From the human T2T-CHM13v2.0 reference genome, Homo sapiens: a stretch of 64,000 nucleotides of DNA. Below are positions 1 through 64,000 of the stretch, piece after piece. Location: NCBI GenBank assembly GCA_009914755.4, contig CP086569.2, positions 10,912,001 through 10,976,000 of the forward strand, given 5' to 3'. The first letter of the stretch is position 1; the number at the start of each line of letters is the position of its first letter. The translations under genes and the position numbers were made by a program. The notes under the pieces are model-generated. The model had not been told where the DNA came from. It ran no database searches and worked only from the letters and a program-made list of their open reading frames with translations.

Positions 1-372
1 TCACCCAGGTTAAAGGCAGTTGAACAATATCAGCTCACATTTCGTTTCACCATAGCGTTCCATTCCATTCCATTCCTTTAAATTCCATTCCATTTCAGTC
101 CACTCCACTCCACTCCACTTCACCCCACTCCACTCCACTCCGCTTCATTCCTTCCCTTTCATTTCCACTCCAGTCCACAACACTCCAATCCACTCAACTT
201 CTTTCCATTCCATCCCATTCCATTCCACTCTAATCCACTGCACTCTACTCCACTCCTTTCCACTCCATTCCATTCCACTCCATCCCATTCCATTCACGCC
301 AATCCACTCCACTCCACTCCTTTCCACTCCACTACATTGCGTTCCTTTCCACTCTTTTTCATTCCATTCCTG

Positions 373-436
373 TCTTTTGACAGAATCTCACTTTTTCACC
401 CAGGCTGGAGTGCAGTGGCACAATCTCAGCTCACAT
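373..436 (-). mobile_element. Alu 3'-end relic (antisense, about 60 bp), satellite sub-unit landmark
   Basis: tcttttgacagaatctcactttttcacccaggctggagtgcagtggcacaatctcagctcac. This matches the reverse complement of the Alu right-monomer end (GAGACGGAGTCTCGCTCTGTCGCCCAGGCTGGAGTGCAGTGGCGCGATCTCGGCTCAC) with CpG to CpA/TpG decay. Confidence 0.85.
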
Positions 437-690
437 TTCATTTTACCATTCCATGGCATTCCATTCCATTTCATTAATTTCCATTCCACTCCACTCCACT
501 CCACTCTGCTGCATTCCATTCCGTTCCATTCCATTCCATTCCATTCCATTCCATTCCATTCCATTCCGTTCCATTCCATTGCACTCCACTCTACTCCTCT
601 CCACTCCATCCCATTGCATCCCATCCCATTCCATGTCATTCCACTCTACTCCACTCCATTCCATTCCATCCCACTCCATTTCATTCTGTG

Positions 691-756
691 CTTTTCTGTC
701 AACAAGATCTCACTCTGTCACATTGGCTGGAGTGCAGTCACAGAGTCTCAGGTCAC
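691..756 (-). mobile_element. Alu 3'-end relic (antisense)
   Basis: caacaagatctcactctgtcacattggctggagtgcagtcacagagtctcaggtcac. Confidence 0.8.
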
Positions 757-983
757 ATTTCATTCTACATTCCATTCCATTCCACTCCACTCCACTCCAC
801 ATCACTCCACTGCACTCCACTCCATTCAATCCCATTGCATTCCGCTCCATTCAACTCCACTTCACCGCACTCCACTCCACTTCGTTCCATTCCACTCCAC
901 CACCTTCCGTTCTACTCCACTACAATCCACTGCAGTGCACTACTCTCCATTCCATTCCATTCCACTCTATTCCATTCCATTCC

Positions 984-1047
984 TTTTCTTCTACAGGATA
1001 TCTCTCTGTCACTCAGGCTGGAGTGCAGTGGCACAATCTCAGCTCAC
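984..1047 (-). mobile_element. Alu 3'-end relic (antisense)
   Basis: ctacaggatatctctctgtcactcaggctggagtgcagtggcacaatctcagctcac. Confidence 0.85.
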
Positions 1048-1489
1048 ATTTCCTTCACCATTCCATTCCATTCCATTCTGCTTCATTCCATTACATTACG
1101 TTCCATTTAATTCCAATCTATTGCACTGCACTCCTCTCCACACTACTCCATGCCATTCCATTCTATTACATTCCAGTTCAATCCACTCCATTTCACTACA
1201 TTCCACTCCAATTTTTTCCATTACATCCCGTTTCATTCCAGTTCCATTCGATTCCATTCCATTCCACTCCATTCCATTCCATTCCATTCCATTCCATTCC
1301 ATTCATCTCCATTTCATTCATCTCCATTCCACTCCATTCCATTCCATTCCATTCCATTCCATTCCATTCCATTCCATTCCATTCCATTCATCTCCATTCC
1401 ATTCCATTCCATTCCATTCCATTCCATTCCATTCCATTCCATTCCATTCCGTTCCATTCCATTCATCTCTATTCCATTCCATTCATTCC

Positions 1490-1550
1490 TTTTAACATCA
1501 TCTCACACTGTCACGGAGGCTGGAGTTCAGTGATAGAATCTCAGCTCACA
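1490..1550 (-). mobile_element. Alu 3'-end relic (antisense), divergent variant
   Basis: aacatcatctcacactgtcacggaggctggagttcagtgatagaatctcagctcac. Confidence 0.8.
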
Positions 1551-1926
1551 TTACATTTCACCATTCCATTCCATTCCATTCCATTCCTTTGTGTTCCATT
1601 CCACTCAACTGCACTGAATCCCACTCCATTCCACTCGCTTCAGTTCCATTCCATTCCATTCCATTTCATTCCATTCCATTCCATTCCACTCCATTCCAGT
1701 CCATTCCATTCCATTCCACTCCATTCCATTCCATTCCATTGCACTCCATCCCATTCCATTCAACTCTTTTCCACATGACTCCACTCCACTCCACTCCATT
1801 CCACAACACTCCAATCCACTCCATTCCATTCCTTTTCATTTGATCCCATTCCATTCCACTCTGTTCCACTCCACTCCACTCCTTTCCATTCCATTCCATT
1901 CCATTCCACTCCATTCCATTCAATTC

Positions 1927-1990
1927 TTTCCTTCGACAGGATCTCACTCTGTCACACAGGCTGGAGTGCAGTGGCACAATCTCAGCTGAC
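1927..1990 (-). mobile_element. Alu 3'-end relic (antisense)
   Basis: cgacaggatctcactctgtcacacaggctggagtgcagtggcacaatctcagctgac. Confidence 0.85.
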
Positions 1991-2215
1991 ATTTCATTTC
2001 ACCATTCCATTCCTTTCCACTTTATTCCACTCCACTCCACTCAAGTTCACTTCACTCATTTCCATTCCTTTCCACTGCACTCCACTCCACTCCTCTACCC
2101 TGCATTCCATCCCCTTCCATTCCACTCCATTCCACTCCATTACACTCCACTCCACTCCACTCCATTCCATTCCATTCCATTCCATTCCAATACACTCCAG
2201 TGCATCACACACTTT

Positions 2216-2277
2216 TCATTCGACAATATCTCACTTTGTCTCCCAGGCTGGAATGCAGTGGCACAATCTCAGCTCAC
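2216..2277 (-). mobile_element. Alu 3'-end relic (antisense)
   Basis: cgacaatatctcactttgtctcccaggctggaatgcagtggcacaatctcagctcac. Confidence 0.85.
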
Positions 2278-2609
2278 CTTACATTTAACCATTCCATTCC
2301 ATTCCATTACATTTCAGTGCATAACATTGTATTCCATTAGGTAACATTCCGTTCAGTTCTGTTCCACGCCACTCCATTCCACTCCACTCCACTCCAGTCC
2401 ACTCCAATCAACTTCATTCCATTCCATTCCATCCCATTTCACTCCATTCCAAACCACTCCACTCCACACCATTCCTTTCCACTCCATTCCTTTCCTTTCC
2501 ACTCCATTCCATTCTTTTCCACTCCATTCCATTCCATTCCATTCCATTCCATTCCATTCCATTCCATTCCATTCCATTCCATTAAACTCCTTTCTATTCC
2601 ATTGCCTAC

Positions 2610-2669
2610 TTTCGACAGAATCTCACTCTTTGACACAGGCTTGATTTCAGTAGCACAATCTTACCTCAC
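2610..2669 (-). mobile_element. Alu 3'-end relic (antisense), strongly diverged; marks the start of the 3.28-kb unit
   Basis: tttcgacagaatctcactctttgacacaggcttgatttcagtagcacaatcttacctcac. Near-identical copies occur at 5889, 15991 and 38465. Confidence 0.7.
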
Positions 2670-2790
2670 ATTTCAGTTCACCATACCATTCCACTGCATT
2701 CCACTCCACTTCACTCCAGTCCACTCCACTCCACATCAGTCCACGCCATTCCACTCCATATCATTCCACTCCATTTCATTCCATTCCTTT

Positions 2791-2850
2791 GTTTCAACTG
2801 GATCTCACTCTGTCACTCGGGCTGGAATGCCGAGCCCCAATCTCAACTCA
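2791..2850 (-). mobile_element. Alu 3'-end relic (antisense)
   Basis: caactggatctcactctgtcactcgggctggaatgccgagccccaatctcaactcac. Confidence 0.75.
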
Positions 2851-3167
2851 CTTTTCATTAAACTGTTCCATTCCATTCTATTGCTTTCCATTCTATTCCA
2901 GTTCATTCCATTCCTTTACATTTAATTCCATTCCATTTCATTCTATTAAATTCCATTTCACTCCACTCCACTCCGTTGCATTCCATTCCACTCAACTACA
3001 CTCCACACCACTCCATTCCATTCCATCCCCTTCCACTCCACTCCACTCCATTCCTCCCAATCCCATTCCATTCCACTCTCTTCCAGTCCACTCCACTCCA
3101 CTCCACTCCACTACAATCCATTCCATTCCATTACACTCCATTCCTCTCTCTGCCATTCCACTCTGTT

Positions 3168-3228
3168 CTTTCGACAGGATCTCACTTTATCACCAAGGCT
3201 GGAGTAACGTGGCATAAACTCAGCTCGC
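3168..3228 (-). mobile_element. Alu 3'-end relic (antisense)
   Basis: cgacaggatctcactttatcaccaaggctggagtaacgtggcataaactcagctcgc. Confidence 0.75.
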
Positions 3229-3424
3229 ATTTCATTTCAACATTCCATTGCATTCCATTACAATGCATTCCACTCCATTCCACTTCATTCCATTCCATTC
3301 CACTCCACTCCACTCCACTCGGCCTCATTGCATTCCATTCCATTTCACTCCATTCCACGCCAATCTACTCCACTCCCCTCCACTCCATTGTATTCCACTG
3401 CACTCCCTTCCATTCCATTCCTTT

Positions 3425-3486
3425 CTTTCAACAGGATCTCACTCTGTCACTCAGGATGGAGTGCAGTGGCAAAACCTCAGCTCACA
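3425..3486 (-). mobile_element. Alu 3'-end relic (antisense)
   Basis: caacaggatctcactctgtcactcaggatggagtgcagtggcaaaacctcagctcac. Confidence 0.85.
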
Positions 3487-4162
3487 TTTCGTTTCACCAT
3501 TCCTTTCCGTTCCATTTAATTCCATTCCATTACCCTCCACTCCACTCCAGTCCACTCCACTCTGCTCCATTCCACTCCAGTCCACTCCACTCCAATCTAG
3601 CACAATCCACTCTATTCCACTCAATCCCTTTCCATTCCATGGAATTCCAATCCACTCCACTCCACTCCTCTCCATTGCATTCCATCATATTCTATTCCAC
3701 TCCATTGCAGTCCACTCCACTCCACTCCTCTCCACTCCACTCCATTCCATTCCATTCCTTTCCTTTCCATTCCATTTTGCTCCATTCTCTTACATTCCAT
3801 TCCATTTATTTCCAATCCATTGCACTGCACTGCTCTCCACTCCACTCCATGTCATTCCAGTCCATTCCACTCCATTCCAAAACACTCCAATCCAATTTGT
3901 TCCATTACATCCCGTTTCATTTCACTCCATTCCACTCCTCTCCCCTCTATTCCATTCCACTCCTCTCCACTCTATTCCACTCGATTCCATTCCATTCTTT
4001 TCCATTCCATTCCATTCCATTCCACTCCAATCTACTCCGCTCCATCCCATTTAATTCCACTCCAATCCACTCCAGTCCACTCCATTCCGTGCCATTCCAT
4101 CCAATTCCGTTCTATTTTGTTCCATTCCATTCAATTCCAGTCCATTACTTTGAATTCTTTTC

Positions 4163-4222
4163 TTTTGAAATGATTTCACTCATTCACACAGGCTGGAGTG
4201 CAGTGGGAATATCTGAGCTCAC
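4163..4222 (-). mobile_element. Alu 3'-end relic (antisense), 'gggaatat' variant
   Basis: tttgaaatgatttcactcattcacacaggctggagtgcagtgggaatatctgagctcac. Confidence 0.8.
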
Positions 4223-5141
4223 ACTTCATTTTACCATTCCATTGCACTCCATTCCACTTCACTCCACTCCACCCCACTCCACTCCGTTCCATACCATTCC
4301 ATCCCAATCCATTCCATTCCACTCCACTCCATTCCATTCCACTCCATCCCATTTCATTCCACACCACAACACTCCACTACACCCCACTCACTGCCATTCC
4401 ATGCCATTTCACTCCATTCCATTTGATTCCCTTCCACTCCATTGCATTACATTCCTTTATTTCGACAGTATTTCACTCTGTCACACAGGCAGGAATGCAG
4501 TGGTACAATCTCAGCTCACATTTCATTTCACCATTTCATTTCACTCCATACCACTCCACTCCACTACACCACACTCCACTCCACTCCATGAAATCCCAAT
4601 CCATTCCATTCCACTCCATTCCATTCCATTCCTTTGCTTTCTTTCGACAGGATCTCACTCTGTCACGCAGGGTGGAGTGCAGTGGCACAATTTCAGCTCA
4701 CATTTCATTTCAATATTCCATCTCCTTCCATTCCATTCCACTCTACTCCACTCCACTTCAGTCCACTCCACTCCACTCCCCTCTATTTCATTTTGTTCCA
4801 TTCCATTCCACTCCTTTCCTTTCCTTTCTTTTGACAGGATCTCACTCTATCAAACAGGCTGGAGTGTAGAGGCATAATCTCACCTCAAATTTCACTTCAC
4901 CCTTCCATTCCATTCCGTTCCATTCCATTCCATTCCACTCCATCCCATTCCATTCAACTCCTTTCCACACGACTCCCCTCCACTCCACTCCATTCCACAA
5001 CACTCCACTCCACTGCAATCCACTCGATTCCATTCCATTCCATTTCATTTGAATCCATTCCATTCCACTCTATTCCACTCCACTCCTCTCCACTCCATTC
5101 CATTCCATTCGATTCAATTCCACTCCATTACATTCCATTCT

Positions 5142-5203
5142 TTCTTTTGAAAGGATCTCACTCTGTCACACAGGCTGGAGTGCAGTGGCACAATCTCAGC
5201 TTA
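5142..5203 (-). mobile_element. Alu 3'-end relic (antisense)
   Basis: ttgaaaggatctcactctgtcacacaggctggagtgcagtggcacaatctcagcttac. Confidence 0.85.
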
Positions 5204-5400
5204 CCTTTCATTTCACCATTCTATTCCACTTTATTCAACTCCACTCCACTCAAGTCCACTTCACTCATTTCCATTCCATTCCACTGCACTCCAATCCACT
5301 CCTCTACCCTGCATTCCATCCCCTTCCATTCCACTCCTTTCCACTCCATTCCACTCCACTCCACACCATTCCACTCCATTCCATTCCATTCCATTCCACT

Positions 5401-5470
5401 CCATTCCATTCCATTCCATTCCATTCCATTCCATTCCATTCCATTCCATTCCATTCCATTCCATTCCATT
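5401..5470. repeat. Near-perfect (CCATT)14 tract
   Basis: ccattccatt repeated without substitution from 5401 to 5470. Confidence 0.9.
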
Positions 5471-5888
5471 GCACCCCATTCCATTCCATTCCATTCCATT
5501 GCACTCCATTACATCACATACTTTTCTTTCGACAATATCTCACTTTGTCCCCCGGGCAGGAATGCAGTAGCACTATCTCAGCTCACCTTTCACTTAACCA
5601 TTCCATTCCATTACATTACATTTCAGTACATAACATTCTATTCCATTACGTAACATTCCGTTCAGTTCCATTCTACTGAACTCCATTCCACTCCACTCCA
5701 CTCCAGTCCACTCCAATCCACTTCATTCCATTCCATTCCATTCCACTCCATTCCACTCCACTCCACTCCACTCCACTCCATTCTATTCCACTCTATTCTA
5801 TTCCAATCCATTTTTTTCCATTCCACTCCATTCCATTCCACTCCATTCCATTACATTCCATTAAACTCCTTTCTATTCCATTGCCTAC

Positions 5889-5947
5889 TTTCGACAGAAT
5901 CTCGCTCTGTGACACAGGCTTGATTTCAGTAGCACAATCTCATCTCA
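5889..5947 (-). mobile_element. Alu 3'-end relic (antisense), diverged unit-start variant
   Basis: tttcgacagaatctcgctctgtgacacaggcttgatttcagtagcacaatctcatctcac. Confidence 0.7.
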
Positions 5948-7235
5948 CATTTCATTTCACCATACCATTCCACTGCATTCCACTCCACTCCACTCCACAG
6001 CAGTCCACGCCATTCCACTCCATATCATTCCACTCCATTTCATTCCATTCATTTGTTTCAACAGTACCTCACTCTGTTACCTGGGCTGGAGTGCAGAGGC
6101 CCAACCTCAACTCACATTTCATTAAACTGTCCCATTCCATTCCATTCCATTCCATTCCATTCCATTCCATTCCATTCCATTCCATTCCATTCCATTGCAT
6201 TCCATTCCATTCCATTAAATTCCATTCCATTTCATGCTATTATATTCCATTCTACTCCACTCCACTCCATTCCATTCCACTCAACTCTACTCCACTCCAC
6301 TCCAGTCCACTTCATTCCATTCCATCCCATTCCACTCCCCTCCACTCCATTCCTCCCAAATCCCCTTCCAATCCATTCCAATCCACTCCGCTCCACTCCA
6401 CTCCACTCCACTCCATTCCATTCCATTCCATTACACTCCATTCCTCTCCTTGCCATTCCACTCCGTTCTTTTCACAGGATCTCACTTTGTCACCAAGGCT
6501 GGAGTAACATGGCATAATCTCAGCTCACATTTCATTTCAACATTCTATTGTAGTCCATTACAATGCATTCCATTCCATTCTATTTCATTCCATTCCATTC
6601 CACTCCACTCCACTCTGCTGCATTCCATTCCATTCCATTTCACTCCGTTCCTCGCCAATCTACCCCACTCCTCTCCACTCCATTGTATTCCATTCCACTC
6701 CCTTCCATTGCATTCCTATCTTTCAACAGGATCTCACTCTGTCATCCAGGATGGAGTGCAGTGGCAAAATCTCAGCTCACATTTCCTTTCACCAATCCTT
6801 TCCATTCCATTAAATTCCATTCCTTTCCCCTCCATTCCACTCCAGTCCACTCCACTCCGCTCCATTCCACTCCAGTCCACTCCACTCCAATCTAGCACAA
6901 TCCACTCTATTCCACTCAATCCCTTTCCATTCCACGGAATTACAATCCAGTCCACTCCACTCCACTCCTCTCCATTGCATTCCATCATATTCTATTCCAT
7001 TCCATTGCAGTCCACTCCACTCCACTCCTCTCCACTCCATTCCATTACATTCCATTCCTCTCCATTCCATTCCACTCCAATCCACACCACTCCACACGAC
7101 TCCCTTCCACTCCATTCCATTCCACTCCACTACATTCCATTCGATTCCACTCCATTCCATTCCATTCCACTCCATTCCATTCCATTCCATTCCATTCCAT
7201 TCCATTCCATTCCACTCCTTTGCATTCCATTCCTT

Positions 7236-7276
7236 TCTTTTGACAGGATCTCACTCTGTCACCCTGGCTCATGTGC
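7236..7276 (-). mobile_element. Truncated Alu relic (internal deletion removes cagtgg...agctcac)
   Basis: ttgacaggatctcactctgtcaccctggctcatgtg joins directly to ctccattcc. The same truncation is present in the paralog at 17407-17446. Confidence 0.7.
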
Positions 7277-7355
7277 TCCATTCCCCTCCATTCCATTCCA
7301 TTCCATTCCATTCCATTCCATTCCATTCCATTCCATTCCTTTGCATTCCATTCCT

Positions 7356-7417
7356 TTCTTTTGACAGAATCTCACTCTGTCACCCTGGCTCATGTGCAGT
7401 GGCATAATCTCAGCTCA
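7356..7417 (-). mobile_element. Alu 3'-end relic (antisense), 'ccctggctcatgtg' variant
   Basis: ttgacagaatctcactctgtcaccctggctcatgtgcagtggcataatctcagctcac. Confidence 0.8.
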
Positions 7418-8117
7418 CATTACATTTCACCATTGGATTCAATTCCATTTCCTTCCATTCCGTTCCATTCCGCTCCAATCCACTCCACTCCAGTTCATTC
7501 CATTCCACTCCATCCCATTTCATTCCAATCCAATCCCCTCCAGTCCACTCCATTCCATGCCATTCCTTCCAATTCCATTCTACTGTGTCCCATTCCAATC
7601 CATTCTAGTCCATTCCATTCAATTCTTTTCTTTTGAAATGATCTCACTCATTCACACAGGCTGGAGTGCAGTGGGAATATCTGAGCTCACACTTCATTCC
7701 ATTCCATTCCATTTGATTCCATTTACCTCCATTGCATTCCATTCCTTTATTTCCACAGTATCTCACTCTGTCACACAGGCAGGAGTGCAGTGGCACAATC
7801 TCAGCACACATTTCGTTTCACCGTTGCATTTCACTCCATTCCACTCTATTCCACCACACCAGACTCCACTCCACTCCACTCCACTCCATTCCATTAAATC
7901 CCAATCCATTCCATTCCACTCCACTCCATTCCATTCCTTTGTTTTCTTTCGACAGGATCTCACTCTGTCACGCAGGGTGGAGTGCAGTGGCACAATCTCA
8001 GCTGACATTTCATTTCAATATTCCATCCCATTCCATACCATTCCACTCTACTCCACTCCACTCCACTCTATTCCATTCCGTTCCATTCCACTCCACTCCT
8101 TTCCATTCCTTTCCTTT

Positions 8118-8176
8118 CTTTTGACAGGATCTCACTCTATCAAACAGGCTGGAGTGTAGTGGCACAATCTCACCTC
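8118..8176 (-). mobile_element. Alu 3'-end relic (antisense), 'atcaaacaggctggagtgtagtgg' variant
   Basis: ttgacaggatctcactctatcaaacaggctggagtgtagtggcacaatctcacctc. Paralogs occur at 4825, 18652 and 40700. Confidence 0.8.
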
Positions 8177-9583
8177 AAATTTCACTTCACCCTTCCGTTC
8201 CGTTCCGTTCCATTCCATTCCATTCCATTCCATTCCATTCCATTCCATTCCATTCCATTATACTCCATTCCACTCATCTCCACTCCATTGCTTTCCATTC
8301 CACTCCACTTCACTCCACTCCTTTCCACTCCACTACATTACATCCCATTCTGTCCCACTCCATTCCACTCCACTCCACTCCAATCTACTCAATTCCATTT
8401 CATTACGTCACATTCCATTCCGTTCCATTCCACTCCACTCCAATCCACTCAACTGAACTTTCTATTCCATTCCATTCCATTCTATTCCACTCCACTCAAT
8501 CCAATTCACTCCATTCCATTCCATCCCGTTTCATTCCACTCCACTCCACACCACTCCACTCCACTCCATTCCATGCCATTCCATCCAATTCCATTCTATT
8601 CCGTTCAATTCCAATCCATTCCTGTCCATTCCATTCATTTCGTTTCTTTTTAAATGATCTCCCTCAGTCACACGGGCTGGAGTTCGGTGGGAAAATCTGA
8701 GCTTCATTTCATTTCACCATTCCATTGCACTCCATTCTACTCCATTCCACTCCACCCCACTCCACTCCATTCCATTCCATTCCATCCCAATCCATTACAT
8801 TCCACTCCATTTCATTCCTTTCTTTTCTTTCATAAGGATATCAGTCTTTCACGCAGGGTGAAGTGGAGTGGCACAATCTCAGTTCACATTTTATTTCAAC
8901 TTTCCACTCTGTAGCATTCCATTGCAGTCCGTTTCTTTCCATTCCTTTATTTTACAGTATCTCACTCTGTCACTCCGGGTGGAGTGCAGTCGCATAATCT
9001 CAGCTCACATTACATTTCAGCATTGCATTCCATTCCATTCCACTCTATTCCATTCCATTCGTTTCCATTCAATTCCGCTCTACTCCACTCCACTGCATTT
9101 CATTTCATACCATTCCATTCCACTCCACTTCACTCTAATCCACTCAATTCCATTCCATCCCATGACATTCCTCTCCACTAAACTCCACTCCATTCCATTC
9201 CCCTCCATCCCGTTTCATTCCACACAACTACACTCCACTACACTCCATTTCCTGCCATTCCACCTCATTTCATTCCACTCCAATCCATTCCATTTGATTC
9301 CATTCCACTCCATTGCATTACATTCCTTTTTTTTTCCGACAGTATCTCACTCGGTCACACAGGCTGTTGTGCAGTGGCACAATCTCAGCTCACAATTCAT
9401 TTCACCATTTCATTTCACTCCATACCACTCTACTACACTGCACCACAATCCACTCCACTCCACTCCACTCCTTCCACTCCATTTAATCCAAATCCATTCC
9501 ATTCCACTCCATTCCATTCCATTCCTTTGCTTTCTTTCAATAGGATCTCACTCTGTCACACAGGGTGGAGTGTAGTGGCATAA
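8160..9583. repeat. Block B head + first 1.3-kb sub-unit; paralogous copy at about 40743-42177, offset about 32.6 kb
   Basis: Artefact ORFs at 8654..8914 and 41248..41508 are identical. Those at 8868..9575 and 41462..42169 differ at 2 residues. Landmarks 8645~41238, 8825~41420, 8950~41545, 9325~41920, 9530~42127. Confidence 0.85.
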
Positions 9584-9939
9584 TCTCAGCTCACATTTCA
9601 TTTCAATATTCCATCCCATTCCATTCCATTCCACTCCACTCCCCTCCACTCCAGTCCACTCCACTCCATTGCACTGTATTCCATCCCAGTCCATTCCACT
9701 CCATTCTACACCACTCCACTCCACTCCATTGCATTACATTCCAATCAATTCCATTCCATCCCACTCCATCCCATTCCATTCCATTCCATTCCATTCCATT
9801 CCATTCCACTCCACTCCACTCCACTCCAATCCATTCCATCTCATTGCATTCCACTCCACTCCATTCCATGCCATTCCATCGAATTCCATTCTATTCCGTT
9901 CCATTCCAGTCCATTCCTGTCCATTCCATTCAATTCGTT

Positions 9940-9998
9940 TCTTTTGAAATGATCTCAGTCACACTGGCTGGAGTGCAGTGGGAAAATCTGAGCTCACA
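9940..9998 (-). mobile_element. Alu 3'-end relic (antisense), 'gggaaaat' variant marking the 1.3-kb sub-unit boundary
   Basis: ttgaaatgatctcagtcacactggctggagtgcagtgggaaaatctgagctcac. The same variant occurs at 8645, 11207, 12537, 19165, 20420 and 41238. Confidence 0.8.
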
Positions 9999-11206
9999 TT
10001 TCATTTCACCATTCCACTGTACTCCATTCCACTCCACTCTACTCCATCCCACTCCACTCCATTCCACTCCATTCCATCCCAATCCATTCCATTCCACTCC
10101 ATTCCATTCCTTTCCTTTCGTCAGAATATCACTCTTTCACGCAGGGTGTAGTGCAGTGGCACAATCTCAGTTCACATTTCATTTCAACTTTCTACTCCAT
10201 AGCATTCCATTGCAGTCCCTTTCTTTCCATTCCTTTCTTTTGACAGGATCTCACTCTGTCACTCAGGGTGGAGTGCAGTCGTATAATCTCAGCTCACATT
10301 ACATTTCATCATGGCATTCCATTCCATTCCACTCGTTTTGTCTCCATTTCACTCTACTCCACTCCACTCCACTGCACTCCTTTTCATACCATTCCATTCC
10401 ACTCCACTTCACTCTAATCCACTCAATTCCATTCTATCCCATTCCATTCCGCTCTACTCCACTCCACTCCACTACACTCCATTCCATTCCACTCTATCCC
10501 GTTTCATTCCACACTATTACGCTCCACTACACTCCATTTCCTGCCATTCCACCCCATTTCATTCCTTTCCATTCCTGTCCATTTGATTCCATTCCACTCC
10601 ACTGCATTCCATTCCTTTTTTTCAACAGTATCTCACTCGGTTACACAGGCTGGTGTGCAGTGGCAGAATCTCAGCTCACAAAACATTTCACCATTTCATT
10701 TCCCTCCATACCACTCCACTACACTACACCACACCCCACTCCACTCCACTCCACTCCATTAAATCCAAATCCATTCCATTCCACTCCATTCCACTCCATT
10801 CCTTTGCTTTCTTTCAATAGGATCTAACTCTGTCACGCAGGGTGGAGTGCAGTGGTACAATCTCAGCTCACATTTCATTTCAATATTCCTTCCCATTCCA
10901 TTCCATTCCATTCCACTCCACTCCACTCCTCTCCACTGCACTCCATTGCATTTTATTCCATCCCAGTCCATTCCACTCTATTCTACACCACTCCACTCCA
11001 TTGCGTTACATTCCAACTGATTCCATTCCATCCCACTCCATCGAATTCCATTCCACTCCATTCCATTCCATTCCATTCCGTTCCATTCCAGTCCACTCCA
11101 CTCCACTCCAAATCACTCCAATCCATTCCATCCCATTTCATTCCACTCCACTCCATTCCATTCAATTCAATCCAATTCCATTTTATTCCATTCCATTCAA
11201 TTTGTT

Positions 11207-11268
11207 TCTTTTGAAAGGATCTCAGTCAGTCACACTGGCTGGAGTGCAGTGGGAAAATTTGAGCTTAC
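11207..11268 (-). mobile_element. Alu 3'-end relic (antisense), 'gggaaaat' variant
   Basis: ttgaaaggatctcagtcagtcacactggctggagtgcagtgggaaaatttgagcttac. Confidence 0.8.
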
Positions 11269-12536
11269 ATTTCATTTCACAATTCCATTACACTCCATTC
11301 CACTCCACTCCAACCCACTCCACTCCATTCCACTCCATTCCATCCGAATCCATTCCATTCCACTGCATTCCTTTCCTTTCCTTTCTTTCATCAGGATAGC
11401 ACTCTTTCACGCAGGGTGGAGTGCAGTGGCACAATCTCAGTTCACATTTCATTTCAACTTTCCACTCCACAGCATTCCATTGCAGTCCGTTTCTTTCCAT
11501 TCCTTTCTTTTGACAGGATCTCACTCTGTCACTCTGGGTGGAGTGCAGTCGCATAATCTCAGCTTACATTACATTTCAGGATTGCGTTCCATTGCATTCC
11601 ACTCCATTCCATTCCATTCCATTCCATTCCATTCCATTCCATTCCATTCCATTCCTTTCCACTCTACTCCACTCCACTGCCCTCCATTTCATACCATTCC
11701 ATTCTACTCCACTCCACTCTAATCCACTCAATTCCAATCCATTCCATTCCATTCCACTCCACTCCACTCTATTCCATTCCACTCCATCCCATTTCATTCC
11801 AACCACTCCACTTCACTACACTCCATTCTGGGACATTCCATCCCATTTCATTCCATTCCATTTGATTCCATTCCACTCCATTGCATTCCATTCCTTTTTT
11901 TCGACAGTATCTCACCCTGTCACACAGGCTGGGGTGCAGTGGCACAATCTCAGCTCACATTTCATTTCCCTCAGTACTATTCCATTCCACTTCACCACAC
12001 TCCACTCCACTCCACTCCATTAAATCCCAGTCCATTCCATTCCACTCCATTCCATTCCATTCCTTTGCTTTCTTTCGATAGGATCTCACTCTGTCACACA
12101 GGGTGGAGTGCAGTGGCACAATCTCAGCTCACATTTCATTTCAATATTCCTTCCCATTCCATTCCATTCCACTCCACTCCACTCCTCTCCACTCCACTCC
12201 ACTCCATTGCATTTTATTCCATCCCAGTCCATTCCACTCCATTCTACACCACTCCACTCCACTCCATTGCATCACATTCCAACTGATTCCATTCCATGCC
12301 ACTCCATCGAATTCCATTCCACTCTATTCCATTCCATTCCATTCCATTCCATTCCATTCCTTTCCATTCCATTCCATTCCATTCCTTTCCATTCCATTCC
12401 ATTCCATTCCGCTCCATTCCAGTCCACTCCACCCCACTCCAATTCACTCCAATCCATTCCATCCCATTTCATTCCACTCCACTCTATTCCATTCAATTCA
12501 ATCCAGTTCCATTTTATTCCATTCCATTCAATTTTT

Positions 12537-12598
12537 TTCTTTTGAAAGGATCTCACTGAGTCACACTGGCTGGAGTGCAGTGGGAAAATTTGAGCTTA
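12537..12598 (-). mobile_element. Alu 3'-end relic (antisense), 'gggaaaat' variant
   Basis: ttgaaaggatctcactgagtcacactggctggagtgcagtgggaaaatttgagcttac. Confidence 0.8.
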
Positions 12599-13282
12599 CA
12601 TTTCATTTCACAATTCCATTACACTCCATTCCACTCCACTCCAACCCACTCCACTCCATTCCACTCCATTCCATCCGAATCTATTCCATTCCACTGCATT
12701 CCATTCCTTTCCTTTCTTTCATCAGGATAGCACTCTTTCACGCTGGGTGGAGTGCAGTGGCACAATCTCAGTTCACATTTCATTTCAACTTTCCACTCCA
12801 CAACATTCCATTGCAGTCCGTTTCTTTCCATTCCTTTCTTTTGACAGGATCTCACTCTGTCACTCTGGGTGGAGTGCAGTCGCATAATCTCAGCTTACAT
12901 TACATTTCTGGACTGCGTTCCACTCCACTCCATTCCATTCCATTCCATTCAATTCCATTCCATTCCATTCCATTCCATTCCTTTCCACTCTACTCCACTT
13001 CAATGCCCTCCATTTCATACCATTCCATTCTACTCCACTCCACTCTAATCCACTCAATTCCAATCAATTCCATTCCATTCCACTCCACTCCACTCTACAT
13101 CACTCCACTCCACTCAACTCCGTTCAATCCCATTGCATTCCGCTCCATTGAACTCCACTTCACCGCACTCCACTCCACTTCGTTCCATTCCACTCCACCA
13201 CCTTCCGTTCTACTCCACTACAATCCACTGCAGTGCACTACTCTCCACTCCATTCTATTCCGCTCTATTCCATTCCATTCCT

Positions 13283-13346
13283 TTTCTTCTACAGGCTATA
13301 TCTTTGTCACTCAGGCTGGAGTGCAGTGGCACAATCTCAGCTCACA
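13283..13346 (-). mobile_element. Alu 3'-end relic (antisense)
   Basis: ctacaggctatatctttgtcactcaggctggagtgcagtggcacaatctcagctcac; paralog of 984. Confidence 0.8.
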
Positions 13347-13756
13347 TTTCCTTCACCATTCTATTCCATTCCACTGAATTCCATTCCATACCATTCTGCT
13401 TCATTCCATTACATTACGTTCCATTTAATTCCAATCTATTGCACTGCACTCCTCTCCACACTACTCCATGCCATTCCATTCTATTACATTGCATTTCAAT
13501 CCACTCCATTGAACTACATTCCACTCCAATTTTTTCCATTACATCCCGTTTCATTTCACTCCATTCCACTCCTCTCCACTCTACTGCATTCCACTCTTCT
13601 CCACTCTATTCCATTGGATTCCATTCCATTCGATTCCATTCCATTCCACTCCTTTCCTTTCCTTTCCATTCCATTCATCTCCATTCCATACCATTCCATT
13701 CCATTCCATTCCATTCCATTCCATTCCATTCATCTCTATTCCATTCCATTCATTCC

Positions 13757-13816
13757 TTTTAACATCATCTCACACTGTCACGCAGGCTGGAGTTCAGTGA
13801 TAGAAGCTCAGCTCAC
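13757..13816 (-). mobile_element. Alu 3'-end relic (antisense), 'gagttcagtgatag' variant
   Basis: aacatcatctcacactgtcacgcaggctggagttcagtgatagaagctcagctcac. Paralog of 1490; tandemly duplicated at 14428. Confidence 0.8.
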
Positions 13817-14220
13817 TTTACATTTCACCATTCCATTCCATTCCATTCCATTCCATTCCATTCCATTCCATTCCATTCCATTCCATTCCTTTGTGTTCCA
13901 TTCCACTCAACTGCACTAAATCCCACTCCACTCCACTCCCTTCAGTTCCATTCCATTCCATTTCATTCCATTCTATTCCATTCTGCTTCATTCCATTACA
14001 CTACGTTCCATTTAATTCCAATCTGTTTCAGTGCACTCCTCTCCACACTACTCCATGCCATTCCATTCTATTACATTCCAGTTCAATCCACTCCATTGCA
14101 CTACATTCCACTCCAATTTTTTCCATTACATCCCGTTTCATTTCACTCCATTCCACTCCTCTCCACTCTATTCCATTCGATTCCATTCCATTCGATTCCA
14201 TTCCATTCCACTCCTTTCCT

Positions 14221-14283
14221 TTCCATTCCATTCCATTCCATTCCATTCCATTCCATTCCATTCCATTCCATTCCATTCCATTC
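14221..14283. repeat. Near-perfect (TTCCA)n tract, about 63 bp
   Basis: ttccattcca x6 uninterrupted, then a ttctattcc variant. Confidence 0.9.
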
Positions 14284-14427
14284 TATTCCATTCCATTCCA
14301 TTCCATTCCATTCATCTCCATTCCATTCCATTCCATTCCATTCCATTCCATTCCATTCCATTCATCTCCATTCCATTCCATTCCATTCCATTCCATTCCA
14401 TTCATCTCTATTCCATTCCATTCATTC

Positions 14428-14487
14428 CTTTTAACATCATCTCACACTGTCACGCAGGCTGGAGTTCAGTGATAGAATCTCAGCTCA
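14428..14487 (-). mobile_element. Alu 3'-end relic (antisense), 'gagttcagtgatag' variant
   Basis: aacatcatctcacactgtcacgcaggctggagttcagtgatagaatctcagctcac. Confidence 0.8.
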
Positions 14488-15990
14488 CATTACATTTAAC
14501 CATTCCATTCCATTCCATTCCATTCCATTCCATTCCATTCCATTCCATTCCATTCCATTCCTTTGTGTTCCATTCCACACAACTGCACTGAATCCCACTC
14601 CACTCCACTCCCTTCAGTTCCATTCCATTCCATTCCATTCCATTCCATTGCATTCCATTCCATTCCATTCCATTCCATTCCATTCCATTCCATTCCATTC
14701 CATTTCATTCCATTCCACTCCATTCCAGTCCATTCCATTACATTCCACTCCATTCCATTCCTTTCCATTCCACTCCATCCCATTCCATTCAAATCTTTTC
14801 CACACGACTCCACTCCACTGCACTCCATTCCACAACACTCCACTCCTCTCCAATCAACTCTATTCCATTCCTTTTCATTTGATCCCATTCCATTCCACTC
14901 TGTTCCACTCCACTCCACTCCTTTCCTTTCCATTCCATTCCATTTCACTCCATTCCATTCAATTCTTTCCTTCGACAGGATCTCACTCTGTCACACAGGC
15001 TGGAGTGCAGTGGCACAATCTCAGCTTACATTACATTTCACCATTCCATTCCTTTCCACTTTATTCCACTCCACTCCACTCAAGTTCACTTCACTCATTT
15101 CCATTCCTTTCCACTGCACTCCACTCCACTCCTCTACCCTGCATTCCATCCCCTTCCATTCCACTCCATTCCCCTCCAATCCACTCCACTCCATTCCATT
15201 CCATTCCATTCCATTCCAATACACTCCAGTACATCACACACTTTTCATTCGACAATATCTCACTTTTTCCCCCAGGCTGGAATGCAGTGGCACAATCACA
15301 GCTCACCTTACATTTAACCATTCCATTCCATTCCATTACATTTCAGTGCATAACATTGTATTCCATTAGGTAACATTCCGTTCAGTTCTCTTCCACGCCA
15401 CTCCATTCCACTCCACTCCACTCCAGTCCACTCCAATCAACTTCATTCCATTCCATTCCCTCCCATTTCACTCCATTCCAAACCACTCCACTCCACACCA
15501 TTCCATTCCACTCCATTCCTTTCCTTTCCACTCCATTCCATTCCATTCCATTCCATTCCATTCCATTCCATTCCATTCCATTCCATTCCATTGCACTCCA
15601 TTACATCACATACTTTTCTTTCGACAATATCTCACTTTGTCCCCCTGGCTGGAATTCAGTAGCACAATCTCAGCTCACCTTTCATTTAACCATTCCATTC
15701 CATTACATTACATTTCAGTACATAACATTCTATTCCATTACGTAACATTCCGTTCAGTTCCATTCTACTGAACTCCATTCCACTCCACTCCACTCCAGTC
15801 CACTCCAATCCACTTCATTCCATTCCATTCCATCCCATTCCATTCCACTCCATTCCACTCCACTCCACTCCACTCCACTCCATTCTATTCCACTCTATTC
15901 TATTCCAATCCATTTTTTTCCATTCCACTCCATTCCATTCCACTCCATTCCACTCCATTCCATTAAACTCCTCTCTATTCCATTGCCTAC

Positions 15991-16050
15991 TTTCGACAGA
16001 ATCTCGCTCTGTGACACAGGCTTGATTTCAGTAGCACAATCTCATCTCAC
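15991..16050 (-). mobile_element. Alu 3'-end relic (antisense), diverged unit-start variant
   Basis: tttcgacagaatctcgctctgtgacacaggcttgatttcagtagcacaatctcatctcac. Confidence 0.7.
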
Positions 16051-17290
16051 ATTTCATTTCACCATACCATTCCACTGCATTCCACTCCACTCCACTCCAC
16101 TCCACACCAATCCGCGCCATTCCACTCCATATCATTCCACTCCATTTCATTCCATTCATTTGTTTCAACAGTACCTCACTCTGTTACCTGGGCTGGAGTG
16201 CAGAGGCCCAACCTCAACTCACATTTCATTAAACTGTCCCATTCCATTCCATTCCATTCCATTCCATTCCATTCCATTCCATTCCATTCCATTCCATTCT
16301 ATTAAATTCCATTCCATTTCATGCTATTATATTCCATTCCACTCCACTCCACTCCATTACATTCCATTCCACTCAACTCTACTCCACTCCACTCCAGTCC
16401 ACTTCATTCCATTCCATCCCATTCCACTCCCCTCCACTCCATTCCTCCCAAATCCCCTTCCATTCCATTCCATTCCATTCCATTCCAATCCACTCCGCTC
16501 CACTCCACTCCACTCCACTCCATTCCATTACACTCCATTCCTCTCCTTGCCATTCCACTCCGTTCTTTTCACAGGATCTCACTTTGTCACCAAGGCTGGA
16601 GTAACATGGCATAATCTCAGCTCACATTTCATTTCAACATTCTATTGTAGTCCATTACAATGCATTCCATTCCATTCTATTTCATTCCATTCCATTCCAC
16701 TCCACTCCACTCTGCTGCATTCCATTCCATTCCATTTCACTCCGTTCCTCGCCAATCTACCCCACTCCTCTCCACTCCATTGTATTCCATTCCACTCCCT
16801 TCCATTGCATTCCTATCTTTCAACAGGATCTCACTCTGTCATCCAGGATGGAGTGCAGTGGCAAAATCTCAGCTCACATTTCCTTTCACCAATCCTTTCC
16901 ATTCCATTAAATTCCATTCCTTTCTCCTCCATTCCACTCCAGTCCACTCCACTCCGCTCCATTCCACTCCAGTCCACTCCACTCCAATCTAGCCCAATCC
17001 ACTCTATTCCACTCAATCCCTTTCCATTCCACGGAATTACAATCCAGTCCACTCCACTCCACTCCTCTCCATTGCATTCCATCATATTCCATTCCACTCC
17101 ATTGCAGTCCACTCCACTCCACTCCTCTCCACTCCATTCCATTCCATTCCATTCCTCTCCATTCCATTCCACTCCGATCCACACCACTCCACACGACTCC
17201 CCTCCACTCCATTCCACTCACCTCCACTCCATTCCATTCCACTCCACTACATTCCATTCGATTCCACTCCATTCCATTCCATTCCCCTCC

Positions 17291-17365
17291 ATTCCATTCC
17301 ATTCCATTCCATTCCATTCCATTCCATTCCATTCCATTCCATTCCATTCCATTCCATTCCATTCC
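17291..17365. repeat. Perfect (ATTCC)15 tract
   Basis: attccattcc uninterrupted from 17291 to 17365. Confidence 0.9.
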
Positions 17366-17406
17366 TTTGCATTCCATTCCATTCCACTCGTTTGCATTCC
17401 ATTCCT

Positions 17407-17446
17407 TTCTTTTGACAGGATCTCACTCTGTCACCCTGGCTCATGT
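17407..17446 (-). mobile_element. Truncated Alu relic sharing the deletion seen at 7236
   Basis: ttgacaggatctcactctgtcaccctggctcatgtactccattcc. Confidence 0.7.
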
Positions 17447-18651
17447 ACTCCATTCCACTCCATTCCATTCCATTCCATTCCCTTCCTCTCCATTCCATTC
17501 CACTCCAATCCACACCACTCCACACGACTCCCCTCCACTCCATTCCACTCAACTCCACTCCATTCCATTCCATTCCACTCCATTCCATTCCATTCCACTC
17601 CATTCCACTCCATTCCATTCCATTCCACTCCATTCCATTCCATTCCACTCTATTCCATTCCATTACATTCCATTCCACTCCTTTGCATTCCATTCCTTTC
17701 TTTTGACAGGATCTCACTCTGTCACCCTGGCTCACGTGCAGTGGCGTAATCTCAGTTCACGTTACATTTCACCATTGCATTCAATTCCATTTCCTTCCAT
17801 TTCCGTTCCATTCCACTCCAATCCACTCCACTCCAGTTCATTCAATTCCGCTCCATCCCATTTCATTCCACTCCAATCCACTCCAGTCCACTCCATTCCA
17901 TGCCTTTCCTTCCAATTCCATTCTACTTTATTCCTTTCCAATCCATTCTAGTCCATTCCATTCAATACTTTTCTTTTGAAATGATCTCACTCATTCACAC
18001 AGGCTGGAGTGCAGTGGGAATATCTGAGCTCACACTTCATTCCACCATTCCATTGCACTCCATTCCACTCCACTCCACTCCACCCCACTCCACTCCATTA
18101 AATCCCAATCCATTCCATTCCCCTCCACTCCATTCCATTCCACTCCATCCCATTTCATTCCACACCACTACACTCCACTACACTACACTCTCTGCCATTC
18201 CATCCCATTTGTCTCCATTCCATTCCATTCCATTTGATTCCATTCCACTCCATTGCATTCCATTCCTTTATTTCGACAGTATCTCACTCTGTCACACAGG
18301 CAGGAGTGCAGTGGCACAATCTCAGCTCACATTTCGTTTCACCGTTTCATTTCACTCCATTCCACTCCATTCCACCACACCACACTCCACTCCACTCCAC
18401 TCCACTCCATTCCACTCCACTCCACTCCATTAAATCCCAATCCATTCCATTCCACTCCATTCCATTCCATTCCTTTGTTTTCTTTCGACAGGATCTCACT
18501 CTGTCACGCAGGGTGGAGTGCAGTGGCACAATCTCAGCTGACATTTCATTTCAATATTCCATCTCATTCCATGCCATTCCACTCTACTCCACTCCACTCC
18601 ACTCTAGTCCATTCCGTTCCATTCCACTCCACTCCTTTCCATTCCTTTCCT

Positions 18652-18712
18652 TTCTTTTGACAGGATCTCACTCTATCAAACAGGCTGGAGTGTAGTGGCA
18701 CAATCTCACCTC
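18652..18712 (-). mobile_element. Alu 3'-end relic (antisense)
   Basis: ttgacaggatctcactctatcaaacaggctggagtgtagtggcacaatctcacctc. Confidence 0.8.
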
Positions 18713-21240
18713 AAATTTCACTTCAAACTTCCATTCCTTTCCGTTCCATTCCATTCAATTCCATTCCATTCCATTATACTCCATTCCACTCATCTCCACT
18801 CCATTGCTTTCCATTCCACTCAACTTCACTCCACTCCTTTCCACTCCACTACATTACATCCCATTCTGTCCCACTCCATTCCACTCCACTCCACACCAAT
18901 CTACTCAATTCCATTTCATTACATCACATTCCATTCCATTCCATTCCACTCCACTCCAATCCACTCAACTGAACTTTCTATTCCATTCCATTCCATTCTA
19001 TTCCACTCCACTCAATCCAATTCACTCCATTGCATTCCATCCCATTTCATTCCACTCCACTCCACACCACTCCACTCCACTCCATTCCATGCCATTCCTT
19101 CCAATTCCATTCTATTCCGTTCCATTCCAATCCATTCCTGTGCATTCCATTCAATTCGTTTCTTTTGAAATGATCTCAGTCACACTGGCTGGAGTGCAGT
19201 GGGAAAATCTGAGCTCACGTTTCATTCAACTCCACTCCACTCCACCCCACTCCACTCCATTCCACTCCATTCCATCCCAATCCATTGCATTCCACTCCAT
19301 TCCATTCCTTTCCTTTCGTCAGAATATCACTCTTTCACGCAGGGTGTAGTGCAGTGGCACAATCTCAGTTCACATTTCATTTCAACTTTCTACTCCATAG
19401 CATTCCATTGCAGTCCCTTTTTTTCCACTCCTTTCTTTTGACAGGATCTCACTCTGTCACTCAGGGTGGAGTGCAGTCGTATAATCTCAGCTCACATTAC
19501 ATTTCATCATGGCATTCCATTCCATTCCACTCGTTTTGTCTCCATTTCACTCTACTCCACTCCACTCCACTGCACTCCTTTTCATACCATTCCATTCCAC
19601 TCCACTTCACTCTAATCCACTCAATTCCATTCTATCCCATTCCATTCCGCTCTACTCCACTCCACTCCACTACACTCCATTCCATTCCACTCTATCCCGT
19701 TTCATTCCACACTATTACGGTCCACTACACTCCATTTCCTGCCATTCCACCCCATTTCATTCCTTTCCATTCCTGTCCATTTGATTCCATTCCACTCCAC
19801 TGCATTCCATTCCTTTTTTTCAACAGTATCTCACTCGGTTACACAGGCTGTTGTGCAGTGGCACAATCTCAGCTCATAATTCATTTCACCATTTCATTTC
19901 CCTCCATACCACTCCACTACACTACACCACACCCCACTCCACTCCACTCCACTCCACTCCATTAAAACCAAATCCATTCCATTCCACTCCATTCCACTCC
20001 ATTCTTTGCTTTCTTTCAATAGGATCTAACTCTGTCATGCAGGGTGGAGTGTAGTGGTACAATCTCAGCTCACATTTCATTTCAATATTCCTTCCCATTC
20101 CATTCCATTCCATTCCACTCCACTCCACTCCACTACTCTCCACTCCACTCCACTCCATTGCATTTTATTCCATCCCAGTCCATTCCACTCCATTCTACAC
20201 CACTCCACTCCACTCCATTGCGTTACATTCCAACTGATTCCATTCCATCCCACTCCATCGAATTCCATTCCACTCCATTCCATTCCATTCCATTCCATTC
20301 CAGTCCACTCCACTCCACTCCAATTCACTCCAATCCATTCCATCCCATTTCATTCCACTCCACACCAATCCATTCAATTCAGTCCAATTCTATTTTATTC
20401 CATTCCATTCAATTTGTTTCTTTTGAAAGGATCTCACTCAGTCACACTGGCTGGAGTGCAGTGGGAAAATTTGAGCTTGCATTTCATTTCACAATTCCAT
20501 TACACTCCATTCCACTCCACTCCAACCCACTCCACTCCATTCCACTCCATTCCATCTGAATCCATTCCATTCCACTGCATTCCATTCCTTTCCTTTCTTT
20601 CATCAGGATAGCACTCTTTCACGCAGGGTGGAGTGCAGTGGCACAATCTCAGTTCACATTTCGTTTCAACTTTCCACTCCACAGCATTCCATTGCAGTCC
20701 GTTTCTTTCCATTCCTTTCTTTTGACAGGATCTCACTCTGTCACTCTGTGTGGAGTGCAGTCGCGTAATCTCAGCTTACATTAGATTTCAGGATTGCTTT
20801 CCATTGCATTCCACTCCACTCCATTCCATTCCATTCGATTCCATTCCTTTCCACTCTACTCCACTCCACTGCCCTCCATTTCATACCATTCCATTCTACT
20901 CCACTCCACTCCAATCCACTCAATTCCAATCCATTCCATTCCATTCCACTCCACTCCACTCTATTCCATTCCACTCCATCCCATTTCATTCCACACCACT
21001 ACACTTCACTACATTCCATTCTGGGACATTCCATCCCATTTCATTCCATTCCATTTGATTCCATTCCTTTTTTTCGACAGTATCTCACCCTGTCACACAG
21101 GCTGTGGTGCAGTGGCACAATCTCAGCTCACAATTCATTTCCCTCAGTACCACTCCATTCCACTACACCACACTCCAATCCACTCCACTCCATTAAATCC
21201 CAGTCCATTCCATTCCACTCCATTCCATTCCTTTGCTTTC

Positions 21241-21300
21241 TTTCAATAGGATCTCACTCTGTCACGCAGGGTGGAGTGCAGTGGCACAATCTCAGCTCAC
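21241..21300 (-). mobile_element. Alu 3'-end relic (antisense), 'caatagg...cagggtggagtg' variant; start of the large block C
   Basis: tttcaataggatctcactctgtcacgcagggtggagtgcagtggcacaatctcagctcac. Paralogs occur at 9530, 10808, 12068, 20008 and 42127. Confidence 0.85.
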
Positions 21301-24121
21301 ATTTCATTTCAATATTCCATCCCATTCCAAACCATTCCACTCCACTCCACTCCAATCCACTCCACTCCAATCCACTCCACCCAATTCCATTCCATTCCAT
21401 TCCATTCCATTCCATTCCATTCCATTCCATTCCTTCCCTTTCCATTCCATTCCATTCCACTTCCTTCCACTCCTTTCCTTTCTTTTGACAGGCTCTCACT
21501 CCATCAAACAGGCTGGAGTGTTGTATCACAATCTCACCTCAAATTTCACTCCACCATTCCATTCCATTCCATTCCTTTCCTTTCCATTCCATTCCATGCC
21601 ATTCCACTCCTTTCCATTCCTTTCCTTTCTTTTGATAGGGTCTCACTCCATCAAAGAGGCTGGAGTGTAGTGGCACAATCTCACCTCAAATTTCACTCCA
21701 CCATTCCATTCCATTCCATTCCATTCCATTCTACTCAACTTCAATCAACTCCACTGCATTCCACTCCATTCCACTCCAGTTCACTCCACTCCTTTCCACT
21801 CCTCTACATTACTTCCCATTTTATCCCACTCCATTCCACACCACTCCACTCCACTCCAATCTACTCAATTCCATTGCATTACATCACATTCCATTCCATT
21901 CCATTCAATTCCAATCCACTCCAATCCACTCAACTGCAATCCTCTATATTGCATTCCATTCCCTTCCATTCCATTACATCACATTCCATTCCATTCTATT
22001 CCATTCCACTCCACGCCACTCTACTCCACTCCAATTCACTCCATTCCATTCCATCCCATTTCATTCCACTCCAATCCACTCCACTCCATTACATGTCATT
22101 CCATCCGATTACATTCTCTTCCATTCCATTCCAATCCATTCCAGTCCATTCCATTCCATTCGTTTCTTTTGAAACGATCTTACTCAGTCACACATGGTGG
22201 AGTTCAGTGGGAATATCTGAGCTCACACTACATTTCACCATTCCATTGCACTCCATTCCACTCCATTCCACTCCCCTCCACTCCACCCCACTCAATTCTA
22301 TTCCACTCCATTCAATCCTAATCCATTCCATTCCTCTCCATTCAATTCCTTTCCTTTCTTTCGTCAGGATATCACTCTTTGACGCAGGGTGGAGTGCAGT
22401 GACACAATGTCAGTTCACATTTCCTTTTAACTTTCCACTCCATAGCATTCCAATGCAGTCCATTTCTTTCCATTCCTTTCTTTTCAGAGGATCTCACTCT
22501 GTCACTCAGGGTGGAGTGCAGTCGCATAATCTCAGCTCACATTATATTTCAGGATTGTGTTCCATTCCATTCCACTTTATTCCACTCCATTCGATACCAT
22601 TCCATTCCACTCTATTCCACTCCACCGCACTCCATTTCATACCATTCCATTCCGCTCCACTCCACTCTAATCCACTCAATTTGATTCCATCCCATTCCAT
22701 TCCACTCCACTCCAGTACATTCCATTCCACTCCATCCCATTTCATTCCACCCCACTACACTCCATTCCCTGCCATTCCATCCCATTCCATTCCATTCCAT
22801 TCCATTCCATTCCATTCCATTCCATTCCATTCCACTCCATGCCATTTGATTCCATTCCACTCCATTGCATTCCATTCCATTAAACTCCATGCCATTTGAT
22901 TCCATTCCACTCCATTGCATTCCATTCCTTTTCTTCAACAGCATCTCACTTACACAGGCTGGAGTGCAGTGACACAATCTCAGCTCACATTTCATTTATC
23001 CATTTCATTTCACTCCATACCACTCCACTCAACTACACCACACTCCACTCCACTCCACTCCACTCCTCTCCATTAAATCCCAATCCATGGCATCCTACTC
23101 CATTCCATTCCATTCCTTTGCTTTCTTTCGATAGGATCTCACTTTGTCACACAGGGTGGAGTGCAGTGGCACAATCTCAGCTCACATTTCATTTAAATAT
23201 TCCATCCCATTCCATCCCACTCCACTCCACTCAATTCCATTCCACTCCATTCCATTCTATTCCATTCAATTCCATTCCATTCCATTCTATTCCATTCTCT
23301 TCTATTCCATTCTATTCCAGACTATTCCATTCCATTCGACTCCTTTCCATTCCTTTCCTTTCTTTCGACAGGATCTCTTTCTATCAAACAGGCTGGAGTG
23401 TAGTGGCACTATCTCAGCTCAAATTTCACTTCACCATTCAATTCCATTCCTTTCTGTTCCATTCCATTCCACACCACTCCACTCCACTCCATTGCATTCC
23501 ATTCCTCTTCACTCCACTCCACTCTTCTCCACTACTCTACATTACATCTCTCTCTATCCCAGTCCATTGTACTCCACCTCACTCCACTCCAATCTACTCA
23601 ATTCCATTGCATTACATCACTTTCCATTCCATTCCACTCCACTCCAATCCACTCAATTCCACTCCTCTATATTACATTCCTTTTCATTCCATTCCAGTAC
23701 ACCGTATTACATTACACTTATTTCTTTGGACAGGATCTCACTCTGTCACACAGGGTAGAGTGCAGGGGCACAATCTCAGCTCACATTACATTTCACCATT
23801 CCATTCTATTTCTTTCCATTCCATTCCAATCCGTTCCATTCCATTCATTTCCGTTACACTTTACTCCACTCCATTCCACTCCACTCCACTACATTACACT
23901 TTACTCCACTCCAGTCCACTCCACTTCATTACACTTCATCCCATTCCATTCCACTCCATTCCACTCTACTGCACTCCACTCCACTCCATTCCATTCCATT
24001 CCATCCCAGTCCATTCCACTCCATTCTACACCACTCCACTCCACTCCATTCCATTGCATTCCAACCGAATCTATTCCAGCCCACTCCATTCCATTCCACT
24101 CCATTCCATTCCATTCCCTGC

Positions 24122-24181
24122 TTTCGACAGGATCTCTCTGTGTGACACAACCTGGAATGCAGTAGCACTATCTCATCTCAC
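24122..24181 (-). mobile_element. Alu 3'-end relic (antisense), diverged
   Basis: tttcgacaggatctctctgtgtgacacaacctggaatgcagtagcactatctcatctcac. Confidence 0.7.
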
Positions 24182-26391
24182 ATTTCATTTGACCATTCCA
24201 TTCCACTACATTCCACTACACTTCAGTCCACTCCACTCCACTCTAATCCACGCCATTCCACTCCATTCAATTCCATTTCAGTCCATTCCACTCCATTCGA
24301 CACCACTCTAATCCACTCAACTCCACTTCATTCCAGTACAGTCCACTCCACTCCAGTCCACTCCACTTCATTACAGTCCATGCCATTCCATTCCACTGCA
24401 CTGCCCTTCACTCCACTACACGCCACTCCATTCCATTCCATTCCATCCCAGTTCATTGCACTCCCTTCCACACCACACCACTCCACTCCACTCCACTCCA
24501 CTCCATTCCATTCCAATCCATCCCATTCCATTCCATCCCATCCCATTCCATTCCATTCCATTCCATTCCATTCCATTCCATTCCATTCCATTCCATTCCA
24601 TTCCATTCCATCCCAGTGCATTCCCTTCCATTCCATTCCATTTCGTTCCATTCCATTCCTTTCTTTTGACAGGATCTCACTCTCTCACCTTGGCTGTAGT
24701 GAAGTGGCACAATCTTAGCTCACATTACATTTCATCATTGCATTCCATTCCATTCCTCTCCACTCCATTCTACTCCACTCCACTGCACTCCACTCCACTC
24801 CCTTCCACTACATTCCATCTCATTCCACTCCACTATGCCCCCCTCCATTCCATGGCATTTCATCCCATTCCCTTCCACTCCACTCCACTCCACTCCATTC
24901 CACTCCACTTTACTTCACTCCACTCCATTCCATTCCATTCCACTCCATTCCATTGCATTCCACTCCACTGCACTCTACGTCACTCCACTCCACTCCATTC
25001 CATACCTTTCCATTCCACTCAATTCTACTCCACTCCACTTCATTCCAATCCATCCCATTCCATTATACTCCATTCCCCACCACTCCACTCCACTTCATTC
25101 CATTTCATTCTATCCCATTCCATTCCACTTCAATCCACTCCACTGCACTCCACTCCACTCTATTAATTTCCTTTCCTTTCCATTCTACTCCATTCTATTT
25201 CATTCCTTTCTATCAAAAGGATCTCACTCTGTCACACAGGCTCCACTGCACTGGCCCAGTCTCAGCTTACATTTCATTTCACCATTCGATTCAATTGGAT
25301 TCCATTCCATTCCATTCCATTTCATTCCATTCCATTCCATTTCACTCCACTCCACTGCACTCCACTCCACTGCACGCCACTCCACTGCACGCCACTCCAC
25401 TGCACTCCATTCCATTCCATTCCATTCCATTCCATTCCATTCCATTCCATTTCACTCGACTCCATTCCAATCCACTCCACTCCGTTACACTCCATTCCAT
25501 TCCATCCCATTCATCCCATTCAATTTCCCTCTACTCCATTCCACTCCACTCCACTCCAATTCACTCCATTCCATTGCATGCCATTCCATTCCACTCCTCT
25601 CCATTCCACTCCACTCCACACTCCTCCTTTCCACTCCATCTCATTCCATTCCACTCCATTCCACTCCACTCAACTGCACTTCATTCCACTGTACTGCATT
25701 CCATTTCATTCCACTCCCTTCCATTTTTTTCCACTCCCTTACATTCCATTCCTTTCTTTCGACAGGATCTCATTCTCTCACACAGGCTGGAGTGTAGTGG
25801 CACAATCTCAGCTCACATTTCATTTCGACATTCTATTCCGTTGCATTCCATTGCACTCCGTTCCATTCTATTGCATTCCATTTCATTCCATTCCATTCCA
25901 TTCCTCTCCACTCCACTCCATTCTACTCCACTCCAGTCCACTCTGCTCCAGTACACTCCACTCCATTCCATTCATCTCCATTCCATTACTTTCCTTTCTT
26001 TCGACAGGATCTCACTCTTTCACCCAAGTTGGTGTGCAGTGGAAAAATCTCAGCTCACATTTCATTGCACCATACCATTCCATTCCATCCCATCCCACTC
26101 CATTCCTTTAAATTCCATTCCATTACAGTCCACTCCACTCCATTTCACTCCACTCCACACCACTCCACTCCTTTCCATCCACTCCATTCCACTCCATTCC
26201 ACTCTACTCCACTCCACTTCTTTACCATCCATCCCATTCCATTCCACTGCAATCCACTCCACTCCACTCCTGTCCACTCCATTCCATTCCATTCCATCCC
26301 ATTCCGTTCAAACCAATCAACTCCACTCCACTCCACTCCAGTTCACTCCATACCGTTCCATTCCATTCCACTCCTTTCCATTGCATTCCTT

Positions 26392-26451
26392 TCTTTCGAC
26401 AGGATCTTATTCTGTCTGCCAGGTTCGAGTGCAGTGGCACAATCTCAGCTC
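26392..26451 (-). mobile_element. Alu 3'-end relic (antisense)
   Basis: tctttcgacaggatcttattctgtctgccaggttcgagtgcagtggcacaatctcagctcac. Confidence 0.8.
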
Positions 26452-27573
26452 ACATTTCATTGCACTATATTATTCCGTGCCATTCCACTCCACTCCATTC
26501 ATTTAAATTCCATTCCATTCTAGTCCACTCCACTCTACTCCACTTCACTCACTCTACTCCACACCACTCTACTCCACTCCATTCCATCCCATTCCATTCC
26601 ACACAACTCTACTCCACTCCATTCCATCCCATTCCATTCCACTCCACTCCACTTCTTTCCATTCCATTCCATTCCACTCCACTCCACTCCTCTCCACTCC
26701 ACTGCACTCCATTCCATTAAATTGCATTCCATTCCACTCCTTTCCTTTCCAATCCTTTCTCTTGAAAAGATCTCACTCTGTCACCCAGTCTGAAGTGCTG
26801 TGGCACAATCTTAACTCACATTTCATTTCACCATTCCATTGCATTCCATTTAATTGCATTCCTTTCCATTCTGTTCCATTACATTCCACCCCACTCAACT
26901 CCACTCCACTCCACTCCACCCTACTGCTGTCCATTCCATTCCATTCCTCTCCATTCCGCTCCACACTACTCCATTCCTCTCCACTCCATCCCATTCCATC
27001 CAATTCCATTCCATCCCATTCCAGTCAACTGCACTCCATTCCACTCCGTTGCATCCCATTGCATTCCACTCCACTCCACTCCATTTCACTGCACTCCACT
27101 CCACTCCATTTCATTCCACTCGATTTCATTCCATTAGACTCCACTCCACTCCTGTCCACTACTTTCCACTCCATTCCATTCCACTCCATTCTATTTCATT
27201 ACTTTTCTTCGACAGGATCTCACTCTGTCCCTCAGGCTTAAATGTAGTGCCACAATCTCAGCTCAAATTTCATTTCGCCCTGAATTGCATTCCATTCCAT
27301 TAAATTTAATTCCAATCCTCTCCACTTCACTCCACTCCACTCCACTCCATCACAATTCACTCTCATACATTCCATCCAATTCCACTCCATTGCACTCCAT
27401 GCCTTTTCAACTATACTCCGTTTCATCCCTTCTCATCCCACTCCATTTCTCTCCTCTCCACTCTACTCCACGTCACTATTCTCCACTCCATTCCTCTCCA
27501 TTCCATTCCATTCCATTCCATTCCATTCCATTCCATTCCATTCCATTCCATTCCACTCCATTTCATTTCATTG

Positions 27574-27614
27574 CTTTCAGGCTGAAATGCAGCATTACAA
27601 TCTCAGCTAACATT
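27574..27614 (-). mobile_element. Truncated Alu relic lacking the gacaggatctcactctgtcac half
   Basis: gctttcaggctgaaatgcagcattacaatctcagctaac. The paralog at 47845 retains more: cacacaggctggaatgcagcagtacaatctcagctaac. Confidence 0.65.
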
Positions 27615-28905
27615 TTATTTCACCATTACATTTGATTCCATTCCATTCTATTCAATTCCACTCCACTGCACTTCATTAACTCCACTCCATTTCGTACAGT
27701 TCCATTCCATTCCATTCCACTCCATTCCACTTCACTCCCCAACACTCCACTCCATTCCAATCCATCCCATACCATTCCACTCCATTCCGCACCACTCCCC
27801 TCCAGTCCACTGAACTCCATTCCATTCCATTCCATTCCATTCCATTCCACTCCATTCCACACCATTCTATTCCATTCCATTCCTTTCCTTCCACAGTATG
27901 TGTCATTCTATTCCATTCCATTCCTTTCCTTTGACAGTATGTGTCTCTGACACAAAGGCTGATGTGCAGTGGCCAAATCACAGCTCACATTTCATTTCAC
28001 CATTCCATTCCCTTCCATTCCATTGCATTCCATTCCATTTAATTCCATTCTTTTCCACTCCACTCCACTCCATGCCATGACATTCCATTACATTCCAGTC
28101 CAATGCAATCTATTCCACTCCACTCCACAACACTGTATTCCATTACATCCCTTCCCATTCCACTCCATTCCACTTGTCTCCACTCTAATCCACGCCACTC
28201 AACTCCTCTGTACTCTATCCCATTCCATGCCATTCCACTCCATTCCACTCCATTACATTCCCTTCCTTTTTGTAGACAGGATCGGACTCTTTCACTCAGG
28301 CTACAGTGCAGTGCCACACTCTCAGCTCACATTTCATTTCACCATTTCATTGCATTCCATTCCATTCCTTTCCATTTACTTCAAATCCATTACACTCCAC
28401 TCCACTCCACTCCACGCCATTTCATTCCATTACATTCCAGTACATTCTACTCCATTCCACTCCACTCCACGAGGCTATATTCCATTACATCCCATACCGT
28501 TCCACTCCATTCCACTCCTATCCAATCTACTCCATTCCACACCACTTCCTCTCCACGCTATTCCATTCCATTCCATTCCATTCCACTCTGTTCCTCTCCA
28601 TTCCCTTCCCTTCATTTTCGTAGACAGGATCTCACTCTTTCACTCAGGCTAGAATGCAGTGACACACTCTCAGCTCATATTTCGTTTCACCATTCCATTG
28701 AATTCCATTACATCCCATTCCATTTAATTCAAATCCATTCCACTCCACTCCACAGCATTCCATTCCATTACATTCCAGTGCATTCCACTCCATTCTACAT
28801 CCACTCCACTATGCTATATTCCATTTCATCCCGTCCCATTCCACTCCTCTCCACTCTACAGTACTGAACTACACTCCTATCCACTCCACTCCATTCCATT
28901 CCACT

Positions 28906-28975
28906 CCATTCCATTCCATTCCATTCCATTCCATTCCATTCCATTCCATTCCATTCCATTCCATTCCATTCCATT
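28906..28975. repeat. Perfect (CCATT)14 tract
   Basis: ccattccatt uninterrupted. Confidence 0.9.
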
Positions 28976-29026
28976 CCACTCCACTCCATTCCATTCCATT
29001 CCACTCCATTCCATTCCATTCCTTCC

Positions 29027-29087
29027 TTTCGACAACATCTCACTCTGTCATGCAGACTGGAGTGCAGTGGCACAATCTCAGCTCAGG
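29027..29087 (-). mobile_element. Alu 3'-end relic (antisense)
   Basis: tttcgacaacatctcactctgtcatgcagactggagtgcagtggcacaatctcagctcag. Confidence 0.8.
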
Positions 29088-30353
29088 TTTCATTTCGCCA
29101 TTCCATTCCCTTCCATTCCATTCCATTCCATTCCATTCCACTCAACTGCACTGCACTCCACTACATTCTATTCCATTCCATTCCATTCCATTCCATTCCA
29201 CTGCATCCCATTCCATTCCACTCTATTCCAAACCACTCCACTCCACTCCATTTCATTCCACACCACTCCACTCCACTTCATTGCATTCCATTCCAACCAA
29301 TTCCATTCCACTCCGTTACATTCCACTTCAGTCCACTCGATTCAATTCCATTCCATAGCATTTCTCTCCATTCCTTTCCATTCTTTCTTTCAACAAGATC
29401 TTACTCTGTCACAGGCTGGAGTGCAGTGGCCCAATCTTAGCTCACATTTCATTTCACCATTCCATTCCATTCGATTCCACTCAATTCCACTACACTCTAC
29501 TCAAGTCCACTCCACTCCATTCCATTCCATTCCACTGCCCTCCACTCCACTCCTCTCTTCTCCATTCCATCCAATTCCATTCCCCTCCTTTCCAACACAC
29601 TTCACTCCACTTCTCTCCATTCTGTGCCTTTCCATTCCATCACATTCCACTCCACTCCACTCCACTCCACTCCACTCCACTCCACTCCACTCCACTCCAC
29701 TCCATTCCATTCCATTCAATTCCAATACACACCATTACATTACTTTCATTTCTTTCGACAGGATCTCACTCTATCAACCAGGCTGGAATACAGTGGCACA
29801 ATCTCAGCTCACATTTCATTTAACCATTGCATTCCATTCCATTCCCTTTTGTTCCGTTCCATTCCGTTCCAATCAACTGCACTGCACTCCATTCCACTCC
29901 ACTCCAGTCCACTCCGCTCGACTTCACTCTGTTCCATTCCATTCCATTCCACTCCATTCCACACAACTGCACTCCACTCAAATCCTCTTCACTCTGTTCC
30001 ATTTCATCCCATTCCATTCCACTCCATTTGATTCCATTCCATTCCATTCCATTCCTTTCCATTCTGTTCCATTCCATTCCACTCCATTTCATTCCACTCC
30101 ATTCCATTCCATTCCACTCTATTCCATTCCATTCTGTTCCACTGCATTCAACTCCACTCCATTCCACTCCACTCAATTCGCTTCCTCCCCTCTACTCCAA
30201 TCCATTCATATAAACTGCATTCCATGCCATTCCCCTCGATTCCACTCCATTGCAATCCACTTCATTACACTCCCTCCATTCCACTCCACTGCACTCCATT
30301 TTATTCCACTATACTTCATTCCATTCAATTCTACTACAAATCATTCCATTCCT

Positions 30354-30415
30354 TTATTTCGACTGGATCTCACTTTATCGCTTGGACTGGAATGCAGAGG
30401 GACATTCTTAGTCGA
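30354..30415 (-). mobile_element. Alu 3'-end relic (antisense), subtype-2 flank TTTATTTCGACTGG
   Basis: ttatttcgactggatctcactttatcgcttggactggaatgcagagggacattcttagtcgac. Confidence 0.7.
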
Positions 30416-30901
30416 CATTTCATTTCCCTATTCCATTCCATTCCATTCCATTCCATTCCATTCTGTTGCATTCCATTCCATTCCACTCCATTCCACACAA
30501 CCCCACTCCACTCAAATCCTCTTCACTCTATTCCATTTTATCCCATTCCATTCCACTCCATTCGATTCCATTCCATTCCGTTTCATTCCTTTCCATTCTG
30601 TTCCATTCCATTCCACTCCATTTCATTCCACTCCATTCCATTCCATTCCATTCCACTCTATTCCATTCCATTCCATTCCACTCTGTTCCACTGCATTCCA
30701 CTCCACTCCATTCCACTCCACTAAATTCGCTTCCTCCCCTCTATTCCAATCCATTCATTTACACTGCATTCCATGCCATTCCCGTCCATTCCACTCCATT
30801 CCAATCCACTTCATTACACTCCTTCCATTCCACTCCACTGCACTCCATTTTATTCCACTATACTCCATTCCATTCAATTCTACTACAAATCATTCCATTC
30901 C

Positions 30902-30965
30902 TTTATTTCGACTGGATCTCACTTTATCACTTGGACTGGAATGCAGAGGCACATTCTTAGCCGAC
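30902..30965 (-). mobile_element. Alu 3'-end relic (antisense), subtype-2; tandem duplicate of the 30354 copy (550 bp apart)
   Basis: ttatttcgactggatctcactttatcacttggactggaatgcagaggcacattcttagccgac. Confidence 0.7.
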
Positions 30966-33194
30966 ATTTCATTTCACTAGTCCATTCCATTCCATTCCAT
31001 TCCATTCCATTCCATTCCATTCCATTCCGTTGCATTCCATTCCATTCCAATGCATTCCATTCCATTCCCTTCCATCAATTCCGTTCCCTTCCATTCCATT
31101 CCACTGCACTCTGATCATCTCCACTCAACTCCATTCCACTCCACTCCACTCCACTTTGTTCTGTTCAGATCCATTCCATTCCATTTCATTCCATTCCAGG
31201 CCATTCCTCTCCATTCAACTCCACTCCATTGCATTCCATTCCACGCCACTCCACTCCCTTCCCCTCCACTCCATTCCACTCCATTCCATTCCAATTCACT
31301 CCTCTTCATTTTATTCCAATGCACTCGACTCCATTCCACTCCAGTCCACTCCACTCCATTCCATTCCATTCCATTCCGTTCCATACCACTGAACTCCAAT
31401 CCACTCCACTCAAATCCACTCCACTCCACTCCTCTCCACTCCATTGTATTCCGTTCCGTTTCGTTCCATTCTTTTCCATTTCACTCCACTTCATTGCACT
31501 CCATTCCATTCCATTCCACTCCATTTCATTAAATTCCTTTCAAATCGATTCCACTCCATTCCACTGAATTCCATTCCTCTCTATTCCACTTCATTCCATT
31601 CCACTCGATTCCATTCCACTCCATTCCACCCTACACCACTCCATTCCACCTCAGTCCATTCCACTCAAGTGCACTAAACTCCCCTCCACTCCACTCCATT
31701 CCATTCAATTCTATTCCATTCTATTCCACTGCACTATGATCCACTCTAATCTACTCCTCTCCACACTACTCTACACCTTTCCATTCCTTTCCTTTCTGTT
31801 CCGATCCTTTCCATTCCATTCCACTCCATTCTATTACACGCCACTCCATTCCACTTCATTCCATTTCACTCCATTCCACTTCAATCCATTCCAATCCACT
31901 CCACTACCATCCACTCCACTCCACTCCATTCTATTACACTCCATTCATTTCCATTCCACTCAATTCCATTCCATTCCGTTCCACTCCATTCCACTCCACT
32001 CCATTCCACTCCACTGCATTCCACTGTATTCCACTCCACTCCCCTCCACTCAATTCCTTTGAATTAAACTCCATTCCATTGCATTCCATTACACTTCATT
32101 CAACTTCATTCCACGCCACTCCATGCCACTACACTCCTTTCCAATCCTCTCCATTCCGTTGAACTCCACTCCATTCCAGTGCACTCCATTCCATTCCATT
32201 CCATTCCATTCAACTCCATTCCATTCCATTCCATTCCATTCCATTCCATTCCATTCCATTCCATTCCATTATTTTGCCTGGATCTCACTCTGTCACCCAG
32301 AATGGAGTACAGTGGCACAATCATAGCTCACGTTTCTTTTCACCGTTCGATTCCAATTTTTGCATTCCAATCCATTCCATTCCATACCATTGCATTGCAT
32401 TCCACTCCATTCCACTCCATTCCATTCCAATGCTCTCGGATCCCCTCAACTCAAACCCACCCCACTGCACTCCACTCCACGACGTTTGATCCATTCAATT
32501 CCATTCTGTTCCATTCCCTTCCATTGCATTCCACTCCATTCTATTGCAATCCAATCCATTCCATTCCACTCTATTCCACTCCACTCCACTCCATTGCACT
32601 CAACTCCACTTCACACCACTCCAGTCCACTCCATTGCATTCCTTTCCTTTCCATTCCTCTCCACTCTACTCCAATCCACTCCACCATATTCCATTCAATT
32701 CCATTCCACTGCACTCCGATCATTTCGTCTCAACTCCACTCCACTCGACTCCATTCCGTTCCATTCCATTCCATTCTGTTCTCTTCCATTCTATTCCACT
32801 CAATTCCATTCCACCCCCCTCCATTCCACTGCACTCCATTTCTGTCCATTCCTATCCACTTCAATCCACTCCACTTGTCTCAATTCCATTCCAATCCCTT
32901 CCATTCCATTCCGTTACATTCCATTCCATTCTTTCCACGCCATTCCACTCCGTTCCACTCCACTCCATTCCACTCCATTGCACTCCACTCCATTCCACTC
33001 ATCTCCATTCCACTCCAATCCACTTCATTCCACTCCATTCCATTCCACTCCATTCCATTCCATTCCATTCCACTCCATTCTACTCCATTCCACTCCTTTC
33101 CACTCCATTCCACTCCTTTCCACTCCATTGTACTCCATTCCATTCCACTCCACTCCATTCCATTCCATTCCACTCCTTTCCGTTTCATTCCGTT

Positions 33195-33255
33195 ATTTTG
33201 ATTGGATATCTTTCTGTCACCCAGACTGGAGTGCAGTGGCACAGTCGTAGCTCAC
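33195..33255 (-). mobile_element. Alu 3'-end relic (antisense), subtype-2
   Basis: ttattttgattggatatctttctgtcacccagactggagtgcagtggcacagtcgtagctcac. Confidence 0.75.
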
Positions 33256-36200
33256 ATTTCTTTTCACCATTCGATTCCATTCCTATGCATTCGAATCCAT
33301 TCTATTCCATTCCATTCCGTTCCTTTCCATTAAATTATTTTCCATTCCTTTCCATTCCATTCCACGCCACTCCATTCCATTCCACTCCACTCCACTCCAT
33401 TTCCTTCCATTCCATTCCACGCCATTCTACTCCACTCCATTCCATTCGTTTCCTTTCCTTTGCATTGCATTCCACTGCACTCTGATGCACTCCACTAAAC
33501 TCCAGTCCACTCTCCTCCACTCCACTTCGCTCCATTCTATGCCATTCTGTTCCGTTTCGTTCAGTTGCATTCCATTCCAGTCCACTCAATTCCACTCCAC
33601 TCCATTTCACTCCATTGCATTCCATTCCACTGCATTCCATGCCTTTCCATTCTGCTCCATTCTACTCCATTCCACTGCACTCCATTCCACTGCACTCCAT
33701 GCCACTCCACTCCACTCCATTCCACTTCATTCCATAGCACTCCACTCCATTCCATTCCATTCTACTACATTCCATTCCATTCCTTTATTTTGATGGGATC
33801 TCACTCTGACAACGAGAACGGAATGCAGTGGCCCAATCTTAGCTCACATTTCATTAACCATTCCACTCCTCTTCACTCCATTCCATTCTACTCCATTCCA
33901 TTTCATTCCTTTATTTGGACGGAATCTCACTCTCTCACACAGACTGCAGTGTCGTGTCCCAATCTTAGCTCACATTTCATTAACCATAGCATTTCTTTCC
34001 ATTCCATTCCATTCCATTCCATTCCATTCCATTCCATTCCATTCCATTCCATTTCATTCCATTCCACTGCACTCCGATCCACTCTTCTGAACTCCACTAT
34101 ACTCCACTCTGCTCTAGATATTTCCATTCCGTTCCATTCCGTTGCGTTGCAGTCCATTCCACTCTACTTCATTACATTCCACTTCATTACACTCCATTCC
34201 TCTCCACTTCACTCCATTCCCCTCCTTTCCACTACATTCCGTTACATTCCATTCCATTCCACTCTATTACACTCCACTCTACTCCACTATTCTATACTCC
34301 ATCCCATTCCATCCCATTCAATTCCAATCCACTCCACTCCAGTATACTCAACTGCGTTCCCTCCCATCCCATTCCACGCCATTCGACTGAAATGCACAGC
34401 ACTCCACTCCACACAACTCCACTCAATTCCATTCCATTTCATTCCATTCCATTCTATTCCACTCCACTCCATTCCATTCCACTCCACTCCATTCCATTCC
34501 ATTCCTTTCCATTCCATTCCATTACTTTCTGTCCAGAAAATCTCACTCTCACACTGGCTGTAGTGCAGTGTTGCACTTTCAGCTCACATTTCATTTCAGC
34601 ATTTCTTTCCACTCCTTTCCACTCCACTCCACTCCACTCCATTCCATCCCATTGCATTCCACTCCATTCCACTCCACTTCACTGCAGTCCACTCCACTCC
34701 ATTCCATTCCACTCCCTACCATTCCATTCCCCTCCAATGCACTCCACTCCAGTCAACTCATCTCCACTTCATTACAATCCATTCCACTCTATTACATTCC
34801 ATTCCTTTTTTTCAAAAGTATCTCACTCTGTCCCTCAGGCTGGAGTGCAGTGGCACAATTTCAACTCACATTTCATTTCACTATTCCATTGCATTTCCTT
34901 TCATTGCCTTCCATTTAATTGCAATCCACTCCACGCCATTCCATTCCATTCCACTCCACTCCATTTCATTCCATTCCACTCCATTCCACTAAACTCTACT
35001 CCACTTCATTCCATTCCATGCCGTCCCATTTCACTCCATTCCACTCCTCTCCACTCTGCTCCACTAAACTCCACTGTACTCCTCTCCAATCCATTCCTTT
35101 CCATTTCCTTCCATTCCATTTTATTACATTCCATCTGTTCCTTTCAACAGCATCTCACACTCAACCAGGCTGGAGTGTAATGACACAATCTCTGCTCACA
35201 TTTCATTTTACCATTGCATTCCATTCCATTCCTTTCCATTCCATTCCATTCTACTCTACTGCACTCCACTTCACTCCACTCCAGTCCATTCCATTCCATT
35301 TCACTCCATTCCACTCCATTTAATTCCATTACATTACATTCCACTCCATTCCATTCCTTTCTTTCGAGAGGATCTCACTCTGTCACAAAGACTGCACTGC
35401 AGTGACCAATATCAGCTCGTATTTCGTTTCACCATTCCACTCCATTCCATTCCATTCCATTCCATTCCATTCCATTCCATTCCATTCCATTCCATTCCAC
35501 TCCAATCCACTCCAATCTACTCCATTCCATTCCATCCAATTCCATGCCACTCCACTCCATTCCACTCCACTCCACTCCACTCCAGTCCACTCCATTCCAC
35601 TCCATCCCATTCCATTCCAATCCATTCCACTCCAGTCAACTCCACTCTGCTCCATTCTATCCCATTCCATTCCATTCCATTCCACTCACTTCCATTCCAT
35701 TCCACACCTTCCATTTGATTCCTTTCTTTTGAAAGGATCTCTTTCTCTCACCCAGGCTGGAGTGTAGTGGCACAATCTGAGCTCAGATTACATTTCACCA
35801 TGCTATTCCATTGCATTCCATTGCACTCCATTCCATGGTATTCCGTTCCATTGCATTCCGTTGCATTCCATTACATTCCATACCATTCCATTGTATTCCA
35901 TTGCATTTCATTCCATTCCATTTCATTCCATTCCTTTCCACTCTTTTCCATTCCATTCCATTCCATTCAACTCCACTCCATTACACTCCTCTCCACTCCA
36001 CTCCAATCCATTCCATTCCACTCCCTTACATTCCATTCCTTTCTTTCGACAGAATCTCACTCCCTCACCCATGCTGGAGTGCAGTGGCACAATCTCATCT
36101 CACATTTCATTTCACAGTTCTATTCCATTACATTCCGTTGCATTCCATTAATTGTATTGCATTCCATTCCATTTCATTCAATTCCATTCCACTACATTCC

Positions 36201-38464
36201 ATTCAACTCCAATACATTCCACTCCATTCCATTCCATTCCATTCCATTCCATTCCTTCCTATTCCTTTCCACTCTTGTCCACTCCGCTGCACTCCACTTG
36301 ACTCCGCTGCACTCCACTACTCTCCACTCCATTCCAATCCCCTCCATCCCATTGTATTCCACTTCATTCCCCTCCACTCCACTCTACTCCACTTCTGTCC
36401 ACTTGACTTCACTCCACTCCATTCCATTACACTCCATTGAATTCCATTCCTTTCTTTCACCAGGATCTCATTCTCTCACCCTGCTTGCAGTGCAGTGGAA
36501 CAATCTCAGATCGCATTTCATTTCACCTTTCCATTCTATTCCATTCCATTCCACTTCATTCCATTCCATTCCACTCTGCTCCATTCCACTCCACTCCACT
36601 GCACTCCGTTCATTTCCATTCCAATCCGCTCCACTCCATTCCATTCCGTTCCTTTCTTTCGACAGGATCTCACTCTCTCACACAGGTTAAAGTGCAGTGG
36701 CAAAACTTAAGTTCATATTTCATTTCACCATTCCATTCCATTCCACTCCACTCCACTCAATTCCCTTCCATTCCACTCCATTCCACTTCACTCCAGTCCA
36801 CTCCATTCAGTTACATTCCATTTCATCCCACTCCTATCCATTCCATTCCTTTCTTTCGACAGGATCTCATTCTGTCACCCAGCCTATAGAGCAGTGGCAC
36901 AATATCAGCTCACATTTAATTTCATCATTCCCTTACATTGCATTCCATTCAATTCCATACTATTCCATACCATTCCATTCCAATCTGCTGCATTTCATTC
37001 CATTCCATTCCACTTCACTCTACTCCACTACTCTACACTCCATCCCATTCCATCCCATTCAATTCCACTCCACTCCACTCTATTGCATTCCCTCTCATCC
37101 CATTCCAAGCCATTCCACTCAAATCCACACTACTCCACTCCACTCTACTCCACTCCATTCCATTCCATTCCATTCCATTGCATTCCATTCCATTCCATTC
37201 CATTACTTTCTGTCGAGAAAATCTCACTCTGTCACACTGGCTGTAGTGCAGTGTTGCACTTTCAGCTCACATTTCATTTCACCTTTCCTTTCTATTCCAT
37301 TCCACTCCACTCCACTCCACTCCACTCCATTCTATGCCATTGCATTCCACTGCATTCCACTCCACTTCACTGCACTCCACTCTACTCCATTCCATTTCAC
37401 TCCCTACCATTCCATTCCCCTCCACTCCACTCCACTCCAGTCAACTCCTCTCCACTCCCTTCCATTCCATTCCATTCCATTCCATTCCATTCCATTCCAT
37501 TCCATTCCACTCAACTGCACTGAATTCCACTCCACTCCACTCCCTTCCATTCCATTCCATTCCATTCCATTCATTCCATTCCACAACATTCCAGTCCATT
37601 CCATTCCATTCCACTCCATTCCATTCCATTCCATTCCACTCCATCCCATTCCATTCAACTCTTTTCCACACGACTCCACTCCACTCCAATCCATTCCACA
37701 ACACTCCACTCCAATCCACTCCATTCCATTCCTTTCCATTTGATCCCATTCCATCCCACTCTGTTCCACTCCACTCTACTCCATTCCATTCCATTCCATT
37801 CCATTCCATTCCATTCCATTCCATTCCATTCCATTCCACTCCATTCCATTCAATTCTTTCCTTGGACAGGATCTCACTCTGTCACACAGGCTGGATTGCA
37901 GTTGCACAATCTCAGCTTACATTTCATTTCACCATTACATTCCTTTCCACTTTATTCCACTCCACTCCACTCACGTTCACTTCACTCATTTCCATTCCTT
38001 TCCACTGCACTCCACTCCACTCTTCTACCCTGCATTCCATGCCCTTCCATTCCACTCCACTCCACTCCATTCCATTCCATTCCATTCCATTCCAATACAC
38101 TCCAGTACATCACACACTTTTCATTCGACAATATCTCACTTTGTCCCCCGGGCTGGAATGGAGTGGCACAATCACAGCTCACCTTACATTTAACCATTCC
38201 ATTCCATTCCATTACATTTCAGTGCATAACATTGTATTCCATTAGGTAACATTCCGTTCAGTTCTCTTCCACGCCACTCCATTCCACTCCACTCCACTCC
38301 AGTCCACTCCAATCAACTTCATTCCATTCCATTCCATCCCATTTCACTCCATTCAAAACCACTCCACTCCACTCCATTCCACTCCATTCCTTTCCTTTCC
38401 AGTCCATTCCATTCCATTCCATTCCATTCCATTCCATTAAACTCCTTTCTATTCCATTGCCTAC

Positions 38465-38524
38465 TTTCGACAGAGTCTCACTCTTTGACACAGGCTTGAT
38501 TTCAGTAGCAGAATCTTACCTCAC
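38465..38524 (-). mobile_element. Alu 3'-end relic (antisense), diverged unit-start variant
   Basis: tttcgacagagtctcactctttgacacaggcttgatttcagtagcagaatcttacctcac; closest to the 2610 copy. Confidence 0.7.
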
Positions 38525-41500
38525 ATTTCATTTCACCATACCATTCCACTGCATTCCCCTCCACTTCACTCCAGTCCACTCCACTCCACACCATTCCACG
38601 CCATTCCACTCCATATCATTCCACTCCATTTCATTCCATTCCTTTGTTTCAACAGGATCTCACTCTGTCACCCGGGCTGGAGTGCAGAGTCCCAATCTCA
38701 ACTCACTTTTCATTAAACTGTTCCATTCCATTCTATTGCTTTCCATTCTATTCCAGTTCATTCCATTCCTTTTCATTGAATTCCATTCCATTTCATTCTA
38801 TTAAATTCCATTCCACTCCACTCCACTCCGTTGCATTCCATTCCACTCAACTACACTCCACTCCACTCCAATCCACTCCATTCCATTCCATCCCCTTCCA
38901 CTCCACTCCACTCCATTCCTCCCAATCCCATTCCATTCCACTCTCTTCCAGTCCACTCCACTCCACTCCACTCCACTACAATCCATTCCATTCCATTACA
39001 CTCCATTCCTCTCTTTGCCATTCCACTCTGTTCTTTCGACAGGATCTCACTTTATCACCAAGGCTGGAGTAACGTGGCATAATCTCAGCTCGCATTTCAT
39101 TTCAACATTCCATTGCATTCCATTACAATGCATTCCACTCCATTCCATTTCATTCCATTCCATTCCACTCCACTCCACTCCACTCTGCCTCATTCCATTC
39201 CATTCCATTTCACTCCATTCCACGCCAATCTACTCCACTCCCCTCCACTCCATTGTATTCCATTCCACTCCCTTCCATGCCATTCCTTTCTTTCAACAGG
39301 ATCTCACTCTGTCACCCAGGATGGAGTGCAGTGGCAAAACCTCAGCTCACATTTCGTTTCACCATTCCTTTCCATTCCATTTAATTCCATTCCATTACCC
39401 TCCACTCCATTCCAGTCCACTCCACTCTGCCCAATTACACTCCAGTCCACTCCACTCCAATCTAGTACAATCCACTCTATTCCACTCAATCCCTTTCCAT
39501 TCCATGGAATTCCAATCCACTCCACTCCACTCCTCTCCATTGCATTCCATCATATTCTATTCCACTCCATTGCAGTCCACTCCACTCCACTCCTCTCCAT
39601 TCCATTCCATTCCATTCCATTCCATTCCTTTCCATTCCATTTTGCTCCATTCTCTTACATTACATTCCATTTATTCCCAATACATTGCACTGCACTCCTC
39701 TCCACTCCACTCCATGTCATTCCATTCCATTACATTCCAGTCCATTCCACTCCATTCCACTACACTCCAATCCAATTTGTTCCATTACATCCCGTTTCAT
39801 TTCACTCCATTCCACTCCTCTCCACTCTACTCCATTCCACTCCTCTCCACGCTATTCCACTCGATTCCATTTCATTCTTTTCCATTCCATTCAATTCCAT
39901 TCCACTCCAATCCACTGCACTCCAATCCATTCCATTCCACTCCATCCCATTTAATTCCACTCCATTCCACTCCAGTCCACTCCATTCCGTGCCATTCTAT
40001 CCAATTCCGTTCTATTTTGTTCCATTCCATTCAATTCTAGTCCATTACTTTGAATTCTTTTCTTTTGAAATGATTTCACTCATTCACACAGGCTGGAGTG
40101 CAGTGGGAATATATGAGCTCACACTTCATTTCACCATTCCATTGCACTCCATTCCACTCCACTCCACTCCACCCCACTCCACTCCATTAAATCCCAATCC
40201 ATTCCATTCCACTCCATCCCATTTGATTCCACACCACTACACTCCACTACACTACACTCCCTGCCATTCCATCCCATTTCTCTCCATTCCATTCCATTCC
40301 ATTAGATTCCATTCCACTCCATTGCATTCCATTCCTTTATTTCGACAGTATCTCACTCTGTCACACAGGCAGGAGTGCAGTGGCACAATATCAGCTCACA
40401 TTTCATTTCACCGTTTCATTTCACTCCATTCCACTCCATTCCACCACACCACAGCACCCTCCACTCCACTCCACTCCATTAAATCCCAATCCATTCCATT
40501 CCACTCCATTCCATTCCATTCTTTGTTTTCTTTCGACAGGATCTCACTCTGTCACGCAGGGTGGAGTGCAGTGGCACAATCTCAGCTGACATTTCATTTC
40601 AATATTCCATCTCATTCCATTCCATTTCACTCTACTCCACTCCACTCCACTCTATTTCATTCCGTTACATTCCACTCCACTCCTTTCCATAAGTTTCCTT
40701 TCTTTTGACAGGATCTCACTCTATCAAACAGGCTGGAGTGTAGTGGCACAATTTCACCTCAAATTTCACTTCACCCTTCCGTTCCGTTGCATTCCATTCC
40801 ATTCTATTCCATTCCATTCAATTCCTTTCCATTCCATTCCATTATACTCCATTCCACTCATCTCCACTCCATTGCTTTCCATTCCACTCCACTTCACTCC
40901 ACTCCTTTCAACTCCACTACATTACATCCCATTCTGTCCTACTCCATTCCACTCCACTCCACTCCAATCTACTCAATTCCATTTCCTTACATCACATTCC
41001 ATTCCATTCAATTCCATTCCACTCCACTCCAATCCACTCAACTGAACTTTCTATTCCATTCCATTCAATTCCATTCTATTCCACTCCACTCAATCCAATT
41101 CACTCCATTCCATTCCATTCCATTTCATTCCACTCCACTCCACACCACTCCACTCCACTCCATTCCATGCCATTCCATCCAATTCCATTCTATTCCGTTC
41201 AATTCCAATCCATTCCTGTCCATTCCATTCATTTCGTTTCTTTTTAAATGATCTCCCTCAGTCACACAGGCTGGAGTTCGGTGGGAAAATCTGAGCTTCA
41301 TTTCATTTCACCATTCCATTGCACTCCATTCTACTCCATTCCACTCCACCCCACTCCACTCCATTCCATTCCATTCCATCCCAATCCATTACATTCCACT
41401 CCATTTCATTCCTTTCTTTTCTTTCATAAGGATATCAGTTTTTCACGCAGGGTGAAGTGGAGTGGCACAATCTCAGTTCACATTTTATTTCAACTTTCCA

Positions 41501-42126
41501 CTCTGTAGCATTCCATTGCAGTCCGTTTCTTTCCATTCCTTTATTTTACAGGATCTCACTCTGTCACTCCGGGTGGAGTGCAGTCGCATAATCTCAGCTC
41601 ACATTACATTTCAGCATTGCATTCCATTCCATTCCACTCCATTCCATTCCATTCGTTTCCATTCAGTTCCGCTCTACTCCACTCCACTGCATTTCATTTC
41701 ATACCATTCCATTCCACTCCACTTCACTCTAATCCACTCAATTCCATTCCATCCCATGACATTCCTCTCCACTAAACTCCACTCCATTCCATTCCCCTCC
41801 ATCCCGTTTCATTCCACACAACTACACTCCACTACACTCCATTTCCTGCCATTCCACCCCATTTCATTCCACTCCAATCCATTCCATTTGATTCCATTCC
41901 ACTCCATTGCATTACATTCCTTTTTTTTTCCGACAGTATCTCACTCGGTCACACAGGCTGTTGTGCAGTGGCACAATCTCAGCTCACAATTCATTTCACC
42001 ATTTCATTTCACTCCATACCACTCTACTACACTGCACCACAATCCACTCCACTCCACTCCACTCCTTCCACTCCATTTAATCCAAATCCATTCCATTCCA
42101 CTCCATTCCATTCCATTCCTTTGCTT

Positions 42127-42187
42127 TCTTTCAATAGGATCTCACTCTGTCACACAGGGTGGAGTGTAGTGGCATAATCTCAGCTCA
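42127..42187 (-). mobile_element. Alu 3'-end relic (antisense); the junction where the third copy enters block C
   Basis: tttcaataggatctcactctgtcacacagggtggagtgtagtggcataatctcagctcac. Identical in its variant sites to 9530, but followed by block-C sequence. Confidence 0.85.
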
Positions 42188-45100
42188 CATTTCATTTCAA
42201 TATTCCATCCCATTCCATTCCATTCCACTGCACTCCACTCCAATCCACTCCACTCAATTCCATTCCATTTCATTCCATTCCGTTCTATCCATTCCATTCC
42301 ATACCACTCCATTCCATTCCTTTCCTTTCTTTTGACAGGATCTCACTCCATCAAACAGGCTGGAGTGTAGTGGCACAATCTCACCTCAAATTTCACTCCA
42401 CCATTCCATTCCATTCCATTCCATTCCATTCCATTCCATTCCATTCCATTCCACTCCTTTCCATTCCTTTCCTTTCTTTTGACAGGATCTCACTCCATCA
42501 AACAGGCTGGAGTGTAGTGGCACAATCTCACCTCAAATTTCACTCTAGCAGTCCATTCCATTCCATTCCATTCCACTCCATTTCATTCCATTCCATACTA
42601 TTCCATTCCATTCTACTCAACTTCAATCAAATCCACTGCATTGCACTCCACTTCACTCCAATCCTCTCCACTCCTCTACATTACTTCCCATTTTATCCCA
42701 CTCCATTCCACACCACTCCACTCCAATCTACTCAATTCCATTCCATTACATCACATTCCATTCCATTCCATTCCATTCCAATCCACTCCAATCCACTCAA
42801 CTGCAATCCTCTATATTGCATTCCATTCCCTTCCATTCCATTACATCACATTCCATTCCATTCTATTCCATTCCACTCCACTCCACTCCACTCCACTCCA
42901 CTCCAATTCACTCCATTCCATTCCATCCCCTTTCATTCCACTCCACTCCACTCCACTCCATTACATGTCATTCCATCCGATTACATTCTCTTCCATTCCA
43001 TTCCAATCCATTCCAGTCCATTTCATTCAATTCGTTTCTTTTGAAACGATCTTACTCAGTCACACATGGTGGAGTTCAGTGGGAATATCTGAGCTCACAC
43101 TTCATTTCACCACTCCATTGCACTCCATTCCACTCCATTCCACTCCCCTCCACTCCACCCCACTCAACTCTATTCCACTCCATTCAATCCCAATCCATTC
43201 CATTCCTCTCCATTCAATTCCTTTCCTTTCTTTCGTCAGGATATCACTCTTTGACGCAGGGTGGAGTGCAGTGACACAATCTCAGTTCACATTTCCTTTT
43301 AACTTTCCACTCCATAGCATTCCATTGCAGTCCATTTCTTTCCGTTCCTTTCTTTCAGAAGATCTCACTCTGTCACTCAGGTTGGAGTGCAGTCGCATAA
43401 TCTCAGCTCACATTACATTTCAGGATTGTGTTCCATTCCATTCCACTTTATTCCACTCCATTCGATAACATTCCATTCCACTCTACTCCACTCCACTGCA
43501 CTCCATTTCATACCATTCCATTCCTCTCCACTCCACTCTAATCCACTCAATTCGATTCCATCCCATTCCATTCCACTCCACTCCACTCCACTACATTCCA
43601 TTCCACTCCATCCAATTTCATTCCACCCCACTACACTTCACTACACTCCATTCCCTGCCATTCCATCCCATCCCATTCCATTCCATTCCATTCCATTCCA
43701 TTCCATTCCATTCCACTCCATGCCATTTGATTCCATTCCACTCCATTGCATTCCATTCCATTACACTCCATGCCATTTGATTCCATTCCACTCCATTGCA
43801 TTCCATTCCTTTTCTTCAACAGCATCTCACTTACACAGGCTGGAGTGCAGTGACACAATCTCAGCTCACATTTCATTTATCCATTTCATTTCACTCCATA
43901 CCACTCCACTCAACTACACCACACTCCACTCCACTCCACTCCACTCCACTCCAGTCCACTCCACTCCTCTCCATTAAATCCCAATCCATTGCATCCTACT
44001 CCATTCCATTCCATTCCTTTGCTTTCTTTCGATAGGATCTCACTTTGTCACACAGGGTGGAGTGCAGTGGCACAATCTCAGCTCACATTTCATTTAAATA
44101 TTCCATCCCATTCCATTCCACTCCACTCCACTCAATTCCATTCCACTCCATTCCATTCTATTCCATTCCATTCTATTCCAGACTATTCCATTCCATTCGA
44201 CTCCTTTCCATTCCTTTCCTTTCTTTCGACAGGATCTCTTTCTATCAAACAGGCTGGAGTGTAGTGGCACTATCTCAGCTCAAATTTCACTTCACCATTC
44301 AATTCCATTCCTTTCTGTTCCATTCCATTCCACACCACTCCACTCCACTCCACTCCACTCCATTGCATTCCATTCCTCTTCACTCCACTCCACTCTTCTC
44401 CACTACTCTACATTACATCTCTCTCTATCCCAGTCCATTCTACTCCACCTCACTCCACTCCAATCTACTCAATTCCATTACATTACATCACTTTCCATTC
44501 CATTCCACTCCACTCCAATCCACTCAATTCCACTCCTCTATATTACATTCCTTTTCATTCCATTCCAGTACACCGTATTACATTACACTTATTTCTTTGG
44601 ACAGGATCTCACTCTGTCAAACAGGGTAGAGTGCAGGGGCACAATCTCAGCTCACATTACATTTCACCATTCCATTCTATTTCTTTCCATTCCATTCCAA
44701 TCCGTTCCATTCCATTCATTTCCGTTACACTTTACTCCACTCCATTCCACTCCACTCCACTACATTACACTTTACTCCACTCCAGTCCACTCCACTTCAT
44801 TACACTTCATCCCATTCCATTCCACTCCATTCCACTCTACTGCACTCCACTCCACTCCATTCCATTCCATTCCATCCCAGTCCATTCCACTCCATTCTAC
44901 ACCACTCCACTCCACTCCATTCCATTGCATTCCAACCGAATCTATTCCAGCCCACTCCATTCCATTCCACTCCATTCCATTCCATTCCCTGCTTTCGACA
45001 GGATCTCTCTGTGTGACACAACCTGGAATGCAGTAGCACTATCTCATCTCACATTTCATTTGACCATTCCATTCCACTACATTCCACTACACTTCAGTCC

Positions 45101-46063
45101 ACTCCACTCCACTCTAATCCACGCCATTCCACTCCATTCAATTCCATTTCAGTCCATTCCACTCCATTCGACACCACTCCAATCCACTCAACTCCACTTC
45201 ATTCCACTTCAGTCCACTCCACTCCAGTCCACTCCACTTCATTAGCGTCCATGCAATTCCATTCCACTTCACTGCCCTTCACTCCACTACACGCCACTCC
45301 ATTCCATTCCATTCCATCCCAGTTTATTGCACTCCATTCCACACCACCCACTCCACTCCACTCCATTCCATTCCAATCCATCCCATTCCATTCCATCCCA
45401 TTCCATTCCATTCCATTCCATTCCATCCCTGTGCATCCCCGTCTATTCCATTCCATTTCGTTCCATTCCATTCCTTTCTTCTGACAGGATCTCACTCTCT
45501 CACCTTGGCTGTAGTGAAGTGGCACAATCTCAGCTCACATTACATTTCACCATTGCATTCCATTCCATTTCACTCCTTTCCATTCCATTCCTTTCCACTC
45601 CATTCCATTCCATTCCATTCCATTCCATTCCATTCCATTCCATTCCATTGCATTCCATTCCATTCCATTCCATTCCATTCCATTCTATTTCACTCCACTC
45701 CACTGAACTCCACTCCACTCCACTGCACTCCAATCCATTCCATTCCATTCCATTCCATTTCACTCGACTCCATTCCAATCCACTCCACTCCATTACACTC
45801 CATTCCATTCCATCCCATTCATCCCATTCAATTTCCCTCTTCTCCATTCCACTCCACTCCACTCCAATTCACTCCATTCCATTGCATGCCATTCCATTCC
45901 ACTCCTCTCCATTCCACTCCACTCCGCACTCCTCCTTTCCACTCCATCTCATTCCATTCCACTCCATTCCACTCCACTCAACTGCACTTCATTCCACTGT
46001 ACTGCATTCCATTTCATTCCACTCCCTTCCATTTTTTTCCACTCCCTTACATTCCATTCCTTT

Positions 46064-46125
46064 CTTTTGACAGGATCTCATTCTCTCACACAGGCTGGAG
46101 TGTAGCGGCACAATCTCGGCTCACA
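46064..46125 (-). mobile_element. Alu 3'-end relic (antisense); retains two CpGs
   Basis: ttgacaggatctcattctctcacacaggctggagtgtagcggcacaatctcggctcac. Confidence 0.8.
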
Positions 46126-49100
46126 TTTCATTTCGACATTCTATTCCATTGCAATCCATTGCACTCCGTTCCATTCTATTGCATTCCATTGCATTCCATT
46201 CCATTCCATTCCTCTCCACTCCATTCTACTCCACTCCAGTCCACTCTGCTCCAGTACACTCCACTCCATTCCATTCATCTCCATTCCATTACTTTCCTTT
46301 CTTTCGACAGGATCTCACTCTTTCACCCAAGTTGGTGTGCAGTGGAAAAATCTCAGCTCACATTTCATTGCACCATACCATTCCATTCCATCCCATCCCA
46401 CTCCATTACTTTAAATTCCATTCCATTACAGTCCACTCCACCCCATTTCACTCCACTCCACACCACTCCACTCCTCTCCATCCATTCCATTCCACTCCAT
46501 TCCATTCTACTCCACTCCACTTCTTTACCATAATCCCATTCCATTCCACTGCAATCCACTCCACTCCACTCCTGTCCACTCCATTCCATTCCATCCCATC
46601 CCATCCCGTTCAAACCAATCAACTCCACTCCACTCCACTCCACTTCACTCCATACCGTTCCATTCCGTTCCACTCCTTTCCATTGCATTCCTTTCTTTCA
46701 ACAGGATCTTATTGTGTCTGCCAGGTTCGAGTGCAGTGGCACAATCTCAGCTCACATTTCATTGCACTATACTATTCCGTGCCATTCCACTCCACTCCAT
46801 TCCTTTAAATTCCATTCCATTCTAGTCCCCTCCACTCTACTCCACTTCACTCACTCTACTCCACACCACTCTACTCCACTCCATTCCATCCCATTCCATT
46901 CCACACCACTCTACTCCACTCCATTCCATCCCATTCCATTCCACTCCACTTCTTTCCATTCCATTCCATTCCACTCCACTCCATTACACTCCTGTCCGCT
47001 CCACTTCAGTCCATTCCATTAAATTGCATTCCATTCCACTCCTTTCCTTTCCATTCCTTTCTCTTGAAAAGATCTCACTCTGTCACCCAGTCTGAAGTGC
47101 AGTGGCACAGTCTTAACTCACATTTCATTTCACCATTCCATTGCATTCCATTCAATTGCATTCCTTTCCATTCTGTTCCATTACATTCCACTCCACTCCC
47201 CTCCACCCTGCTGCTTTCCATTCAATTCCATTCCTCTCCATTCCACTCCACACTACTCCATTCCTCTCCACTCCATCCCATTCTATCCAATTCCATTCCA
47301 TTCCATTCCAGTCAACTGCACTCCATTCCACTCCATTGCATCCCATTGCATTCCACTCCATTTCACTGCACTCCACTCCACTCCATTTCCTTCCACTCGA
47401 TTTCGTTCCATTAGACTCCACTGCACTCCCGTCCACTACTTTCCACTCCATTCCATTCCACTCCATTCCATTTCATTATTTTTCTTCGACAGGATCTCAC
47501 TCTGTCCCTCAGGCTGAAGTGTAGTGCCACAATCTCAGCTCAAATTTCATTTCGCCATTCCATTGCATTCCATTCCATTAAATTTAATTCCAATCCTCTC
47601 CACTTCACTCCACTCCACTCCACTCCATCCCAATTCATTCTCATACATTCCATCCAATTCCACTCCATTGCACTCCATGCCTTTTCAACTATATTCCGTT
47701 TCATCCCTTCTCATTCCACTCCATTCCTCTCCTCTCCACTTTACTCCACGTCACTATTCTCCACTCCATTCCTCTCCATTCCATTCCATTCCATTCCATT
47801 CCATTCCATTCCATTCCATTCCATTCCACTCCATTTCATTCCATTGCTTTCTTTCAACAACATCATCCTCTTTCACACAGGCTGGAATGCAGCAGTACAA
47901 TCTCAGCTAACATTTTATTTCACCATTACATTTGCTTCCATTCCATTCTATTCAATTCCACTCCACTGCACTTCATTAACTCCACTCCATTTCGTACAGT
48001 TCCATTCCATTCCATTCCACTCCATTCCACTTCACTCCCCAACACTCCACTCCATTCCAATCCATCCCATACCATTCCACTCCATTCCGCGCCACTCCCT
48101 TCCACTCCACTGAACTCCATTCCATTCCATTCCATTCCATTCCATTCCATTCCATTCCATTCCATTTCACTCCATTCCACACCATTCTATTCCATTCCAT
48201 TCCTTTCTTTCGACAGTATGTGTCTCTGACACAAAGGCTGATGTGTAGTGGCCCAATCATAGCTCACATTTCATTTCACCATTCCATTCCCTTCCATTCC
48301 ATTGCATTCCATTCCATTCAATTCCATTCTTTTCCACTCCACTCCACTCCACTCCACTCCATGCCATGACATTCCATTACATTCCAGTCCAATCCAATCT
48401 ATTCCACTCCACTCCACAACACTGTATTCCATTACATCCCTTCCCATTCCACTCCATTCCACTTGTCTCCACTCTAATCCACGCCACTCAACTCCTCTGC
48501 ACTCTATCCCATTCCATGCCATTCCACTCCATTCCACTCCATTCCATTCCCTTCCTTTTTGTAGACAGGATCGGACTCTTTGACTCAGGCTACAGTGCAG
48601 TGCCACACACTCAGCTCACATTTCATTTCACCATTTCATTGCATTCCATTCCATTCCTTTCCATTTACTTCAAATCAATTACACTTCACTCCACTCCACT
48701 CCACGCCATTTCATTCCATTACATTCCAGTACATTCTACTCCATTACACTCCACTCCACGAGGCTATATTCCATTACATCTCATACCGTTCCACTCCATT
48801 CCACTCCTATCCAATCTACTCCATTCCACACCACTTCCTCTCCACGCTATTCCATTCCATTCCATTCCATTCCACTCTGTTCCTCTCCATTCCCTTCCCT
48901 TCCTTTTCATAGACAGGATCTCACTCTTTCACTCAGGCTAGAATGCAGTGACACACTCTCAGCTCATATTGCGTTTCACCATTCCATTGAATTCCATTCC
49001 ATTCCATTCCATTTAATTCAAATCCATTCCACTCCACTCCCCACCATTCCATTCCATTACATTCCAGTGCATTCCACTCCAATCCACTCCACTCCACTAT

Positions 49101-49400
49101 GCTATATTCCATTTCATCCCGTCCCATTCCACTCCTCTCCACTCTACACCACTGCACTACACTCCTATCCACTCCATTCCATTCCATTCCATTCCATTCC
49201 ATTCCATTCCATTCCACTCCACTCCATTCCATTCCATTCCACTCCATTCCATTCCATTCCTTCCTTTCGACAACATCTCACTCTGTCATGCAGACTGGAG
49301 TGCAGTGGCACAATCTCAGCTCACGTTTCATTTCACCATTCCATTCCCTTACATTCCATTCCATTCCACTCAACTGCACTGCACTCCACTACATTCTATT

Positions 49401-49465
49401 CCATTCCATTCCATTCCATTCCATTCCATTCCATTCCATTCCATTCCATTCCATTCCATTCCATT
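49401..49465. repeat. Perfect (CCATT)13 tract
   Basis: ccattccatt uninterrupted. Confidence 0.9.
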
Positions 49466-50576
49466 CCACTGCATCCCATTCCATTCCACTCTATTCCAAA
49501 CCACTCCACTCCACTCCAATTCATTCCACACCACTCCACTCCACTCCATTGCATTCCATTCCAACCAATTCCATTCCACTCCGTTACATTCCACTCCAGT
49601 CCACTCGATTCAATTCCATCCCATAGCATTTCTCTCCATTCCTTTCCATTCTTTCTTTCAACAAGATCTTACTCTGTCACAGGCTGGAGTGCAGTGGCCC
49701 AATCTTAGCTCACATTTTATTTCACCATTCCATTCCATTCGATTCCACTCAATTCCACTACACTCTACTCAAGTCCACTCCACTCCATTCCATTCCATTC
49801 CACTGCCCTCCACTCCACTCCTCTCTTCTCCGTTCCATCCGATTCCATTCCCCTCCTTTCCAACACACTTCACTCCACTTCTCTCCATTCCGTGCCTTTC
49901 CATTCCATCACGTTCCACTCCACTCCACTCCACTCCACTCCACTCCACTCCATTCCAATACACACCATTACATTACATTCCTTTCTTTCGACAGGATCTC
50001 ACTCTGTCAAACAGGCTGGAATACAGTGGCACAATCTCAGCTCACATTTTATTTAACCATTGCATTCCATTCCATTCCCATTTGTTCCGTTCCATTCCGT
50101 TCCACTGAACTACACTGCACTCCATTCCACTCCACTCCAGTCCATTCCGCTCGACTTCACTCCGTTCCATTCCATTCCATTCCACTCCATTTCACACAAC
50201 TCCACTCCAGTAAAATCCTCTTCACTCTGTTACATTTTATCCCATTCCATTCCACTCCATTCGATTCCATTCCATTCCGTTCCATTCCTTTCCATTCTGT
50301 TCCATTCCATTCCACTCCATTTCATTCCACTCCATTCCACTCTATTCCTTTCCTTTCCATTCCACTCTGTTCCACTGCATTCCACTCCACTCCATTCCAC
50401 TCCACTCAATTCGCTTCCTCCCCTCTATTCCAATCCATTCATTTACTCTGCATTACATGCCATTCCACTCCATTCCAGTCCACTTCATTACACTCCCTCC
50501 ATTCCACTCCACTGCACTCCATTTTATTCCACTATACTCCATTCCATTCAATTCTAATACAAATCATTCCATTCCT

Positions 50577-50640
50577 TTATTTCGACTGGATCTCACTTTA
50601 TCACTTGGACTGGAATGTAGAGGCACATTCTTAGTCGACA
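50577..50640 (-). mobile_element. Alu 3'-end relic (antisense), subtype-2; single copy where the paralogous region 30354/30902 has two
   Basis: ttatttcgactggatctcactttatcacttggactggaatgtagaggcacattcttagtcgac. Confidence 0.7.
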
Positions 50641-51954
50641 TTTCATTTCACTATTCCATTCCATTCCATTTCATTCCGTTGCATTCCATTCCATTCCAAT
50701 GCATTCCATTCCATTCCCTTCCATCAATTCCGTTCCCTTCCATTCCATTCCACCGCACTCTGATCATCTCCACTCAACTCCATTCCACTCCACTCCACTC
50801 CACTTTGTTCTGTTCAGATCCATTCCATTCCATTTCATTCCATTCCAGGCCATTCCTCTCCATTCAACTCCACTCCATTGCATTCCATTCCACGCCACTC
50901 CACTCCCTTCCCCTCCACTCCATTCCACTCCATTCCATTCCAATTCACTCCTCTTCATTTTATTCCAATGCACTCGATTCCATTCCACTCCAGTCCACTC
51001 CACTCCATTCCATTTCGTTCCATACCACTGAACTCCAATCCACTCCACTCAAATCCACTCCACTCCACTCCTCTCCACTCCATTGTATTCCGCTCCGTTT
51101 CGTTCCATTCTTTTCCATTTCAGTCCACTTCATTTCACTCCATTCCATTCCATTCCACTCCATTTCATTAAATTCCTTTCAAATCGATTCCACTCCATTC
51201 CACTGAATTCCATTCCTCTCTATTCCACTTCATTCCATTCCACTCGATTCCATTCCACTCCATTCCACCCTACACCACTCCATTCCACCTCAGTCCATTC
51301 CACTCAAGTGCACTAAACTCCCCTCCACTCCACTCCATTCCATTCAATTCTATTCCATTCTATTCCACTGCACTATGATCCACTCCACTGTACTCCTCTC
51401 CACACTTCTCTACACCTTTCTGTTCCTTTCCTTTCTGTTCTGATCCTTTCCATTCCATTCCACTCCATTCTATTACACTCCACTCCACTCCACTTCATTC
51501 CATTTCACTCCATTCCACTCCATTCCACTTCAATCCATTCCAATCCAATCCACTACCATCCACTCCACTCCACTCCATTCTATTACACTCCATTCATTTC
51601 CTTTCCACTCAATTCCATTCCATTCCATTCCATTACACTCCACTCCATTCCACTCCACTGCATTCCACTGTATTCCACTCCACTCTCCTCCACTCAATTC
51701 CATTCAATTAAACTCCATTCCATTGTATTCCATTACACTTCATTCAACTTTATTCCACGCCACTCCAGGCCACTACACTCCTTTCCAATCCTCTCCATTC
51801 CGTTGCACTCCATTCCATTCCAGTCCACTCCATTCCATTCCATTCCATTCCATTCCATTCAACTCCATTCCATTCCGTTCCATTCCATTCTGTTCCATTC
51901 CATTCCATTCCATTCCATTCAACTCCATTCCATTCCATTCCATTCCATTCCGTT

Positions 51955-52008
51955 CCATTCCATTCCATTCCATTCCATTCCATTCCATTCCATTCCATTA
52001 TTTTGACT
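51955..52008. repeat. Perfect (CCATT)n tract abutting a subtype-2 Alu relic
   Basis: ccattc x about 10, then ttttgactggatctcac. Confidence 0.85.
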
Positions 52009-53033
52009 GGATCTCACTCTGTCACCCAGAATGGAGTACAGTGGCACAATCTTAGCTCACGTTTCTTTTCACCGTTCGATTCCATTTTTTTGCATTCCAA
52101 TCCATTCCATTCCATACCATTGCATTGCATTCCACTCCATTCCACTCCATTCCATTCCAATGCTCTCGGATCCCCTCAACTCAAACCCACCCCACTGCAC
52201 TCCACTCCACGACGTTTGATCCATTCAATTCCATTCTGTTCCATTCCCTTCCATTGCATTCCACTCCATTCTATTGCAATCCAATCCATTCCATTCCACT
52301 CTATTCCACTCCACTCCACTCCATTGCACTCAACTCCACTTCACACCACTCCAGTCCACTCCATTGCATTCCTTTCCTTTCCATTCCTCTCCACTCTACT
52401 CCAATCCACTCCACCACATTCCATTCAATTCCATTCCATTGCACTCCGATGATTTCCTCTCAACTCCACTCCCCTCCACTCCATTCCATTCCATTCTGTT
52501 CTCTTCCATTCTATTCCACTCAATTCCATTCCACCCCCCTCCATTCCACTGCACTCCATTTCTGTCCATTCCTATTCACTTCACTCCACTCCACTTGTCT
52601 CAATTCCATTCCAATCCCTTCCATTCCATTCCGTTACATTCCATTCAATTCTTTCCACGCCATTCCACTCCGTTCCACTCCACTCCATTCCACTCCATTG
52701 CACTCCACTCCATTCCACTCCATTGCACTCCACTCCATTCCACTCATCTCCATTCCACTCCAATCCACTGCATTCCACTCCACTCCATTCCACTCCATTG
52801 CACTCCACTCCATTCCACTCCATTGCACTCCACTCCATTCCACTCATCTCCATTCCACTCCAATCCACTGCATTCCACTCCATTCCATTCCATTCCATTC
52901 CATTCCATTCCACTCCATTCTACTCCATTCCACACCACTCCATTCCACTCCTTTCCACTCCATTGTACCCCATTCCATTCCGCTCCACTCCATTCCATTC
53001 CATTCCATTCCACTCCTTTCCATTTCATTCCAT

Positions 53034-53095
53034 TATTTTGATTGGATATCTTTCTGTCACCCAGACTGGGGTGCAGTGGCACAGTCGTAGCTCAC
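53034..53095 (-). mobile_element. Alu 3'-end relic (antisense), subtype-2
   Basis: ttattttgattggatatctttctgtcacccagactggggtgcagtggcacagtcgtagctcac. Confidence 0.75.
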
Positions 53096-54147
53096 ATTTC
53101 TTTTCACCATTCGATTCCATTCCTATGCATTCGAATCCATTCTATTCCATTCCATTCCGTTCCTTTCCATTAAATTATTTTCCATTCCTTTCCATTCCAT
53201 TCCACGCCACTCCATTCCATTCCACTCCACTCCACTCCACTCCATTTCCTTCCATTCCATTCCACGCCATTCTACTCCACTCCATTCCATTCGTTTCCTT
53301 TCCTTTGCATTGCATTCCACTGCACTCTGATGCACTCCACTAAACTCCAGTCCACTCTCCTCCACTCCACTTCGCTCCATTCTATGCCATTCTGTTCCGT
53401 TTCATTCAGTTGCATTCCATTCCAGTCCACTCAATTCCACTCCACTCCATTTCACTCCATTCCATTCCATTCCACTGCATTCCATGCCTTTCCATTCTGC
53501 TCCATTCTACTCCATTCCACTGCACTCCATTCCACTGCACTCCATGCCACTCCACTCCACTCCATTCAACTTCATTCCATGGCACTCCACTCCATTCCAT
53601 TCCATTCTACTACATTCCATTCCATTCCTTTATTTCTATGGGATCTCACTCTGACAACGAGAACGGAATGCAGTGGCCCAATCTTAGCTCACATTTCATT
53701 AACCATTCCACTCCACTCCATTCCATTCCATTCTACTCCATTCCATTTCATTCCTTTATTTGGACGGAATCTCACTCTCTCACACAGACTGGAGTGTCGT
53801 GTCCCAATCTTAGCTCACATTTCATTAACCATAGCATTTCTTTCCATTCCATTCCATTTCATTCCATTCCACTGCACTCCGATCCACTCTTCTGAACTCC
53901 ACTACACTCCACTCTGCTCTAGAGATTTCCATTCCGTTCCATTCCGTTCCGTTGCAGTTCACTCCACTCTACTTCATTACATTCCACTTCATTACACTCC
54001 ATTCCTCTCCACTTCACTCCATTCCCCTCCTTTCCACTCCATTCCGTTCCATTCCATTCCATTCCTTTCCATTCCATTACACTCCATTCCATTCCATTCC
54101 AATGCACTCCATTCCATTCCATTCTACTCCGTTCCAATCCATCCCTT

Positions 54148-54195
54148 TACTTCGACGTGATATAAAGTGGCCAAATCGTAACTAACATTTCATTA
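54148..54195 (-). mobile_element. Degenerate or truncated Alu relic at the end of block C
   Basis: ttcgacgtgatataaagtggccaaatcgtaactaacatttcat. Confidence 0.5.
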
Positions 54196-54265
54196 ATCAT
54201 TCCATTCCATTCCATTGCATTCATTCAATTGCATTCCATTCCATTCCGTTCCATTCCTTTCCATG

Positions 54266-54330
54266 CCATTCCATTCCATTCCATTCCATTCCATTCCATT
54301 CCATTCCATTCCATTCCATTCCATTCCATT
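54266..54330. repeat. Perfect (CCATT)13 tract
   Basis: ccattccatt uninterrupted. Confidence 0.9.
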
Positions 54331-56443
54331 GCATTCTCTTCCATTCCTCTGCACTCCAGTCAACTCCATTCAACTCCAATTCTCTCCTCTCCCCTTTGTT
54401 CTTTTCCGTTCCATTTTATTCCGGTCCCTTCCATTCCTTTATTTCTACTGGATCTCACACTGTCACCCAGAATGGAGTGCTGTGGCACAATCTAGCTCAC
54501 ATTTCATTTCACCATTCCATTCCATTCCATTCCATTCCATTCCATTCCATTCCACTCCATTCCATTCCTGTCCATTCCACTCCATCACATTCCACTCCAC
54601 TCCACTCCACTCCAGTCTATTCCATTCCATTCCATTACACTGCAGTCTGATCAACTCCACTCAAATCCTCTCCATGGCAAGCCACTCCACTCCGTTCCAT
54701 TCCATTCCCTTCCAATCCACTCCTTCCATTCCGCTCAACTCCATTCCATTCCATTCCTTTATTTAGAATGGAACTCACTTTGTCACTCAGAATGGATTGC
54801 AGTGTTCTTATCTTAGCTCACATTTCAATCACCATTCGATACAATTCCATTCCATTGCATAACATACCATTGAATTCCATTCCATTTCACTGCATTATGA
54901 GACAATCCACTTAACTCCACTCCACTCCATTCCACTCTGTTCCATTCCATTCCATTCCGCTCCATTTCTTTCCGTTCTTTTCCATTCCATTCCATTCCAC
55001 TTCGCTCCATTCCACTCCACTCCACTCCACTGCATTCAATTCCATTTAATTCAACTGCCCTGCGATCCACTCTACTCAATTTCACTCCATTCGACTCCAA
55101 TCCTCCCAAATCCACTCCATTCCCCTTCACTTCACTAAAATCTAGTTCATTCTACTCCACTCCACTCCATTCCATTCCATTCCATTCTATTCCACTACCC
55201 TCCATTCCTCTCCACTGCACTCCACTCCACTCAGTTCAATTCCATTCCACTCCATTCTATTCCTCTCCACTCCACTGCACTCCACTCCATTCAGTTCAAT
55301 TCCATTCCACTCCACTCCATTCTATTTCATTCCACTCCATTCCATTCCACTCCACTCCACTGCACTCCTCTCCACTCAATTCAGTTTCAGTCCACTCCAC
55401 TCCATTCCATTTCATTCCACTCAACTCCATTCCATTCCACTCCATTCCACTCCTCTCCACTGCACTCCGCTCCACTCAATTCAATTTCATTCCACTCCAG
55501 TCCACTCCATTCCATTCCACTGCACTCCGATCCACTCCACTCTACTCAAGTCCACTGTACTCCACTCTACTCTGTTCTGCTCCATTCTCTATCATTCCTT
55601 TCCATTGCATTCCATTCCACTCCACTCCACCCCACTCATCTCCGTTCCAATCCATTCCGTTCCATTCTACTCCATTCCATTCCGCACCATTCTACTGAAT
55701 TCCATTCCTCTCTATTCCACTCCATTCCACTCCCATCCATTCTACTCCACTCCATTCCACTCCACTCCACTCAATTGCATTCCATTCCTTTCCATTCTAT
55801 TCCACTGTTCTCTGATTTTCTCCACTCAGTTTCACTCCACGCCACTCCACTCCGTTCTGCTCCATGCCTTTCTATTCTGTTCCATTCCCTTCCATTCCAT
55901 TTCAGTGCATTCCATTCCACTTCACTCCGTTCCATTCCAGTCAATTACACTCCACTCCACTACGTTACATTCCAATACACGCCATTCCATTCCATTCCAC
56001 TGCACTGTGATCCACTCCACTCAACTCCACTGAACTCCACTCCGTTCCATTCCATTCCTTTCAATTCCAATCTGTTTTATATGTTGAATTCCACTGCATT
56101 CCATTCCTTTCCACCTCATTCCACTCTACTCAACACGATTCCACTCCTCTTCCCTCCAATCCATTCCATTCCAATCCAATCCATTCCATTCCACTCCTTT
56201 CCATTCCAATCCATTCCACTCCATTCCAATCTAGTCGATTCCGCTTCACTCCATTCCACCCCAATGCACTCGATTCCATTCCATTCCAATCCATTCCATT
56301 CCATTCCATTCCATTCCACTCTATTCCACTCCACTCCACTCCATTACCCTCCACCCCTTTCCAGTCCACTCCAATGCATTACAATCCATTCCGTTCCACT
56401 CCACTCCATTCCATTCGATTCTACTGCATTCCATTCAATTGCT

Positions 56444-56505
56444 TTATTTCGAATCTATCTCACTCTGTCAAAAATCCTGGAGTGCAGTGGCACAATCTTA
56501 GCTCA
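56444..56505 (-). mobile_element. Alu 3'-end relic (antisense), subtype-2
   Basis: ttatttcgaatctatctcactctgtcaaaaatcctggagtgcagtggcacaatcttagctcag. Confidence 0.75.
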
Positions 56506-57040
56506 GATTTCATTTCCCCATTCCATTCCATGCCATTCCATTCAATTCCATTGCAGTCCATTCCATTCCATTTCATTCATTTCCATTCCATTCAATTCCA
56601 TTCCATTGCATTCCACAGAACTCCACTCCACTCCACCCCACAACACTCCATTAAACTCCATTTCACACCACTCCATTCCATTTCATTCCATTCCATTCCA
56701 TTCTATTCCACTACATTCCATTCCATTCTACACCAATCAACTCCACTGCATTACTCTCCACTCCATTCCTCTCCACTCTACTCCTTTTCATGCCATTCCA
56801 TTCCATTCCACTCCATTCCATGACATTCCATTCCACTCCACTAGGTTCCACTCGACTCCATTCAACTCAATTACACTCCATTCCTCTGTATTCCATTCCA
56901 CTACACTCCATTCCATTCCATTCTACTCCATTCCATTTCATTCCTTTATTTCGACTGAATCTCACTGTGTCACGCAAACTGGAGTGCTGTGGCCCAATCT
57001 TAGCTCACATTTCATTGATGATTATAAAACATTTCATTTC

Positions 57041-57100
57041 ATTCCATTCCATTCCATTCCATTCCATTCCATTCCATTCCATTCCATTCCATTCCATTCC
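57041..57100. repeat. Perfect (ATTCC)12 tract
   Basis: attccattcc uninterrupted. Confidence 0.9.
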
Positions 57101-58293
57101 ACTGCACTCTGATCCACTCTACTTGAATCCACTCCACTCCACTCTATTCCTTTCCATTCCAATCCGTTCAATTCCGTTCCATTCCACTCCACCCAGCTCT
57201 GTTCCATTCCACTTAATTCCACTCCACTCCTCTCCACTTCACTTAATTCCCATCCATTCCACTCCATTCCATTCTAATCTATTCCATTCCATTCCATTCC
57301 ATTCCATTCCATTCCATTCCATTCCGCTCCATTCCATTCCATTCCATTCCTTTCTTTTCCACTCCACTCCATTCCACTCCACTCCTCTCCACTCCACTAT
57401 CCTCCATTTCATTCCATTCCACTCCACTCCACTCCACTCCATTCCATTCCTTTCCATTCCATTCCACTGAACTCCCATCCACTCCGCTCAACTCCACTCC
57501 CCTCCACGCCACTCCAATTATTTCCTTTCCATTCCTTTCACTCCACTCTATTACATTCCATTCTATTGCTTTCCATTCTATTCCTTTATTGCGACAGTAT
57601 CTCACTCTGTCACTCAGAATGAAGTATAGTGGCCCTATCTCACCTCACATTTCATTCACAATTCAATTCCATTCCATACAATTCCATTGCATTGCATTCC
57701 ATTCCATTCCATTCTTTGCCATTTCACTCCACTCCACTCCATTGCACTCCACTCAATTCCATTCCATTCGACTCCACTCCACTATATTCCATTCCATTCC
57801 ATTCCATTCCATTTCCTTACAATCCATTCCATTAGACTGCACTCAGATCCAACCCATTCCACTTCACTCCGATCCTTTCTGTTTCACATTATTCCTTTCC
57901 ATTCTATTCCATTCCATTCCACTCCATTTCACTCCACTCCAGTCCAATCCACTCCATTCCATTCCATTCCATTTCATTCCACTGCATTCTGATCCACTCC
58001 ACTGAACTCCACTTCACTCTACTCCACTCCACTCCATTTCATTCTGTTCCATTCGAATCCATTCCTTTCCATTCCATTTCATTCCATTCCGCTCCACTCC
58101 ATTCCACTCCACTGAATTCCAATCCATTCTCTTCCTTTCCACTCCATTCCATTTCCTTCCATTCCGCTCCATTCCACTCCATTCCTCTCCAGTCCATTCC
58201 ACTCCTCTCCACTCCACCTAACTGCACTCCATTCCAATCTTTTCCATTCCACACCACTCCATTCCATTCGATTTTACTCCATTCCATTCCATT

Positions 58294-58356
58294 CTTTATT
58301 TCGGCTGGAACTCACTCTCTCACCCAGACTGGAGTCTAGTCCCACATTGTTATCTC
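58294..58356 (-). mobile_element. Alu 3'-end relic (antisense), subtype-2
   Basis: ttatttcggctggaactcactctctcacccagactggagtctagtcccacattgttatctcac. Confidence 0.7.
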
Positions 58357-61071
58357 ACATTTCATTTCACCTTTCCATTGTATTGCATTGCATTCCATTC
58401 CATTCCATTGATTCCATTCCATTCAACTCAACTCCACTCCAAAGCACTCAACTCCACTCCACTTCACTCCACTCCACTCCATTCTGGTGCGTTCCGTTCC
58501 ATTACGTTCCATTCCATTCAATTCCGTTCCATTGTATTCCATTCCACTCCATTCCATTCTATTCCATTCCATGCCATTCCATTCAATTGCACTCCGATCC
58601 ACTCCACTCAACTCCATTCCTCTCCATTCCACTCCATTCTGTTCTATTCCATTCCATTCCATTGCTTTCCATTCCATTCCATTCCATTCCACTTTATCCC
58701 ATTCCACTCCATTCCACTGCACTCCACTCCAATCCACTCCACTCCACACCATTCCATTCTATTCCACTCCACCCCATTCCACTCCACTCAACTCAACTCC
58801 ACTCCATTCCACTCCACTCCGTTCCATTGTATTCCGTTCCGTTCCATTCTCTTCCATTCCACTCCATTCCATCTCTCCACTCAATTCCACTCCACTCCAA
58901 TTCACTCTGTGCAATTAAATTTCACTCCAGTCCACTTCCCTGGACCACGCTCCATTCCACACCACTCCATTATGTTCCATTCCTTTCCATTCCATTCCAT
59001 TCCATTCCACTCCATTGCATTCCACTCCACTCCATGACACTCCACTGCATTTCACCCAATCCCTCCATTCCACTCCACTCATCTCCATTCCATTCAACTT
59101 CACTCCTTTCCATTTTGTTCCATTCCATTGTGTTCCATTCCATTCCACTCCATTTCATTCCACTCTACTCCATGTCACTCCACTCCATTTCACCCATTCC
59201 CTCCATTGCACTCCACTCATTTCCATTCCATTCCACTTCACTCCTTTCCATTCTTTTCCATTCCATTCTATTCCATTCCACTCCCCCCCATTCCACTCCA
59301 CGCCACTCCATTCCAATCCATTCCATTCCACTCCACAACTTTCCATTGTATTTTAATTTATTCCATTCCATTCCTTTATTTCGACTGGAATTCACAATCT
59401 CACCCAGACTGGAGTGTAGTGGAACATTCATAGCTCACATTTCATTTCACCCTTTCATTCTATTCCATTCCATTCCATTCCATTCCATTCCATTCCATTC
59501 CATTCCATTCCACTCCATTCCATTCCATTCCATTCCACTCCATTCCATTCTATTGCTCTCACGTCCACTCCACTCTACTCAAGTCCACTTCACTTCACTC
59601 CACTCACCTCCATTCCAGTGAGCTCCATGCCTTTCCGTCCCATTCTATTCCATTCCATTCTATTCCAAACCATATAATTGCATTCCATTCTGTTGCATTC
59701 CATTCCATTCCATTCCATTCACTCCTTTCCATTCCACGCCATTCCACTCTATTCCACTCTGCTCCAATTTACTCCACTCCATTTCATTCCACTCCATTCC
59801 ACTCCAATCCACTCCATTCCATTCCATTCCATTCCATCCCATTCCATTCCATTCCAGTGCACTCCGATCCACTTCACTCAAATCCATTCCACTCCACTCC
59901 ACTCTGTTTCATTCTGTTCCATTCCATTCCTTTCCATTCCGTACCATTAAACTCCATTCCATTTCACTCCACTCCATTTGAACCCATTCTCTTCCATTCC
60001 ACTCCAATCAGTTTCATTCAATTCCACTCCATTCCTCTACAGTCTATTCTACTCCACTCCATTCCACCCTAATACACTCCATTCCAATCTCTTCACTTCC
60101 ACTCCACTCCATTCCATTCGATTTTTCTCCATTCCATTTAATTCTTTATTTCGACTGGAACTCACTTTCTTATCCAGACTGGAGTACAGTGGCACATTGT
60201 TAGCTCACATTACACTTCACCTTTCCATTCCATTCCTTTCCATTCCATTCCATTCAATTCCATTGTGTTCCATTCCATTCCATTCCATTGCATTCCACTC
60301 AACTCCACTCCGCTGCACTCAGCTCCACTCCACTCCACTCCACTCCATTCTGGTTCCTTCCATTCCGTTCCTTTCCTTTCCATTCCATTCGGTTCCATTG
60401 CATTCCATTCTACTCTATTCAATTCCATGCCGTTCCATTCCACTGCACTCCGATCCACTCTGCTCAACTCAACTCCACTCAATTCCACTCCATTCCAATC
60501 CATTCCATTTCATTCCATTGCATTCCATTCCTTTCCATTCCACTCTACTCTATTCCATTCCACTCCATTACACTCCATCCCACTTCACTCCACTCCAATC
60601 AACTCCATCCCACTCCATTCTATTCCTTTCTATTCCACTGTACTCCAATCCACTCGACTCAATGCAAATTCGCTCCATTCCACTCTACTCCTTTCCATTT
60701 CATTCCGTTCCATTCTGTTCTCTTCCATTCAATTCCATTCCATTCATCTCCACTCAATTCCTCTCCACTCCAACTCACTACATGCCATTAAATTCCACTC
60801 CACTCCACTTCCCTCAACTCCACTCCATTCCACTCCACTACTTTAGGTTCCATTCCTTTCCTTTCCATTCCATTTGATTCCACTCCATTGCATTCTACCT
60901 GACTCCATTCCACTCCACTCCATTTCAATACATTCCACTCCACTCATCTCCATTCCCTTCCACTCCACTCCTTCCCATTCCACTCCATTCCATTCCATTC
61001 CATTCCACTGCACTCCATTCCATTCCACTCCATTCCATTCCATTCTATTTTACTCCATTCCATTCCATTCC

Positions 61072-61133
61072 TTTATTTCGATTGGAACTCACTGTCTCAC
61101 CCAGACTGGAGTGCAGTGGTACATTCTTAGTTC
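61072..61133 (-). mobile_element. Alu 3'-end relic (antisense), subtype-2
   Basis: ttatttcgattggaactcactgtctcacccagactggagtgcagtggtacattcttagttcac. Confidence 0.75.
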
Positions 61134-62608
61134 ACATTTCATTTCACCCTTCCATTCCATTCCATTCCATTCCATTCCACGCCACTCCACTCCACTCCTC
61201 TCCATTCCATTCCATTCCATTCCATTCCATTCCATTCCATTCCATTCCATTCCATTCTATTCAATTTCGTTCCATTCCGTTCCGTTCCATTCCGTTCCAT
61301 TCCATTACATTCCATTCCATTGCACTCAACTCCACTTCACTCCACTCAACTCAACTCCAATTCACTCCACTCCATTCCATTCTGGTGTGCTCCATTCCAT
61401 TCCGTTCCACTCCATTCTATTCCGTTCTATTCTATTCAAATCTGTTCAATTGCATTCCATTCTTTTACATCACATTCCATTCCAATCCACTCCATTCCAT
61501 TCCACTCCCTTCCAATCCAATCCACTCCACTCGATTCCACTCCACTCCATTTCACTGCACTCCACTCCAATCCAATCCATTCCATTCCACTCCATTCCAT
61601 TCCACTGCACTCCAATCCACTCCACTCAACTCCACTCCACTCCACTCATCTCTGTTTCATTCCGTTCCATTCCATTCCATTCCATTCCATTCCATTCCAT
61701 TCCATTACTGTCCATTCCATTCCACTCCACTCCCTTCCACTCCACTATTTCTGATGCCATTCACCTCCATTCCCCTCCACTCCAGTCCACTCCACTCAAA
61801 TCAACTCCATTCCATTCCATTCCACTACATTCCATTCCATTCCACTACATTCCACTTTATTCCAATCCACTCCATACCACTCCACTCCATTCATCTCCAC
61901 TCCACTCCATTCCTCTCCACTCCACTCCATTACACTCCATTCCATTCCACTGCACACTATTCCATTCCATTCTACTCCACTCCATTCCATTCCTTTATTT
62001 CAACAGATCTCACTCTGTCACTTTTAATGAAGTGCAGTAGCACAATCTTAGCTCACATTTCATTTCACCATTCTATTCCATTTAATTCCATTGAACTCCA
62101 TTCCATTCCATTCCACTCTAATACACTCAGCTAAACTCCACTGCATTCCATTCCATTCCATTGTGTTCCATTCCACTGGACTCTGATCCACTCCACTCAA
62201 CTCCAGTACACTCCACCCCACTTCACTCTATTCCATTTTGTCTTTTCCGATAGTTTCCGTTCCTTTCCTCTCAGTTCCATTCCAGTCCACTGCATTCCAC
62301 TCCACTCCACTGCACTCCATTCCACTCCAATCCACTCCATTCCATTCTACTCCATTGCATTCAACTCCATTCCATTCCATTCCACTCCATTCCACTCCTC
62401 TCCATCTCCCTCATCTCCATTCCACTGCACTCTGCTCCACTCCATTCCATTCCATTCCATTCCACTCCATTCCATTCCAGTCCACTCCACTCCACTCTCC
62501 TCAACTACATTCCACTCCACTCCATTCCCATCCACTACATTCCACTGCATTCCATTCCATTCCACTCCACTCCATTCCATTCCTTTCTACTTGATTCCAT
62601 TCCATTAC

Positions 62609-62673
62609 TTTATTTCGACTGGATCTCACTCTGTCACCCAAACTGGAGTGCTGTGGTACAATCTCAGCTAACA
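62609..62673 (-). mobile_element. Alu 3'-end relic (antisense), subtype-2; last copy in the window
   Basis: tatttcgactggatctcactctgtcacccaaactggagtgctgtggtacaatctcagctaac. Confidence 0.75.
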
Positions 62674-64000
62674 TTTCCTTTCACATTTCCATTCTATTTC
62701 ATTCCATTCAATTGCATTACATTCCATTCAATTGCATTCCATTCCATTCGACTCCACTGCATTCCCCTCCACTCTACTCCACTCCTCTGAATTCCATTCC
62801 ACTCCACTCCATTCCACTCCATTCCATTCCATTCTACTACATTCCATTCCATTACATTCCACTGCATTCCACTCCGTTCCACTCCACTCCTCTCCACTGT
62901 ACTCCACTCCATTCCATTCCACTCCACTCCATTCCATTCCACTCTATTCCATTCAAATCCATTCCACTCCACTCCACTCCATTCCATTCCACCCCACTCC
63001 TACTTGACTCCACTCTATTCCATTCTCTACCATTCCATTCCACAACACTCCATTCCATTCCACACCACTCCACTAATCTCCACTCCACTCCACTGCATTC
63101 CATTCCATTCCACTCCACTCCACTCCAATCCATTCCATTCCATTCCTGTGCACTCTAATAAAATCCACTGAACTCCATTTCACTCCAGTCCATATCACTT
63201 TGTTCCATTCCATTCCATTCCATTCCATTCCATTCCATTCCATTCCATTCCATTCCACTGCACTCCATTCCATTCCATTCCACTCCACCCGACTCGACTC
63301 CACTCAAATCCACTCCAATCCAATCCACTCCACTCTACTCCATTCCATTCCATTCCACTGCATTCCATTGCACACCATTCCATTTCACACGACTCCAGTC
63401 CATTCCACTTCAATCCATTCCTTTCCATTCCACCTCACTCCACTCCATTCCTATCCATTCCATTCCATTCCTTTCCATTCCATTCCATTCCATTGCACTC
63501 CACTCCATTCCATTCCACTCTATTCCATTCAAATCCTCTCCACTCCACTCTGTTCCATTCCACCCCACTCCTACTTGACTCCACTCTATTCCATTCTCTA
63601 CCATTCCATTCCATAACACTCCATTCCATTCCACTCCAATCCACTAACCTCCACTCCACTCCACTCCACTCCACTGCATTCCATTCCATTCCACTCCACT
63701 CCACTCCATTCCATTCCATTCCATTCCTGTGCACTGTGATAAAATCCACTCAACTCCATTTCACTCCAGTCCATATCACTCTCTTCCCTTCCATTCCATT
63801 ACATTCCTATCCATTCCATTTCATTCCATTCCTTTCCCCTGCACTCCATTCTATTCCATTCCACTCTACCCCACTCGACTCCACTCAAATCAACTCCAAT
63901 GCAATCCACCCCACTCTACTCCATTCCCTTCCACTCCACTGCATTCCGTTGCACACCATTCCATTTCACACGACTCCACTCCTTTCCACTTCAATCCATT

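What the first reader, a model, noticed from the sequence alone, without database searches (positions are those of the whole stretch)
775..54140. Multi-level higher-order structure with mosaic block order (T, A, B, C blocks present in different combinations in three partial copies)
Seen: besides the 5-bp unit there are seven further repeat levels.
- An about 0.67-kb unit, present once at about 820-1490 and twice at 13090-14430.
- An about 1.3-kb unit, with 3 tandem copies at 8645-12535, 2 at 19165-21320, and less than 1 at 41238-42187.
- A 3.28-kb unit (2600-5880), whose A part recurs diverged at 5880.
- Blocks at about 9-13 kb offsets: 5880-8650~15980-19170 (about 10.1-10.5 kb), 9935-12150~19165-21320 (about 9.2 kb), and 775-2600~13075-15400 (about 12.3-13.0 kb).
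- A pair at about 20-21 kb offset: 21240-34290~42125-54140.
- A pair at 32.6 kb offset: 8160-9583~40743-42177.
- A pair at 35.9 kb offset: 1600-4900~37500-40750.

Block order differs between copies:
- Copy 1 = T-A-T-A'-B(3 sub-units), then directly T again with no C.
- Copy 2 = T(+extra 670 bp, +370-bp dup 15361-15731)-A'-B(2)-C-D.
- Copy 3 = T-A-B(<1)-C-E.

Inference: the array is evolving by repeated unequal crossing-over. Exchange points sit at paralogous Alu-relic-bearing sub-units; for example, the relic at 42127 carries the variant sites of 9530 but is followed by block-C sequence as at 21241. This differs from a clean n-mer HOR as seen in alpha satellite or DYZ1.
Basis: seen in the sequence. 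Interest (0 to 1): 0.55.

Follow-up and report, generated by a model that had tools for sequence, protein, structure and literature searches.

The report
Nested repeat blocks in pentamer satellite
The window is primate satellite-III-type heterochromatin, a (CATTC/CACTC)n repeat sprinkled with short Alu remnants, in which a 12-22 kb stretch is present in three rearranged partial copies; the blocks are real, but this is the ordinary way such satellites are built.

Summary
Non-homologous pieces of the same window give 79% and about 30 gaps per 1.5 kb.

The window is a one-strand (CATTC/CACTC)n satellite of the HSat3 type. It carries 166 same-oriented ~57-bp remnants of the 3' end of an Alu, which divide it into sub-units of 119-1685 bp. 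In sub-unit notation there are three direct partial copies of one long unit: 769-13067, 13067-34300 and 37467-54140.

Older nested duplications sit inside these copies and diverge by about 9-12%. They are a 3.3-kb unit in two variants (U1, U2), a 1.3-kb unit in three variants (a, b, c), and a 1.9-kb and a 0.67-kb unit. The three big copies differ by only 2.5-3.9%, and each lacks a different subset of the older units.

Five junctions were narrowed to 2-100 bp. All are compatible with unequal exchange. Their closeness to Alu remnants is not beyond chance (P=0.15). Identical runs of 370-559 bp suggest gene conversion.

This matches the published "nested tandem repeat" organisation of HSat2/3 and the reported Alu fragments in HSat3 arrays. 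It is ordinary and of low interest. Species, chromosome and HSat3 subfamily could not be determined.

The parts
58..63965 (+). Pentamer satellite, (CATTC)n with a large CACTC fraction, one orientation throughout
   Evidence: TRF finds period 5 over 58-63965. GC skew is about -0.7 in every 2-kb bin. CATTC occurs 3437 times and CACTC 2335 times. No inverted repeat of 40 bp or more.
359..62694 (-). 166 remnants of an Alu 3' end (about 57 bp, Alu consensus ~224-282, plus an A-tail trace). They are antisense on the + strand and delimit 162 sub-units of 119-1685 bp.
   Evidence: nhmmer with a profile of the remnants gives 166 hits on one strand and 0 on the other, with the same ends. Mean divergence from their own consensus is 14.6% and all Alu CpGs are lost.
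769..13096 (+). Copy 1. Parts: T (769-2592); 3.3-kb unit variant U1 (2593-4811); partial diverged T' (4812-5871); variant U2 (5872-8101); L (8102-8629); 1.3-kb units a (8630-9924), b (9925-11191), c (11192-12522) and truncated d (12523-13067). There is no block C.
   Evidence: Sub-unit string and best matches, identity tables, HSPs.
13067..34300 (+). Copy 2. Parts: T with an extra old 0.67-kb unit (13067-15601); C' + U2 (15602-18637); L (18638-19145); 1.3-kb units b (19146-20403) and c, lacking its last sub-unit (20404-21223); block C (21224-34300).
   Evidence: Units b and c are 95-100% identical to copy-1 b and c, but 88-94% to a.
34301..37466 (+). Spacer 'D': the same satellite with remnants, but no close paralog in the window
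   Evidence: Units 97-107 have best matches of only 73-80% including gaps. No off-diagonal line.
37467..54140 (+). Copy 3. Parts: distal T (37467-38447); U1-type D-G (38448-40045); U2-type H-I-J (40046-40685); L (40686-41223); a single 1.3-kb unit of type a lacking its last sub-unit (41224-42111); block C (42112-54140).
   Evidence: The a-unit is 99-100% identical to copy-1 a.
54141..64000 (+). Flank 'E': older-looking domain with sparse remnants (12 in 10 kb) and long sub-units
   Evidence: Only a local tandem repeat at 62903-64000.
15568..15592 (+). Junction J1 (copy 2, T | C' of U2). The switch lies inside a perfect (ATTCC)5 run just 5' of a remnant and is out of register.
   Evidence: Three-way alignment with 2451-2700 and 5390-5628.
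40074..40174 (+). Junction J2 (copy 3). Switch from U1-type to U2-type at or near the remnant of sub-unit H, in register.
   Evidence: Informative sites per 100 bp change from (13,1) to (1,4)-(1,12).
42219..42237 (+). Junction J3 (copy 3). Switch from the 1.3-kb unit a to block C, 10-27 bp 3' of a remnant, in register.
19130..19154 (+). Junction J4 (copy 2). L joined to 1.3-kb unit b, skipping a, at the 5' edge of a remnant, in register.
13069..13096 (+). Junction J5 (end of copy 1 | start of copy 2). A 28-bp pentamer stretch is shared by both parents; it is about 155-170 bp from the nearest remnants.
23750..24308 (+). Longest identical run between copies 2 and 3 (559 bp, within about 1.5 kb at 0.5% divergence against a 2.6% mean): a conversion-like patch. 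Others are 6422-6827 (406 bp), 9266-9635 (370 bp) and 10231-10521 (291 bp).
   Evidence: Permutation of difference positions gives no permutation reaching the observed run in 2000 for the first two runs, P=0.002 and P=0.0105 for the others. Index of dispersion 2.0-5.4.

Best explanation
This is a stretch of primate classical satellite III (HSat3-type) heterochromatin organised as nested tandem repeats.

Proposed history:
1. A (CATTC)n array, with many units mutated to CACTC, acquired one 5'-truncated Alu 3' end.
2. The remnant plus its adjoining pentamers was amplified into sub-units of variable length.
3. Groups of sub-units were then duplicated in tandem. This gave 0.67-, 1.3- (a, b, c), 1.9- and 3.3-kb (U1, U2) units, now about 9-12% diverged.
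4. Later a long unit of roughly 25 kb (T-U1-T'-U2-L-a-b-c-block C) came to be present in at least three direct copies, now 2.5-3.9% diverged.
5. Each copy then lost a different subset. Copy 1 lost block C. Copy 2 lost most of U1 and unit a. Copy 3 lost the start of T, one 3.3-kb period (leaving a U1/U2 hybrid) and units b and c.

Proposed mechanisms:
- Block-scale changes came from misaligned (unequal) exchange between paralogous repeats, on sister chromatids or homologues.
- Pentamer slippage changed tract lengths.
- Short gene-conversion tracts re-homogenised patches.

Shown: the blocks, their identities, the order of ages, the junction intervals, the indel spectrum, and the lack of constraint on the remnants. 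Inferred: the ancestral unit, the direction of each event, the recombination mechanism, and the satellite's genomic location.

No sequence-specific function is indicated. The DNA behaves as neutrally evolving heterochromatin. As in other HSat3, it offers about 33 GGAATG (TEAD-core) sites per kb.
For: - Pentamer satellite on one strand.
- 166 co-oriented Alu remnants with common ends.
- Collinear runs of up to 30 successive sub-units between copies.
- Block identities of 88-99% against a 79% background.
- Two age classes. U1 vs U2 is 85-91%, and a, b, c are 88-94% to each other, but same-type units are 95-100% identical across copies. The big copies diverge by 2.5-3.9%.
- Junction intervals of 2-100 bp, three of them in register.
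- 91 of 116 indels are multiples of 5 bp.
- Over-dispersed differences and identical runs of 291-559 bp (P from 0 in 2000 permutations to 0.0105).
- Remnants and pentamer tracts diverge equally (2.6 vs 2.9%, P=0.35).
- At least 120 independent metagenome contigs (350 kb) carry the same Alu/satellite junction. They have the same remnant density and pentamer mix, and 219 pairs are 95-98.5% identical. None is 90% or more identical to the window, so the window's blocks are local duplications within a large family.
- Literature: HSat2/3 form multi-kb nested tandem repeats whose periodicity varies locally, and HSat3 units often include ancient TE fragments (10.1101/2021.07.12.452052). HSat3 arrays are intermingled with Alu fragments on Y and the acrocentrics (10.1101/2022.12.01.518724). 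Sat III is made of GGAAT and GGAGT (PMC7767330). ACTCC repeats are concentrated on chromosomes 13, 14, 15, 21, 22 and Y (PMC11305138).
Against: - None of the fourteen 'most common subfamily-specific 24-mers' of Altemose 2014 Table 1 occurs in the window, even with one mismatch apart from a single one-mismatch HSat3A1 match. The classic CAACCCGA(A/G)T decamer is also absent. The subfamily is therefore unassigned, and the host may not be human.
- Two junctions (J1, J5) are out of register with only 25-28 bp of generic pentamer identity. Homologous crossing-over does not require this, and replication-based rearrangement explains it equally well.
- With only three copies and no outgroup, the ~25-kb ancestral unit and the 'differential deletion' direction are the most economical reading, not a demonstrated one.
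- The divergence of the T block (93-96%) is higher than that of the other blocks.
Confidence: 0.85

Rival explanations
1. The mosaic was produced mainly by replication-based or end-joining rearrangements (template switching, MMBIR/FoSTeS, microhomology-mediated joining) within the satellite, not by meiotic or mitotic unequal homologous crossing-over.
For: J1 (15568-15592) and J5 (13069-13096) join non-orthologous positions. They share only 25-28 bp of plain (ATTCC)n-type sequence. Pentamer-scale slippage is pervasive: 91 of 116 indels are multiples of 5 bp.
Against: J2, J3 and J4 are in-register switches between paralogous units, with long flanking homology on both sides. Losses correspond to whole periods of 1.3 or 3.3 kb. 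No junction shows inserted or inverted sequence, and there is no strand switch in 64 kb.
Confidence: 0.25
2. The three copies were always structurally different paralogs. Their mosaic similarity is due chiefly to gene conversion pasting tracts from one copy into another, rather than to exchange with gain or loss of blocks.
For: Identical runs of 291-559 bp and a roughly 890-bp patch at 99-100% (8630-9517 vs 41224-42111) are embedded in about 97% surroundings. Differences are over-dispersed, with an index of 2-5.
Against: Conversion does not change block content. The copies differ by presence or absence of 1.3-, 2.9-, 3.3- and 13-kb segments. Most aligned sequence is evenly 2.5-3.9% diverged over many kb, which fits duplication of the whole unit.
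Confidence: 0.15
3. The repeats are an assembly artefact: a false duplication or mis-join in a hard-to-assemble satellite.
For: Satellite arrays are error-prone to assemble. The source and read support of the window are unknown.
Against: The copies differ by 2.5-3.9% substitutions and 116 indels spread along their length. The older units differ by 9-12%. False duplications would be near-identical. Independent metagenome contigs of the same family also contain multi-kb paralogs at 95-98.5%.
Confidence: 0.03
4. The off-diagonal similarity is only the generic resemblance of low-complexity pentamer DNA.
For: Any two pieces of the window align at about 79%.
Against: The claimed pairs reach 88-99% with 5- to 10-fold fewer gaps. 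They are collinear over up to 13 kb and 30 sub-units.
Confidence: 0.01

Closest known systems
Nested tandem repeats (NTRs) of human satellites 2 and 3 (Altemose et al., 10.1101/2021.07.12.452052), e.g. DYZ1/HSat3A6 (~3.6 kb) and chr1 HSat2A2 (1.77 kb)
   Same: Both derive from (CATTC)n. Both have multi-kb units built of unequal sub-repeats. Periodicity changes locally within an array, and evolution by unequal exchange is inferred. [quoted passage not shown]
   Different: There is no long homogeneous array of one period here. The window holds only 1-3.4 copies of each unit, at 3-12% divergence, with different deletions in each large copy. None of the published top subfamily 24-mers is present.
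Acrocentric satellite III subfamily pTRS-47 / HSat3A4 (1366-bp unit, PMC4022460; described, from my memory of Choo et al. 1990, as GGAAT/GGAGT monomers in a 1.37-kb higher-order unit on chromosomes 14 and 22)
   Same: A mix of GGAAT and GGAGT pentamers. A unit of about 1.3 kb (1267-1331 bp here).
   Different: The HSat3A4 marker 24-mer is absent (0 matches with up to 1 mismatch). The 1.3-kb unit is present in at most 3.4 copies and is nested in larger units.
HSat3 arrays intermingled with Alu fragments on chrY and the acrocentric short arms (Rhie et al., 10.1101/2022.12.01.518724)
   Same: Pentamer satellite with many Alu fragments. That paper reports no local homogenisation of the fragments. 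This agrees with the 24.6% mean pairwise divergence of the remnants here.
   Different: Here all remnants share the same ends and orientation. That points to one founding insertion amplified with the satellite. Their chromosomal origin could not be checked.
HSat1B / DYZ2 composite satellite (Alu + AT-rich + GC-rich parts, ~2.4-2.5 kb)
   Same: A 5'-truncated Alu piece is a fixed component of a satellite repeat unit.
   Different: DYZ2 is AT-rich and not pentameric, with a regular 2.4-2.5 kb unit. The window is 43-47% GC pentamer repeat with irregular sub-units.
Alpha-satellite higher-order repeats
   Same: Hierarchical repeats shaped by unequal exchange and conversion.
   Different: Alpha-satellite HORs have a discrete number of about 171-bp monomers and more than 95% homogeneous copies. 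Here sub-units vary 14-fold in length and the copies form a mosaic.

Membership tests
Classical satellite III / HSat3 | Derived from tandem (CATTC)n = (GGAAT)n pentamers | tested here: met
   TRF finds period 5 over 58-63965. The five rotations of CATTC are the commonest 5-mers, followed by the rotations of CACTC.
Classical satellite III / HSat3 | Carries subfamily-specific 24-mers of one of the 11 HSat3 subfamilies (Altemose 2014) | tested here: inconclusive
   Only the single most common marker per subfamily (Table 1) could be tested. All have 0 exact matches. The held copy of the full marker list is cut off within HSat2A1.
Classical satellite III / HSat3 | Interspersed CAACCCGA(A/G)T decamer of the classic Sat III consensus (Prosser 1986; own knowledge; PMC8125562 mentions 'a specific 10 bp sequence') | tested here: not met
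   0 occurrences of the decamer or of its 8-bp core on either strand. This excludes the decamer-bearing type, not HSat3 as a whole.
Classical satellite III / HSat3 | Pericentromeric, acrocentric short-arm or Yq location in a hominoid genome | not testable with these tools
   No primate genome collection is available. The only indirect hints are the Alu remnants (which imply a primate) and the CACTC richness (PMC11305138 places ACTCC on chromosomes 13, 14, 15, 21, 22 and Y).
Nested tandem repeat (NTR) organisation | Long repeat units made of sub-repeats of unequal length, as opposed to a discrete number of equal monomers | tested here: met
   Sub-units are 119-1685 bp. Units of 0.67, 1.3, 1.9 and 3.3 kb are nested in copies of 12-22 kb.
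Alpha-satellite-type HOR | Equal-length monomers, fixed n-mer, homogeneous (>95%) tandem copies | tested here: not met
   Sub-unit lengths vary 14-fold. The tandem 1.3-kb copies are 90-92% alike. Block content differs between copies.
HSat3A4 / pTRS-47 | 1366-bp unit of GGAAT/GGAGT monomers with sequence identity to the clone | tested here: inconclusive
   The pentamer mix and an approximately 1.3-kb period are met. The marker 24-mer is absent. The clone sequence is not held.
HSat1B / DYZ2 | Composite of Alu, a >85% AT segment and a GC-richer segment, ~2.4-2.5 kb period | tested here: not met
   GC is 43-47% in every 2-kb bin. There is no AT-rich segment and no 2.4-2.5 kb period.

The most novel reading that the evidence does not exclude
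The borders of the Alu remnants act as preferred exchange or conversion points inside a pentamer satellite, so that an ancient transposon fragment organises where the heterochromatin array breaks and re-joins. In addition, short conversion tracts (370-559 bp, 0% divergence) still pass between paralogous copies 10-33 kb apart.
Probability: 0.12. Interest if true: 0.4.

Novelty: new member of a known kind. Interest (0 to 1): 0.15.

Why it matters
It matters little beyond bookkeeping. The window is a clean, small worked example of how HSat3-type arrays are built. Old nested duplications are frozen inside younger large copies that then lose different pieces, with slippage and conversion on top. 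Such maps are useful for reading acrocentric or Y heterochromatin, for choosing copy-specific markers, and for dating array turnover. The organisation itself and its presumed mechanism are already described for human satellites 2 and 3.

Tried and rejected
- I tested the fourteen Table-1 subfamily markers of Altemose 2014 and opened the full marker file. The held text stops within HSat2A1, so no subfamily assignment was possible.
- I scanned bacterial and archaeal genome contigs for the Alu/satellite junction 31-mer and found nothing.
- The metagenome scan found at least 120 contigs of the same family. None was 90% or more identical to the window, so it gave family context but no locus or species.
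- I looked up two stop-free ORF products in the assembly index in the hope of finding the source record. They are not on record.
- The Rfam scan and the inverted-repeat search found nothing.
- A shuffle of sub-unit order as a control for the 24-mer offset spectrum was a poor control. Single long sub-unit pairs already give up to 1011 shared 24-mers in one offset bin, against observed peaks of 1265-1824. I rely on collinear alignments instead.
- I tested whether junctions cluster at remnants. The result is not significant (P=0.15).
- I tested whether remnants are conserved relative to pentamer tracts. They are not.
- Three papers could not be read because they are not held: the Altemose 2022 review, Choo 1990 and Jarmuz 2007.
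- I did not attempt absolute dating. The remnants are 14.6% from their own consensus, so a genome-average clock is clearly unsafe here.

Full report
**What the sequence is.**
The whole window is one strand of a pentamer satellite.
- TRF reports period 5 from 58 to 63965.
- GC skew is about -0.7 in every 2-kb bin.
- The commonest 5-mers are the rotations of CATTC (about 3450 each), followed by those of CACTC (about 2200 each).
- There is no inverted repeat of 40 bp or more, no strand switch and no Rfam family.
- CpG is depleted: 9.2 per kb against 22.9 expected.

**The Alu remnants.**
A motif of about 57 bp is interspersed through the satellite. Its consensus is CGACAGGATCTCACTCTGTCACACAGGCTGGAGTGCAGTGGCACAATCTCAGCTCAC.
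- It aligns to positions ~224-282 of the Alu consensus, plus a trace of the A-tail, and is antisense on the + strand.
- A profile search finds 166 copies, all on the same strand and with the same ends.
- They are 14.6% from their own consensus and 24.6% from each other. The consensus has lost every Alu CpG.
- The simplest reading is one 5'-truncated Alu insertion that was amplified together with the satellite.
- The remnants cut the window into 162 sub-units of 119-1685 bp.

**Check of the observation.**
Self-megablast and a text dot plot show discrete lines at all stated offsets. Semi-global alignments of each claimed pair give 88-99.4% substitution identity with few gaps. Non-homologous 1.5-kb pairs from the same window give 78.7 +/- 1.4% (maximum 81.1) and about 31 gaps. 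The corrections are listed under the observation check.

**Anatomy in sub-unit notation.**
- Copy 1 (769-13067): A a2 B C | D E F G H I J | a2' B' C' | D' E' F' G' K x I J | L | (I M N I O) x3 | I M N(truncated).
- Copy 2 (13067-34300): A x a2 B C | C' D' E' F' G' K H I J | L | (I M N I O)(I M N I) | J P Q I M R I J S ... l. This last part is block C, with 30 sub-units.
- 34.3-37.5 kb has no close paralog.
- Copy 3 (37467-54140): (a2) B C D E F G | H I J | L | (I M N I) | block C.
- 54.1-64 kb is a different domain with sparse remnants.

**Two age classes.**
The 3.3-kb unit exists in two variants.
- U1 occurs in copy 1 (first unit) and copy 3. U2 occurs in copy 1 (second unit) and copy 2.
- For sub-units C, E, F and G, same-type pairs are 96-100% identical and different-type pairs are 85-91%.

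The 1.3-kb unit exists in three variants.
- Variant a: copy 1 and copy 3, 99-100% identical.
- Variant b: copy 1 and copy 2, 97-100%.
- Variant c: copy 1 and copy 2, 95-98%.
- The variants are 88-94% identical to each other.

The stretch J-L-I-M-N-I is also an old paralog of J-P-Q-I-M-R-I in block C (about 82-83% including gaps; L vs Q 89-92% substitution identity). These nested duplications therefore predate the large copies, which differ by only 2.5-3.9%.

The most economical history is a long unit of roughly 25 kb (T-U1-T'-U2-L-a-b-c-block C) present in three copies, each having lost different pieces. This is an inference. Without an outgroup, each difference could be a gain in one copy or a loss in another.

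**Junctions.**
- J1 (15568-15592) lies in a perfect (ATTCC)5 run just 5' of a remnant. It joins C of T to C' of U2 out of register.
- J2 (about 40074-40174) switches from U1-type to U2-type around the remnant of H, in register.
- J3 (42219-42237) lies just 3' of a remnant. After the switch the sequence follows block C as in copy 2.
- J4 (19130-19154) lies at the 5' edge of a remnant and skips unit a, in register.
- J5 (13069-13096) is a 28-bp pentamer stretch shared by both parents, about 155-170 bp from the nearest remnants.

Four of the five intervals lie within 35 bp of a remnant. But 46% of the region does too, so P=0.15. The claim that exchange points sit at the remnants is not established beyond the trivial fact that every sub-unit has one.

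**Other processes visible.**
- 91 of 116 indels between copies are multiples of 5 bp, which indicates pentamer slippage. A few are whole sub-units of 160-534 bp.
- Differences between copies are over-dispersed, with an index of 2-5.
- There are identical runs of 559, 406, 370 and 291 bp. None of 2000 permutations reached the observed length for the first two, and the other two give P=0.002 and P=0.0105. These suggest short conversion tracts or more recent local exchange.
- Remnants and pentamer tracts have diverged equally between the young copies (2.6 vs 2.9%, P=0.35). Nothing suggests selection on the remnant.

**Related sequences elsewhere.**
- A 31-mer spanning the Alu/satellite junction occurs in at least 120 metagenome contigs, presumably host contamination. 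It occurs in no bacterial or archaeal genome contig.
- Those 350 kb have the same remnant density (one per 467 bp, median spacing 334 bp) and the same CATTC/CACTC mix.
- They contain 219 contig pairs that are 95-98.5% identical over 0.5-6.5 kb.
- None is 90% or more identical to the window over 150 bp.
- So the family is large and heterogeneous, multi-kb paralogs at a few per cent divergence are typical of it, and the window's blocks are local duplicates.

**Comparison with what is known.**
- Altemose et al. (10.1101/2021.07.12.452052) describe HSat2/3 as (CATTC)n derivatives organised in multi-kb 'nested tandem repeats'. [quoted passage not shown]
- Rhie et al. (10.1101/2022.12.01.518724) report HSat3 arrays intermingled with Alu fragments on Y and the acrocentrics, and unequal exchange in Yq12.
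- PMC7767330 describes Sat III as GGAAT and GGAGT in varying proportions, mainly on acrocentric short arms.
- PMC11305138 places ACTCC repeats on chromosomes 13, 14, 15, 21, 22 and Y.
- PMC4022460 lists a 1366-bp unit (pTRS-47) for acrocentric HSat3A4.
- PMC12873891 shows a three-copy duplication inside an acrocentric HSat3 region with 86-90% intra-array identity.

The window fits this picture in every testable respect. The exceptions are that none of the fourteen top subfamily marker 24-mers is present and that the classic decamer is absent. The subfamily, and strictly the species, therefore remain open.

**Verdict.**
The finding is a real and accurately described structure. Its main interpretation, unequal exchange in a nested repeat, is reasonable, but it is neither new nor fully demonstrated. 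The structure is an ordinary instance of a known kind of satellite organisation.

Noticed in passing
window 54141-64000: A different domain of the same satellite. It has only 12 Alu remnants in 10 kb (about one per 330 bp upstream), sub-units of 0.3-1.7 kb, and the remnant variant GACTGGAGTG. It has no paralog above 84% substitution identity in the window.
   Followed up: partly
window 62903-64000: Local tandem repeat, 62903-63419 ~ 63479-64000 (offset about 578 bp, 90.9%), running off the end of the window.
   Followed up: no
window 29928-31044 and 24750-25300: Copy 2 of block C has sub-unit-scale tandem duplications that copy 3 lacks. One is a 534-bp gap at 29969 (the two halves are 92.5% alike). 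The other is about 500 bp in several pieces at 24.75-25.3 kb.
   Followed up: partly
window, whole: All 75 ORFs of 170 aa or more lie on the + strand. This is a by-product of the stop-free reading frames of CATTC/CACTC, not evidence of genes. Two of them were looked up and are not on record in the assembly index.
   Followed up: yes
loci L001-L120 (metagenome contigs): At least 120 metagenome contigs contain the same Alu/pentamer junction, probably as host DNA contamination. Many pairs are 95-98.5% identical over up to 6.5 kb. L020 and L102 are the same sequence on opposite strands.
   Followed up: partly
window, all 166 remnants (e.g. 1916-2013): The remnant consensus has lost all CpGs of the Alu 3' end. 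Its last bases (GAGATCCTGTCG in Alu sense) look closer to the older AluJ-type ending than to the AluS/Y type. This rests on consensus sequences recalled from memory, so it is weak.
   Followed up: no
window 13740-14411: The 'extra' 0.67-kb unit of copy 2 is only 88-92% like its neighbours and the copy-1 unit. It is older than the big copies and was probably lost from copy 1 rather than gained in copy 2.
   Followed up: yes
window 7614-7732 vs 17957-18253: Sub-unit H is 297 bp in copy 2 but 119 bp in the U2 part of copy 1. A 178-bp deletion starts inside a remnant (gap at 7695).
   Followed up: no

What the first reader, a model, noticed from the sequence alone, without database searches (positions are those of the whole stretch)
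29850..64000. Two interleaved satellite subtypes; subtype boundaries are themselves duplicated inside block C
Seen, subtype 1 (about 1-29.8 kb and 34.3-50 kb): Alu relics every 150-500 bp with flank TTTCTTTTGACAGGATCTCAC, and long clean pentamer runs.

Seen, subtype 2 (about 29.85-34.3 kb and 50.1-64 kb): relics every 0.55-1.6 kb with a distinct flank CTTTATTTCGACTGGATCTCAC / TTATTTTGATTGGATATC, a retained CpG in the flank, and more degenerate pentamers (many CCACT, CGATT and GCATT variants).

The 1/2 transition at about 29.8 kb is copied at about 50.0 kb, so the duplication that made block C post-dates the juxtaposition of the two subtypes. The final 10 kb (54.1-64.0 kb) is subtype 2 with no paralog in the window, which suggests the window is running into a different sub-array.

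Inference: this is a junction zone between two related HSat3 sub-families rather than the homogeneous core of an array.
Basis: partly seen in the sequence, partly recalled or inferred. Interest (0 to 1): 0.5.

Follow-up and report, generated by a model that had tools for sequence, protein, structure and literature searches.

The report
Duplicated boundary in Alu-studded pentamer satellite
This is an ordinary stretch of human-type satellite 3 DNA, carrying short Alu leftovers, in which two variants of the repeat unit meet at one boundary that a later ~13 kb duplication copied; it is real but not surprising.

Summary
The core observation holds. The whole window is a (CCATT/CCACT)n pentamer satellite with 166 same-strand relics of the last ~65 bp of an Alu. 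The relics fall into two classes defined by four linked positions: 139 'CAGC' relics and 22 'ATAT' relics. The ATAT relics lie only at 30.3-33.9 kb and 50.6-62.6 kb. They are spaced about twice as far apart (median 604-711 bp against 320-342 bp).

The same two haplotypes and the same spacing difference recur in 617 relics on 120 unrelated metagenome contigs. The classes are therefore family-wide lineages, not a local quirk.

The 1-2-1-2 pattern comes from one event. A direct duplication (about 21.4-34.26 kb and 42.3-54.06 kb) runs straight through the 1/2 boundary. Substitution divergence is equal on both sides (3.06% and 2.72%). The duplication ends inside a CATTC run at 34,256/54,061. The stretch 54.06-64 kb is class 2 with no close paralog.

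Three sub-claims fail. The flank CpG does not discriminate. CCACT is not enriched in subtype 2. CGATT is rare in both.

Assignment to a named HSat3 subfamily could not be tested properly. Alu fragments within HSat3, HSat3 subfamilies and growth by unequal exchange are all published. Interest is low.

The parts
1..29835 (+). Subtype-1 satellite: (CCATT/CCACT)n with 95 CAGC-type Alu relics at 3.18 per kb. It contains multi-kb internal duplications and a five-relic unit of about 1.3 kb.
21400..34256 (+). Block C, copy 1. This is a direct paralog of 42,300-54,061. The left edge is fuzzy (about 21.4-21.9 kb). The right edge is sharp, at about 34,256.
   Evidence: k-mer diagonals, tile BLAST, global alignment
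29737..30439 (+). The 1|2 boundary, copy 1. The last CAGC relic is at 29,737-29,835 and the first ATAT relic at 30,342-30,439.
29836..34256 (+). Subtype-2 island: 6 ATAT-type relics at 1.36 per kb. It includes a local ~549 bp tandem copy (29,970-30,451 and 30,535-31,044) that is present once in copy 2.
34250..34262 (+). Right-hand breakpoint of block C (a new 2|1 joint), inside a CATTCCATTCCA pentamer run. Homology with 54,055-54,066 ends here.
   Evidence: Alignment
34257..50068 (+). Subtype-1 satellite: 48 CAGC-type relics at 3.03 per kb. The stretch 34.26-37.4 kb has no close paralog. The stretch 37.5-42.3 kb is paralogous to 1.6-4.0 and 7.7-9.7 kb.
42300..54061 (+). Block C, copy 2.
49970..50662 (+). 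The 1|2 boundary, copy 2. The last CAGC relic is at 49,970-50,068 and the first ATAT relic at 50,565-50,662.
50069..54061 (+). Subtype-2 stretch paralogous to 29,836-34,256 (5 relics).
54062..64000 (+). Subtype-2 continuation: 12 relic hits at 1.21 per kb. No paralog in the window exceeds 82% identity, except a local tandem copy (63,001-63,500 and 63,572-64,000, 91%).

Best explanation
The window is a non-coding, HSat3-type pentamer satellite. Its repeating unit is composite: a relic of about 65 bp from the 3' end of one Alu (Alu positions about 224-289 plus the start of the tail, antisense to the C-rich strand), followed by a variable stretch of CCATT/CCACT pentamers.

Inferred history: one Alu fragment was captured in the array and then amplified together with the pentamers. 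Two lineages of the composite unit diverged. The CAGC type has short units of about 350 bp. The ATAT type carries four linked substitutions and has long units of about 600-700 bp. It is derived, because CAGC keeps the Alu state at two of the four sites.

In this locus a CAGC block abuts an ATAT block at a single boundary. Shown: a later direct duplication of at least 13 kb copied that boundary, which gives the order 1-2-1-2. Inferred: the duplication arose by unequal exchange between misaligned pentamer runs. It may be part of a larger copy of about 16-20 kb covering 37.5-54.06 kb. Further multi-kb duplications of similar age (0.6-4% divergence) built the rest of subtype 1. Nothing suggests a function beyond being satellite DNA.
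For: - Single origin of the relics. All 166 are on one strand with the same Alu end-points. All five Alu CpGs read CpA in both consensus sequences.
- Two lineages. Four linked columns separate them, and spacing differs. A 7-mer classifier of inter-relic DNA, trained on 0-21 kb and 54-64 kb, gives a weak but consistent shift in the held-out stretches.
- Independent replication in 120 contigs and 617 relics. Haplotypes are CAGC 321 and ATAT 96. The two consensus sequences differ at exactly the same four columns. Spacing is 356 against 712 bp. Same-type neighbours are in excess: 42 mixed pairs against 147 expected.
- One duplication spans the boundary. There is a continuous diagonal from 21.4 to 34.25 kb at offsets 20.9 to 19.8 kb. 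Divergence is 3.06% and 2.72% on the two sides, and the end-point lies in a pentamer run.
- The copies differ by about 3% plus many indels, so this is not a false assembly duplication.
- No sign of constraint on the relics: 2.46% against 3.09% divergence, p = 0.11.
- Literature. HSat3 often includes fragments of ancient transposable elements in its repeat units (bioRxiv 10.1101/2021.07.12.452052). [quoted passage not shown]
Against: - Unsupervised clustering on the whole relic profile does not return the ATAT set as its own cluster. 'Two' lineages is a simplification, because subtype 1 contains several relic variants.
- A simple tandem-duplication model does not account for 34.26-37.4 kb, which has no counterpart upstream of 14.6 kb.
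- Divergence within block C is uneven, from 0.4% to 7% per 500 bp. Later conversion or alignment noise is therefore involved.
- The species and chromosome of the window were not established. No related contig matches the window above 91% over more than 260 bp.
Confidence: 0.85

Rival explanations
1. The window sits at the true edge between two long, internally homogeneous arrays of two named HSat3 subfamilies. From 54 kb onward it enters the core of the second array.
For: Subtype 2 runs uninterrupted for 14 kb to the window's end (50.07-64 kb). All-ATAT contigs exist.
Against: - Subtype 2 at 54-64 kb is not homogeneous. Its best internal matches are 74-82%.
- In related contigs, type switches are frequent and single ATAT relics lie within CAGC runs. 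That points to a patchwork rather than two clean arrays.
- No subfamily-specific top 24-mer occurs in either part of the window.
Confidence: 0.3
2. The subtype-2 island at 29.8-34.3 kb and the stretch at 50.1-64 kb were placed next to subtype 1 independently, by two separate juxtapositions or insertions.
For: None beyond the alternating order.
Against: The flanking subtype-1 DNA and the boundary itself are paralogous base for base, and divergence is equal on both sides of the boundary.
Confidence: 0.02
3. Block C is an assembly artefact: a falsely duplicated or mis-joined satellite segment.
For: Satellites are prone to mis-assembly. The joint at 34,256 lies in a simple pentamer run.
Against: The copies differ by about 3% substitutions. 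They also differ by many indels, including a ~549 bp unit and a truncated relic. Falsely duplicated copies would be near-identical.
Confidence: 0.04
4. The ATAT signature is only a local variant spread by gene conversion within this locus, not a lineage of the satellite family.
For: Only 22 relics in the window carry it, and 11 of them are paralog pairs.
Against: In unrelated contigs, 96 of 617 relics carry the full ATAT haplotype. Those contigs share no more than 91% identity with the window over short stretches, and they show the same longer spacing.
Confidence: 0.03

Closest known systems
Human satellite 3 (HSat3), in particular the acrocentric/Y HSat3A arrays that are intermingled with Alu fragments
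   Same: - Derived from a (CATTC)n pentamer array.
- A mixture of GGAAT and GGAGT monomers.
- Alu fragments form part of the repeating unit, as stated for HSat3 in the T2T centromere and T2T-Y papers.
- (ACTCC)n runs nested in HSat3 have been reported, notably on chromosomes 21 and 22 and on the Y (PMC11305138).
- A related contig joins this satellite to alpha satellite (L077).
- The most common HSat3A4-specific 24-mer occurs in 9 of 120 related contigs. No other subfamily's top 24-mer does.
   Different: - None of the 14 top subfamily 24-mers occurs exactly in the window itself.
- The classical satellite-3 10-mer CAACCCGA(A/G)T is absent.
- The T2T-Y paper reports no phylogenetic clustering of HSat3-associated Alu fragments. 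Here two lineages defined by four linked sites are clear.
HSat1B / DYZ2 (composite satellite containing an Alu subunit)
   Same: An Alu-derived piece is a fixed part of a tandemly repeated composite unit.
   Different: HSat1B has a ~2.5 kb unit with a long Alu subunit and a region that is over 85% AT. Here the relic is only about 65 bp, the remainder is pentamer satellite, and GC is 0.43-0.47 throughout.
Nested tandem repeats and segmental duplication by unequal exchange in satellite arrays (for example Yq12 DYZ1/DYZ2 blocks, alpha-satellite arrays)
   Same: Direct multi-kb paralogous blocks of similar age, with a breakpoint inside the simple repeat and a boundary between two repeat types carried along by the duplication. 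The T2T-Y paper describes duplications spanning several DYZ1/DYZ2 blocks as consistent with unequal exchange.
   Different: The scale here is about 13-20 kb rather than hundreds of kb to Mb. The exact exchange partners cannot be reconstructed, because 34.26-37.4 kb is unexplained.

Membership tests
HSat3 (human satellite 3) | Tandem array derived from the pentamer CATTC/GGAAT | tested here: met
   TRF reports one period-5 array (TTCCA) over 58-63,965 at 64% matches. CCATT occurs at 63-66 per kb and CCACT at 42-47 per kb of inter-relic DNA.
HSat3 (human satellite 3) | [quoted passage not shown] 2014 (A1-A6, B1-B5) | tested here: inconclusive
   Only the single most common 24-mer per subfamily (Table 1, PMC4022460) could be tested. 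There are 0 exact matches in the window. The held copy of the full list is truncated: its first part lists only HSat2A1.
HSat3A4 (acrocentric subfamily; clones pTRS-47, pR-1, pR-2, pR-4, pE-2) | Presence of HSat3A4-specific 24-mers | tested here: inconclusive
   The top 24-mer AATTCCATTCCTTCCCATTCCATT is absent from the window at 0 or 1 mismatch. It is exact in 9 of 120 contigs of the same relic-bearing family, and it is the only subfamily 24-mer found there.
HSat2 | HSat2-specific 24-mers and CGATT-containing diverged units | tested here: not met
   All three HSat2 top 24-mers have 0 hits even at 3 mismatches. CGATT occurs at only 0.6-1.1 per kb.
Classical satellite 3 with the interspersed 10-mer | CAACCCGA(A/G)T interspersed among the pentamers (feature recalled from the older literature, not re-read here) | tested here: not met
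   0 occurrences on either strand.
HSat1B / DYZ2 | ~2.5 kb unit with an Alu subunit plus an extremely AT-rich segment | tested here: not met
   GC is 0.43-0.47 in every 2 kb bin. The relic is only Alu positions 224-289.
Alu-derived relic of single origin | All copies share the same Alu coordinates, orientation and junction with the satellite | tested here: met
   166 of 166 relics are on the + strand. BLAST start positions cluster at Alu positions 224 and 240. The consensus aligns to Alu 224-289 in reverse orientation. The junction ...GCTCACATTTCATTTCACC is shared by both types.
Direct segmental duplication by unequal exchange | Co-linear direct paralogs, uniform divergence across the block, breakpoint within repeated sequence | tested here: met
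   divergence is 3.06% and 2.72% on the two sides of the boundary, and the right breakpoint lies in CATTCCATTCCA. The left edge is fuzzy, and divergence per 500 bp ranges from 0.4% to 7%.

The most novel reading that the evidence does not exclude
The CAGC/short-unit and ATAT/long-unit composite repeats may be two so far unnamed sub-lineages of the Alu-bearing HSat3 (possibly HSat3A4-related). Their blocks would be repeatedly shuffled and co-duplicated across pericentromeric or acrocentric regions. The four-site relic haplotype could then serve as a simple marker for tracing exchange between such arrays. This contrasts with the published statement that HSat3-associated Alu fragments show no phylogenetic clustering.
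Probability: 0.3. Interest if true: 0.3.

Novelty: already known. Interest (0 to 1): 0.15.

Why it matters
It matters little beyond bookkeeping. The finding shows that this stretch is a typical patchwork satellite, built by unequal exchange from a composite Alu-relic/pentamer unit. It also shows that a boundary between unit types can be carried along by a duplication.

The one mildly useful product is a compact four-site marker (relic profile columns 17, 25, 47 and 70: CAGC against ATAT), with an associated unit length. It replicated in independent contigs. It could help sub-classify Alu-bearing HSat3 blocks and follow their duplication history in complete assemblies.

Tried and rejected
- **Full subfamily k-mer classification.** The held copy of Dataset S2 of PMC4022460 is truncated, and its first part lists only HSat2A1. 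Only the 14 top 24-mers could be used.
- **Scan of 185,579 prokaryote genomes** for the relic/satellite junction, looking for host contamination: 0 hits.
- **Search for the window's own locus among the 120 metagenome contigs.** No match above 91% over more than 260 bp. Species and chromosome remain unassigned.
- **Unsupervised clustering of the full relic profile** (average linkage, PCA, categorical mixtures with K = 2-8). None isolates the 22 ATAT relics, because variation within subtype 1 dominates. The split is nevertheless clear at the four linked sites.
- **5-mer PCA of inter-relic DNA.** PC1 is only the CCATT:CCACT ratio and does not separate the subtypes. PC2 separates them partly.
- **Choo et al. 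1990 (pTRS-47).** The paper is not held. One literature search was wasted on a badly set term filter.
- **A simple single tandem-duplication model for all of 14.6-54.06 kb.** It was considered but does not explain 34.26-37.4 kb.
- **Selective constraint on the relic.** Tested and not supported.
- **Full-length Alus in the less satellite-rich contigs.** None found. They contain only the same 224-289 relics.
Full report
**What the window is**

The whole 64 kb is one strand-consistent pentamer satellite. GC is 0.43-0.47 and GC skew is -0.64 to -0.82 in every 2 kb bin. Tandem Repeats Finder reports a single period-5 array (TTCCA) from 58 to 63,965 at 64% matches. The inter-relic DNA is a mixture of CCATT (63-66 per kb) and CCACT (42-47 per kb). 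The classical satellite-3 10-mer CAACCCGA(A/G)T is absent.

**The relics**

I built a profile from 112 seed copies. It finds 166 copies of a roughly 100-bp element, all on the + strand.

The relic consensus aligns to Alu positions about 224-289 in reverse orientation. The remnant of the A-tail appears as TTTCTTT at the 5' side. All five Alu CpGs read CpA.

Identical end-points, identical orientation and the shared junction ...GCTCACATTTCATTTCACC-pentamers point to one captured Alu fragment that was amplified with the satellite. Repeated insertion would not give this pattern.

**Are there two types?**

The two consensus sequences then differ at five columns, and four of these are near-fixed:

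| Column | Subtype 1 | Subtype 2 |
|---|---|---|
| 17 | C 81% | A 100% |
| 25 | A 99% | T 73% |
| 47 | G 93% | A 95% |
| 70 | C 83% | T 86% |

- The four-site score is bimodal: 121 relics score 0, 18 score 1, 1 scores 2, 8 score 3 and 13 score 4.
- All 22 relics scoring 2 or more lie at 30,340-33,897 or 50,563-62,596.
- The columns were chosen using the labels, so I ran two controls. Circular shifts of the labels along the relic order give no near-fixed column in any of the 118 shifts that overlap the true labels by 5 or fewer. Without labels, the strongest non-adjacent column associations are 17/25, 25/47 and 17/47.
Median spacing is 320 and 342 bp in the two subtype-1 stretches, against 604, 597 and 711 bp in the three subtype-2 stretches. 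Spacings of at least 540 bp make up 7% against 76%. Mann-Whitney p = 9e-7 with the paralogous copy left out.
- A 7-mer classifier of relic-masked DNA, trained on 0-21 kb against 54.1-64 kb, gives a weak but consistent shift in the held-out stretches: -0.14 to -0.01 against -0.46 to -0.13.

**Limits of the two-type description**

- Whole-profile clustering (average linkage, PCA, mixtures) does not isolate the 22 relics. Subtype 1 is itself heterogeneous, with a recurring five-relic unit of about 1.3 kb.
- The 'retained CpG' is not diagnostic: 37% against 50%, p = 0.25, and both consensus sequences read TTTCGAC.
- CCACT is not enriched in subtype 2, and (ACTCC)n runs are commoner in subtype 1.
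- CGATT is rare in both types.
- GCATT (about 1.5-fold), CTGTT (5- to 9-fold) and CpG (1.3- to 1.8-fold) are higher in subtype 2.

**Independent replication**

A scan of prokaryote genomes for the relic junction found nothing. These are host DNA, and at least some of it is primate and pericentromeric. One contig (L077) joins this satellite to alpha-satellite monomers and the end of an L1 element.

- The contigs hold 647 relic hits, and in all but two contigs every hit lies on a single strand relative to the satellite.
- Among 617 full-length relics, the four-site haplotypes are CAGC 321 and ATAT 96. Intermediates are few (score 2: 12; score 3: 19).
- The two consensus sequences differ at exactly columns 17, 25, 47 and 70, and nowhere else.
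- Adjacent same-type pairs are spaced 356 bp (CAGC, n = 387) against 712 bp (ATAT, n = 47), p = 4e-20. Mixed pairs number 42, against 147 expected under random order.
- All-ATAT contigs also score higher on the inter-relic classifier (p = 4e-6).
- No contig matches the window above 91% over more than 260 bp, so these are other loci.

The two types are therefore lineages of the family, not a local peculiarity. Type switches are also common. Several non-identical contigs contain runs such as 0004444, and single ATAT relics lie inside CAGC runs. A 1/2 junction is thus not a rare landmark.

**The duplication**

Shared 24-mers, 500-bp tile BLAST and a global alignment all show a co-linear direct paralogy. 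It runs from about 21.4 to 34.26 kb and from about 42.3 to 54.06 kb, with the offset drifting from 20.9 to 19.8 kb through indels.

- The paralogy runs straight through the boundary. The segments 29,719-30,010 and 49,951-50,243 align with only scattered mismatches.
- Substitution divergence is 3.06% (220 of 7,193) on the subtype-1 side and 2.72% (101 of 3,715) on the subtype-2 side.
- Homology ends at about 34,256/54,061, inside CATTCCATTCCA. This fits unequal exchange between misaligned pentamer runs.
- Downstream, copy 2 continues as subtype 2 to the window's end. No paralog there exceeds 82% identity, apart from a local tandem copy at 63.0-64.0 kb. Copy 1 switches to subtype 1 at the new joint.
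- The copies differ by about 3% and many indels, so a false assembly duplication is unlikely.

Other paralogs have similar divergence of 0.6-4%: 2.0-4.0 with 37.9-39.9 kb, 8.0-9.5 with 40.6-42.1 kb, 5.5-7.0 with 15.6-17.1 kb, and 10-12 with 19.2-21.2 kb. Block C may therefore be the right-hand part of a larger copy covering 37.5-54.06 kb. The stretch 34.26-37.4 kb has no counterpart, and the full history is not resolved.

**Direction and constraint**

CAGC keeps the Alu state at columns 47 and 70, so ATAT is the derived lineage. This is an inference. Within block C, relic columns diverge no less than inter-relic columns (2.46% against 3.09%, p = 0.11). There is no sign of constraint on the relics.

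**Comparison with what is known**

- Altemose et al. 2014 divide HSat2 and HSat3 into 14 subfamilies (PMC4022460).
- The T2T centromere paper states that HSat3 often includes fragments of ancient transposable elements in its repeating units.
[quoted passage not shown] It also describes evolution of such heterochromatin by unequal exchange.
- (ACTCC)n runs nested in HSat3 have been reported (PMC11305138).

None of the 14 top subfamily 24-mers occurs exactly in the window. The HSat3A4 top 24-mer occurs in 9 of the 120 related contigs, and no other subfamily's does. This hints at an HSat3A4-related family but does not classify the window. The full 24-mer list was not available.

**Verdict**

The alternating pattern comes from one boundary copied once. 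The object is an ordinary, already described kind of satellite architecture, so interest is low.

Noticed in passing
window 8,900-13,100 and 19,400-22,600: Within subtype 1 there is a higher-order unit of about 1.27-1.33 kb holding five relics of distinct variant classes (pattern 'b a a d a'). For example, relics at 10,246, 11,516 and 12,847 are 1,270 and 1,331 bp apart. The published pTRS-47 (HSat3A4) unit is 1,366 bp, but no sequence comparison was possible.
   Followed up: partly
window 23,000-24,000 with 43,880-44,870; 8,500-9,500 with 41,094-42,094; 6,500-7,000 with 16,597-17,097: Some patches of the paralogous blocks differ by only 0.4-1.0%, while neighbouring 500-bp bins of the same block differ by 2-7%. 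This could reflect later gene conversion or a secondary exchange, or uneven alignment quality.
   Followed up: no
window 27,577-27,632 against 47,836-47,932; also 7,222-7,276 and 17,394-17,447: The relic at 27,577 keeps only profile columns 43-98, while its block-C paralog is full length, which implies a deletion after the duplication. Two paralogous relics (7,222 and 17,394) keep only the 5' half and run directly into pentamers.
   Followed up: no
window 29,970-31,044 against 50,202-50,717: A unit of about 549 bp is present twice in copy 1 of block C and once in copy 2. The two tandem copies are 92-93% alike, and each is about 91-92% like the single copy. It is therefore unclear whether copy 1 gained a unit or copy 2 lost one.
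   Followed up: partly
all relics (profile columns 14-77): Every one of the five CpG sites of the Alu 3' end reads CpA (never TpG) in the consensus of both relic types. The decay therefore happened in the founder copy before amplification. The one-sided direction may be chance.
   Followed up: no
window 34,257-37,400: About 3.1 kb of subtype-1 satellite, immediately after the duplication joint, has no paralog above 82% anywhere in the window. A simple tandem-duplication model does not explain it.
   Followed up: partly
L077 1-6,203; L117 1-7,172: L077 joins the relic-bearing satellite to alpha-satellite monomers and an L1 3' end, with a strand switch at about 500 bp. L117 carries the classical CAACCCGAAT motif next to relic-bearing satellite and then AT-rich non-satellite DNA.
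   Followed up: no
L044, L050, L105, L034, L099, L017 (metagenome contigs): Single ATAT-type relics sit inside long runs of CAGC-type relics. L017 and L050 are the same locus at 97% identity. In some arrays the ATAT unit therefore appears to be one member of a larger repeating unit rather than forming its own block. Short-read assembly chimeras cannot be excluded.
   Followed up: partly
block C (21,900-34,250 against its copy): C/T differences make up 146 of the 323 substitutions between the two copies. Many of these are probably CCATT/CCACT interchanges.
   Followed up: no
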